A stretch of DNA of 64,000 bases from Mobula hypostoma (taxonomy: Eukaryota). The notes under the pieces were generated by a model. The model had not been told where the DNA came from and made no database searches. It saw only the letters and a list, made by a program, of their open reading frames with translations. The DNA is taken from the NCBI RefSeq assembly GCF_963921235.1, contig NC_086097.1, positions 53,260,001 through 53,324,000 on the forward strand. The letters run 5' to 3'. The position numbers and the translations under genes were made by a program. Shown piece by piece: positions 1 through 64,000 of this stretch (positions within the stretch are counted from its first letter, which is position 1; every line of letters begins with the position of its first letter).

Positions 1-1720
1 CCGTAGTTCAGTCCCTCCTCACCTACATCCGCGATACATCCCATGCCCTCCAGCTCTTCAATAACTTCCAGTTCCCCGGTCCCAACCGCTTCATTTTTAC
101 TATGGATGTCCAATTCTTATACACCTCCGCTCCCCATCAAGAAGGCCTCAAAGCCCTCCGCTACTTCCTGGATAATGGACCTCACCAGTTCCCCACCACC
201 ACTACCCTCCTCCGGTTGGCGGAACTGGTTCTCACACTTAATAACTTCTTGTTTGGCTCTTCCCACTTTCTTCAGAATAAGGGTGTAGCTATGGGAACTC
301 GCATGGGACCCAGCTACGCCTGCCTCTTCGTTGGTTATGTGGAACAGTCTGTGCTCCAAACCTATTCTGGTACTGCTCCCCAACTTTTCCTTCGATACAT
401 TGACGACTACATTGGTGCTGCTTCCTGCACCCATGCTGAGCTCGTCAATTTCATCGACTTTACTTCAAACTTCCACCCAGCCCTCAAATTCACTTGGTCT
501 ATCTCTGACACTTCTCTCCCCTTTCTCGATGTCTCGGTCTCCATCTCTGGAGACAGACTGTCCACTGACATCTTCTACAAGCCCATTGACTCTCATAACT
601 ACCTCGACTATACCTCTTCCCACCCCGCCACATGCAAAAATGCCACTCCCTATTCCCAGTTCCTCCGTCTCCGCCGCATCTGCTCCGAGGATGAGGTTTT
701 CCGTTCCAGGACATCTCAAATGTCTTCTTTGTTCAAGGATCGTGGTTTCCCTTCTGCTGTCATCAATGATGCCCTCACCCGCATCTCCTCCATTTCCCGC
801 ACTTCGGCTCTCACCCCATCCTCCCGCCACCACAACAGGGACAGAGTTCCCCCTGTCCTCACCTACCATCCCACCAGCCTCCAGATCCAGCACATTATCC
901 TCCGCAACTTTCAACAGGACCCCACCACTAAGCACATCTTTCCCTCTCCACCCCTCTCTGCTTTCCACAGGGATCCATCCCTCCGCGACTCACTTATCCG
1001 CACGTCCATCCCTATGGATCTCCCACCCGGCACTTATCCCTGTAAGCGTAAGTGCTACACCTGTCCCTACACCTCGTCTCTTGCCACCATTCAGGGCCCC
1101 AAACAGTCCTTCCAGTGAGGCAACACTTCACTTGTGAATCTTTTGGGGTCATCTATTGCATCCCGTGCGGCCTCCTCTACATCGGTGAAACCTGACGCAG
1201 ATTGGGGGACCGCTTCATCGAGCACCTCCACTCCGTCCGCCAAAACAGACAGGATCTCCCGGTAGCCACCCACTTCAACTCTGCTTCCCATTCCCATTCA
1301 GATATGTCCATACATGGCCTCCTCTACTGCCATGATGAGGCTAAACTCAGGTAGGAGCAGCAACACCTCATATACCATCTAGGTAGTCTCCAGCCCCTTG
1401 GTATGAACATAGAATTCTCCAACTTCCGGTAATTCCCTCCCCCTCCCTTCCTCTATCCCTATTTCACATCACCTCCCTCATAGTTCCGCCTCCTTGCACT
1501 ACTTTCGCATTGTTCTCCTGCCAATCACCTCCCTGCTTCCCCTCCTCCACCCCTTTGTCTTTCAAATTACTGTTTTTTTTCCCCAACTACCAGCATTCTT
1601 CAAACCCTCCCCAAAGTTCTTCCTTCAGTCCTGACGACGGGTTTCGGCCCGAAACGTCGACTAATCTTTTCAACTGATGCTGACTGACCTGCTGAGTTCC
1701 TCCAGAGCATTGTGAATGTT
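1..1720 (+). mobile_element. Penelope-like retroelement (RT + GIY-YIG endonuclease remnant + 3' UTR), cut by the window edge
   Basis: ORF 102-1118 has PLE RT motifs MDVxxLYT, GVAMGTRMGPSYACLF, LRYIDD, LPFLDV, YLDYTSSHP. It is followed by a disrupted GIY-YIG segment (GVIYCI..CGLLYIGET*RRLGDRFIEH), a pyrimidine-rich UTR and a hammerhead. Confidence 0.92.
1627..1662 (+). ncRNA. Minimal type I hammerhead ribozyme (PLE-associated), core intact
   Basis: AGTC CTGACGA C GGG tttcgg CCC GAAACGTC GACT: stem I AGTC/GACT, CUGANGA core, stem II GGG/CCC, GAAA, GUC cleavage triplet. Confidence 0.85.
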
Positions 1721-2086
1721 TTATTCATTTCTGTAGAGCATCCCACCACCCCCCCGCCCTGACTGCACCCACATCAGACCTGGACAGGAGCCTATACACA
1801 AACACATTTTTACTTCTGCGCTTCAGGTTCTTAAGGATCTATTGTTGCCTTCTAATCACTATTAATTTTGACCTTGCAACAGAAGTTATAGACTGCAGAA
1901 CAGGGCCTTTTGAGATACATCCATAGAGCCAAATGAACACAATTTTATGAATGTATCATTCTATGACACTGAGATTACAATCCTGAGAGGTTATTTAATA
2001 ACAGAGCACAGTTAGTGTGCTGTAGAGAAGTGGGAACCAGATCTGTAGTCTTTGTACTGATTTTCATTGCAAGTATCTGCCGTCAC

Positions 2087-2860
2087 AATAAAGTGGCCAC
2101 TTTATTAGGTACAGGACATACCTAATATGTCCTGTACCACATAAAGTGGCTATTGAGTGTATGTTCGTGGTCTTCTGCAGCCCATCCACTTCAAGGTTTG
2201 ACGTGTTGTGTGTTCACAGATGCTCTTCCGCACACCAGTGTTGTAATGTGTGGTTATTTGAGTTAGGTGCCTTCTTGTCTTCTTCAACCAGTTTGGCCAT
2301 TCTTTCCTGGCCTCTCTGATTAACAAAGCATTTTCACTCACAGAACTGCTGTTCATTGATTGTGTTTTTTTAAAAAATAAACTCTGGAGAATGTTATGTG
2401 TGAAAATCCCAGGCGATCAGCAGTCTGAGATATTCAGACCACCCTGTCCGGCACCAACAATTATTCCACGGTCAAAGTCGCTTAGATCACATTTCTACAC
2501 CATATTGATAAATGGCCAAACCAGTCCTTTAACTTTTCCACCTAGCACTTCCCAGTTTCTTACTTTGTCCTGTTCCCCCCACCCAGCTTCACCCATCATC
2601 TTCTAGCTTGCTGTTCTTCTTCTCCACCCACCTTCTTATACTGGCATCTTGCCCCTTTCTTTCCAGTCCTGATGAAGCGTCTCAGCCCAAAATGTGACTG
2701 TTTATTCATTTTCATAGATGCTACCTGACCTGCTGAGTTCCTCCTACATTTTGTGTGCATTGACCTGAACCTCTTGACCATGTCTGCATGCTCTTACACA
2801 TTAAGTTACTACTACATTGAGTTGCTGATTGGCTGTTTAGACATTTGTATTAATGAGCAT
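2087..2860 (-). mobile_element. Tc1/mariner deletion derivative, interrupted by a PLE tail
   Basis: Minus ORF 2150-2356 TQITTHYNTGVRKSICEHTTRQTLKWMG..RRP resembles the Tc1 transposase HTH region. TIR-like gtggccactttattaggtaca inverted repeats lie at 2087-2150. Confidence 0.7.
2540..2770 (+). mobile_element. Old PLE 3' tail with degenerate hammerhead (2664-2700)
   Basis: cagtc ctgatga agcg tctcag ccc aaaatgt gactg ... gatgctacctgacctgctgagttcctcc, homologous to 1625-1715. Confidence 0.75.
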
Positions 2861-3879
2861 ATCTGATGCAAGCAACATTTCAGAAAACCCCCCCATCCAC
2901 TCCAGTAAGTGCAAAAAGTTTCTCTTAAAGGACTATTAGATGAGGACATTTGTAGCATGTGAATATCCTGAAGGCTGGACAACTGCTGTATTGTAGGAAT
3001 ATGCAGTGGGATACCACTGGGTTCAAATGACCACTGGTGCTAAGTTGTAAAGCTAAAGTGATTTAAATTCAAGAATCGTATACCGAACAGTTAAATTGAC
3101 AATATATTTAAATGAGATTGAGAGATGAAATATATTACAAATACATGCGCAAGTTGTACTCAAAAGGAAATGGACTGAAGTACTGAAAGACAAATCATAT
3201 TGTTACTGGCGCATATTTTTTATTGGGAGCACCAAAATGCCTTGGTCCTAATGATAAGAACAAGTTCTTAAGACTTATTTAACTAACTTAAAACCAGGCA
3301 CAAGTTTAAAAAGTAAAATGGAATAGCTATGATTTAAGTGAACAGCACAACAGATTTGTACTCTGATGAGCTTCCTGCGTTCTGTTGAGTTTTTAAAACA
3401 AATAACATTACGAGCACTGAAAAGTTTGAAGATACAGAGAATGGCAGATGCTGAGTCTAGAATAGAAACAGAAATCTGGAAAAAAGTAAGAAGTTACATT
3501 TGAGAGGGAGCTGGGAAGATTGCCAGTATATAGCAGTACATGGGGTGGGATTAGGACAGAGACTGGTAGCTGATATGTGTAGATTTAGGTTGAGTGAAAA
3601 ATCAAATGTAATTGAACCTTAGGTAAAGTAACCCTGAGAATCTACTCTTCCACAAGGTTAGCTAACGTATCAAAAGTTAGTAAGCACTCACAATAAAGGA
3701 AATACTGAGGGGAAAATATTTCCTGCTGCAAAACACTTCATTAGAGAATTACACAAAATTTGGGATTCATTTACAGACATCCTTCAGACAATTTATGAAG
3801 CCACTTATTTTACTTCCTTTATTACTGTTTTTCTTCGTTCAAATATGCTTCAGCTACTATTGGACCCTGTGATTTACTG

Positions 3880-4612
3880 TTTGATGGTGTTTTTTTGGGT
3901 CAAGTGAGCAGTCTGGCGCTTTGCAGTCTCTGAGGGTGTTTGATAAGGTTTTGAGCGGAGTGTGCAGCCTGGAGACAGGGCGCGAGCCCATGATCAACTC
4001 CATTTCTCCCCAATGTAAATGTTGAGGAAAATTGAAATCAGTGAGGTCAAGAGCAGGTGGTGAACCGGTGTTCAGCGCTGACTGCCTGTGAGTGGTATCT
4101 ATATCTATCTCACTCTCACACTCACTCACTCACTCACACACACACACTTGCTGCTTCTGGAGGAAGGTGCCTGCATTCAATTGGTCTCTCACTCAATGCT
4201 GCTGGAGTCCATGGGTCTTGCGAAAGGTTTAATTGATGCAGTTTGTAGACAGGTGTCCATGTTATGATGTGTTTCTGGTTGTTTTCTTTTTTTTGTTGCT
4301 ATTTTGATCGGGGCAGACGGGCTCTGCGGCCTGCGTTCAAGGAACAACACAGTGCTAGATTGAACTGAAAGGAGCCAGAACTGAACATGCTTGGATTGTT
4401 TTGTTGACTTTGTGGTTTGGTCTTTTATATTGTGTTTTTGCTCTTTTTTGCCGTTCGCACAATTTTTCTTTTTTTTTGCAAGTTGGCGGTTTGTTTTTTT
4501 TCTTTGAATGGATTCCATGGTTTCTTGGTTTTGTGGCTGTCTGTGGGAAGAATCTCAGGGTTGTATATTGCATGCATACTTTGATAATAAATGTACTTTG
4601 AATCCCTTTGAA
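3880..4612 (+). mobile_element. Unclassified retroposon 3' tail (dispersed repeat), includes a (CA)/(CTCA) microsatellite
   Basis: Ends gaatctcagggttg...atactttgataataaatgtactttgaatc. Inverted homologues occur at 24145-24400 and 37843-38060. Confidence 0.55.
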
Positions 4613-4950
4613 TTAAAATTCTCTTTATCAATACAGATCTGTGACTACATCCTCAAAGCATTAGTAGGTGCAAAGGCCAGTTACTTTTAGTTCCAATGCT
4701 GCACCTGCAACTATGCTTCAAAGAACAGAAGTTAAGATACTTGTTGCTACTGCTGTTATATTCTGTGGAAAATAGCACATTCATTAAAATGCATTCTAAT
4801 AAGAACTTCGATCAACCAGCACCTTTTTCAAAGAGAAGATATCCAGTAGGATAAAAAAAATGTAGGTAGCACAAATTGGAAATTCAGCAGATTTCCTTAT
4901 CCAAATCCAAATTAACATGTTCCACATGAAATGCACAAGGCTATCAAATA

Positions 4951-5751
4951 CCATGGATTCCAGTTAATTGGGACACACCAGGCCATGTCCATTTTGGTCC
5001 AATTCAGTGGCTGCTCCAGTTAGCCAAAGTTTCATGGAAACAGTTAAAAAGATATACAAAAAAAAAGACAAACAACTGTTTAACTGTGTAACAAATTATG
5101 TAATTAAATGACATATAGAACAAATTATAATGCAACTAATATTACTACAGTACTATAAAGCTGTTTATTAGTTCCTAATAGTTATCAACGGAAGAATTAA
5201 TCCAGTGTATTTTGCTGTGTTCTCTTGATTGACTAAGTGCAGATATCTAGTGCAGACAATTGCGTCCTCTAAATCCTTCATTTTCATTGTAACATTCAAG
5301 CTGATTGTTGGTACTTTTAAAATTCTTTGTAGTTCTTAACTTCCAGTAGTGAAATCATTTCATTTACACTCCCAGCTGTTTCTGGCATCTCCGAGGCTCA
5401 ATGCTTGAAACCACAGTGAGTGAAACAGTTCTGAATTGTCTTACTGCTTATTTCTCGTCAACTATCAGTGACAAAAATCACAGATTTTTGAACACAAACA
5501 CATGCAACTAATGCTATTTAAAAAACTGTTCACTCTAAGCACGGTATAGTGTCTAACAACCACACAAGTGCACACGATTGATCTAGTTAGAAACTGTTCA
5601 TCAAGTCTCCTGTCCCAATTAAGCAGCATGGTGTCCCAAATAAATACAGGAAATTCCTGCTATTTTCTCGATTAGATTTTGTTCTTCAAGTGTTGTCCCA
5701 AATAAGCAGCTGCCCCGATTTACCAATGGCCAAATTAACCAGAATCCACTG
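4951..5751. mobile_element. Non-autonomous DNA transposon (MITE-like, probably pogo/Tc1 superfamily), copy 1
   Basis: Terminal inverted repeats c(c)atggattccagttaattgg ... caaattaaccagaatccactg, with TA on the left. Homologous copies at 23027-23840 and 26330-26831. Confidence 0.75.
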
Positions 5752-8160
5752 CATTTCCTTTTCACTAGGATGCCTTACCAGAAACAAAAAATTTCACAAC
5801 CTTAGAAGTTCCCTGTCTTTACTCTACACTAAATTTTGCATCATATGTATATATTGTCAATGACTATGCAAGTAGATAATCAACAATAAATACGTATTTT
5901 GTAAAAGCAAGGCCATACCAGATGAAAAAGCTTTTGTGCTGAAATGATTTCGCTGACCACAATCATATCTTTTCAGTCCATCAATTAGAAACTGCATCTT
6001 TATAAAAGAAATGATTGATTGTAGCTTCTTGGCTTCAAGCCCTAAATTGCCACACCCATCTGTAAAACTTGAATGAGCTTAATGGTTCATGGAAGTTTTC
6101 AAGTTGGTTTAACAGAAACTTTCAGCTCAGCTCAACATTACTCAAAATTGGAATTCAGTTTTTCTAAAAATGAATGCGATTCAGGAAATGTGGTACTTAA
6201 CCTACATACTGAGGGTCATAGATAAATTGTAATTGACAAATGCTAGCTAGTTTTGACTAAAAGCTATTATTAATGTTAAACTGTTAAAATTAGGCAATAC
6301 CCTCAAACTAATTTTCAACTGGCAGGGAGAAAAATGCTTTCAATTTGTTGCTGAGATTATGGATACTAATGCACATCTCTTTTTAAGATGCAATTTGCAA
6401 TAAAGTATTCAACATCTGGGGAAAATCAATGTAAGTATGAAGGTAAAATTGCAAGACCCCATTTTTACGCTGTAACTTCTTTGTTGGTTTTGTGAATGTT
6501 ATGAAAACAGCAATGTCATGGCTGACTTACCATGCTGCCAATGTCAGCAATAAAGCTGTCAGAGAACTACTTACTTAAACCCCCACGCAAAACGAGTTTA
6601 CTGTATCATGTGTTTTTGTCAGTGAGAAGTAACCAGAGCGTCTTTACTTAGCACTTTGGCTGCACAACTGTTACTTATTCCTTATCAACCCATACCCGAA
6701 CATCAGTAGTGTCTAATTGCTTTATGGCACAAACTGCTTCAGTTGCAAAGCTGCAGCAAACAGTACTGAGGACTATGTGATTATTAGCAATCAGACCCAT
6801 TTCCCACCTATGATGGAAGGTGGTTTATGAAAATTATCTTCTGCTCTGAAAACAATTCCAGTAAGCAGATATCTGTTGCCAGTAAAAATCAAAGGCGGTC
6901 TTTGTGTAGTGAAAGGTTGCCTGACTTCCATGAGATAAAATTTGAGATCAGTTTAGATAATCTGAATTACAAAGGCGGTCCAAAGCCTAATAAGTGATGG
7001 AATTGATCAAACACCACAAACATGCATATTGTGGGTATGCAAAGAGTAGGACAGAACTGTCTGGGCTCTCGCACAACAACTCACAAGGAGAAAGGATTTT
7101 AAATTTCAGGATTATTCTACTTGAACTAGATTTCCAATCTCAGGATCCATGGCAGCTTGGTAGATTTCGTAAGACAGTGAAAAATGTTGATATTTTGTGA
7201 AGCAAGAGGCAGTCCTAGATCATGCATGGAGAATAACTGTCTAAGGAAAATAAAGCCCAGTTTGCATAGTCTGCAATTTCTAATATACACATTACCTCAG
7301 GAACTACAGGCTGGATACTGTACTGCTAAAGAAAGATTGTTCAGTTAGGCAGTAGATCCTTAACTGCCTTAGACAGCACTGATCATTTTGTACAAAATAC
7401 CTCATGCACATAGCGATACTTTATGAAAAATTTCAAAAGGGGAACTTTAGTTAGCTTTTGGTTTCCTTTAAAAGTTCTGGTTTAACAACTTGATGCATAC
7501 AGAGCTGCAAGTGCCAGTAGTGACAATATCAGACCAGCAGGCGAACACTCAGTCAACGATGGAGTTTAACTCAATAAAAATGCCTGGGCTTAGATAAACT
7601 CAGAATATAAAGATCTTTCGATTTATGATGAGTGAAATGAAAGCTTGTAAAAATTCTGCACCTGCCGATGCCATAGCAAGGATCCAAGAGCAAAGGATTT
7701 ACTGTTTTTCATTGGTCACTGTTGTTTTGAAAATCTTCACATTAAACTTCCATTTTAAAATAAATGGATCATCATGCATTAAAATTTATTTGAAAGAATG
7801 TAAAAAGGCACAAATATAATTTAAAGCTAATTATGCTTGCCTTTCTTTTATGCTCTCAACCATAGCAAAGCTATTTGGTTTCTCTCTAATATGGACATCA
7901 ACTGAACCGCAAGAGCAAGATCTTATTTGTAATAGGCTCTCAGAATGCAAGTACTGAGCTGATCTCTTTATCTGGTGTTTCTCTGGAACTACTGTACATG
8001 AACAATGATGTATAAAACTGACTGAAAACTTTGGTACAATAGGAGGTGGCAGATGAAGCCCAGAATACACTGTGTACATCAGGAAAATTGCAACCTAGGA
8101 CGCCTCGGCTCTTAATGTTCACATCTTTTTCTCTAATAGTCGGAGAATACTGCTACAGAC

Positions 8161-8301
8161 CTGATCCTGGAGTGATTAATGGTCCCTCCAACTCCAATGC
8201 CTCATCTTCACCTTGGTCTTTTTCGTCCGTCTTCCGTTTTTTCTTTTTTGTTGGATCTTTAGGTTTTCTCAGCAGCGAGAGTTCTTCAGGATGCCTTATA
8301 T
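8161..8301 (-). CDS. FERMT2: Kindlin-2 next coding exon (F1 polybasic loop), 141 nt; not shown as such in the ORF track
   Basis: Manual translation gives (N)IRHPEELSLLRKPKDPTKKKKRKTDEKDQGEDEALELEGPLITPGS(G). Acceptor ttctaacag| and donor |gtctgt; phase 1-1, in frame with the 20930-21163 exon (F-N-I-R-H-P junction). Confidence 0.95.
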
Positions 8302-8612
8302 CTGTTAGAACAGAGAAGGAAACTTAGAAACTGACGAGACCTTCAGTCAAAAAATTAACAACAAACAGTGCTCATAAAAAGCCTACTGAGAGTGGTAATT
8401 TGTGGAATTTAAGTCCATATACATTTAAACATGCGCTGCTCGATGCCCAAAAATACGACCACTTAGCCATTAGAAGGTCAGTGACCTGTTGTTTTACTAA
8501 GATACCCAATTCAAATTATTTCCCATGGCGGAATGAACATGTCCTTCCACCCCTTCCACAGGGATTCAAAAACCATTTCATTTAGGTTATGGTGACTGTT
8601 ATACATAAAGTA

Positions 8613-9953
8613 CAGGCGCCCCCTGCTTTTCGAACGTTTGCTTTACGAAACCTCGCTGTTACGAAAGACCTACATTAGTTACCTGTTTTCGTTAACAGAA
8701 GGCATTTTCACTGTTACGCAAAAAGGCAGTGCGCGCCCTGAGCAGCTGCGCCTCCCCTGGAACTGCATTCTCGCCGGCATTGCTTAAACACGTGCCTGTG
8801 AGCAGCCGTTAGCAAGATGAGTTCTAAGGTATCGGAAAAGCCTAAAAGAGCTCGTAAAGGTGTTACATTTAGCGTAAAACTAGACATAATTAAGTGTTTC
8901 GATTGTGGTGAACGAAGTAAGGACAAAGTGAGTTTGGCTTCTGGAAGTTGACAAAGATGATGTTGAAAAGGTTTTGGCATCCCATGACCAAGAACTGATA
9001 GATGAAGAGCTGATGCAATTGGAAGAGGAAAGGATAACAACCGAAACCAAATGCAGTAGTGAACGGACCGAAAGTGAAGTCGTCCAGGAACTGAATGTGA
9101 AGCAGCTGCATGAGATTTTCGCTGCAATGATTGCAGAAAAGTACAACTTTAATTTTGAAAGGGTACGTTGGTTTAGGGCATATTTGCAAGATGGTTTGAG
9201 TGCTTACAAAGAACTGTATGATAGAAAAATGCGTGAGGCTAAGCAGTCAAGCATACTGTTCTTTTTCAAGCCTTCCACATCAGAGGCGATTGCCGATTGT
9301 GTCGTCTCTGATCTGGGCCAACATTTACGTGCCGGGCAGCACCTAATTAATTAGCTTATTTATTTCGGCTTTTTTCTTAAAGACGTGCTGGATGCGTCCC
9401 AGCTACCACTGCACGCTTCGCGGATCGGTATCGGTCGGTGGCCCAGAGGGTGGGGACCATCGTACCACCCCAACCTCCGACGACTCAGCCTAACACACCA
9501 TCATCAGTGTGCTCGGCGCTGTCTTCCCGATTCCGGTAAGTGATACTACACTGTATATACATTATTTCTACTTTATATAGGCTGTGTATTTTTGTGTAAT
9601 TTGGTATGATTTGGCAGCCTCATAGCTTAAAGGTTACTGGAGAGCGAGTTTCTGCTGAGAGCGCTTGCTTGAGATTTTCGCTACGGCGAACAGTGCGGTA
9701 ATGCTTGTAGAAAAGTATTTCTACTTTATATAGGCTGTGTATTTATCATATCGTTCATGCTTTTACTATATGTTACTGTTCTTTTAGGTTTTATGTGTTA
9801 TTTGGCATGATTTGGTAGGTTATTTTTGGGCCTGCAAACACTCACAAATTTCTCCCATATAAATAAATGGTAATTGCTTCTTCGCTTTACGACATTCAGG
9901 CTTACGAACCGTTTCATAGGAACGCTCTACCTTCGGATGGTGGGGGAAAACTG
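8613..9953 (+). mobile_element. pogo/Tigger internally deleted transposon
   Basis: TA-caggcgcccc...gggggaaaactg-TA. N-terminal MSSKVSEKPKRARKGVTFSVKLDIIK (psq HTH) is fused to the Tigger C-terminus SHDQELIDEELMQLEE...KQSSILFFFK. Confidence 0.88.
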
Positions 9954-10365
9954 TACAATTAAACGTGTGTTTAAATGAAGAAATTAGAACACTATTTGAG
10001 TGGAAGTTAAGTTAAAATGGCACAGTACTGCCAGTTGAATGATGTTTCAAGTTTAGGGGAGTCATACCATTGGCGATGAGGAGCATAACTTAATTTGTTA
10101 GTTAAAAAAAATTCTGATTAAATCTAATTAAAGCCTTAAATTACTACACTGAATCTTACAGTCCGTCTTCAAATGACCAGTGCTTAAACATCCAAAATTA
10201 TAAACATCAACTTTGGTTATATTTTTATCTCTTCAAAACATGAAGGACATCACTGCCAAAATCAGTCTTGTAATGTCCATCCCTTTAAACCCAACCACTT
10301 CCTTTGTGCTAGGCTTGACACATCAGTGGAAAGCTCATCACTTCATCACTGGAAGTAGTAACTAG

Positions 10366-11276
10366 TGTGACAAAAGTACACATAGACTAAGATGTTAACT
10401 GATCTGTGCCGGCACCAGTGGGATCAGCAGTTGGTCTGCCACCTGTCTTCAGGAGAAAGAGAGATAAGGAAAACAATGGAGCAGCATTTGGAGATGTTAA
10501 TGAAAGGACGGGAGAGTTTAACGTAAGGAGACACGGTCTGAGAGCTGTCAAGATCGGCTCCTCTTTGAACCCTGAACTGTTTGAAGTGATGGACAGGCGA
10601 TACCCCAGCAGGGGGATAAAAAGGGACAGGTTCGCTAAGGCAAGACACACACGACACCCGAGGTAACGAGACCCTGGAAGCCGTGTGTCTCCCACAAGTC
10701 GGTGGGAAGTTTTGGAAGGCTGGTCGCGGGACCAAGCCATAGACGCACAGGGTGGAAAGGCACGATCAGCGGGAACCTGGTGTGTGTCCGCCCTTGCCTG
10801 GGTGCCAGGTTCACCGCAGAGAAACGATCGAATCTGGAAACGGAGGGGTCACGGTCGGTGACCTCAGAAGACATCACAAAGGGCTTGCCTGAAAGCTGAC
10901 TGCGAAGAATATCGAAGGTCTGTGTGGAAGCTGTTTGAATATTCATTCGCTTTGCTCTCTCTCTCCTTCCCCCACACTGTCCATCTCCCACGGCAGTGAT
11001 TACTGCGAACTGAACTGAATTCAATTGAACTGAACTTTGCGTCACTTTGAAACTGGTCATTTACCCCTAGACGACGTAGAGCTTGCTTGATCCTGTTATC
11101 TTAATTCTGTGTACATGTATGTTTATCATTGCTGAACTGTTGCATTTATTATCCTTTTGATTAGAGTACTGTGTTGTTTGTTTCTTTAATAAAACTTTCT
11201 TAGTTCTAGTAATCCAGACTCCAACTGAGTGATCCATTTCTGCTGGTTTGGCAACCCAGTTACGGGGTACGTAACA
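10366..11276 (+). mobile_element. Solo LTR (911 bp), Gypsy-like
   Basis: TGTGAC...GTAACA termini, perfect 4-bp TSD ctag (10362-10365 and 11277-11280), TATA-like ggataaaa at ~10614 and AATAAA at 11188. Confidence 0.85.
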
Positions 11277-11330
11277 CTAGCTAGATTGGATTTCTCTCTT
11301 TTTTAAAAATCATAGATGAATTTCCAACTG

Positions 11331-11470
11331 GCAAACATGAAAAAATCTGCAGATGCTGGAAATCCAAAGCAACACACATAAAATGCTGGAGGAACTCAGA
11401 AGGCCAGGCAGCATCTATGGAAATGAGTAAACAGTCGGTGTTTCAGGCTGAGACCCTTCATCGGGACTGT
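11331..11470 (-). mobile_element. Short PLE 3' end with inactivated hammerhead (11431-11470)
   Basis: Minus strand acagtc CCGATGA aggg tctcag cct GAAACACC gactgt (core U4C, GUC changed to ACC), followed by the shared tail ...ccagcatctgcagattt. Confidence 0.8.
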
Positions 11471-14400
11471 GCTTGTGCTTACACTGGAATTGCTTGGCAA
11501 GATGTGGAAATATCTGGAGCATATATGTTCAGAATAAGTAGTTTGTTTCCAGGTCTCATATCCGGTATGTATGCACAAGAGTTTCTCGGTATCCCAGAGA
11601 ATGGATCAAATTACTTGAAGACGGGCTTCTGCAATCATAGGAAACTCAGTTGACAATACCGGTTGACAATTTGAGAAGTTTGTAGGAGGGGTCTCAGTGA
11701 ACATGCCTACCGGTGCAAAAGACTAGGCTGAAGCTTTTAGAACCACCTCCAACTGAGAGAGGAGTTGCAGCTGCTAAATTGTAATCCGATATTTACAACT
11801 GAGTGGTAAAAGCACAGAGCTTTCACCAGATGGATTAGTTGGGAAAGTCCACAGCACAGTGTTCCAACTGTTTATTCTGCACGGGAGTGATGTCGTATCA
11901 ACAGGTTGGCACCCCATTAATAATCCAGGTCTGCTGTTCTACATTCTTCATTTACAACAACAATCATATCTTCAATCCAAATATGCAGTGCAAAGAATAT
12001 GCCTGGGAATGAGGTTCCACAAAGTAATAAAACAGAACTCTGCTGTTGTCCATGCTGATTTCCCCATATTCAATAGAGGTCCTTAATGGATACTTCCGTT
12101 GTTCTCTGTATTCCACCCCATCATGTTTTAAGCAAGCTATACAGATAGTTGGACACCCACCTGGCATTCCAAGACACAAAGTGGCATGATGAAGTTTCTA
12201 AGTTAACATTTCTTCAAAGTGCCACTTAAAGTAGACAAGTAATCATGAAACAACACTATTTCCACTAGGACAGAAAAAGCTACATGGACGATTTCAAGCC
12301 TATATGAGAATTTGATGATTAAAAAATAAACAACATTTCTACTGTTGACAAAAGGTAAAGAGCAATTTTAAAAAGGGAGATATTCAGGGAATTTTTTTTG
12401 AGAGTTCCTGAAACACGTAATATTTTGCCAGTAGTGAAAGAGGAGGCAAATTCCTCAACTCTTTGCAGGCAACCTAGATAAACATTTGAAGCAAAGAAAC
12501 TGAGGGCTATTCAAAGTGTTCGACTCATATGAAGGCTTTGACTGACAAAGCTGGAAAAGATACTATGGGACAAATGCACTGCTCTTTTATTGAAGTATCG
12601 TCAATTCTCAGAGTTACCTGTGAGGATTTGTACATTATTGTTCCACATGCTTTTCCACATAAAGTGCTCACGTCATTGTTTTAGGCCATTCCAAATCTCA
12701 GCTTGTAATACTGAACCTTGATTAGAATCTTGTACGTACATTTTTTTGGCTGGGACACAAAAGCAACTGACCTGCTTTTAAATCTATAGAACTGGAGTGG
12801 AAACAACTATTGAGGCCACAGTAGAAAGTGCACTCTTCCTGGGGTAGGGCAGTACAGGAGAAAAGGTGGATTGTGAGGTGATCTACTCCCCTGACCCCTT
12901 GTAGCTTCTGTGTGCTCCCAGTACATCTGAGACAAATTCAATTGGATTACAAATGCTCCGCCTTCTCTTTCAGCGAGCATGAATAGTTTATTTTTTTTAC
13001 AAGGTGGCTTTGAGAATATCCTTGGATCACTCCTCTTCAATTACACACAATCCTTTTCTGTGATAGAGCCCAATATTGAGCACATCAGGTATATGACTGG
13101 CATAGACACAATCCCAGCATAGACAGCTGAAAATATCTGTGTTGAATGCTGCAAATATTGACTCACTTCAAGTGAATTTAAAGGATTTGACTTTGGTAGA
13201 CTCTTTCAATGTACTGAGGAGCCAGAGTTAAGCAGTCCAGGTTCTAGAGCATATTGGAGGGCAGGGACCACAGCTACCCAGTACATTACAAGCTTTGTGC
13301 CAAGTCTAAAAGCATTCATCATCAAAAAAAAAATCCTTTTTCATCTAAAATGACTAACGGGCGTCCTGGTGCATTGCAAGCATGCTAAAATAAGCTGTTC
13401 ACATTTTTTTTTGTCTTCTCATGAAGATTTCTTGTTAAAGGGCAATACTGTAAAACTCATCCTCTCATTTGCTTCCAGTGAACAAGTCAACAATGGTCTG
13501 GAGCAGCACGCATTCTTCTGTGCTGTCAAGACCTTTTACGACCCAGACAACCAACTTCCACTCAACTGAATGTCAAGAACATAGATGAACTTATCAAGGG
13601 CAGAGAAGTAGTCAGTGGCAACTGAAAAAGCACTTTGAAGAAATCCTCCATAACATCTCAATCCTTGGTGCAACTGCGCTTGACTCCATCCTCTGCAGCA
13701 GCCTATACAGTGTAATTGCACAAAGACTCTTGACCAACAAGGCCATTCCCCAACAAAAAGTAATCAGGCCTTACTAGAAGACTGTGTCCCTGCAATTTAT
13801 CTACTTAATGTGCACCAGAGCAAGTCCTTCTGCATTCCTGGCAAACACACAAATTATTTTCAGTTCCTGGGATTAGAAAACCAAAGGATAGGAAGTTCCT
13901 CTACATGTTTCAAACCTTTGATTTATACAATCTTTTGTCTTATTCTAAGCTCCCTGATGCTTTTGCTCACTTTGCAGTTTTTTTTCTACATAAACTTAAA
14001 GTACAAATTAACCCTACATTGTATGGATTTCTCCAACAGGGCACATTTGTGGACATTTACAGATGACCCAGAGATTGTAATTAGAGACTTAGGTCACAAC
14101 TTCAAAGGTAAACTATGCAGCTAAAATAAAGTGAAACTCTCAAAAGTAACAGTGAGCAGATGAATCACTGCAGCAAAATCACAATGAATTTTCACTGTTG
14201 AAAGTAAACTGCAACAGTAGAAGGGAAAGAAGGCAATTCATTTGGCATCTGTACTCCTCTGGGGCTTGAATATCAGATGGGTTCATTTTGCTATCCAGTG
14301 ACTTACAAGAAAATAATATGCAGGAATTTGGTGAAGTCCACATCTCCATTTTTTCCCCCCATCAGGACAAAAGAGAAAATCAGCTGTACAAAGGAAGTTT

Positions 14401-15664
14401 AAAAACTAATTATGACCATGCTTTCTAAACAACTGCATTTGGAGATTTAAATGATCTATATTCTAAAATTGTGCTTCTGGAAGAGTTCTTGGTTTTTCCT
14501 TTTTCCTTGGTGACACCTTTGAAACTTCATATTTAAGTTCAATTACAATCTCCATGCTTAATAGCAAGGCATACCTGACAGAGTGGCTTACCTAGTGTAG
14601 TCATACTGACTATTTAATGGTTCAGAAGCTTATCGAAAACAATTTACTGTTTGACCAGAGGAAGTAAACATAAATTTCACCTGCACTTTAAAAATTTTCT
14701 CACAAGGTACAACGAAAGTGATGATTAGAAGAATATTTTCATTAAAGTGTTGTTTGAAAATGTGTAGCACAAAAAAAATCACTACTTTTGTTCTATACAA
14801 TTTATTAAATTCCAAAATGCTGTCAACAGAAATCACAACCACAGGTGTTCTTATTATTGCATAATTTTAGATCATTAATAATATTATGTTATATAATGTT
14901 AGTAATTAGTAATATTAGCAGTAGTATTACGTTATAATAAAAATGCAATTAAAACTTTAAACAAATAGAAAGCAAGACTCAACATGACTGAGATACTGCC
15001 TTAATTCTGTTTTGCTGGCTAAGTGCACCTGGACATTTTCAGTGCTTGAAGAACATATTATGAATCAAAGACAAACTGCTTAAACAGAAAAGAAAAGCAA
15101 CAAACAAATGCCCAGAGCAGGATCTTGCAAGCTGTTTTCACCAGTTACTGTTCACAGTCAATGAGTCAATCACAGGATGACTAGTAGTTAACGCTCAGCA
15201 AGCTGGTAGGGCATTTCATCATAGCAGCCTTAGCTCCATTTTTACTGAAAACACAGTTAGCTCCCCTTGTAAAGCTAGAGTTTGGGATGGGAGAGGTTGG
15301 AGGTGAATAATCTGGAGATAGCTGAAAAAGAAATCTAAGCTGTTTCCCCAGAAGAGCCACTGACAGATGTGCTATAATGCTCTGGATGGGAGCTGTAAAT
15401 ATATAGAAACACTGTTCATCCATTGCACATATTTTTAACCTTCCCTTGGGTACCGACAATTGTACCTAGATTAATGCTCAATCTGGAAGGTTCCTGGGAA
15501 GTCTGATGGGAGGGAAGTGGAGTGAGCAGGAACTAAATGGATTGATACTAAGCTGACCACAGGGCCATGGACTTGACGGGGCTTCACAATGCAATCCAAA
15601 GCGTGAGGTGGCTTTGTGCCCACTACATGGAATCTGAGACTTAGTCATGTAGTCGGATTTATCC

Positions 15665-15868
15665 AACACAATAACATGCCCTTCAACCCAGAGTTTGTAC
15701 TGACTGACCTTCGAGCAATCATATTACTCTAATTCTACATTAATCCCATGTTATTCTCATTGCTCATCAACTCCTCCCAGAATTTAACCCTCATCTACAC
15801 AGATGCAAAAATTGAATATGGTTCACATGAACTGTGAGGTAGCATGTTCATCAGCCGCACTACTGTGA
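15665..15868 (-). mobile_element. Degenerate tRNA-derived SINE remnant
   Basis: Minus strand begins cacagtagtgcggctgatgaacatgctacctcacag (tRNA-like head) and ends with a ttgaagggcatgtt tail resembling the SINE at 58084-58160. Confidence 0.35.
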
Positions 15869-16104
15869 TCAGAGAAAGCTCCCCCAAATGTATTAGATTT
15901 AACCAAGAGGAAACTACATTATATGCAATATAAAATTACACGCAGGCCATCAAATAATGGGAGAAAAGATGATATGCAAGAGGAAGCAATAAAGATGAGA
16001 TGCTTAAAATTAAATTTTTTTAAAAAAGTAAATATTCAGTAATAATTAAAGTACAAAAAAATTGTCATTATCAATCCCAAAGAGTAGTAAGACATCAGAG
16101 TTAA

Positions 16105-16610
16105 AACTTGATCCACTTGAATGGCCTTTCCTTGAGCATTGTGAACAGTTTTGGGCTCCTCAGCCAAGAAAAGATGTGGTGGCATTGGAGAGGGTTCAGA
16201 GGAGGCTCACACGGATGATTCCAAGAATGAAATGGTTTTCATATGAGGAATGTTTGATGGCTCTGGGTCTGTACTTGCTGTAGTTTAGAAGGATGGGGGG
16301 TGGTGGGGGGGGATCTCATTGAAACCTTTCCAATGTTGAAAGCCCTAGACAGAGTAGATGTGGAAAGGATGTTTCCCGTGGTGGGGGAGTGCAGGACAAG
16401 AGGGCACTGCCGCAGGATAGAGTGGCATCCATTTAAAACAGAGATGCAGAGAAATTTCTTTAGCCAAAGTGTGGTGAATTTGTGGAATTTGTTACCACAG
16501 GCTTCTGTGGAGGCCAGGTTGTTGGGTGTACTTAAGGCAGAGCTTGACTGGCTCTCGATGGGACACAGCATCAAAGGTGTCGGGAGAAAGCCAGGGAGTG
16601 GGGCTCCAGG
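16105..16610 (+). mobile_element. CR1 LINE 3' fragment
   Basis: LEHCEQFWAP..KDVVALERVQRRLTRMIP, GDLIETF, FFSQSVVNLWNLLP. Confidence 0.88.
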
Positions 16611-17431
16611 GTCTACGGTCTGGACCAGGGTTTCTCAACCAGGGCTCTGCGAGAGGTTCCACCAGAGATCGTGATTTAAAAAATAAACATCGCTTTCTGA
16701 CGGCACAACTCGCGATGCTAGCGCTTGCAGTGGTGGGCAGTGACCGAGCAACCCCATTTGCAATCTCAGCCCAGATGGCAGCGCGCAGGAGGACCATGTT
16801 TGTTTGGTTGAGTCTATTCTCAGTTTTTGATGCGAGATAGGGGAGGCTGTAAGTAATTGGCGAGCACTGTATTGCACAGAGGGGAGGACGGTAGGCTGAT
16901 GCGTAGCATGAAGTGCATTTTCCGAGCATTGAATGGTCCTCGCGTTTTACGGGCACCTCAGACATGTGGCCATGTTTGAATTACAATCATCTGAGTCATT
17001 TCACTGTACTACGCCAACAACAGACACACAAAAAAAATCTGTCTTTACAATGAATGCTTCTTATAAATGGGTTTTACAAGGACTGGTGATCCAAGTTGTC
17101 CTATTCCATTATGCCTAGTCTGTGGCAAACAACTTACAAATGCAGCAATGGTTCCAGCAACACTGAAAGAACACAACTTCAAATCACAGCCATATGACAC
17201 GTAGTTATTTTAAACAGCTATTAGAATATCAAAACAATCCATAAAGCTTTTGGTAATAAAGCCACAGTCAGTAAACCCCAGACGCACATTACTTAGCAGC
17301 AGAACTCATTATCCAGAAAAGGAAAAGTCACACAGTTGGTGAGAACCTAGTGATGCCAGCCTGTAAAATTATAGTGCGTAAAATGCTAGGACAAGATGCA
17401 GTACGAGAAATTGAAAAGGTTTCATGCTCAA

Positions 17432-18421
17432 TGACGACGACAGCCGGTTCTTCACTTGCGAAGATGAGGAGGAAGAAGAGTCCACAGGAGCGACAGCAGG
17501 ATCGTTGGTGACTGCAGAGGCCAATTCTGGATCTGCAGACTCTAGAGCAGTAGGGATATGGGAACTACTGGGATGTGGGCCTTTGGATCCTTCCTGTGCC
17601 TCCTCTTCTCTTCAGCAGTTGTTCTTCTGCCACGGATCAGGGGTTCTCCAGCGATCTCTGTCACAAGCCAGCTGCTGCCACTCGTTGACCTGAGAGAGCT
17701 GCTGCTCAAGTTGGTTTTTGTACCACTTGTGCAGGGCACCATGGTCTCTCTTGCCCTGGTAAGAGTTCTGGTTTCAGTAACCTGGAGCTGACCGTGTGAG
17801 ACACATAACCTGGCCAGTAGAGCTGCCGGAGCAGAAAAATGGCTTCAATGCTTGGAAGTTGAGCCTTCTTCCAGGACATCGTTGTAGAGGACATGATCCT
17901 ACCAGCTGATACCCACGATGGACCAGAGGCAGCGCTGATGGAGGTGCTCGAGCAACTGGATCTGGTTGTGGTACTAGATCCAGGCTTCGGAGCCTTATAG
18001 CAGTGTTGTGATGGTGGCAGCCCTGTACACCTGGATTTCTGTGGACAGACACAGCTGGTGGTAGTTCCACACATGCTGGAGGCACCCGAAGGCACTGCTA
18101 GCTCTGGCGAGCCGATTGTCAATGTCCCTTACTACCAAAGTGTCATTGGAGATGACACCGCTCAGGCAGGTCAACTGCTTAACCGTGGTGAGAGGGTGAT
18201 TATCAATGGTGATCCAAGGTGGGTTGTAAACGCCACCAGGGGGCTTCTGATGGAGGATCTTTCTCTTCAGACTATCCATTAACCTGAAAGCCCTCGCAGT
18301 CTTCGCAAACTGTGACTGCAGCCTGCAGCATGTCCTCTGGGTACATGAGAAGAACACAGTCGTCCACATATAGTAGCTGGAGAATGGGCTCTTACATGTT
18401 TTTGTTTGGGCAAGAAGGCAG
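17432..18421 (-). mobile_element. RTE (BovB-type) LINE 3' fragment inserted in Charlie
   Basis: DIDNRLARASSAFG..VW..QLCLSTEIQVYRAATITTLL..GSEAW, terminal CSRVCRSRIGLCSH motif and a (GTC)n tail. Flanked by an imperfect TSD tcatgctcaa/ccattctcaa. Confidence 0.85.
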
Positions 18422-19823
18422 CCATTCTCAAACAGTACGATAAGTTGATGTATTGATGACACGTCACATGACACTGAAGAGGTTTTGACAGGTAAACTGA
18501 AAAACAACAGCTTCTCTATCCAGGTGAATGAGTCAACGGATTTCAGCAATATGTAGCATTTGTAAGATTTGTAAATGATGGTGAAATTCAAGAAAACTTT
18601 TTCTGTTGCAACGAACTGCCCGAAACAAGCAAACACCAATATATATTTAATGTTTTATCTTCATATCTGGAAGCAAAAGGCCTGTCTTGGAGGAACTGTG
18701 TTGGCATCTGTACTGATGGTGCCCCATCAATGGTTGGCTCCATGAAAGGTTTCCCTTGTAAAAAAAAAACCCCTGAGGTTGTCACAACACACTGCTTTCT
18801 TCATAGAGAGGTGATGATCTCAAAATCTCTTGGAGATAAAATGAATAAAGTTCTGGGTGATGCTACAAAAATAGTTAACTTTAATAAACAAAGACCTGTT
18901 CACTTAAGAATGTTCAAAAAACTGTGAAAACCTGGACAAGGAGCACACCAATCTTCTGCTACATACTGAAATCCGGTGGCATAGCAGAGGAAGAGTTCTC
19001 AACAGGGTGTTTGAGCTGAAAGATGAATTGCAGGAGTATGTTCAAGAAAATAGAAGGCCAGATTTTGTTGAGTGCTTTGAAGGTGAAGAATGGCTGCAGA
19101 AACTAGCCTACTTAACAGAAATTTTTCATCATATGAACCAGTTGAACGAGTCTCTGCAAGGCCCTGGAGAAACTGCTTTGACTTCAAGTGACAAGATTCT
19201 CAGATTTAAAAGGAAACTGGATCTTTGGAAAAATCATATTGCAAAAAGGAAATTAAAGGAGATTAAAGGAAATCTTGAAATGTTTCCACTACTGCTTGGG
19301 CTTGAGAGTGAGGAAGGATTAGAAAGTCTTGAGTTTTATTGAAAACCACCTGGAAGAACTGCAGAACAAAATTGAACAGCATTTTTCTCCCTTTCAACAC
19401 AAGTATATGACTGGGTGAGGAACCTTCTCTGAATCTTCTGCTCAGCCTCATAACTTGACTTTGAGAGAACAGGAAGAACTTTGTGAGCTGCAGTCTGATC
19501 GTCAGTCAAGATGAGATTTACTGACCTGCCCCTGGACGCTCCAGATTTCTGTGAAAGTAGAGTATCCTGCCATTCATAGGAAAGCAATATACATTTTGCT
19601 GCAGTTTTCAACTTCTTACATGTGTGAGCCAGCTTCTTCTTGTTTAACAAGCATCAAAAGCAAGGATCGCGATAGTCTCATTTCAGTTGAAGGTGAAACC
19701 CATGTGTGTTTATCTCAAGGTTGACCCAGAATTGAGTATTTGTACAGCAAAAAACAAACACAGGTTTCACATGCTAGGTCTATATTTGAGCCTGATCATG
19801 TCACTTAGTAAGAAACTAAGAAA

Positions 19824-19930
19824 CAAAGGTTACGGGGAGAAGGCTGGGAACAGGGGCTAAGGAGGAGACAGAAAAAAAGATCAGCCATGATTGAATGGCG
19901 GAGCAGACTCAATAGGCCAGATGGCCCAAG
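19824..19930 (+). mobile_element. CR1-family 3' UTR fragment
   Basis: aaaggttacggggagaaggc...gatcagccatgattgaatggcggagcagactc, typical of CR1 tails and homologous to the tail at 38250-38360 (minus). Confidence 0.7.
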
Positions 19931-20256
19931 CCTTATGGAAACTGTTCATTCAAAGCCTTATATAAAATTGTGTCTTTGGCTATATTTTTATTCATATTTC
20001 TCTGGCTTATAGTTTTTAGTAACTTTACAATTCAATATTGTCACTAAATTTTCATGTTGTAAATAGCATTCATTAAAATCAATTTACAACCTCTATTTAA
20101 ATAAAATCTACCAAGCCTACCTCCAGAAAAAATAAATTCCATTTTGGTTTATGCCAGTTATTTAACAGAAATTTGTTATGGATGCCTTATGAGTTTTAAA
20201 AATTTATGAAAGGAAAAGAAAGATGAATTTCAAGAAAGGTAAGCTAAGCTTAACTA

Positions 20257-20444
20257 CGCAAACACGAGGAAATCTGCAGATGCTGGAATTTCGGATCTCC
20301 CCCTCCCCCTCCACTTTCACATCTCTTACTATCTCTTCTTTCAGTTAGTCCTGATGAAGGGTCTCGGCACGAAACGTCGACTGTACCTCTTCCTATAGAT
20401 GCTGCCTGGCCTGCTGCGTTCACCAGCAATTTTTAATGTGTGTT
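20257..20444 (+). mobile_element. Short PLE insertion with inverted 3'-terminal piece
   Basis: TSD gctaagcttaacta (20243-20256 and 20445-20458). 20257-20292 is the reverse complement of the PLE extreme 3' end; the remainder is forward UTR with a hammerhead. Confidence 0.88.
20347..20382 (+). ncRNA. Minimal hammerhead ribozyme, core intact, one stem II mismatch
   Basis: AGTC CTGATGA AGGG tctcgg CAC GAAACGTC GACT. Confidence 0.78.
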
Positions 20445-20929
20445 GCTAAGCTTAACTATCTGTTTTTTTCCCCCCAAGAAAGGTTGGCTAAAAATTCATT
20501 CTCTACACAGAAGAGCACTGGCAATTCTACAACTTACTGATCATGCTAACGTATCGGGAGCTATAGATTTAATAATTTTTATGCAGGGGTTCTCTGAGAC
20601 CTGAAAATTATTTCAAGGATTTCTCTAGGGCAAAATGATTGAGAAATCTGGTCTAGACCAATTTCATGATTTTTACATTTAACAGTGTGACCACAGTTGA
20701 CAGAGACTCCTGCCCTATTTATTCAATGAAAGTCAGTATTAATTACCTCACCATTAACCTCGTGGAAAACCTGAGTCACTATGGATGAACTGATCAAGTT
20801 TCTCCAGCAATTCAACTCCAGAAACAACATGATGACGGAGTTTTAAATAAAATGTCAAAATTAGCTGTAAATTGCACCAATTAAAAACAGTCGGACAGAA
20901 TAAAGAGGCAGTGTAATTCTGGTACTCAC

Positions 20930-21163
20930 TGAAAGTCTTGGAAATGTCAGAGACAGCTTTGAAGACTCTGTCCGAGAAATTGACCTTGACCTTCACCATC
21001 TTCATGTTAGGCAGCTGGAGGCGAAGTACCTTGTGCTGGGGTGTGAACATCAGTTTAGCATCAGCTTGCACACCATACTTGTCCAATGTCCAATGGGTTT
21101 TTAGAAGCCAGGTTTTCTTCTTTTCCCACCACAAGGCATGATCTGACCAGTCTTTTTTCACAT
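20930..21163 (-). CDS. FERMT2: Kindlin-2 (fermitin family member 2) internal coding exon, F0/F1 FERM region, 234 nt
   Basis: Translates as (D)[77 protein letters not shown], near-identical to vertebrate kindlin-2 as I recall it. Acceptor ttttgcag| and donor |gtgagt; phase 1-1. Confidence 0.96.
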
Positions 21164-21469
21164 CTGCAAAACAAAGGAGTTTCAAACTTACGCTGATGCA
21201 AGGATTGGCCTAATTTTGCTCCTATGTCCTTTGTCTAATATACAGATTGCCCCTTTTGCTCATTAACATAGGATCCAGCTGCAAGTCAAATGTATGAAGA
21301 ATTCAATCACTAGTCAACTTCTAGGCTTATGCTGTACGCCATCATTCTTCAACTCCAGCAATACCCTTCAAACCTCATCTCCCTTATTAGCTTCCCATTA
21401 AATGTATCCACATTAGTCACCTCTATTACTTATTGTAGTGAGTTCCAAATTTTAACCACTTTTGATTCC

Positions 21470-21970
21470 ACACGGACTTGGACAGGTACAGTCCTTCCCA
21501 CAATTAAGCACATCTAATTGAAGCATTCTCGCAGGAAAGCAGCATCCATCATCAGGGACCCCCACCATCCAGGACATGCTGCCATCAGGAAGGTGGTACA
21601 GGAGCCTCAAAACTCACACCAACTGTTTCCGGAACAGTTATTACCCCTCAACCATCAAGCTCTTGAAACAAGGAGGATAACCACCCGATCATTGAAATGT
21701 TCCCACAACTTGTGGACTGGCTTTCAAGGATTCATATCATGCTCTCGATAGTTCTTGCTTATTTATTTATTATTTCCGTCTTTTTGTACTTGCACAGTTT
21801 ATTTGCTTATGCACACTGGTTGAACACCCAAGTCAGTAGTGTCTTTCATTGATTCTATTATAGTTATTATTCTATCATGGACTTATTGAGTATGCCCACA
21901 AGAAAATGAAGCCCACGGTTGTATATGGTGACATTTATTATCGAAGTTCACATTCTTACTTTGAACTTTT
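21470..21970 (+). mobile_element. Rex1/Babar LINE 3' fragment
   Basis: LPTIKHI..RKAASIIRDPHHPGHA, matching the C-terminus of 43690-46666. Confidence 0.78.
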
Positions 21971-23026
21971 AAAGTGACAATATACTTAATGGCCCTCGTT
22001 TGACTCTGCACAAATGGAATCACCTTAATTGGTCCTGAATCCCATTAGGTCTTCATTCTGGACAACTGACTTACAGGATGTTTATTCTCAGCTGATTGCT
22101 GAACACCATCGCTCAAGAGAGTTTACATGCTTAAAATAGTTGGCAAATCCTATAACCTTCTAGCCGTGGAGACCTGAACTATACTGCAAGTGTGATCTCA
22201 AAAGTTCGATACTCCATTACGATATCCCCAAGAGATTTTATAAATGGCTAAAAAACAACCTTGACATTTATTTGCAATATCTATTTTTCATTTGCATCAA
22301 ACCACACCACCAACTTCCTCAACTTCTCAACACGGAGGTTTGTGCTTTCCTAGATTTTGATACCAAAATATATGACCCCAGTTTTCTATATTAAAATTTA
22401 TTCCCCAAAACACCCACTCTACAAGTCTCCCATGCCTACCCAGTTTTGCCCTAATTCTCTACATTAGGCACCTCCTCTGCTCAATTTGAAACCAACTGTT
22501 AAATCTAACTTTAAGTTCCCAGATCACCTGTTTGAATGGAAAAACCACCAGCCACTACAAGGGGTTTTCTTTGAAATGCAGCCATTGACATTTAAGAGGT
22601 CCATATGGAAACCACTCATTTTCTAAAAAAAACTTTCTTAGTGTCCATAAAAGAGGAAAATCAGGGCAGTGGAAAGAGTGGTTACAAGTTTTTCCAGAGC
22701 TTGAAAATTAACGATGCACAAGTTGCATTCAACTACATGGATACGAATTGGCACAGTTCAATGGTTTCAAACAGTCTTGCGTACTTCTGGAATTTCATCT
22801 ATGCCTCAACGTGCATTTTTGCACATGTTGTGCTCTCAGCAGGCAACTGGGTCAACCAGAGAAAACAGATGCAGTCACTGCTTCCTGAGTAATAATATTC
22901 CAAAACATTGTTTTGTGACTATTCAGAGGGGCGTAATGCAGAACCCCCAATAAAATGTAGCTGGAACCAAAGAGGAAAAGTATGTTCAATAAATATTATA
23001 CCTACATTCATTTACCTAATATAACA

Positions 23027-23840
23027 CACTGGATTCCTGTAAATTAGAAAACATCAGAACCAGTACATTTTGACCCAATTAAGCAGCTGCCCCAGTTAGC
23101 CAAACTTACATGGAAATAGTTAAAAATTAATATAAAAAAAACAAGCTACCATTTAAATGAGCAGCAAATTATGTATTTGCATGAAATACAGAACAAATTA
23201 GAACATTACTAACAGTACTATAGTACTATAAAACTGTGCATTAGTTCCAAATGGTTATTGAAAATGAACTTATTCAATGTACCCAATGAACAAAATTACG
23301 ACAGGCACTTAGTGCAGATAATGGACTGTCTTCATATAGTTCTATAGACGATTGCATCCCCCAAATCTTTATTTCCATTTTAACATCCAAGATAATTGTC
23401 AATATCTTCAAATTCTGCGTAGTTCCTAACTTGTTGAAGTAGTGAAATCGTTTCATATTCACTCCCAGGCTGAATGCTTGAAAGCACAGTGAGCAAAACA
23501 GTTCTGAATAGTTTTATTGCTTACTTCTCGCCAACTAGGAATGACAAACGTCACTGCTTTTTGAACACAACACATGCATCTGATGCTATTTAAAAACTGT
23601 TCACTCTAAGCATGGTGTAGCGTTTAATAGCCACACAAGTGCACCTGGTGGACGCAAGTTAGAACCTGTTCAGCCACAGTCTCCTGCCCCAATTACAAAG
23701 TTTGTAAGTGGCACAGTGTCCCAAATAAACAAAGGGAATCACGACTATTTTAATCGATTAGTTTTTGTTCTTTAAGAATGCTACAAAAAAAAAAGCAGCT
23801 GCCCTGACTAACCAATGGCCCAATTAACTGGAATCCATTA
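23027..23840. mobile_element. MITE-like DNA transposon, copy 2 of the 4951-5751 family
   Basis: cactggattcc...caattaactggaatccatta termini and colinear internal homology. Confidence 0.75.
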
Positions 23841-24144
23841 TACTGCAATTTTTATATCAAAGTATAGAACACAGCTACAATGAACTGATTCATTCTGGAT
23901 TACAGCTGATTCTTTAATCTTCATTCTCTACCTGTAACACTAATGGTCACATTAAAAATCCTGCATTATGCCTGTCAACTTGGGTATCTAAATTGCTTCA
24001 CATTGTGGTCATTTATGACATTTGTGTCAGCATTAAAAATATCGCAGATAAAAAAGTTACGCAAGCATTAGCTGCCGTGATGGAATTATAAGTACTTGTT
24101 ACCAGGTGAAATTAAGCAACAATTTGGAGTTTTGAGATTCCTCA

Positions 24145-24400
24145 ATGTTCAAAGATTCAAAGTACATTCTTTATCAAAGTATGCATTCAACCCTGAGATT
24201 TGTCTTCCCACAGACAGCCACAAAACAAAAGCACTATGGAACCCATTCAAAGAAAACATTAAACACCGAAAGCACAAAGAAAGAACAATTCACGCAAACG
24301 GCAAAAAATGAGCGGAAGACACAGAATATAAAACATCAAACCACATGAGAAATTGAAACAGTCTAGGAATGTTCAGTTCAGTTCAATTTAGCACTGTTGT
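24145..24400 (-). mobile_element. Retroposon tail, same family as 3880-4612
   Basis: ttcaaagtacattctttatcaaagtatgcattcaaccctgagatt is the reverse complement of ~4550-4605. Confidence 0.65.
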
Positions 24401-25046
24401 TAGCATATTTGGAAGCAAAATTCATTACTGTTTTTAAGGTTATTTAAAAATATTTGGCTCGTTATGAGCACTTCCAGTCAGCTGCTGGCCCTTTATGCCG
24501 TGACTTTCCTCCCCTGTTCTAACGTATGCCATTCTATTATCTGCAGTCGTTTAAAGGCCAAAATGCCTTGTTCAACATTTGAAATGTTCAACGAGACTGC
24601 TACTTATTCAGCTATCCACTGACAAACTGAAAGTAGTACACGTTTTAGTGAATTTGCCTTATACGCGCTTAGAACATTCAAAATAAATCCCAAAACAAAA
24701 TGCAAAACCGAACCTTACAAGGAGTTTCCTCTGTCAACACCTGTGTACCAGATGCGTTAAGTACGCGGTAAATGCACCTTGCTGTGCACACATTGCTCTA
24801 TAGTATCATTACCATGGAAATGGAAGCATGTGTGAAACAGAACGTTAACAGCACTTTTTTCACACTGCCACCACATTTCTCCAAAAGGCAAAAAAAAAAG
24901 GAATGGCATATGAGGTAGTGAAGACAAGAAATCGGGGTCTGGGCAACATCTGAGAACAGGGAAAGAGCATTGCAGTGTTCCAGAGGGCAGGGGCGAGTCA
25001 CCTACAAGAATACCAGATAAAAGTGCCACAAGGTTGCTGCAGCATA

Positions 25047-25939
25047 CAGTCGGCCCTCCTTATCCGCGAGTTCCACATGTGCGGACTCAACCAACCGCGA
25101 TTCGGGAAAACCCGGAAGTTCTCTCTCCAGCACTCGTTGTTCGAGCATTGTTTGCCTCACACCTCGTTTGTTCGCTACGTTATTTCTGTGAAAAAATGGC
25201 TCCTAAAAAGCAGCTACTGGTAAAAGCAGTTCCTCAAAGGCTAAGAGGGAGCGTAAAGTGCTATCTCCCACCGAGAAATTAGAAATATTAGATCTTTTGA
25301 AAAGTGGCATGTTGCATTCTGAAGTGGGCTTTAAGGTCGGTAAGAACGAATCGAGCATTTGCACAATAAAGCAGAAAGAAACTGAAATTCGTGGAAGTGT
25401 TAGTGCTAGGGATGGCTGGCTGGCTATGTAAAGTGCTACAGCCTCAAGAACTTAAAGTTCACGGGAGAATTGGCATCGGCGTTCCCAGAAGAGCTACGGT
25501 GGTTGCGTCTGTACTGAACATGTACATACTATTTTTCCTTGTCATTATTCCCTAAACAATACAGTGTAACAACTATTTACATAGCATTTACGTTGTATTA
25601 GGTATTATAAGTCAACAGAACAGAAAAACTGCGGGCGGCGGGTCCTGTGCTGCCCTGGGTCCTAAAGTCCATCGGCACTGAGACAGGTTAAATAAGGTCC
25701 GGAGCTACCCCGGGTCCTAAAGTCCACCCGCACTGAGACAGGTTAAATAAGGTCCGGAGCTGCCCTGGGTCCTAAAGTCCATCGGCACTGAGACAGGTTA
25801 AATAAGGTCCGGAGCTACCCCGGGTCCTAAAGTCCACCCGCACTGAGACAGGTTAAATAAGGGACTTGAGCATCCGCGTTTTTTGGTATCCGCGGGGGGG
25901 TCTCCGAACCAATCCCTTGCGGATAAGGAGGGCTGACTG
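25047..25939 (+). mobile_element. pogo/Tigger non-autonomous element (second family)
   Basis: TA TSD and 21-bp TIR cagtcggccctccttatccgc / gcggataaggagggctgactg. N-terminal transposase remnant MAPKKQ...EKLEILDLLKSG...GKNESSICTIK. Confidence 0.88.
25649..25862. repeat. 55-bp tandem repeat, ~4 units in ABAB order
   Basis: Units start at 25649, 25704, 25759 and 25814. A = gctgccctgggtcctaaagtccatcggcactgagacaggttaaataaggtccgga; B differs at gctaccccg and ccacccgc. Confidence 0.95.
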
Positions 25940-26329
25940 TATTCGAAGAAACTCAGAAAACATTTCAGGATATCATTTCATGCCTCCGATCATTGCTGCA
26001 GGAACTTTATATTTTCTACTTCTTGCATGGCCAAACCTTTGTATATGTTTATCCTTAACATTCTTGAGAAATCGCCACAGACTCTGTGACTCTGGAATAC
26101 GTCTAACGCTGGAAGATGCCACCTTACATGTCATGATGTTGGTGCTTAGTGTTGGGAGGGTGGCTGACTTCCTTTCCAGGAGAAGACTGTTTGGATAGGA
26201 GGAGTTTATGGGCCAAATGGAGGCAAATGGAACTAGCTTGGAGGACACCATGTCTGGCATGGGCCCGTGTCTATGCCATATTACTCTACACCCTGGAAAC
26301 CAATCAAAATGAAGGGAAATTAAGTAGTG

Positions 26330-26831
26330 GCATATTCAAACACTCACTGACTTTGTGAATGCTACACTCAAAAGTAAATAGACGTTTGCATCCTCCAAAT
26401 CTTTCCGTTTCATTGTAACATTTAATAAGATGGTCAATATTTTCATAATTATCGTATTCTTAACTTGAAGGGGTGAAATTGCTTCATTTTCAGTCCTAGC
26501 TGTTTCTGTCATCTCCAAGCCTGAATGCTTTAAACTGCAGTGAGCAAGACAGTTCTGAATTGTCTATTTATTTCTCAGCAATTATCAGTGAGCAAAAATT
26601 ACTGCTTTTTGAACACAATCACACTCAGCTGACAATATTTAAAAACCTTTCACTCTAAACATGGCGTAATGTCTAACGGCCACACAAGTGTGTGCGACTG
26701 ACGCTAGTAAGGAACTATTCAGCACAGTGTCCCAAATAAATGAAGGGAATTCCAGCTATTTTCTCAATTTGTTTTTGTTCTTTAAGAGTTATCCAAAACA
26801 AGTGGCTGCCCCAATTAACCAGAATACACAG
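26330..26831. mobile_element. Partial copy 3 of the 4951-5751 MITE family
   Basis: Colinear with 5260-5751 and ends ccaattaaccagaatacacag. Confidence 0.7.
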
Positions 26832-26924
26832 CATTACGTTGTCTAGCCTCATGTATGGTTACAGATTCAGATTTTCTTTTTCAAGTTAAATTGACGAAAT
26901 TGCCTTGGTCAATAAATCATTTCC

Positions 26925-29270
26925 TTAAGACACAGGAGCAGAATTAGGTCACTCAGCCTATCAAGTATGCTCTGCCATTTTATCTTGGCTCTTTTATAAT
27001 TCCCTTTTAACCCTGTCTTCTTGCCTTCACCCCATACCCTTTGACATACTTACTAAGCAAGAACATATCAATGTCTACTTTAAATATCCCCAATGAACAG
27101 TCACCCATGGCAATGAATTCCACAGATTCACCAACCTCTAAAGGGACTTTCTTCTATTCTGAGGCTGTGCTTTCTGATCCTAGACTCGCCCCCTACTGGA
27201 AACATCCTTTCCACTTTCTGTCTATCCAGGACTTTCAATAATTGGAAGGTTTTAATGAGATCCTTCCCCCCCCCCCCCCCCAGTCTTCTGAGTTCCAGGG
27301 AGTTCAGGCACAGAGCCATCAAATGCTCCTCATAACCCTCTCATTCTAGGTTTTTAGGAAGCCTTCTCAGGACCCTCTTTGATGTCAGCATCTTTCCTTA
27401 GAAATAGGGTTCAAAACTGCTCACTATATGCCACATGGTCTAAACATTATAAAAATTCTCTGCGTTGTACCCTTGCTTTTATATTCTAGACCTCTTTAAA
27501 TAAATGCTAACACTGCACTTGCCTTCCTTACTACTGACTTTAGGGAATCCTGCATGAAGACTCTCAAGTCCCTTTGCACCTCTGATTTCTGAAATTGCTC
27601 CCCAATTAGAAAATAGTCTGCCTTTATTCCTTCTACCAAAGTGCACCACCATACATTTCTCTAAACTGTATTCCATCTGTCACTTCTTTGCCCATTTTCC
27701 TAAACTGTTCAAGTCTTTCTACAGACTCCCTGCTTTTCAAGACTGCCTGCCCCTCCTCCTACTCTGTATCATCTGCAAACTTGGTCACATATCCATCAAA
27801 CACATCATCCACATCAATAACATACAACTTGAAAAGCAGTAGACTCAAAACCAGCCCCTAGCCACCAGCAACCAACCATAAAGAGCTCCCTGTATTCCCT
27901 CTTTGTCTTCTGACAGTCAGCCAATCTTCTATCCATGCTAGTACCTTTTCTGCAATACCATGGATTCTTATCCTGTTTAGCAGCCTTTGCTGCAGCACCT
28001 TGTCAAAGGCCTTCTGAAAATCCAAGTAAACATCATCCACCAACTCTCCTTTGTCTACTCTGTCTGTTATGTCCTCAACTAATTCTAACAGATTTGTCAA
28101 GGAAGATCTCCCCTTAAGTAAACCATGCTGACTTTGGCCTATTTTATCACATGCTTCCAAGTACCCCAAGACTTCTTCTTTAATAATGGACTCTAACACC
28201 GTACCAACCACTAGAGTCAGGCTAACTGGGCTATAATTGCTTGTCTTTTGCCTCCCTCACTTCTCAGGAGAGTGGAATGAAATACGTAATTTCCTCCAGA
28301 ATCATTCCTGATTCTGGTGATTCTTGAAAGATCACTACAATTGCCTCCTCAGCTGCCCTCTTCAGAACCTTAGGGTGTAGGCCATCCAGTCCAGATGACT
28401 TATCCACCTCAGACTTGGAGCTTCCCAAGCACTTTCTTGTTAATAATAGCAACTACACTAACTTCTACCCCATGAGTCTCTCGAATTTCTTGTATATTGT
28501 TGGTATCTTCCACCATGAAGACTGACTCAAAATACTTATGCAGATTGCCCAACATTTCTACTTCTCCAGCACCATTTTCCAGTGGTCTGATTTCCACTCT
28601 TTTCTCTCATTTACTTCCTATATATCTGAAAAATCTTTTGGTATCTTATTTATATTATTGGCTAGCTTACCTTCATATTTTGTCTTTTCTCCCCCTTTTG
28701 CTTTTGTAGTTCCCTTCGGTTAGTTTTTAAAAACTTTCCCGTCCTCCAGCTTCCTACTAATTTTTGCTACATTATATGATCTCTCTTTTGCTTTTATGCT
28801 GTCTTTGACTTCCCTTGTCAGCCACTGTTGCCTCATCCTCCCTTTATATTGCTGCTTTTTCTTTGGAATGAAACGAACAGGCAAATTCAAAATTATTCAC
28901 AGAAATTCTTGTCATTGCTGCTTTACTGTCATCCCTGCTAGGGTCTGCTTCCCATAAACTTTGGTCAGCTCCTCTCTCACATCTCTGTAGTTGCCTTTAC
29001 TCAAATGTAACACCAATACATCTGATTTTAGCTTCTCCCTCTCAAACTGCAGGGTGAATTCCATCATAATATGATCACTGACTCCCAAGGGTTCCTTTAC
29101 CTTAAACCCCCTAAATAAGATCTGGTTCATTACACACTCCAAACCCACAATTGCCTTTTCCTGAGTGGGACTGACCACAAGCAGCTAAGTAGGCATTCTA
29201 CAAATTCCTCTCTCAGGATCCAGAGCCAAACTGATTTTCCCAGTCTATTGGCTTTCTGACTTTCTAAAGT
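26925..29270 (-). mobile_element. Decayed CR1 LINE (endonuclease C-terminus, RT and tail)
   Basis: EPLGVSDH, KSSGLDGLHPKVLK, SQHGLLKGRSSLTNLLE, DVYLDFQKAFDKV, KCMVVHFGRRN. Confidence 0.9.
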
Positions 29271-30358
29271 CCCCCCCACTCCAACGACCACCATAACATC
29301 TGTCATTTTAAAAAATGTCTTTACCGTTGTTTTAAATGCCATGAAGTGGACTTTTGCAGCAGTTATCTCGGTGGCGGGAAAAACAACATTGGAAGAGGGC
29401 ATTAGGCCCTCAGTCAGCTGCAATTCATTTGAAATGAACAGCAGAAAGCACAGCACAGCGCTTACACTGTCTGCTTTTAACATATTTCATCAGTGTCAAA
29501 ACCAATTTGGTCAAAACCCTACCCCAACAACTTCTCAGGTTTAAATGACTAGGGAATCATGAAAACAACAAAGTAAACCAACATATACAGTATTTGTTCA
29601 GTATTGATAAACATTTGCCTTTTTTTAAAACACGAATTAACTGCGCTTGGCAGTGTACCTAACAAACAGTGGCTAAAGTGGTGATGATGGTGGGAATAGT
29701 TTCTACATGAACAAGGGTCAACTTCTATTTTCTCCAACCTTTCAAGTGTACTTGGATTATATGATACTTAATGAAAATAGTGACATCCCTGAAGTACTGC
29801 TAAATTTTTTAATCCAATATAGGAAAATGCCAAATACTTCCATCTCGTGTTAATGATTCAGAAACAGCGTCTTCCCCTCAACCATCAGATTTCTGAAAAG
29901 TCCATGGAAACTATTTCATTATTCTTTTTTTATTCATATTTATTTTTGGAATTTATAATGATTTTGTGTCTTTGCACTGTACTATTGGAAGAAAGCAATA
30001 AATTTCACATTATATACACAATAATAAATCTGATTCTAAATAGTACAAGAATCAAGACTTCATTGTATGTTTCAAGGAAGACCTGGGCTTTTAAACATGG
30101 AATATTTGCTTTCCTATTCATTAATACAGAGCCCAAATGTTTTACAGCATAACAGGCAGTCACTCAGTTCAATGTGCTTGTACAATTTTTCTATGAAGAA
30201 CTACAGTATGCAATTCATTCCTTTCCTTTCAAAAGGAATCATACATTCATAAAGTTCTCTTTTAAAATAAATTCTTGATTATGTTTCCACCAACTAATTT
30301 GCCTCATTAATCTTTCAGGACAAAAATACATTATTCTTATTTACCAATCACTACCAAG

Positions 30359-32190
30359 TAATGTTCCCTCTAATTTTTAGTAGTCAGTGTGTGCAAAAAT
30401 CTTATGCTGTGCTATCTTTTTTCCTGTGACAAAAGTATGTGTGCACTGAATGCACACATGGGAGTTTATGTAGGTCTACAAAATATTTGACATAAAACTG
30501 CAGAGAATAACAACAAAATAACATACATATTTAAGTCACACACAAAAAAAAATGCTGGTGAACACAGCAGGCCAGGCAGCATCTCTAGGAAGCGGTACAG
30601 TCGACGTTTCGGGCCGAGATCTTTCGTCAGGGCTAACTGAAGGAACAGCTAGTAAGAGATTTGACAGTGGGAGGGGGAGGGGGAGATCCGAAATGATAGG
30701 AGAAGACAGGAGAGGGAGGGATGGAGCCAAGAGCTGGAAAGTTGATTGGCAAAAGGGATATGAGGCTGGAGAAGGGACAGGAAGCCTAGGGAGAAAGAAA
30801 GGGGGGGGGAAGCCCAGAGGATGGGCAAGGAGCTATAGTGAGAGGGACAGAGGGAGAAAAAAAGAGAGAAAAGGGGAAAGAATAAATAAATAAATAAAGG
30901 CTGGGGTACGAAGGGGAGGAGGGGCATTAACGGAAGTTAGAGTAGTCAATGTTCATGCCATCAGGTTGGAGATACTTAATTTTTTATCATATTTAAGTCA
31001 CTCAGTTATTTTCTCTCTCATGTCTTTGGCATTTACCCATTCTTTGTAAACTCTATCTCGACTAATAGAACTTCCGTCCCATTGATAGCTTTTGATTCTC
31101 ATTAACATATCCAAATGACAGTCACCTAAATGGTTTCTCAGCTTGTTTTTGAGCTGTTTCCTCAGGCTAAAGCCTCGCTCACAGTCCGCACTAGACGCAA
31201 GAAAGGTTCCCCCAATGTCCATCAACTGTGCAAAGTCGCAAAACTGTTCATTTTGAAGTACAAATGCCACCATTTGAGCAAAGTTTGAAATTAGTTTGGA
31301 TTTACTTTTTTCTTGTATGGAAAATTTGAAATCATTAAATTGTCTAACTATTACAATATTTTCAGCTAGAAAATTAAGATATTTTAGACATAAGGCATTA
31401 ACCTGTTCATTGCCAAATGTGAAGTCACAATCTGCAATTGTGGAGAAATCCATTCTTGTACCTCAACTTTGATCACCTCTGGGTTTGATCGTTTTCTCTC
31501 TCGCTCATCTGCACTCAACCCTAACATGCATCGCACTCCTGTAACGGGTAATGACGGGTTCTGTTGCCTGAGCTTTTGTACACCATCCAAATGTGATTTA
31601 CTTGTCAAATGACACTTCAAAAAGTCAAGTTTCCAAATATCATCCCACTTCTTTCCACTAGCGAATTCTCCAGCAACTTTCGCATCACGACAATACAAAC
31701 AGATAACTCCAGTTTCCGAATCATTCATAAATATTTCTCATAGCTGAACATTCATGATCTCATGAGCTTTCGGTGTAACAGTTTCTACTATTTTGTTAAG
31801 CCATTCAACTTTAAACAAATTTGCAGTTCTTTTGCGCTTCATGCCCTTCGCTTCTTTTGAATTCGACATAGTGAATCAATATTTTTTTCCAATAAAAACT
31901 TAGTGAGCTATCTACAGGATTTGAAACAGATCTTTGTAAACTTTATGATATGAACATTGTCCGCCAAATATGGCTGCCGCCATGATGCAGCCGTACAAAC
32001 CGGAACAGGAAAGGCGAGGTGACGTAAATTAGTGACGTGTATTGTGGTATTTGAAAAACCGACCAACTAGTTAACAGAAACAGTTAGCTAAAGGATTATT
32101 ATCAATAAGTATAACTATTAACTACAACATTATTTTAGGTAACTAACCTTTTGTGTGCGCACACACGCGCACAGCTTAGAGGGAACTATG
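30359..32190 (-). mobile_element. hAT (Tip100/ZNF862-like) internally deleted transposon
   Basis: Perfect 8-bp TSD ctaccaag (30351-30358 and 32191-32198) and TIR tgttccctctaa/ttagagggaac. The minus strand has an N-terminal zinc finger (CLYC...HLTSKSH) and a hATC dimerisation motif (SSADCERGFS..KNKLRN.L..LDMLMRI). Confidence 0.9.
30540..30972 (-). mobile_element. PLE 3' fragment nested in hAT, with damaged hammerhead (30599-30634)
   Basis: Flanking duplication catatttaagtcac (30526-30539 and 30988-31001). Minus strand reads AGCC CTGACGA AAGA tctcgg CCC GAAACGTC GACT. Confidence 0.85.
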
Positions 32191-32259
32191 CTACCAAGAA
32201 ACATTTGCCTTTTTACAGCAAAACTCATCAAGTAACATTCTGTCATAAATTCTTCAGTG

Positions 32260-34865
32260 AGGCTTCCGACTTCTGGTTTAAGATGGCGCTACTGATGTTG
32301 GGCAACAGTTTACTGGCAGTTCTCAAAGCAAGAAATATGATTAAATACCCAATTAATAACACTTTGTACTTGGAAAATTGCAGTAAACGATCACTGCAAA
32401 CAATAAAGAGTTGAGTGAAGGCAAGGTGGGTGCAAGATGGAGTTGGAGTGAGGTTGAGGCATGCTCAAGTGGCTGGAACGAGGTCAAGGCATGTTTGGGA
32501 CAAAGTTGGAGAAAGTGGAGCGGAGAAAAGTTGGAGCAAAGTTATTTCAGTGCTCGTCCACCTAAATCGGGAGCAAGCTTGGATCTATCTAGGCGTCAGA
32601 GTGACTTAGAAAGATCAGTTTCGGGCCGGAACACAGGGCCCAGACCCTTTAGAGCAGTGGACGCAGAAAGATTTTAAGAAGTTAAAAACACTTCATGCAG
32701 ATATTATTGTTGTGCAGGAGACTCACATCCGTAGGCAGGATGAAAATTTAAATTTTGGAAGGGACCCTCATTTCATTCTTTATCAGTAAATCAAATAAGA
32801 GGAGTATCTATTTTTATTAATTCTAAAATCCCTTTTGTACATTTCAACACAGTTACAGATTTAATTGGAAGATATTTAATTGTTACTGGTCTGTTATGTG
32901 GACAAAAGGTGGCTTTGGTGTGTGTTTATGCACCTGATATAGATAGTCCTGAATTTTTTAAGTAGCTGTTTTCTGTGTCGCCGAATTTAAATGAATATAA
33001 GTGATTATGGGCAGTGACTTTAACTGTTGTCTCAATCCATTGATTGACAGTCGTCCACCAATCTGTCGCTTCGTAATAAAGCTGTCTCTTGTATTAATTC
33101 TTTTTTATTAGAATACGGTCTGGTCGACATTTGGAGATTTATGTACCCTAAAGATAAGGATTTTTCTTTTTTTTTCCCTACATGTATACCTTAAATACTT
33201 AAGAATTGATTACTTTTGTTGGACACGTATTTGGTGCCCTCTATTGCTGATTGTGCGTATGATGTCATTGCATTGTCAGATCTATGAAATTAACTTTGAA
33301 GTTTTCTGATAGTATACTGAAGGTATCTCAGTGGAGATTTAATGCTACATTGCCGTAAGTTTTATGAAAGAGCAGATTTCTCTATTTTTTGAATTAAATA
33401 CAACTGAGGGAATGTCAAATTTAGTTATTTGGGACACGATGAAATCTTTTCTTAGGGGACAGATAATTTCATACTCAATAGGTTTAAGAAGGAAATCCAA
33501 GGCAGAACTTTTAGTGATTACTAATAGGATTAAAGAAAAAGACAAAGTTTATTCAGTAATGCCTAGTGAAGATCTCTAAGGAAAGGGTGGAACTCCAAAC
33601 ACAGCATGATTTGCTTTTGACTTTTCTCATTGAGCAGCAACTTTTTAAATCTAAAATCCAATTTTATATACATGGGGAGAGGTCAGGCAAATTATTGGCT
33701 GGTCAATTAAAAGCAACTATGGCTAGAAGACAGATCCTGCAAATTCGAAGACCTGATAGAACTGAAACGGCAGAACCTTATGAAATTATTAAGGTATTTA
33801 TGGATTTCTACTCTAACCTTTATAAATCTGAATTTTCAGACAATATTAATTTATGACTTCAAAAAGGGTTGATAGCTATAATTTATAAACAGATATTGAA
33901 TTTACGAATGATATCTAATGATAAAATTAAACATGCTTGGGAATTGGAAGTTCAAGAGTCATTTTCAGATAATCAACGGAATAAAATTCTTCATTTGGTT
34001 AATAACTCATCTATTTGTGCCCGTCAATCCTTGATACAGTTCAAGGTAGCGCATCGGGCCCATACGTCAAAGGATAAACTAGCATGTATTTTTTCCAATA
34101 TCAATCCTATTTGTGACAGATGTAATAGTGAGGTGGTCACTTTAACTCATATGTGTTGGTCTTGTATAAAGCTAGATAACTTTTGGAGAGATGTTTTAAA
34201 ACATTATCAAAAGTCCTGGATCTGGACCTACAACTTAATTTACTTACGGCAATATTTGGGATTACCCCATCGAAACCAGGAAATATTCCTATTCAACTTT
34301 ATTGGCTAGGAGAGCCATTTTACTGAAGTGGAAGGATTCTAATCTACCTACTGTCTTTTATTGGCTTTCCTCCATTATGTCCTGTTTAAGTTTAGAGAAA
34401 ATAAGAAGTCAGACATTTGATACATCCTTTAAATTTGAGCAAATCTGGCGACCTTTTATTCAATATTTTCATTTAATTTGATTTATTACTCTTCCAATTT
34501 TTTTCCCCAAAGTTTTAGATTTGATCAGAAAGTCTTTCTTTTTTTTTGGTTGTATCCTCAGAATGGACTGCCCAGTCCCCTTTTTTTTTAAAATATATAG
34601 TGTAGTGGGTTTTCTTTTTCTTCATTTAAAATTCAAAATTTTTTCTTTCCTCTTCATGAACTGATAAGAGAAGATTTGCTGTTTTCTTTTTTATTATATA
34701 TTATATAATAGCTTAACACTATGTATGATTTTGATAATGTTTATTTCAATCTGTTTGTATTGTTATTGATATACATATTTCAGATAATTCTCCTCTTGTT
34801 TGTATTTATGTTCCTTTTAAATCAATAAAAAGATTAATAAAGAAAGAAAGAGCAGAAAGAAAGAA
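32260..34865 (+). mobile_element. L1-clade LINE, internally deleted
   Basis: 5' end gacttctggtttaagatggcg. APE motifs VQETH, RGVSI, VYAP, GSDFN, LVDIWR, RIDYF; also WDTMKSFLRGQII and GERSGKLLA. C-terminal CDRC...HMCWSC, then AATAAA and an A-rich tail. Confidence 0.85.
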
Positions 34866-35835
34866 ATTTGAGCATGCCATTTACTTGCCAACCTCAAATT
34901 CAAAGTGCAATTCTTTTTTAAATGGTAACAATTTACACACGTATGGAATCACTTTTGACTTATAAATATTGATAGCGTCTGCTTCCATCACTCTTTGATG
35001 GAAAAGAAAAAAAATCTAGAACTCACAATCACAAGAAAAAAATTGCACACCATCTGCTTCTTAAACATGCAACTTATTTTTAAAAACTGTAAAAAAAAAC
35101 TGCTTCTCCAAAGAGAGAAAACATTCCCTCCACATCCCCATCAAGATTCCTCAGGTTGGGCTTCAATCAAATGTTTGTCAGTTCTAAACTCCAACGGATA
35201 CAAGCCTAGCCTGTCCAACTTAAACGTTTTAGTGAAAATCACCCATACCAGGAATTCATCAAATGAACCTGTTCCAAATTGCTTTCAATGCATTAATATC
35301 CTTAAGATGTCCAATAGTGTACATTGCCCCAGAAGATGGCTCATTAATATCCTACATGACCAAAACATAATAAATGATAACTTCCGCAGTAGAAAATAAC
35401 ATTCTGTAAGCTTCCCAATTACTTACGTATTCTGCATTTTCGCTCTTTGTAAATCAAGCACGGACACTCCAGTCCTTGGCACCTCAACTGCATGCTTCCT
35501 TTATTTTTCCTTTCCAAATAGGCACTGTCACATTTCCTCATATGATACAGTAATCTAATAACTATTGCTAATGAATGTGTACAAATGCACTGTGACTCAT
35601 TATGTAAACTGAAGCACAATCCTGGAAAAATAGAGGGTGGCCCTGTGTAAGAGCCAGGAATCCCTGATGATACTTGGGCAACAATTACACATCAATGTGT
35701 CATGCCAATCTATGGAGAATACAGTCAATAACTAACGGCACATAAGAGTATCCAAGGCTGAGAGTAGTGTAATTCAATGAAAAGGTTTTGAGTTCAATTC
35801 CCCAATGTTCTAAGTACTGTATGTATGCATTATGC

Positions 35836-36600
35836 CAGGGTCCCAACCTTTTTTGCACCGCAGACCGGTTTATTATAGACAATATTCTTGCGGACCAGCC
35901 GACCCGGGGGGGGGGGGGGGGTGTTTAACCTGAGAAAGACTACCATGACCATGAAGCCTTGCACGGGCACCAGTGCGCATGCCAATTTTTTTCTACAAAT
36001 CGTTTTTGCCGATTCTGTTCGGCGGTGGGGGGTTAATCACTACCGGATAAGTGATAAGTGGTTAATCACTCAATTTCGTTTCTAAGAGGGTTTATCTAAT
36101 GAATTTAATATTAAACACACAGCACATATTTTCCTCGCATGAATATAGGGATAAGTCAATTACTGTATAAGTCACTTATAAGTTAATAGCATCATAACCT
36201 TTTAAGTAATGTTTGGATATTAAACACACAGCACATATTTTCCCCGTATGAACATATAAAATCATTGCAACACACCAATATTGCAGAATCATGGGAGCCC
36301 TGGGCTTGTTTCCCTGCAACAAGACGGTCCCATCAAGGGGTGATGGGAGACAGCGATAGTCGAACAGGGTTCCTTATGTCCAGTCTATTCCGCAATTTAG
36401 TTTTTGTTGCATTCCTTGCAGAGATATGCTGGAAATGGAAGCAATGTTTTCAGTGCTTTTGTGGCTATCTCAGGATATTTAGCCTTGATTTTGATCCAGA
36501 ATGCTGGCAGAGATGTTATGTCAAAAATACTTTCCAGCCCGCTGTCATTTGCAAGCTGGAGGAGTTGATTTTCTGCATAACATTCAGAACTGACGTTTAT
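35836..36600 (-). mobile_element. hAT Charlie/Buster 3'-end fragment
   Basis: TIR cagggtcccaacct. Minus strand SLPAFWIKIKAKYPEIATKALKTLLPFP is a hATC domain. Confidence 0.82.
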
Positions 36601-37842
36601 AAAAGTCAGCCTGTCCAACCTCTGACACTGACACCCTACACTCCTATGTACAATTCTCACTTACTGCATTCCAGGAATGTGAAAATCCCAAACGGATATC
36701 AAAGACTGTATTAGCAAGATTGACCTTTCATCCGAAGCTATGGCAGCAAGCTAATTGTCTTTTCAGGCACAACTTCCCCCAAACCTTCACTCTCCACTTC
36801 TCAACATTCTTAAGCTCTATCCCACCCACCCCACTACCCACAACCCTGGGAAAAAAAAAATCATCATCCAAAACTATTGCTTATATCAAATCTCATTCAT
36901 CCAAGCCTACTCTAACACATCCTGAATACTGGAATTCAAAATTCTCACTCCTCCTTTTCAAGTAACATGCTCCAGCTCAAGAACTTCCAGAGCTGATCTT
37001 TCTATTCCAATTCTATCCCATTTCCTCTGTACGATTTCCTTGCATCATTGACAGGCTCATTATTTAAATATGAATTATTGGTTGCATTTCGCATGGTATC
37101 TAGATTTAAAAGCTTTGGGCGCGTTCTGAATAAATACTTTTTCCTTCCCCATTCCCAGTTTGAAGATATACTTTATGGATGGTTTAGCACTTGATGCATA
37201 TGGCTTACAAAGTGTTAAACAGATAAAGTGGGACTGCAATAATTTTTTTTGCTTTGAGTGAAAAGATGCACTGAATAGTCTTTGTACAACTCTCCATCTA
37301 TTCACTTGACTCCCATCCAGTTGCAAAACATTGGTTCTCATTTCCTTGTTATTCTTGTGGTTCCCTGTTTTTACTCATTTCTAACTTAGAAATGTCTCTT
37401 CTCTCCCTTTTCAGAGCAGCTTTTAAACTATCTTTATGACCAACAGCCTGGTCTGCCTTCCATTTCTTTCTCACACTTTCTTCCCCCCCCCCCAAGCAAA
37501 AGCCCCCAAAGTTCACTCTGGTATTACCCCTCCCAAACTTGTGGTTGCTTCAGTTCTGAGCTCCACCAGACACTACAGAGTATCAGCATCTTGCAAGACT
37601 GCAACTTCATGGGAAGATAAATACACTCACCAAAATCAATCACTGGAAGAACAAAGGCAGTACACAGAATCACCACCAAGCCAACATCCAGATTGGAACT
37701 ACTGCGATCACTTATTGCCAGATCAAAATTTTGCAAGCCCCAAACTATCAACATTCCCCCAGCATTGCTTCTGTGAAGTCTCAAGGGCAATCAGCAATGG
37801 GCAATAAATGCAGATGCTGGGATTATGATTTCTAAAGTAAGA

Positions 37843-38060
37843 TCAAGGATTCAAAATCAAAAGATTCAAAACACATTTATTATCACAGAACTTGCAATCT
37901 GTCTGCTTACAGACAACCACAAAGCAAGAAACTCGAATAAACCAAATTAAAAAAAAGACCAAACAACACTGCGCAGAGAAAGAGAGGGCGAAAAAAATCA
38001 TGCAAACAACAGAAGCAAGCCAACAGCATCCCAAACCAAACTCAGTCTCAGATCTGCTCC
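37843..38060 (-). mobile_element. Retroposon tail related to 3880-4612
   Basis: gattcaaaacacatttattatca...acagacaaccacaaa... Confidence 0.5.
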
Positions 38061-38249
38061 TGGATTTCAAGGCTGATGGTTTTCATTTGCAAATCTGGAC
38101 TTAAATTTTATTACTCCCAGGACACTAACTGTGAAAGTCAAATATAAAGTATGATCTGCAGATTTAATTGTTAAATCTCAAGGTTCAAGTATATGTTTGG
38201 ATTCCTTCACAAAGGAAGATCATATTTTAAACAATACCAATACTTCTTA

Positions 38250-38695
38250 AATAAGACCATAAGACATAGGAGTAGAATTTGGTCACTTGGTCCATCGAGT
38301 TGGCTTTGCCATTTGACTATGGTGGATTCATTTTTCCTCAGCCCCATTCTCCTGTTTTCTCCCCTCAACCTTTGACACCCTTACTAACCAAGGACGCATC
38401 AAACTCTTATTTTAAATATACCCAATCGGTGGCAATGAATTCCACAGATTCAGCATCCTCTGGCTAAAGAATTCCTCCTCATCTCTGTTCTAAAGGGGCA
38501 TCCTTCTCTTCTGAGGCTAAGCCCTGCGGTTCTAGACTCCCCCACTTTAGGAAACACCCTCTCCACATCCATTCTAACTAGGCCTTTCAATATTTGGTAA
38601 GTTTCCATCATATTCCCCCCCCCCACCCCCATTCTGGTAAACTCCAGTGAGTAGAGGCTCAGAGCAAACACTCCTCACACTTTAACGCTTTCATT
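38250..38695 (-). mobile_element. CR1 3' fragment
   Basis: LSLYSLEFTRM..ETYQILKGL..ERVFP and a (tcttatgg)-type tail. Confidence 0.85.
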
Positions 38696-40260
38696 AAGGA
38701 GCAAAGGAAGCTGAAGCATGACATGTTTATTAGCATTACTATATTGAAAAATTCCTAACAGGTGTATTAGAGAATTTGAAGTAGATTTCCTTAAGTGATG
38801 CCTTCCATAACCCAGACTGCCCCTGTCTTTGTAAATGTTGTAAATTTTATTTTTGAACTCAGTAATGTCTGTTCCTTCCTGATTGTATGAATAAAAAAAG
38901 GAGCCACTATGAAGTTTTCTGGGAAAAAAAGTTCCTTTAATTTACGGAAAGCCTTGCTGTAAACTGTATTCTCTACCTCTGACATTTGAGAATGACCTCT
39001 TCTTGCTTGGACCACTTGTTAATTTGCTGCTTTTTAGTTTAGACAATTAAAATAATGATTTATTTTCTCTCCTTTGATTTCCTTAATCTTATGTCAGTTA
39101 TTAAGACCTAGCAGTTAAAAACTGAAACTTAAATTCAAGATTGTTTGTCATTTCCATGTTAGGATGCTCTCCACTGTGAATCTGTAGGAGGATGTGAGTA
39201 TAGATGTACATAGTAATGTGTACAGGTGGCCACTGTTTTCCGAACGTTCGCTTTACGACACCTCGCTGTTACGAAAGACCTACATTAGTTACCTGTTTTC
39301 GCTAACAGAAGGTGTTTTCACTGTTATTAAAAAAGGCAGCGCACGCCCGAACAGCCAAGCTCCTTCCCCGGAACTGCATTCTAGCCGCCATTGCTTAAAC
39401 ACGTGCTTTATCTCAATTTATTTTGTGCATCCGTTAGCAGGATGAGTTCTAAGGTATTGGAAAAGCCTAAAAGTGCTCATAAGGGTGTTACACTTAGCGT
39501 AAAGCTAGACATAATTAAGCGTTTCGATCGTGGTGAACGAAGTAAGACATTGTCCACACGTTGAACTTGCCTATATCCACCATTTGCACTATCAATGCAG
39601 ACAGAAAGAATTCTGAAAGCTGCCGATGTTACTGTTGGCTCTGCTCGTAGCAAAGTGGTCTCTCTTAGTTGGCATCCAATAACAGATAAAATGAAAAGTC
39701 TATTACTTGACTGGATTGATGTGTGTACAAAGCATGGCGTTCCGTTAAGTTTTCTTATACTTAAGGAGAAATCAGTCAGTCTTTTTAATATGCTGAAACA
39801 GAAAGCACTGGACGATGGTGATGAAAGTGTTGCGAAAGTGGAATTTAAAGGTAGTCATGGGTGGTTTGATTGGTTTCTGAGGCGAGGGCAGCTTCATAGT
39901 TTAATGTTTACCGGACAGAGTGCTTCGGCTGATATTGAAGCTGCTGACGAGTTCCAAGCAGAACTGAAGAAAATAATTACAGAAGGGGGTTATTCATATA
40001 AGCAAGTGTTTAACTGTGACAAAACTGCAATTTATTGGAGTCTTCCTGATTCCGGTAAGTGAAACTACACTGTACATACATTATTTCTACTTTATATAGG
40101 CAGTGTATTTTTATGTGTTATTTGGTATGATTTGGCAGCTTCATAGCTTAAAGGTTACTGGAGAGCGTGTTTCTGCCAAGAGCGCTTGCGCCAAGAGTGC
40201 TGCCGTGAGATTTTCGCTGTGCTAGACAGTGCTGTAGAAAAGTATTTCTACTTTATATAG

Positions 40261-40882
40261 GCAAACAACAGGAATTCTGCAGGTGCTGGAAATTCAAGCA
40301 ACACACATCAAAGTTGCTGGTGAACGCAGCAGGCCAGGCAGCATCTCTAGGAAGAGGTACAGTCGACGTTTCAGGCCGAGACCCTTCGTCTCCTCTACTG
40401 TAAAGATGAAGCCACACTCAGGTTGGAGGAACAACACCTTATATTCCATCTGGGTAGCCTCCAACCTGATGGCATGAACATCAACTTCTTTAACTTCCGC
40501 TAATGCCCCACCTCCCCCTCGTACCCTATCTGTTATCGATTTTTATACACACATTCTTTCTCTCACTCTCCTTTTTCTCCCTCTGACTATACCCCTTGCC
40601 CATCCTCTGGGTGCCCCCCGTCTTTCTCCCCGGACCTCCTGTCCCGTGATCCTCTCGTATCCCCTTTGCCAATCACCTGTCCAGCTCTTGGCTCCATCCC
40701 TCCCCCTCCTGTCTTCTCCTATCATTTTGGATCTCCCCCTCCCCCTCCCACTTTGAAATCTCTTACTCACTCTTCCTTCAGTTAGTCCTGACGAAGGGTC
40801 TCGGCCTGAAACGTCGACTGTACCTCTTCCTAGAGATGCTGCCTGGCCTGCTGCGTTCACCAGCAACTTTGATGTGTGTTGC
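40261..40882 (+). mobile_element. PLE insertion with inverted pseudo-LTR structure, nested in Tigger
   Basis: TSD tctactttatataggc (40247-40262 and 40883-40898). 40261-40390 is an inverted 3' end with a truncated hammerhead; 40391-40882 is forward (GIY-YIG end, UTR, hammerhead). Confidence 0.9.
40784..40819 (+). ncRNA. Minimal hammerhead ribozyme, intact
   Basis: AGTC CTGACGA AGGG tctcgg CCT GAAACGTC GACT. Confidence 0.85.
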
Positions 40883-41136
40883 TCTACTTTATATAGGCTG
40901 TGTATTTATCATATCATTCCTGCTTTTACTATATGTTACTGTTTTTTTTAGGTTTTATGTTTTACTTGGCATGATTTTGTAGGTTATTTTTGGGTCTGGG
41001 AACGCTCTAAAATTTTTCCCATATTAATAAATGGTAATTGCTTATTCACTTTCCGACATTCCGGCTTATGAACCGTTTCACAGGAACGCTCAGCCTTTGG
41101 ATAGCGGGGAAACCTGTATTTAATATCTCAGTAATA

Positions 41137-42250
41137 TTTGAGTAATCTGTCTCTGACACCATCACTGACTTCATCATCTTTGGAGAACTTCCATCCACTG
41201 CTATCAACCTCATGGTTCCCTGATCCTGCACCACTTGCTTCTACCTCCTACCCTAGATCCACAAACCTGACTCCATTCTGCCCCCTTGGTTCAGTCCCTT
41301 CCCACCTACATCCGCAACACTTCTCATGCTCTCGACCTCCTCAGTAACTTTCTATTCCCTGACCCTGACCCCTTCATCTTCACCATGGATGTCCAGTCCC
41401 TATACAATTATATCCCCCCCATCAAGGCGGCCTCAAAGCTCTCTGCTTGTTTCTCAATAAAATCAACCAGTTCCCCTGCAGAACCACCCTCCTTTGTCCG
41501 GCAAAAAATGCTCCTCATCCTCAACAATTTTTCCTTTCGGCTTCTTCCACATTCTCCAGACTTGAAGGGTAGCTATGGGCACCAACTATGCCTGCCTCTT
41601 CTTTGACTACGTACAGCAGTCCATTTTCAAAGGTTTCCCCGGTAATGCTCCCCAATGTCCTCAGCTACACTGACACTGCTTCATGCACTTATGCTGAGCT
41701 TATCAATTTCATCAACTTCGCTTCTAACTTCCACCCGCCCTTAAATTTGCTTGATCCATTTCTGACAACTCTCTCTCTTTTCTCAATCTCTCTGTCTCTA
41801 TGTCTGAAGACAAACTGCCTACTGAGATCTTTTATAAACCTGCCGATTCCCACAGTTATCTTGACTATACCTCTTCCCACCCTCTTTCCTGTAAAAATGC
41901 CATTCTCTTTCCTCAGTTCCTTTGCCTCTGCCGCACCTGTTCCCAGGATGGGGCTTTCCTTTCCAGGATATCAAAGATGCCCTCCTCCTTTAAAGAACAT
42001 GGTCTCCCTTCCCCCACTATTGACGCTGCCCTCTGAGATTTTCTTATCCATTTACTCCTCCTCACTAAACTCCCTCCTCGGCATTTGTACCTGCAAGCGG
42101 CCCAAGTGCTACACCAGTCCATTCACCTCCTCCCTCACCTCCATTCAGGGCTCAAAACAGTCCTTCCAGGTGAGACAACACACTACCTGTGAATCTGCTG
42201 GAGTCGTCTGTTGGGTCCAGTGCTCCTCTACACTGGTAAGACCTGATATA
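41137..42250 (+). mobile_element. Older frameshifted PLE RT fragment
   Basis: VQSLPTYIRNTSHAL..FIFTMDVQSLY and EIFYKPADSHSYLDYTSSHP, homologous to 1-1200. Confidence 0.85.
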
Positions 42251-42254
42251 AACT

Positions 42255-43057
42255 GCGTCAAAGGTCAAAGGACATGTCACAGTTGCAGTCCTTTTTAGAA
42301 TTTGTCAATGACTACAACAGGTTCCCTCCAAACCTAGCTACTGTGTTCCACCCCTTGAACTCATTACTACAGATCAGTAAGAAACGACAACGGACAAAGC
42401 AGTGTGAGATGGCTTTCAAAAAGGTAAAAGAAATGGTGGCGTCAGACACCGTATTCACACATTATCCACATCGTCTGGTGAAGCTTGCTATGCACTGCTT
42501 GGGATGCCAACATATCCAGAAGGTGTCCAGAGCTATCAGAATCACTTTCTGCAGTCCCAAAGTCAACTCATACAACCACCAAGGAGGCCCCAGAACCTGA
42601 TATTGTTTCACAGCCGCAAGTCTCTCCTGCCAAGCAGAGTGATCCCCCTTGTCAAGAAAGACATTATCCTACAAGAGTAAGAAATCCCCCACAGCAATTA
42701 AATCCTTAGGCCTGGATGAGGCAGTTTAAAATTTACTATGCTGTGGATGTCTGTATAGAGGTTGTATTATATTGTGCACTGTGTATATTGTTGAGATGCA
42801 TTCCATATTGTTTTTGGCTAAGCAGGGAGGAGTGTTGTGTATTTAATATTTTGGTAATATTGTAAATATATTGTTTGACTAGGCATTCTTTGTTGTTTAC
42901 ATAATACACTGGGTTTTTGTAAAAGTACGTAAATGTCATACGTCATCGTGGCACTACATGATACATGTGCACCTCGCTTAAAAGTAAAAAACAAAATAAA
43001 GACGTTCTCCCGACTCCCTTGTTTTCCTTTCAGTTAGTTTAATGTTTTGGAGCTACA
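42255..43057 (+). mobile_element. Gypsy LTR retrotransposon remnant (pol fragments, PPT, 3' LTR from 42833)
   Basis: QLQSFLEFVNDYNRFPPNLATVFHPLNSLL (RT/RNase H connection) and RHYPTRVRNPP (integrase tail). PPT aagcagggaggag is followed by TGTTGTG. Confidence 0.8.
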
Positions 43058-43059
43058 GT

Positions 43060-43540
43060 ACAGCTCTCTTCAGCCTCCTCAGAAAGTAGAGGCATTGGTG
43101 AGCTTTCCTGATTGTGCCGAGTGTGTTCTGGGACCATGAGAGGTTGTGCTAGAAGCGTACTTGCAGGAGTTTGAAACTGCTTGCAGTTTCCACTGCTGTG
43201 TCGCCGATCCAAGAGGGGTCCTTTGTCCTTTGTCTTGTTGTCTTTGAGGAAAAAGGTTATTTGCCTGGCAGCAGGCCTCCTCCCTGTATCATTGTTAGTG
43301 ATGAGCCCCACCAAAGTTGTGTCATCGGTGAACATGTGTTTACTCAGGCAGTCATGTGTGAGCAGAGCGTACAGAACACAGCACTGGGCGGGACAAACGG
43401 ACCCTTGTTGAGGATGGTGGGGAGGGAGGAGTGGTAGGGCATTCTGACTATCTGAGGTCTGCTGGTTAGTAAGTCCAACACCCAGCTGCACAGTGGTGTA
43501 TTTAGACCGAGGAATAAGAGTTTGTTCACTAAAGTCTGTG
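43060..43540 (-). mobile_element. Rex1/Babar RT fragment
   Basis: LGLNTPLCSWVLDLLTSRPQ and THDC...FTDDTTLVGLI. Confidence 0.8.
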
Positions 43541-43689
43541 GAAAAGTATAATCTGGCATCAACTTGGGCACAAACTCATGATGTCTTCGTATTATGTTTT
43601 TCAGTAGTTTACTATCATCACATAATATAAACATTTAAAAACCATTGTAGCTTACTGAGAAATTACAATTTTCACTTCTGGGGCACCAG

Positions 43690-46666
43690 ACACCGACGAC
43701 CTGAATGGCAGCTCTCATTGAAAACGATGGAAATCATCAAATGTTCTTGTTTTAGCCTGCTACAGCTGAGAACTATCTAAGATGTGTACAGTCAGTGATG
43801 AAGTTTTAATGCCAATGAATATTCTATCACTGCTTATAACTGATGGAAATAGACCGAACTGTGGTCGGCACACCGCCCCTTTAAGAAGCCGCTGGTGAAA
43901 CAGGGGACAACGTACTGGTCTAATGGTGTGTTTTAAACAAAACGAGGCTTTCAACTTTTAAAACCAACTATCATGCTGGCAAATATAGTCTCTGGTAAAT
44001 AAAACTGACGATCTCAGAGCTAGGGTGCTGTATCAGAGGGGCATTAGGACTGTGTGCGTCCTTTTTTTTATTTACAAAATCTCGGTTAACCCCTTCTGTA
44101 CTGGACGTAACGATTCAAATAGACGGGTTCACAATACACTGTCCAGATAGGTTGGCCGACTCTTTCAAAAGCAGAGGTGGAGGTGTATGCCTCATGATCA
44201 AATCCTCAAGGTGTACTAATGTGTCTGTGATGTTCCTACATTGCTCACCAACCTGGAATACCTCACAATCAAGTGCCGGCCATTTTACCTGCCATGGGAG
44301 ATTTCAGTGATCATTTTGGTAGCGATGTACATTCCACCTCAGGCCAGTGTCAAACAGGCTCTATAAGAACTGAGCGATGTAATCAACAGGCACAAAACAG
44401 CACATCCTGATGCATTCCCCGTCATTTTGGGGGATTTTAACCAGGCCAGCTTGATAAAGTCACTGTAGTTATTATTGACAAATCACCTGTAGTACCAGAG
44501 GAAATAACACCACTATCATGCTAAGATAAAGATCCTATTCCACACCCACACTTTGGAAAGTCTGATCACCTGGCTGTACTTCTACTCTCTTGAGTATAGG
44601 CAGAGATTGAAGACTGTAGTACCGGTAGTAAGAAACAAGAAGGCATGGACAAGAGAAGCAAAGGAGCACTTAAAGGACTGCTTTGAATCGGTGGACTGGA
44701 CTGTATCGAGGGATTCATCTTCCAATCTGGATGGGTATGCCACAGTTGTTACCGACTTCATTAAAACCTGTGTGGATGAATGTGTGCCTACGAAAACTTG
44801 CTGGACATTCCCAAACTAAAAGCCAAGGGTAAACCAGGAGGTTTGTCGTCTGCTGAGGGCTAGATCTATGGCATTTAAGTCTGGTGACCCAGGTCTGTAT
44901 AAGAAAACCAGGTATGACTTACGGAGGGCTATTTCAAGAGCGAAGAAACAATTCTCGGAGAGTTTGGAGGTGACATTGGATGCATGTCAACTCTGGCAGG
45001 GTTTGCAAGACATTACTTCCTACAAAGCTAAACCTATCATGAATGGCAGTGGTGCCTCACTCCCAGACAAGCTCAATGCCTTTTATACCCATTTTGAAAG
45101 GGAGAATAAAACCACAGCTATGAGGATCCCTGTGATCTCAGTCTCGGAGGCCAATGTCAGGCTGTCTTTCTGGTAAAGCTCTGGAAACCTGTGCTAATTA
45201 ACTTGCGGAGGTATTCAAGGTCATTTTCAATCTCTCATTACTATGGTCGGAAGTTCCCACCTGCTTCAAAATGGCAACAATTATACCAATGCCCAAGAAG
45301 AGTAGCACGAGCTGCCCTAATGACTGTCATCCAGCAGCACACACATTTACGGTGATGTAGTGCTTTGAGAGGTTGGTCATGGCTAGGATCAACTCCTGTC
45401 TCAGCAGAGACCTGGACCCACTGCAATTTGCCTATCACCATAATAGGTCGGAAGCAGATGCAATCTCAATGGCTCTCCACGCGGCCTTGGGTCACCTAGA
45501 TAATGCAAATACCCATGTCAGGATGCAGTTTATTGACTATGGTTCAGCATTTAGCATAATTATTCCTACAGTCCTGATTGAAGAGCTACAGGACCTGGGC
45601 CTCTGTACCTCCCTCTACAATTGGATCATTAACTTTCTAACCAGATGACCACAATCTATGCATAGTGGAAACAACAGCTCCACCTCACTGGCAATTAATA
45701 CTGGTGCTCCACCGGGGTGCGTCCTTAGCCCACTGCTGTACTCCCTCTACGCCCGCGACTGTGTGGGTAGGCACAGCTCAAATGCCATCTATAAATTTGA
45801 TGATGATACAACCATTGTTGGCAGAAGCTCAGAGGAAAACAAGACTGCATACAGGGGTGAGTATACCAGCTAGTGGAGTGGTATCACAGTGACAACCTGG
45901 CACTCAATGTCAGTAAGACGAAAGAGTTGAATGGGGACTTCAGGAAGGGTAAGGCGACGGAACACAAACCAATCCCTCATAGAGGGACCAGAAGTGGACA
46001 GAGTGAGCAATTTCAAGTTCCTGGGGGTCAATATCTCTGAGGACCTAACCTGGATACAACATATTGATGCAGCTGTAAAGAAGACAAGACAGTGACTATA
46101 TTTCATTCAGGTTTTGAGGAGATTTGGTTGTCAACGAAAACACTCAAACTTCTACAAATGTACCGTGGAGACATTCCGACTGACTACATCACCATCTGGT
46201 ATAGGTTGGGAGGGTGGGAGGCTACTGCACAAGGTCAAAGTAAGTTGCAGAAAGTTGTAAAATTATTCAGCTCCATCATGGGTACTAGCCTCCGTAGCAT
46301 CCATAACATCCTCAAGGAGCAATGACTTAGAAAGACTGTGTCCATCATTAAGAATCCCCAACACCCAGGACATATCCTCTTCTCATTGTTACCATTGGGA
46401 AGGAGTACAGAAGTCTGAAGACACACACTGAGCGATTCAGGAACAGCTTCTTCCCCTCTGCCATCAGAATTCTAAATGGACATTGAACCCATGAACACTA
46501 CTTTTTTTACTTCTGCTTTTATTTCTGCACTACTTAATTTTAGCTTAATTTGTAATTCAGTTTTTTCCTATATATTTATTTATCATGTATTTCATTGCAA
46601 TGCACTGTAAAGTTAATGAATTTTCCAACATGTCAGTGATATTAAACCCAATTTGGGTTCTGATTC
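43690..46666 (+). mobile_element. Near full-length decayed Rex1/Babar LINE
   Basis: Endonuclease remnants (RGGGVC, YIPPQA, GDFNQ, GKSDH) and RT motifs [45 protein letters not shown]. Ends in a (tgattc)-type tail. Confidence 0.9.
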
Positions 46667-47999
46667 ACTTTAAGTCTTGTTATGCTGACCAGTGGGACAT
46701 CCATCCCCTCACTATTCTAGGGAGAAAGATCACAGAATTTATAATGTACAGCTAATATCTTCAAATATAATTTCCCTATATTATACCCATAACAACTTTG
46801 GTGGTTACAAATTACAAGTTTGCAGTTTGTAGGAGTCAATTACAAGGGGAAGATTGCTCAGACAGTTCCTATACACACAAGCCTACTGTAATCAGGCTAA
46901 CTTCCACCCCTCCCCCTTCATTATTAGCAAAGACATTTTAGAAATTAGCCACTTGTTGATATACCCACTTGTTCAGCCAGAGTTCGATTTGACTCCAGAC
47001 CACAATCAGGTTTAAGGCAATTGTGAAGTGTTACCTGGATCACTCAGCAATCAAAGGTCTGCAAAGCCTGCTGTAATTCACTTTCCCCCAAAAAAATTTG
47101 GCAGTCTGAAGAAAAGCCGATCACCACTAAGGTACACAAAATGTGATCTTCACCACACCTCCCCAAGAAAAATCACCACAACCTGAAGAAAATCAAGTCA
47201 AACAACGTTACCAACACAAAAATCTGTAGAAGGCAATAGGTAACTAAAAACTTAGTAAGGCACAGCAATTGAACGAAAGTGCTCAAGATAACTTGCCAAG
47301 CCATTGCAGATTTTCTACAGCAGCTGAATATTTTATTCAATACATAGCACTGCATAATAATCCCATGCTAAACAGCAAATCCAGCACCCTGCATGAAGCA
47401 CTGGCAAGCAACTTCCTGCAGTAACACAAAATTAACAAAAAGCACACAACTAAAATATGGCTTGTGCACGTACTTTGCAATTTAAATTTCTACACAAACT
47501 TTAAACAACAAGAATAAAAATTGTTAATTTCTCCATCAAGGAAATGATGAATATACATATTGCATCTTTAGAGAAATACTTTTTTCTGTTCTTATTTTTC
47601 TGTGAATCTGGAGGCAGTTCTGAACAGTCATAGTTCAGCAAGAGAGGGGAAAAGGAAAATCAGAGTGGAACGCATTATAGCCGGAAACCACTGGGCAAGG
47701 CACAGCTTGCAATTGTGACCAAATTGCTTCCTGTACTCTGGGAAGAATGAAGCTATGCTTAAGCCAAGCAAGAAATCTCAGCAAATTTCCTCGTGTACTA
47801 TATAGCAGAGGGTGAGAGTGGGGGCAATGAGGCAGGTGGATAGCAAACCTCGTAGGTATCCAGTAAAGGCAATTAAGCAGACATAAAAACATGTATATAT
47901 ATAATCTTTGATCACAGAAATTAGTAATTAAAATAGTTAATACCCATATCTTAACCTGTGTAAACCTCTTCCTGAACATCCCTCCAGTTTGTGCTGCGT

Positions 48000-48940
48000 C
48001 AGAGCTGTGTGTCAGACATGGCTATAAGCAGCACTGGGGTCCCACAGGGGACTGTATTGGCTCCCTACCCCGGACTTCAGATACATCACTGAGTCATGTC
48101 ATCTGCAGAAAGTCTCTGATGACACAGCAACAGTTGGGTATCTAAAGGGAGGACAGAAGGATGAATACAGGGCCCTGGTGGAGGACTTTGTTAAATGGTG
48201 CAAGCTGAACCATCTGCAACATCAGTAAGACAAAGGAGATGGCGATGGACTTTAGGAGGACCCAACCTGCACTGCTCCCTGTTACTATTGATGGTGAGGA
48301 TGTGGATGTGCTGAGGAACTACAAGTAGCTGGGGTGCACCTGGATGATAGACTTGAGTGGAGCACCAACACCGACACTGTGTACGAGAAGGACCAGTGTC
48401 ACCTCTACTTTCTGAAGAGACTGAGGTCCTTTGGAGAGTATGCAGGCCTCTCCTTCATATGCTCTACCAGTCTACTGACTCCAGTACAATCTTCAATGCG
48501 GTGGTGTGCAGGGGGAACGACATCAACACGGGTGATGCCAACAGGCTCAATAAACTGATTAGAAAGACTGGCTTTGTTTTAGGAGACAAATTGGACACGC
48601 TGGAGACGGTGGTGGAACAAAGGACCCTCCAGAAAATCCTGGCAATTCTGGACAATGTTTCTCACCCTCTGTATGCCACTTTGGCTGAACAGTGGAGCAC
48701 TTCTAGTAATAGATGAAGACAACTGCTCTGTTCCCAAGAGTGCTATCTGAGGTCATTCTTACCCTCGGCCATAAGGCTCTGTAATGTCAACCTATAGCCA
48801 GGGAAATGATAACCCCCTCTTGTTAGACTGTTTGAGGTAACATTTTTATTCCTTCTTACTTCTCTTCTAATATTTTTATATCTCTGCACTTGTAATGCCA
48901 CTGTGACACTCCTTTGAGATCAATACAGTATCTATCTAAT
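48000..48940 (+). mobile_element. Rex1/Babar-like LINE 3' part (different subfamily)
   Basis: TGVPQGTVL, QKVSDDTATVG, HLDDRLEWSTNT..LYFLKRLRSF and a (tatc)n tail. Confidence 0.82.
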
Positions 48941-49844
48941 ATAATCACAACTGACTGTTCTATTGAGTTGGGACAACTTCAAGGGAGAAATCTACTAGCT
49001 ACAATTCAAGTTATTACAGTCAATGAAATAAAATTTAAAGGGAAACAAAGTCTTATAACCAATTTCAGATGAAAAGGTATCATGATTTTAATGCCTTCAA
49101 TTTCAAATCATTGGATGCAGCTAGTCCGTAAGACCACATGTCCATTAATACAGAACGTTCTCACTCAAGTATATTGGCTTCTCTCAGAGACCTATAGGTA
49201 ACTATCAATGCATCAAAAATATCTTCTCAACAAACTGCTAACTTGACATTGAGTGCTCCTTATAAAGTCTCCAAGAGTAATCTTAAAGAGGGAAAAACAA
49301 ATTACCACAAACAAAACTGAAATCCTTCCTGTGTCCTGGTCAAAGAATGGCATGAAAGGAAAAGGTATCAAGGGGCACTGACATCAGTACTGAGGAAAGA
49401 GGATGTTTTCCATTGGGTTAATTTCAATCAAAAAAATCAGGGAACAGTGTGCTAGTAAACTGAAGCCTAGGTCTGTCAATAAGTTTATGTTAAGTAGTCA
49501 GGTGGGGAGGTGGAGGTGCAGGGAAGAAATGGGATATGTAGAGGATGCCAGTAAAGGCAAACTTAAGAGTTAAAAAGAGAAAAGGCACAAGCTGTTTAGT
49601 GCACAGTAGTGAAATGCATTATGATAACTAGAGTCCGTCAGGATGGCTCGCAGTACACGAACATAATGAGGAACACTTTCAAGTAGAGTCAAAGCAGGGA
49701 AGAAATGGTAAACTAAAGAAACTAACCAATCTTTATCTGAATGCACACAGTTCTGTAGCAAGATAGATGAATCAAATGCAACAAATAGAAATAAGTAGGT
49801 ATAATCTAATAGTCAGAGTGAACCGACAATGGTTAGGTATTAAA

Positions 49845-50222
49845 TAGAGGTGTACAAGGTAATGAGAGGCATTGACCGTCTGGATAGTCAGAGGCTTTTT
49901 CCCAGGGCTGAAATGGCTAGCACAAGAGGACACAGTTTTAAGGTGCTTGGAAGGAGGTACAGAGGAGATGTCAGGGGTAAGTTTTATTATGCAGAGAGTG
50001 GTGAGTGCATGGAATGGGCTGCTGGCAGTGGTGGTGAAGACAGAAACGATAGGGTCTTTTAAGAGACTCCTGGATAGGTACATGGAGCCTAGAAATATAG
50101 AGGGCTATGGGTAAGCCTAGGAGGTTCTAAGGTAAGGGCATGCTTGGCACAGCTTTGTGGGCCGAACGGCCTGTATTGTGCTGTAGGTTTTATACATTTC
50201 TATGTTTCTTCTATGTTTCTAT
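49845..50222 (+). mobile_element. CR1 3' end
   Basis: YKVMRGIDR..RLFP..TRGHSFKV and a (tttctatg)n tail. Confidence 0.88.
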
Positions 50223-50244
50223 TCAAGGATAAGACTTTAACTGA

Positions 50245-50750
50245 ACTTCTCCAATTACCCTGCCTGCAAAGACATACAAACTCTCTTTTTTAAGGTATTC
50301 TGCACCTGGATGTTATTCCACATTAAAAGTGCTACAAACAAATTGCAGTAAAATAGGTTGATGTCAAAATTCATTGCAAAGTAAAACCTATGAACATCTT
50401 TGATAATGCAAAGAATAAACGGTTCCAGGACTGCTGAGCACAGAAACTGCAAAACTTTAAATAATCTTACTTCATTTTGCCTTCATTTGAAAAGATGGAC
50501 AACTTACTGTGGAAAGTATTTCAATCATTTTAAGGAGTGCATTGATCAATTTTCCAAGGGAAAATTGTGATCTCATCAAAGTGAAGGGAAGTTACTCACC
50601 TAGTTACCTGTGTGCCACAAGACAGATTAACACTTAAATTTGGTCAGCAAGATGAGAGGGCCTTGTCAACGCTATGACTCTAGAGGTATAAAGTCATGAG
50701 GGGAGTTACAAAGGTATACAAAATTATGAGAAGTAGATAAGATGGACCCT
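50245..50750 (+). repeat. Diverged direct duplication, copy 1 (partner 53175-53650)
   Basis: Colinear blocks gttgatgt.aaaatt.attgcaaag.aaaacc, aaagaataaac, ctgctgagc.acagaaactgcaaa, tgcattgat.aattt, gccacaagaca. Confidence 0.8.
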
Positions 50751-50788
50751 GCCTCAAAGTAGAAGAAATACCAAGGTCATGAACTAGC

Positions 50789-51740
50789 AATGATCTGGAT
50801 GATAATGTGGTAAATTGGATCAGCAAATTTGCTGATGATACAAAGATTGGAGGTGTAGTAGACAGTGAGGAAGGTTTTCAGAGCCTGCAGAGGGACTTGG
50901 ATCAGCTGGAAAAATGGGCTAAAAAATGGCAGATGGAGTTTAATACAGACAAGAGTGAGCTATTGCACGTTGGAAGGACAAACCAAGGTAGAACATACAG
51001 GGTTAATGGTAAGGCACTGAGGAGTGCAGTCGAACAGAGGGATCTGGGAATACAGATAAAAAATTCCCTAAAAGTGGCGTCACAAGTAGATAGGGTCGTA
51101 AAGAGAGCTTTTGGTACATTGGCCTTTATTAATCAAAGTATTGAGTATAAGAGCTGGAATGTTATTATGAGGTTGTATAAGGCATTGGTGAGGCCGAATC
51201 TGGAGTATTGTGTTCAGTTTTGGTCACCAAATTACAGGAAGGATATAAATAAGGTTGAAAGAGTGCAGAGAAGGTTTACAAGGATGTTGCCAGGACTTGA
51301 GAAACTCAGTTACAGAGAAAGGTTGAATAGGTTAGGACTTTATTCCCTGGAGCGTAGAAGAATGAGGGGAGATTTGATAGAGGTATATAAAATTATGATG
51401 GGTATAGATAGAGTGAATGCAAGCAGGCTTTTTCCACTGAGGCAAGGGGAGAAAAAAACCAGAGGACATGGGTTAAGGGTGAGGGGGGAAAAGTTTAAAG
51501 GGAACATTAGGGGGGGCTTCTTCATACAGAGAGTGGTGGGAGTATGGAATGAGCAGCCAGATGAGGTGGTAAATGCGGGTTCTTTATTAACATTTAAGAA
51601 TAAATTGGACAGATACATGGATGGGAGGTGTATGGAGGGATATGGTCCGTGTGTAGGTCAGTGGGACTAGTCAGAAAATGGTTCGGCACAGCCAAGAAGG
51701 GCCAAAAGGCCTGTTTCTGTGCTGTGGTTTCTATGGTTTC
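50789..51740 (+). mobile_element. Young 5'-truncated CR1 with an uninterrupted 287-codon RT C-terminus
   Basis: ORF 50807-51670: ISKFADDTKIGG...LEYCVQFWSP...RRMRGDLIEVYKI. Ends in a ttctatggtttc tail. Confidence 0.93.
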
Positions 51741-52880
51741 AATCAGTTTTGGTGGAACCAAGAAGCACCTGGAAACTTTATTGGAATTGTATACAGAGTC
51801 TATAAACAAGAGTGATAATGTAGGTCATAGTAAAATTTGGGAAATTCAGAGGTATTTTCAAAAAAAGGTAACACCATTGTCATATAGACTATATAAACCA
51901 AAATAAGGCAGTCATTAATTACATGGAGCATTAAAGAGCAGTAAGTATGTTAAAGTAGTAAGAGAAACAGCCATTTAAAATCTAACATTATGTAATAAAA
52001 AGGGTTAATTAATAATCTAGTAAGGTTTTTGTTTTAGTTAAGAGCAGTCATGCTGTAGAACTTTGAAGATTGAAAGTGAAAGTGTTTTATAATCTAAAAG
52101 CAAATGACCAAAGGTCCAAAGAACTCACTAGCTATGGCTGATTGAGAGAAAAATATTAAAGGAATGTTTGTTATAAACTCTGTATTTACCGCACATAAGC
52201 CCAAATGAAAAGTGAGCCAACTTTGGCAGATGAGGGCTTTCGTTGATAAAGGAAAAGACTTAAAATATTACCAACTGCACAAAGCAGCAATCACGTAGAT
52301 GGGGAATTTTCAAAAAATTAAGAGGACCTAGGCACTGATAAAGAAGAAAGAGGAGTACTTAAGAACTTCAATGATTGTCAACCTTCTATGAAAGTTAGAA
52401 AAATACCTCTACTTCGGGATATACATGCAACGGAAACTGTACAATTTAGCTCACCAAATTTATTCTTGAGTCAGGAAAAATGGTGCACAACTAAGGATTA
52501 AAAACTTCAGAAAATATTTCCAGTCTGTACTAAGTATAAAAGGCAAACGTAAATGAAACAAACAGATTTCTGATGCGACTTGACATAGCAGTTATGGGGT
52601 TAATGTTTTCCTTGGCTGGGATGTCTTGAATTAGGGGTTACCATCCTGAGACACAAGGTCGGCCTTTCAGGACTTGCACAAGAAGAAATTTCATGACCCA
52701 GAATTGCATTAAAGACTCACTTATTTTTTGGATGTTAGGGAGTTAAAGGGATATACAGTCACAGTTGGTATGTATAATCACCTGTCAAAAACTGCCAGCT
52801 TTTGGTAATTTTGTTTATAACTTGTGATTATACAGCATTGGTTCCTGATCACAAATTGTTAAACTAGTCTGTATATCATC

Positions 52881-53056
52881 CAACAGGAATTCTGCAGATG
52901 CTGGAAATTCAAGCAACACACATCAAAGTTGCTGGTGAACGCAGCAGGCCAGGCAGCATCTCGAGGAAGAGGTACAGTCGACGTTTCAGGCCGAGACCCT
53001 TCGCCAGGACTAACTGAAGGAAGAGTTAGTGAAAGATTTGAAAGTGGGAGGGGGAA
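52881..53056 (-). mobile_element. Short PLE 3' end with core-mutant hammerhead (52976-53011)
   Basis: Minus strand AGTC CTGGCGA AGGG tctcgg CCT GAAACGTC GACT (A6G), otherwise near-identical to 40261-40390 and 40740-40880. Confidence 0.88.
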
Positions 53057-53174
53057 TCCAGTCGTTCGAAGATGCCACAGCTCAAGTCTCAGGTGCTTTG
53101 GTCTTTTGTATGCCCATTTGCTTTTGCCTTGCTATCGGCAATGGCATCCGCAAACACCTAGCCTCTCCGATTAA

Positions 53175-53650
53175 GTCTCCTCCAACAACTTGTAAACTTG
53201 CCTCACTGACCAAGTAATATTTTTAAAGCCAATGTGCACCCAGATGTTTTTCCACAAAAAGGGAGCTACAAATTGCAGAAATATAAGTTGATGTTCAAAT
53301 TTATTGCAAAGCAAAACCCATGGATATTTTTGCAAATGTAAAGAATAAACAATTACAAGCCTGCTGAGCCACAGAAACTGCAAATATATCAGCAAACCTC
53401 TTAAATAATTCTACTTCATTGTCTTCATTTTGAAGTGGTGGCCAAATTTCAATGAAAGCTACTATGATCATCTTCAAGACTGCATTGATAAATTTCTGGA
53501 GAGATTTTTGTAATTTCATCAAACTGAAGAGAAGATATTGATCTGGTTAGCAGTGAGCCACAAGACAAACTAAAACTCACAATTGGTCAACAAGATTAAT
53601 GGAGCCACAGAGGTATATAAATCGCAAGGAAAGTAGACAAGATGGATGGT
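53175..53650 (+). repeat. Diverged direct duplication, copy 2
   Basis: Same ordered blocks as 50245-50750. Confidence 0.8.
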
Positions 53651-53654
53651 TGAT

Positions 53655-53900
53655 CTTTCTTCTCCAGAGCAGGGGCAACTTTTTCTACAAGAGAATGGTG
53701 AGTATATGGAATGATCTGCCACAGTTAGTGGTAGAGATGGGCACAATTACAATATTTAGAAGATTTTTGGATAGGTAGGTTATTAGAATAGGCCTAGAGG
53801 AACATGGACCAAATGCAAGCAAGTGGGACTAGTTCAGGTAGACAGCTTGGTCAGCAAAGATGAGTTGGACCAATAAGCCTGTTTCTGTGCTATATACAAT
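53655..53900 (+). mobile_element. Old CR1 3' end
   Basis: gagaatggtgagtatatggaatgatctgcca...ggaccaaatgcaagcaagtgggactag...cctgtttctgtgct. Confidence 0.7.
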
Positions 53901-55886
53901 AATATGGCGATTAATTTACATGTTTATAGACATATTTGAGACTCACTTCTTCTGTAGCATCAGGAGTCATTTCAAGTACATCATCTTCATTGCTGACTAG
54001 ACAGCTAACAATAATAGAGCTGACAATTAATCACCATTAATAGATTCAGTTCACAAAATTTACTCTTGACAAGTTAACAGGCTTGAACCATATGCTACTG
54101 CGTTGACCATGTTGCCCTGATTCCTTCCATCTGTATAATGCATCTTGATTCCTGCAATTCTGTCAGGCACTCTCTGAGCCCAAACAACCTTTTAGCTACC
54201 TGCACCCCATGACAAGCTACAGTAAGCAAAAGCAATGCTTATTTAATAAATTCAAACAGCCACACCCACTCAAAACTTCAAAAACACCCAAGGTCTCTGC
54301 CACTAACTTTATCATGGTGTAATCAGTACCAAGTTGAAAACTGAAGATGTAGAAAAGGTAACCAATTGTGTGCCAAAACTAAAAAGAATCAGTAACTGGG
54401 ATCCAAGTGATTCAAACACCACAGAGAAGCAGTTTGAAAAGCACAACACTCATTAAAAATTCTATATTGATCACAATGGGAGTAGATCTGGAGGACTTTA
54501 GCATATCAGTGCTCTCAGCCAGGCCAACATTAACTGTACCATGCTCCGATCACACTCAAACAGCTTCCATGGGTGGGCTGCATCCTTTGCATGCCTGTCA
54601 CTGAGCACTGACATCATAGCAAGCAACTTTGAAAAGGAAAGAGAAAAAATGTTCCAGGGATACTGCCTCACTGGCTCCTGTCAGTCCCTTGTCCAGAACC
54701 ACTCAAATTCTTGAAGAAGGATTCAGAAAGATTCCATTTTTAAAAAACTTTTTGGGAATATGAAGCCACATGCCAACAGCAAAACATGAATCCAATAATC
54801 CCAGAAGCCTTCCCAGCCAGGCAAGATGCATCTGTTCCAACTGCACAAGACTCCACCTCCACAGAACTGTATTAGAACTAATTCATTGTCAACCTGGGAG
54901 GAAATGTCTATGACATTTTTTGATGAAGCTAGCAGCTTTTTGTAGTCTTGTTAGGGAGTAGCATTGCAACTCTTCTCCTTTTAAAAAAAACTACAGTTTG
55001 AAGATATCAGAAAGTGAATTCACAGCTTCAGTCTTACATAGGGATGCTTAAACCCGCAAACACCAGCACAACAAGTGGAATGTGGACAGAAACCAGTAAC
55101 ATTTTGTAGCCCCTGAAAGGTATATATAAAATTTTCTCTAGTAAAATGATGACATGAATTTTTAAGAAAAACTGTTCAGCATAATTAATGCATTGAAAAG
55201 ACATTAAATTGCTTAAACTGTCCATATTAATTAGAATTATCTGACAGCTTTTTAATGTACATTGCAATAAAATGAGTACCATTCTGCATTGTATGGTGAT
55301 TGAACTTAACATTTGGAAATGTAGATCAACATCAAAAATACACTATTCCATTTTTGTTTAAGTGTGTGATTAAGTTTAGTTGACCCAACATAGGTAAATA
55401 TGAGGTTAGCTTCTTTGGACCAGAAAATAGATTAAAGTGTTAGCAGTAAGTAACAAGTTCAAAAGCAACTTACTAATGCTGGGGCACTGCTGGGATGGAG
55501 TCTTTGATGAGGACAGAAAATAATCTTTGGCGAATAGGAAGTATTGCATCTGAAGGACTGAAAGGCCATGCTGGCTCTGCTGAGGTGAAAATCAAAACTA
55601 TTGCATGTCGTTCACTCCCCAAGTACATATTGCCCAACAAGAGCAATAGAGGGTTTGCTAGAATCTGACATGGACTCCACAGGGATAAATGCAAACCACA
55701 TCTGTCAAAATTTAACAGCAGAAGGGGCGATCAATTTCATATTTAAGAGTTGACATGAAACCATTTAGAGAGACAGAGAAAAACAAATTCCATTAGCTGC
55801 AAGAGGTTTATATCACAGAATTTAAGCTAAAATTAGGTACAGCCCAATTAGGTTCAGAATGAAATTGGAAAACTCTTTTACATGCA

Positions 55887-56006
55887 GAGTTTGTACATTC
55901 TCTTCGTGACTGCATGAGTTTCCTCTGGGTGCTCCAGCTTCCTCCTACAGTCTGAAGACATACCAGTTGGTAGGTTAATTGGTCATTGTAAATGGTCCCA
56001 TGATTA
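55887..56006 (+). mobile_element. V-SINE (HE1-like) central domain; the 3' part resumes at 58084-58160
   Basis: gagtttgtacattctc..gtgactgcatgagtttcctctgggtgctccagcttcctcctacagtc matches the conserved V-domain as I recall it. Confidence 0.75.
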
Positions 56007-56019
56007 CATGGAACATGCA

Positions 56020-56522
56020 AGTTACAGAACCTGGGCCTCTGTACCTCCCTCTGCAACTGGATCCTCAACTTCCTAACTGGAAGACCACAATCTGTGTGGA
56101 TTGGTGATAATATCAGTCGGCTTCATCTTGGGTACTGGCCTACAAAATACCCAGGACATCTTCAAGGACTGGTGTCTCAGAAAGGCAGCATCCATTATTA
56201 AGGACCCCCAGCCACCAGGGCATGCCCTTTTCTCACTGTTACCATCAGGTAGGAGGTACAGAAGCCTGAAGGCACACACTCAGCGATTCAGGAACAGCTT
56301 CTTCCCCTCTGCCATCCCTAAATGGACATTGAACCCATGAACACTACCTTACTTTTTAAATATACATTATTCTGTTTTTGCATGATTTTTATTCTATTCA
56401 GTATACATATACTGTAATTGATTTACTTATTTATTTTACTTTTTTTCTTCTACATTATGTATTACATTGAACTGCTGCTGCTAAGTTAACAAATTTCATG
56501 ACACATGCCGGTGATAATAAAC
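56020..56522 (+). mobile_element. Rex1/Babar fragment (tail continues at 58059-58083)
   Basis: [41 protein letters not shown]. Confidence 0.85.
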
Positions 56523-58053
56523 ACAAAATACTCTGCAGATGCTGGGGTCAAAGCAACACTCACAACACGCTGGAGGAACTCAGCGGGTTAGGCAGCATCT
56601 GTGGAAAAGATCGGTCGACGTTTCAGGCGGGAACCCTTCGTCAGGACTGAAGAGGGAAAGGGCAGAGGCCCTATAAAGAAGGTGGGGGGAGGGTGGGAAG
56701 GAGAAGGCTGGTAGGTTCCAGGTGAAAAACCAGTAAGGGGAAAGATAAAGGGGTGGGGGAGGGGAGGCAGGGAGGTGATAGGCAGGAAAGGTGAAGAAAG
56801 AATAGGGGAAAACACAGTGGGTAGTAGAAGGAGGTGGAACCATGAGGGAGGTGATAGGCAGCTGGGGGAGGGGGCAGAGTGACATAGGGATAGAGGAAGG
56901 GAGGAGGAGGGAATTACCGGAAGTTGGAGAATTCTATGTTCATACCAAGGGGCTGGAGACTACCTAGATGGTATATGAGGTGTTGCTCCTCCAACCTGAG
57001 TTTAGCCTCTTCATGGCAGTAGAGGAGGCCATGTATGGACATATCTGAATGGGAATGGGAAGCAGAGTTGAAGTGGGTGGCAATTGGGAGATCTGTCTGT
57101 TTTGGCGGACGGAGCGGAGGTGCTCGACGAAGCGGTCCCCCAATCTACGTCGGGTTTCACCGATGTAGAGGAGGCCGCACTAGGAGCACCGGATGCAATA
57201 GATGACCCCAACAGACTCACAAGTGAAGCGTTGCCTCACTTGGAAGGACTGTTTGGGGCCCTGAATGGTGGCAAGAGAGGTGGTGTAGGGACAGGTGTAG
57301 CACTTACGCTTACAGAGATAAGTACCGGGTGGGAGATCCGTGGGGAGGGACGTGTGGACCAGGGAGTCGCAGAAGGACTGATCCCTGCGGAAAGCAGAGG
57401 GGGTGGAGAGGGAAAGATATGCTTAGTGGTGGGGTCCTGTTGAAGGTGGCGGAAGTTGCGGAGGATAATGTGCTGGATCTGGAGGCTGGTGGGGTGGTAG
57501 GTGAGGACAAGGGGAACTCTGTCCCTGTTGTGGTGGCGGGAGGATGGGGTGAGAGCCGAAGTGTGGGAAATGGAGGAGATGCATGTGAGGGCATCATTGA
57601 TGACAGCAGAAGGGAAACCACGATCCTTAAAGAAAGGGGACATTTGAGATGTCCTGGAACGGAAAACCTCATCCTCGGAGCAGATGCGGCGGAGACGGAG
57701 GAACTGGGAATAGGGAATGGCATTTTTGCATGTGGCGGGGTGGGAAGAGGTATAGTCGAGGTAGTTATGAGAGTCAGTGGGCTTGTAGAAGATGTCAGTG
57801 GACAGTCTGTCTCCAGAGATGGAGACCGAGAGATCAAGAAAGGGGAGAGAAGTGTCCGAGATAGACCAAGTGAATTTGAGGGCTGGGTGGAAGTTAGAAG
57901 TAAAGTCGGTGAAATTGACGAGCTCAGCATGGGTGTAGGAAGCAGCACCAATGTAGTCGATGTACCGAGGGAAAAGTTGGGAGTTGGGGAGCAGTACCAG
58001 AATAGGTTTGGAGCACAGACTGTTCCACATAACCAACGAAGAGGCAGGCGTAG
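56523..58053 (-). mobile_element. 5'-truncated PLE (RT C-half, GIY-YIG, UTR)
   Basis: 13-bp TSD ggtgataataaac (56510-56522 and 58059-58071). The coding part is near-identical to 315-1440. Confidence 0.93.
56611..56650 (-). ncRNA. Minimal hammerhead ribozyme, core intact, sense to FERMT2
   Basis: TCAGTC CTGACGA AGGG ttcccg CCT GAAACGTC GACCGA. Confidence 0.82.
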
Positions 58054-58404
58054 AATTAGGTGATAATAAACCTGATTCTGATTAGGCTAGGGTTAAATCG
58101 GGGGTTGCTGGGCAGCATGGTTTGAAGGGCCGGTCCCACAATGCATCTAAATAAATAAATTATGTAGCAGGAGACCTGAGCAGTCTTCCACAAGTCAGCA
58201 GTTGACGCTAATTCAATTATTCATTTATAGCTTTAGGATTAATGGTTTTCTGTAACCAGAAGGTAGACGCAGTTGACTCATAGATCTGACTAGAACACAG
58301 GCTCAAGCCAGATGGCTTGCATATGTTCATAGTGTGTATTTAAACAAGGAATAAGGATAAAAAAGTACTCCCACAGATTTAAAACTGGAGTAATTGGAAA
58401 AAGA

Positions 58405-58525
58405 AGAGATTGCAGATGCTGATACATGGAGGCAAAAGAAAATTCTGCTGGATGAACACAGCAGGTCAATTGACATTTGTGGAGGCAAAGGATAGTGCAT
58501 GTTTTTGGTCAAGACCCTGCAGGAT
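58405..58525 (-). mobile_element. Very old PLE tail remnant
   Basis: tgcagatgctg...tgctggatgaacacagcaggtca...tgtttttggtcaagaccct; the hammerhead core is no longer recognisable. Confidence 0.5.
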
Positions 58526-58879
58526 GTCTGTAATTGCAAAGCTACCCAGAGGAGTATTAAATTTCCCCAATTCAATGATTGAAATCATGAATTCTGTTTC
58601 AATTAACTTTATATTAAAAACATTAATATTCAAGAAAAATATGTAAGGATAGCCTGTTTGTTCTTTTCCTAAGGTTTATAATTTCTGCACAAATAACTTT
58701 GGGATTAAAATTGTGCAAGTCTCTATATCATAGGAATCATTTCCATGGAACATGGGATCTGTACATGCAGGACTGGCTGCACCTTAACCAGAACCAGACT
58801 AACTTCCTCGTACGGAGGTTGGCTGGTGCTGCTGGGCACTTTAAACTGAGTTGGCAAGAATAGGGACAAGCACATTGAG

Positions 58880-60100
58880 AACACTGAACAGCTCAGCACA
58901 TGCGAAAGCTCTTTGGTCTAAACGGTGTCTGCCGACGATGGCCCCAATTTAAAGTGCACATCTGCCTGCATGTGGGCGACATTCTTCTATTTCCTGCCTG
59001 TTTCTGCACCGCTCTAAATGCTTCCTGAATGTTACTATTGTATCTGCTTCCACCACTCCCCCTGGCAGCACAATACAGGCACCCACTACTCTCTAAGTGA
59101 ATAAACTTGCCTTGTGAAACATCTTTAGCCTCTCCCACTTTATGCCCTCAAGAATTTTACACTTCCATCCTGGGAATCTGCCCTATCTGTGCCCTTTCTG
59201 ATTTCATGTACTTGTATCAGGTCACCTCTCAGCTTCTGATGCTCAAGAATAAACAATCCAAGTTCGTCCAACCTCCCTTTACAGTTAATACTTTCTGATC
59301 CTCGACATATTTTTGTGAAACTCTCCTGCATGCCTTCCAAAGCCTCCACATCCTTTCAGTAATGCAGAGATTAGATCTGCACATAATTCTCCAAATATGG
59401 CCTGACCAAAACGTTATACAGCCACATCACAACTCCCCGACTGCCCAAAGTTCAATACCTCACATTTATCGAGATTAAACCACATCTGTCATTTCTGTGT
59501 CATTATTTCCAACTGGTCTATATCCTGTTGTGTCCTTTGACCAGCTTCCTCACTATCTACTAATCAGCTCACCTACTTTCTAGTTTATATAGAGAACCCT
59601 CGTAGAACACCAGAGGACACAGACCACTAGCCAGTTAACACCTCTCCACAACTCCCCCCTATCTTTTACAGCCAAGCCTATTCTGAGTTCAGTCTACAAT
59701 GACTCCATTTATCCTATACATCTTAAACTACCAGATCAGTTGAATGTGAGGGGTCTTGTCAAAAGATTTATGAAAGAACACCACAAAACAGCCACTCCTT
59801 TACTTTCATTATCTTCTCAAAAAACTCAGTCAAATTTGTAAGACCAGGAAAGCTCACCCCCAATAAATCTATGTTTTTCCTGATGTGAATAGATCTTATC
59901 CACAAGAGTCTTCCCCAATAATTTCGCTACTGCTGAAGCTAGGCTCACTGGCCAATAATTTCCTGGCTTGTCTCCATTTTCCCTTAAACAGAAGAACAAC
60001 ACTGGCTATTCTCCAGTCCTATGGGACTGCAACTGTGCCTAAAGATACGAAGGGGTATGTCATGATGCTATCAATCTCCTCATGTCTCTCTCAATAATAA
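58880..60100 (-). mobile_element. Decayed CR1 fragments
   Basis: RLDELGLFILEHQKLRGDLIQVHEI and further RT remnants. Confidence 0.78.
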
Positions 60101-60229
60101 GAAGAATTAGTTGGCAGGCTCAGTAGGCAGAAGAGGCGGGTGAGTGCATATCAAGTGAATGCACAGTTATTTTAATTCGAGGAGTCCATCTAGCAAGATA
60201 AATGAATTTAATTAGCACAGGGGGTTATG

Positions 60230-61030
60230 AATTTGTTGGCATCCCTGAGAAGGGGCAGGACTGGCAAATCAACATCCCAGGGTGCAAAATATTCAGGCAA
60301 GACAGGGAGGGGAGTAAAAGAGGACTACACAATTAGCCAATGCATTTTGTCAGTACTGAAGAGACGATATCCTAGGTAGGTCGTCTAGTTGGAGGAAATA
60401 GGGAGATCCTTAATGAATGATGAGAGGGACCTTGATGTTTGTGAGGGCAGAGTAAAGCAGTGTTATATGCTCATCTGCTAGAACAAGTCAAGGTTAAGGT
60501 GATGATGTGCTGAAACTTTTGAAAAACGTTAGGATAGACAAGCCCTGGGGTTCGACAGGATACACTCCAGGTTATTATGGTAAGTGAGCGAAGACTGCTG
60601 TACCTCTGGCTATGATCACAGGCCAGAGGAGAAGTACCAGACAATTGGGAGGTGGCATATGCAATTCCTTTGTTCAAAAAAGGGAGTAGGAATAATCCTG
60701 AGAATTATAGATGAATGAGCCTTGCAACCTTTTTTCACCTTCCTAATTTCTTTTTTAAGTGCCTCCTTACATTCTTTTGTACCTATGATGGGACTTGCTC
60801 ATCTTTAATTCGCTGTACTTGTGATATTTTTCAAATTTTCATTTTATCCATCTCTCAACAATGTTTATATCCAGGGTTCCCTAAACTTGTTACTCTTGAT
60901 TTTTTACCCTCGTAGAAACATGGAAATTTAGGATCACCCTTATAGCTTCTAGCTCCAGACACAGATTGTTATCCCTAATGGGGCCCTTCTCTTTCTCTGG
61001 TTATTCTTTTGTCCTTGGTATACTTATATG
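60230..61030. mobile_element. Fragmented CR1 pieces in both orientations
   Basis: QDWQINIPGCKIFRQDREGSKRG (endonuclease) and EVPDNWEVAYAIPLFKKGSRNNPENYR on the plus strand; minus-strand remnants at 60720-61030. Confidence 0.65.
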
Positions 61031-61134
61031 AAACATTAATCCTGCCTGTCAATACAGGAGAAGGTGAGTTTAAGGAGTGAGTGAAGGAGTGAGTGGAGGA
61101 GTGAGGAAAGGGCTGGCAAGAAAGCAGTGGATCC

Positions 61135-62925
61135 AGGTTACAAGAGAATCCCATGGCATTCTATACATACATCAAGAGCAAGAGGATGACTTGGCAAAGG
61201 GTTGGACACTCAGGAATAAAGAGGGGAAAGTTTGATTGGATGCAGAGGATGTGAGTGAGGTACTTAATAAGTAGCTTACATCAGTATTTACCAAAGAGAA
61301 GGATGTGGGGGATAGAGATATCAGTGTCGAGTGTATTGATATGCCAGGGCTCTTCAAGGTAAAGGAAGAGGTATTGTTGAGTCTATTAAGAGCATTAAGA
61401 TAGATAAGCCCCCAGGGTGTGATGGAATCAGCCCAGATTATTGAAAGGGGAAAAGAAAAGATTGCGGGGGCCTTGAACAGCATCTTTGTGTCCCTTCTAG
61501 TCATAGGCAAGGTCTCAGAGGACTGGCAAGTAGCTGATGTTATACCATTATTCAAGAAGAATGATCCTGTAAACTACAGACCGGTGAGCCTCACATCAGA
61601 GGAGGTGAAGTTACTGGAAGAATTCTTAGGGACAAGATTTATGTGCATTTGGAAAATCTTGGTCTAATTAGGGAGAGTCAGCATGGCAAGACATAACTTA
61701 CTAATTTGATTTGTTTTTTGATGAGGTGATGAGGGTGACTGATGGCGGTAGAGCTCTGGGTGTTGCTTACATGGATTTTAGCAAGGCGTCTGATAACGGT
61801 CCTCATGGGGGTCTCATCCAGGACATTAAGATGCAGGGAACTGGTGGTGAATTGGCTGTTTGTATTCAGAACTGGCTTGCCCGTGGGAGACAGAGAGTAG
61901 TGGTCAAAGGGATTTATTCTAGCTGGAGATCTGTGATCAGTGGTGTTCTGCAGGGATCTGTACTGTGACCTCTGCTGTCTGTAATATATATATAAATAAA
62001 TGACCTGGATGAAAATGTAGATAGTTGGATTAGTAAATTTGCAGATGATATGAAGATCGGTGATGTTGTCGATAGCGTAGAAGACTGGTAAAGAACACAG
62101 TGGGATAGAGATCAGTTGTGGATATGGGCAGAGGAATGGCAGATGGAGTTTAACCCAGACAAATGTGAAGGTAGGTCAAAAGGAGACAGTACACTGTTCA
62201 GGGCAAGACTGAACAGTGTTGATGAGTAGAGGGTTCTTGAGGTCCAAGTTCGTAGGTCCCAGAAAGTGGCTACACCAGTTGATATGGTGGTTAAGAAGGC
62301 ATATGGCATGCCTACCTTTATTACTCCAAGGCACTGAGTTCAAAAGTCAGGAAGTTATATTGTAGCTTTATAAAATTCTAGTTAGGCCACATCTGGTGTA
62401 TTGCATACAGTTCCGGTCACCCATGATCAGAAGGATGTTGAGGCTTTAGAGAGGGTGCAGAAGAGGTTTACCAGGATGCTACCTGGATTAGAGGACAAAT
62501 GCTATAATGAAAGGTTGGACAAATTTGGATTGTTTTCTCTGGAATAGCAGAGGCTGAGGGGAGATCAGATAGAGGTTTAAGAGGTTATGAGAGGCATAGA
62601 TAGAGTGGACAAACAACATCTTTTCCCCAACGGTTGAAATGTCTAATACCAGAAGGCAAACATTTAAGCTGAGGGGGTGGTTTCAAAGGAGATGTGAGAG
62701 GCAAGTTTAAACATAGAGTGGTGCGTGCCTGGAAGGTGCTGCCTGGGGTGCTGGTAGAGGCAGAAACATTAGAGACTAATAAGAGTAGTTTAGGTAGGCA
62801 CATGAATGTGAGGACAATGGAGGAATATGGATGTTGTGTTTAGATATTCATTTGATTACTAATTTCATTGGTTCGGTACAACATAGTGGGCCAAAGGGCC
62901 TGTTCTTGTGCTGTACAGTTCTTCA
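61135..62925 (+). mobile_element. Decayed CR1 RT region with tail
   Basis: DWQVADVIPLFKK..PVNYRPVSLTS, YMDFSKA, SGVLQGSVL, SKFADDMKIG. Confidence 0.9.
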
Positions 62926-63824
62926 TTCTAAAACTTTTCTCCACATCAGGAAGCAGACAAGAAGGACAAAGATTTAAGATAATGGTTAGGATAATGGGAA
63001 AGAGATTCCAAAGGGAACTCTCCTCCCCGCCTCCAAGAGAGTGGCATGCAGCTGGTATGCACTGCCAAAGAGTTTGATTGAGAGAGGGGTGAGGATTGCT
63101 GATAGCATTTGTGTAACCCCTAGATGAGAACTTGAATCACTTAGGCATAGAAGAATGTGGACCAAGTGCTGGAAGACAGAATGCCACCAAAGAGTTGCCG
63201 TTGCTCAGCATGGGTGTGTCGGCCCGAATGGTTCACATCCATGCAGTATGTCTTTATGACTTCAACACTAAAACAAGTTCATAAACTAGCAAGGATCTGT
63301 TCATTAACACTGGAAAGTATTGCCGGAATTACACACACATAAGAATGACAAATAGCTGCGCTGCTGTAATCTGTAACCTTTCCTGAACAGGAAGTGACTT
63401 GCACTGTTAGGCATGTTTTACCTCTCAGCAGCAGTATTCCTGGAGGAAGCAGCAAATTTGGCTGCCAGAGCTTTTCCTGTGTAATATGCAATCCTGACCA
63501 TAATAGCTTTAAGATTTCCCATCCCCCAATAGCGACCACTAAAGTATTTCAGGATTAACCTTCTCAAACGTAAAGAAAACTCTCAATGACCTGCTGCTGT
63601 TTTTCCTCACTGCATTAATATCTATTCAGCTGTGTAGTTAATTTGCAACAGAGTACTTTTAGCTTGCTACCTCCTTGAAAGATAGATTGTGGGAAGGAGG
63701 TAGGGGGCTACAAGAAGGCTATTTTAAAATCAGAAGTTGTTGAACAGCTTGTATGTAAAGTGGTTCAATTTGTACATGGGATAGATTCACAGGATATCAT
63801 CAGAACCCAGTGCATGCAAGTATG

Positions 63825-63963
63825 ACGAAGGGTCCTGACGAAGGGTCTCAACCCGAAACGTCGACTGTACCTCTTCCTAGAGATGCTGCCTGGTCTGCTG
63901 CGTTCACCAGCAACTATGATGTGTGTTGCTTGAATTTCCAGCATCTGCAGAATTCCTCGTGTT
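63825..63963 (+). mobile_element. Short PLE 3' end starting at the hammerhead
   Basis: TSD tgcatgcaagtatg/tgcatgcaattatg (63811-63824 and 63964-63977) and a full terminal tail ending gaattcctcgtgtttgc. Confidence 0.88.
63831..63866 (+). ncRNA. Minimal hammerhead ribozyme, core intact
   Basis: GGTC CTGACGA AGGG tctcaa CCC GAAACGTC GACT. Confidence 0.8.
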
Positions 63964-64000
63964 TGCATGCAATTATGTATAGGCAAGTCAATATAAAGAC

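Follow-up and report, generated by a model that had tools for sequence, protein, structure and literature searches.

The hammerhead motifs scattered through the window, the 64,000-nucleotide stretch of Mobula hypostoma DNA analyzed here, are best read as the 3′ ends of Penelope-like elements (PLEs) lying at ordinary gene density, and are likely neutral, non-cutting relics (we put the probability at roughly 0.87). The observations beneath this reading are PLE anatomy, copy density, strand distribution and CpG decay. Both the ribozyme and the transposon class are already known, and the ray copies are a further case of a minimal hammerhead in a PLE. In the history we propose, 5′-truncated copies of a very abundant PLE would have inserted, the terminal repeat bringing with it a minimal type I hammerhead motif. 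Published PLE work suggests that this motif would need the multi-copy RNA of the element itself to be active, dimerizing there through the ACGU palindrome with the aid of the PLE protein; a lone copy is predicted to be locked in an off-state hairpin. After insertion, CpG deamination would erode the copy, and we see no sign that activity was either favored or selected against.

An earlier note on this DNA had listed ten motifs in FERMT2 introns, always in PLE 3′ ends. All ten are real, lie within 2 nt of the coordinates given and on the strands given, and align to the 3′ end of natural, ORF-bearing PLE copies. For minus-strand motifs those coordinates, which we keep as names, are the low coordinate of the motif. 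The gene was also correctly named, with the refinement that FERMT2 lies on the minus strand, three of its introns falling partly within the window; five of the ten motifs, the pair 40784+ and 63831+ included, are therefore antisense. The other five are sense copies, and 56611- is the only near-intact one of these within the window; just past the window edge, the FERMT2 intron that contains 56611- holds two sense copies that are intact, 4.2 kb from each other. The features are as follows.

1..1720, plus strand: 5′-truncated Neptune-like PLE (RT, CX3CXXC linker, GIY-YIG with stops, 3′ UTR), antisense to FERMT2
1627..1662, plus strand: minimal hammerhead motif with undamaged core and stems, the extra base being C, antisense to FERMT2
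2665..2700, plus strand: decayed motif (G12A, C15.2U, cut-site deletion, broken stem II), antisense
8157..8300, minus strand: FERMT2 exon, about aa 131-176, approximate bounds
11433..11468, minus strand: decayed motif (U4C, G16.2A, U16.1C), sole sense copy of its 12.6-kb intron
20347..20382, plus strand: motif with intact core and a stem II mismatch, within a 160-nt PLE end (20288-20450), antisense
20930..21163, minus strand: FERMT2 exon, about aa 53-130, Kindlin_2_N, approximate bounds
30599..30634, minus strand: motif with intact core and both stems broken, within PLE end 30530-30971, sense
40262..40890, both strands: head-to-head PLE insertion, both arms, with a 12-nt flanking duplication
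40262-40390, minus strand: short arm of that insertion, tail plus truncated motif 40361-40390, motif sense
40390-40890, plus strand: plus arm of the head-to-head insertion, joined at 40390
40784..40819, plus strand: intact motif of the youngest and commonest form (C7, G10.1-U11.1), antisense
52976..53011, minus strand: motif with A6G and an intact cut-site strand, within PLE end 52885-53055, sense
56552..58053, minus strand: 5′-truncated PLE, 96-97% like the 1-1720 element over the longest arms, sense
56613..56648, minus strand: motif with intact core and stem II, stem I of 3 bp and then a mismatch, sense
58446..58521, minus strand: eleventh copy, heavily decayed, sense
63831..63866, plus strand: intact motif at the extreme 5′ edge of a PLE end of about 135 nt with tail, antisense

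Motifs 40361- and 40784+ are the two arms of a single head-to-head insertion, with a common junction at 40390 and CTTTATATAGGC as the flanking duplication, so the ten motifs represent nine insertions. The eleventh copy (E 5e-6) was absent from the earlier list. The fold described there as common to all ten has its full core in six (1627+, 20347+, 30599-, 40784+, 56611- and 63831+), the remaining four being core-damaged. In four motifs (1627+, 40784+, 63831+ and 56611-) the core is accompanied by stems I and II that each reach 3 bp or more, which is what we call descriptor-intact, complementarity between 15.2 and 16.2 also being part of the descriptor. The damage takes various forms: 2664+ carries G12A, C15.2U and a cut-site deletion, 11431- shows U4C plus a GU16-to-AC change, 52976- shows A6G, and 40361- is without the 5′ strand of stem I and C3-U4, while 20347+ and 30599- keep the core with broken stems.

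We find support for the earlier classification of the motifs (minimal type I hammerheads of the dimer type, in PLE 3′ ends), since the core, the ACGU palindrome, the PLE context, the extra base after A9 and the lack of stem III all fit the description in the accessible portion of PMC4209133. The core CUGANGA ... GAAA ... UH is present in six of the ten window motifs and, together with the stems, in 67,653 copies genome-wide; near-identical copies of the motif number 45,139. Reversed-sequence controls gave 0 for both counts, placing the matches far above chance. Helix III is absent, and the 15.2-16.2 palindrome is C-G in 37 of the 38 intact copies of our gene sample and U-A in one. An unpaired extra base between A9 and G10.1 occurs in all 30 descriptor-intact copies of one listing, a base that the descriptor does not demand. 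The 10.1-11.1 pair is G-C in 10 and G-U in 28 of the 38; this is a CpG site, yet U is found in the commonest identical form. Cleavage as a dimer, another trait of the class, is putative here and would fall after C17. A covariance-model scan of the window against Rfam returned four matches at E up to 5 with no hammerhead family among them. A loose regular expression for the core gave 16 window matches, of which the 10 outside the PLE family were stemless and were set aside as chance.

On its domain layout, the motif-bearing element is a Neptune-like, endonuclease-bearing Penelope element. Copy L153 holds an RT followed by a C-terminal GIY-YIG in one natural 584-aa frame, with Pfam matches to RVT_1 (E 1e-4) and GIY-YIG (E 1e-3) that are both weaker than the Pfam cut-off, as is the GIY-YIG match of copy L155 (E 2e-4). 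A CX2-5CXXC linker between RT and endonuclease is a feature of the Neptune clade (PMC8557442), and it is present as CKRKCYTC and CKRNKCYTC. Neptune-type insertion traits are likewise seen: 5′ truncation, an adjoining inverted copy and an optional tail of 30-40 bp. The 1-1720 element, whose motif lies about 200 nt 3′ of the stop codon, begins 623 nt before the left edge of the window and is joined there to a 137-nt inverted arm that has a motif of its own. The first 100 intact copies listed include 15 pairs of close neighbors, of which 9 are arranged head-to-head. No full-length pLTR-ORF-pLTR copy was found among six loci examined. Four same-strand close pairs from the same 100 copies were considered as such tandems and rejected; their ends are 78-94% alike and a PLE ORF lies between the ends in L153 only, so they are apparently separate or nested insertions. 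A non-LTR retrozyme, built of head-to-tail tandem units, was also rejected, the window's same-strand copies being 1 to 23 kb apart.

The density that the earlier note reported, about one motif per 6 kb, is right, and it is also the norm of the genome. Our intragenic sample, whose bases come mostly from dynein and myosin genes, some of them narrowly expressed, holds 307 copies in 1,831,835 bases of 33 genes, or one per 6.0 kb, which makes copies within FERMT2 introns ordinary. From the 277 copies in the other sampled genes, 10.6 would be expected in 64 kb, and 11 are present in the window; we therefore reject an enrichment of copies specific to FERMT2. Counting against our reading, intact copies number 7 in 153 kb of FERMT2 versus 31 in 1.68 Mb of the other sampled genes; in the window, 4 pattern-intact copies compare with 1.25 expected (Poisson p 0.04), a post hoc figure for copies that are clustered. 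Extrapolated from the sampled genes, the family would total roughly 580,000 copies.

Orientation appears to matter little. Sense and antisense copies in the 33 genes stand at 152:155 (95% CI of the sense share 0.44-0.55), and intact copies at 20:18 (CI 0.36-0.69), a weak test at n = 38. An undamaged core is seen in 31 of 101 copies in sense and in 28 of 100 in antisense (Fisher p 0.76), and genes with at least two intact sense copies are as frequent as those with at least two intact antisense copies (3/33 each). The strand test is blind to harmless cleavage. With 67,653 intact copies, and with both intron orientations equally tolerated, the ray family forms a large natural dataset; this equal tolerance bears on in vivo cutting by PLE hammerheads and suggests that dispersed copies do little. 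Under-representation of Xenopus retrozymes in introns, described in the accessible part of a 2026 preprint, counts against neutrality.

Decay tells a similar story. Catalytic CpGs are lost at G12A in 50/194 copies, C15.2T in 56/193 and G16.2A in 59/188, and the CpGs of loop II are lost at the same pace (48/197 and 58/190). A point against neutrality is that non-CpG changes are slightly less frequent in the core (66/1086) than in the downstream flank (186/2138). Ascertainment may account for this, as may selection acting on the masters or a flank that differs between subfamilies. Covariation of stems I and II across genomic copies, whose absence the earlier note had named as a refutation of its reading, is indeed absent: two-sided change occurs in 4 of 9 pairs, a value reached by 350 of 500 shuffles of 110 aligned copies (of 137 spanning copies, the 27 bearing indels were left out). 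Copies that derive from a few masters and then decay should show just this, so the result argues against functional copies and leaves the function of the master untouched.

Predicted folding points the same way, with energies that leave out tertiary contacts, Mg2+ and proteins and come without a known active dimer as control. For a single intact copy with C7 or U7, the predicted minimum-energy fold is the off-state hairpin rather than the active form, core G5-A6-Y7-G8 pairing with C15.2-G16.2-U16.1-C17 and hiding the cut site. Since A-C-G-U has no loop, a single copy is predicted to be unable to close stem III. For C7 and U7 copies with a 4-bp stem II, the double hammerhead is predicted to lie 7.6-13.4 kcal/mol above two monomers, with an inactive duplex 11-22 kcal/mol below it. 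In a natural A7 copy, the hairpin is not the predicted minimum-energy fold and the dimer penalty is 4.3 kcal/mol.

These results bear on the proposal of the earlier note that same-strand copies of one long intron could pair in cis as double hammerheads, damaged copies serving as partners or substrates. Such copies would exchange their stem I strands, join by the ACGU palindrome and cleave FERMT2 pre-mRNA as it is made. If true, this would be a new transposon route to host pre-mRNA. In its favor, the dimer would have a nested geometry, which is formally allowed. The 55-kb intron that follows the first coding exon contains three sense copies that are descriptor-intact (window coordinates +74,987, +70,788 and 56,644), and 52976-, which keeps its cut-site strand, lies 3.6 kb from 56611-, a pair that could in principle build one active site. 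PLE minimal hammerheads do cleave at a low level in dimer constructs, a Schistosoma motif showing no cleavage alone and little as a dimer or trimer (PMC4209133, in the portion available). However, half of the listed copies are antisense, one of the suggested pairs among them, the density is the norm, no strand bias or pair bias was found in the 33 genes, sense cores are no more damaged than antisense ones, and the stems do not covary. The predicted double fold stands above separate monomers, by about 10 kcal/mol for the FERMT2 pairs, and the effective concentration of a partner would be about 7e-7 M for copies 3.6 kb apart and 4e-8 M for copies 18 kb apart, both rough values that depend on the loop constants used. 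Among Xenopus tandem dimers, eight of nine showed no cleavage in vitro. Putative cis double-hammerhead cleavage of FERMT2 pre-mRNA by dispersed copies is thus very unlikely.

Occasional cutting, whether in cis or in trans, at times when the germ line or embryo contains PLE protein, would escape our strand test: exons tethered to the polymerase would leave no fitness cost, and therefore no strand bias. The available text of PMC11167929 describes an anole PLE motif that does not cleave without PLE protein, and that of PMC4410947, citing Dye 2006, indicates that co-transcriptional cleavage of an intron need not block splicing; the 67,653 intact copies would also be plentiful potential partners in nuclear RNA. 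Yet the anole RNA-seq reads show no ends at the cut site (PMC11167929, same portion), and the off-state hairpin and inactive duplex are predicted to be far more stable than the active fold, so we regard such cutting as unlikely. Were PLE protein to unlock the hairpin so that close intact sense pairs, like the FERMT2 pair with its 4.2-kb spacing, cut long introns co-transcriptionally across the genome, transposon activity would become a genome-wide switch on pre-mRNA integrity, a scenario we hold to be highly improbable. Unlikely too, though conceivable, is the idea that a self-locked or weakened motif let the family reach high copy number, sense intronic copies being harmless by design and not through decay. 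Here C7 would make the core complementary to the cut site, U11.1 would weaken stem II, and one subfamily carries A6C. Among the 38 intact gene-sample copies, C7 occurs in 33 and U11.1 in 28; the hairpin is predicted for C7 and U7 copies and not for A7; and the A6C form has 1,144 otherwise intact copies versus 712 for A6G and A6T together, A6C being known to reduce the activity of a phage hammerhead (PMC3088659). However, C7 lies in a CpG, and how often it occurs therefore depends in part on how old the copies are. A self-locked motif is compatible with neutral relics, and the two do not exclude each other.

As far as the accessible portions of the cited papers go, the closest relatives of the ray motif are the minimal hammerheads that Cervera and De la Pena 2014 (PMC4209133) described from terminal repeats of metazoan PLEs, the fish elements Xena, Poseidon and Neptune among them. 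Both have a type I core without helix III, a palindromic 15.2-16.2, an extra base after A9 and a helix I of 4-5 bp, and both occur mostly as single dispersed copies of truncated PLEs with close opposite-strand pairs. Helix II is 4 bp in the ray, with G10.1-U11.1 in the youngest form, versus 7-8 bp in the Schistosoma PLE families, and the 67,653 intact ray copies compare with about 4,000 in coelacanth and 9,000 in Xenopus, counts obtained by differing search methods. The accessible portion of PMC4209133 makes no mention that we found of cartilaginous fish. The searchable literature, which excludes most subscription papers and Repbase, yielded no hammerhead ribozyme in elasmobranchs; the sole match for shark and hammerhead was a review using the word for a motif shape, and a search on the Mobula genome assembly and Penelope gave nothing relevant among the matches listed.

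Other systems share part of this design, again judged from the portions of the sources available. The Anolis Poseidon PLE, PAc (Frangieh et al. 2024, PMC11167929), also has stems I and II in a terminal repeat and an optional tail, but it is a Poseidon element with the motif overlapping the ORF start and a protein need that was assayed, whereas the ray element has a Neptune-type linker and is described from its sequence only. The small PLE variants of Lunse, Weinberg and Breaker (via the review PMC6765202) have a very short palindromic stem III region like that of the ray and cleave as dimers, helped by a tandem layout, whereas ray copies lie kilobases apart in host introns. Animal non-LTR retrozymes (PMC7229834; bioRxiv 10.64898/2026.07.22.740005) likewise carry type I hammerheads and are PLE-related; some are dimer-dependent, the axolotl has up to 120,000 copies, and they were found in the sole cartilaginous fish sampled. 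They are non-coding tandem arrays with a motif per unit, whereas the ray motifs are dispersed ends of an ORF-bearing element. A domesticated intronic hammerhead of the RECK type was rejected on the lack of helix III and the decay of catalytic CpGs at the pace of loop CpGs. The amniote RECK, CTCL and DTNB hammerheads (PMC6155905) are type I and lie within host-gene introns, as in the ray, but they show cross-species conservation and tertiary contacts, whereas the ray copies are interchangeable repeats in both orientations with neutral CpG decay.

All ten of the ~36-nt hammerhead-like motifs described in the earlier note were found where it placed them, and a profile built from the ten (whose recovery of those same ten is circular) identified an eleventh on the minus strand, a decayed copy at 58446-58521. 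The intact form comprises stem I (AGUC), the core CUGAYGA followed by a single additional base, stem II (GGGU/GCCY with a 4-nt loop), GAAA-C-G-U-C, and the closing strand of stem I (GACU). In hammerhead position numbering, A15.1-C15.2-G16.2-U16.1 is a palindrome without a loop, so helix III is possible only between two copies. The note had the same fold in all ten; the core is kept in six, but the core and both stems in only four. Rfam gave no hammerhead match in the window, and reversed-sequence controls gave 0 matches in every motif search. The observation was largely right, and the ribozyme class named is correct and already known.

As claimed, each of the ten also aligns with the 3' terminus of natural Penelope-like element (PLE) copies that carry an ORF. 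The element at 1-1720, which starts 623 nt left of the window and is joined there to a 137-nt inverted arm, encodes a reverse transcriptase (RT), followed by a CX3CXXC linker and a GIY-YIG domain interrupted by stops. At another locus, L153, a natural frame of 584 aa weakly matches RVT_1 and then GIY-YIG, in that order. The motifs at 40361 (minus) and 40784 (plus) belong to a single head-to-head insertion, which is flanked by a 12-nt duplication and carries a tail on one of its arms. Among the first 100 intact copies on the window's contig in the matches listed, 15 neighbor pairs lie within 3 kb: nine head-to-head, two tail-to-tail, and four same-strand. As read from the sequence, this anatomy (ORF domains, inverted arms, duplication, tail, and pair orientations) carries the hallmarks of endonuclease-bearing PLEs. 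The linker, a Neptune feature according to PMC8557442, points to the Neptune clade. The L153 frame (L153:3866-6095, minus strand; G000:C1 near 3.27 Mb) lies between two motifs on the same strand, spaced 2.1 kb apart. Their ends agree at only 78%, and one subfamily therefore appears to lie at another's 5' end. In the 63831 copy, the core and the start of stem II are directly duplicated at the insertion's 5' edge (63820-63845, plus strand; TGACGAAGGGTC twice), and the 5' end falls at or just within the motif start in three of the ten copies (11470, minus; 63831, plus; and 40390).

The assignment of the motifs to FERMT2 introns held for the gene itself: an exon at ~20930-21163 matches Kindlin_2_N, its matched part is 100% identical to Mobula FERMT2, and the window spans parts of three introns. 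The gene, however, is on the minus strand, with its first coding exon 12 kb past the window's right end, and five of the ten motifs are antisense to it. The gene's strand therefore sorts the copies as follows:

11431, minus strand: sense; lone sense copy of a 12.6-kb FERMT2 intron, dead
30599, 40361, 52976, 58500 (the eleventh copy), and 56611, minus strand: sense; in the 55-kb intron following the first coding exon
1627, 2664, 20347, 40784, and 63831, plus strand: antisense to FERMT2

Only 56611 among the window's sense copies passes the descriptor (core plus stems I and II kept), and its stem I has 3 bp. Copies 40784 and 63831, which had been proposed as a pair, are antisense and hence absent from FERMT2 pre-mRNA. 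The analyzed 153 kb of FERMT2 contain 30 copies: 20 in sense, four of them intact, and 10 in antisense, three of them intact. Outside the window, the 55-kb intron holds two further sense copies that pass the descriptor, separated by 4.2 kb, at window offsets +70,788 (L031:6754-6795, minus) and +74,987 (L032:953-994, minus). This +70.8k/+75.0k pair is the best natural one for testing whether same-strand copies pair in cis.

FERMT2 is an ordinary setting for these motifs. The comparison used intragenic DNA of FERMT1-3 and of myosin and dynein genes, whose strand was assigned by the order of their exons; its 1,831,835 bases from 33 genes hold 307 copies, one every 5.97 kb. Of these, 277 lie outside FERMT2 and give an expectation of 10.6 per 64 kb, against 11 in the window, and FERMT2 does not stand out. 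A contrary lean comes from the window's four pattern-intact copies against 1.25 expected (p 0.04, post hoc and with clustered insertions). In the 3.48-Gb genome, a 34-nt pattern that is degenerate at two positions has 45,139 exact matches and a core-plus-stems pattern has 67,653; extrapolation gives roughly 580,000 copies, provided the sampled genes are typical. Minimal hammerheads in PLE terminal repeats were described in 2014 (PMC4209133), numbering ~4,000 in coelacanth and ~9,000 in Xenopus; most are dispersed, truncated, and single, and some form close pairs on opposite strands. Other papers give up to 120,000 copies for axolotl retrozymes (PMC7229834) and summarize PLE variants cleaving as dimers (PMC6765202). 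A literature search, with most subscription journals outside its reach, found no publication on a ray hammerhead-PLE family. The primary paper on dimer cleavage by PLE variants is reportedly that of Lunse et al., which may cover cartilaginous-fish sequences.

Across the 33 genes, 152 copies are sense and 155 antisense, and 20 and 18 among the intact, although with n=38 the strand test excludes only strong depletion. Among motif-spanning copies, an intact core is retained by 31 of the 101 in sense and 28 of the 100 in antisense; three of the 33 genes carry at least two intact sense copies, and three at least two intact antisense. The motif is CpG-rich, and its catalytic CpGs (lost at G12 in 50/194, C15.2 in 56/193, and G16.2 in 59/188) decay at the same rate as those in the loop (48/197 and 58/190). 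Non-CpG core sites are slightly less variable than the downstream flank (66/1086 vs. 186/2138, first 137 copies). Stem I/II covariation, whose absence the earlier note held would speak against its inference, did not exceed that of shuffles in 110 of the first 137 copies (27 with indels left out), where 85% of stem cells are paired. Strand parity, CpG decay, and absent covariation together fit the neutral decay of copies descended from a few master elements.

A lone copy would be unable to form helix III, and ViennaRNA predicts an off-state monomer hairpin in which G5-A6-Y7-G8 pairs with C15.2-G16.2-U16.1-C17, hiding the core and cut site. The double hammerhead is formally possible in this model, at a predicted cost over two monomers of 7.6-13.4 kcal/mol for C7 and U7 copies, 4.3 kcal/mol for a natural A7 copy, and about 10 kcal/mol for FERMT2 sense pairs; an inactive extended duplex is predicted 11-22 kcal/mol below the double hammerhead (energies calculated without an active-dimer control and leaving out tertiary contacts, Mg2+, and proteins). 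The effective partner concentration would be roughly 7e-7 M at 3.6 kb and 4e-8 M at 18 kb. The predicted energies point the same way as experiments on related motifs: no monomer and low dimer cleavage for a Schistosoma motif (PMC4209133); no cleavage of the anole element without PLE protein, in vitro insertion independent of cleavage, and no RNA-seq ends at the cut site (PMC11167929); and one of nine Xenopus tandem dimers active (bioRxiv 10.64898/2026.07.22.740005).

Our inference is that any activity of the motif takes place within the multi-copy RNP of the element itself, and that the copies in introns are relics (probability about 0.87). Cutting of the pre-mRNA in cis by dimerised copies, with an effect on FERMT2, seems very improbable: 56611's intron does contain the descriptor-intact +70.8k/+75.0k sense pair beyond the window, but strand balance, CpG decay, covariation, and predicted folding lend the idea no support. 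Occasional, harmless, protein-assisted cutting is somewhat easier to entertain, though still unlikely; intron cleavage may be harmless because the exons remain tethered (PMC4410947, citing Dye 2006), which also limits what the strand comparison can reveal.

The off-state hairpin is a family-wide prediction (e.g., 40784-40819, plus strand); C7 occurs in 33 of 38 intact copies and a G10.1-U11.1 wobble in 28. A subfamily that is older and has distinct flanks carries an A6C core (CUGCYGA; e.g., L095:1887-1928 and L076:1991-2032, both plus). Of 201 sampled copies, 24 have C at position 6; genome-wide, 1,144 otherwise intact copies carry A6C vs. 712 for A6G plus A6T. This subfamily seems to have spread with a core change for which lowered activity has been reported.

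Other repeats lie nearby. Within the same FERMT2 intron, 6-9 kb beyond the window's left edge (L034 ~700-4100, minus strand), are disrupted frames of a Gypsy-type LTR retrotransposon, resembling protease, RT, and integrase as judged by eye. The window also contains a tandem array of 55-nt period (25641-25915) and Tc5/Tigger-type DNA transposon remnants (HTH_Tnp_Tc5; 39565-40062, plus, and 8610-9750), with the PLE insertion at 40262-40890 inside or adjoining one of them. A 295-aa frame at 50783-51670, plus strand, weakly matches RVT_1 and has related pieces elsewhere in the window; it is probably the 3' end of a CR1-type LINE.
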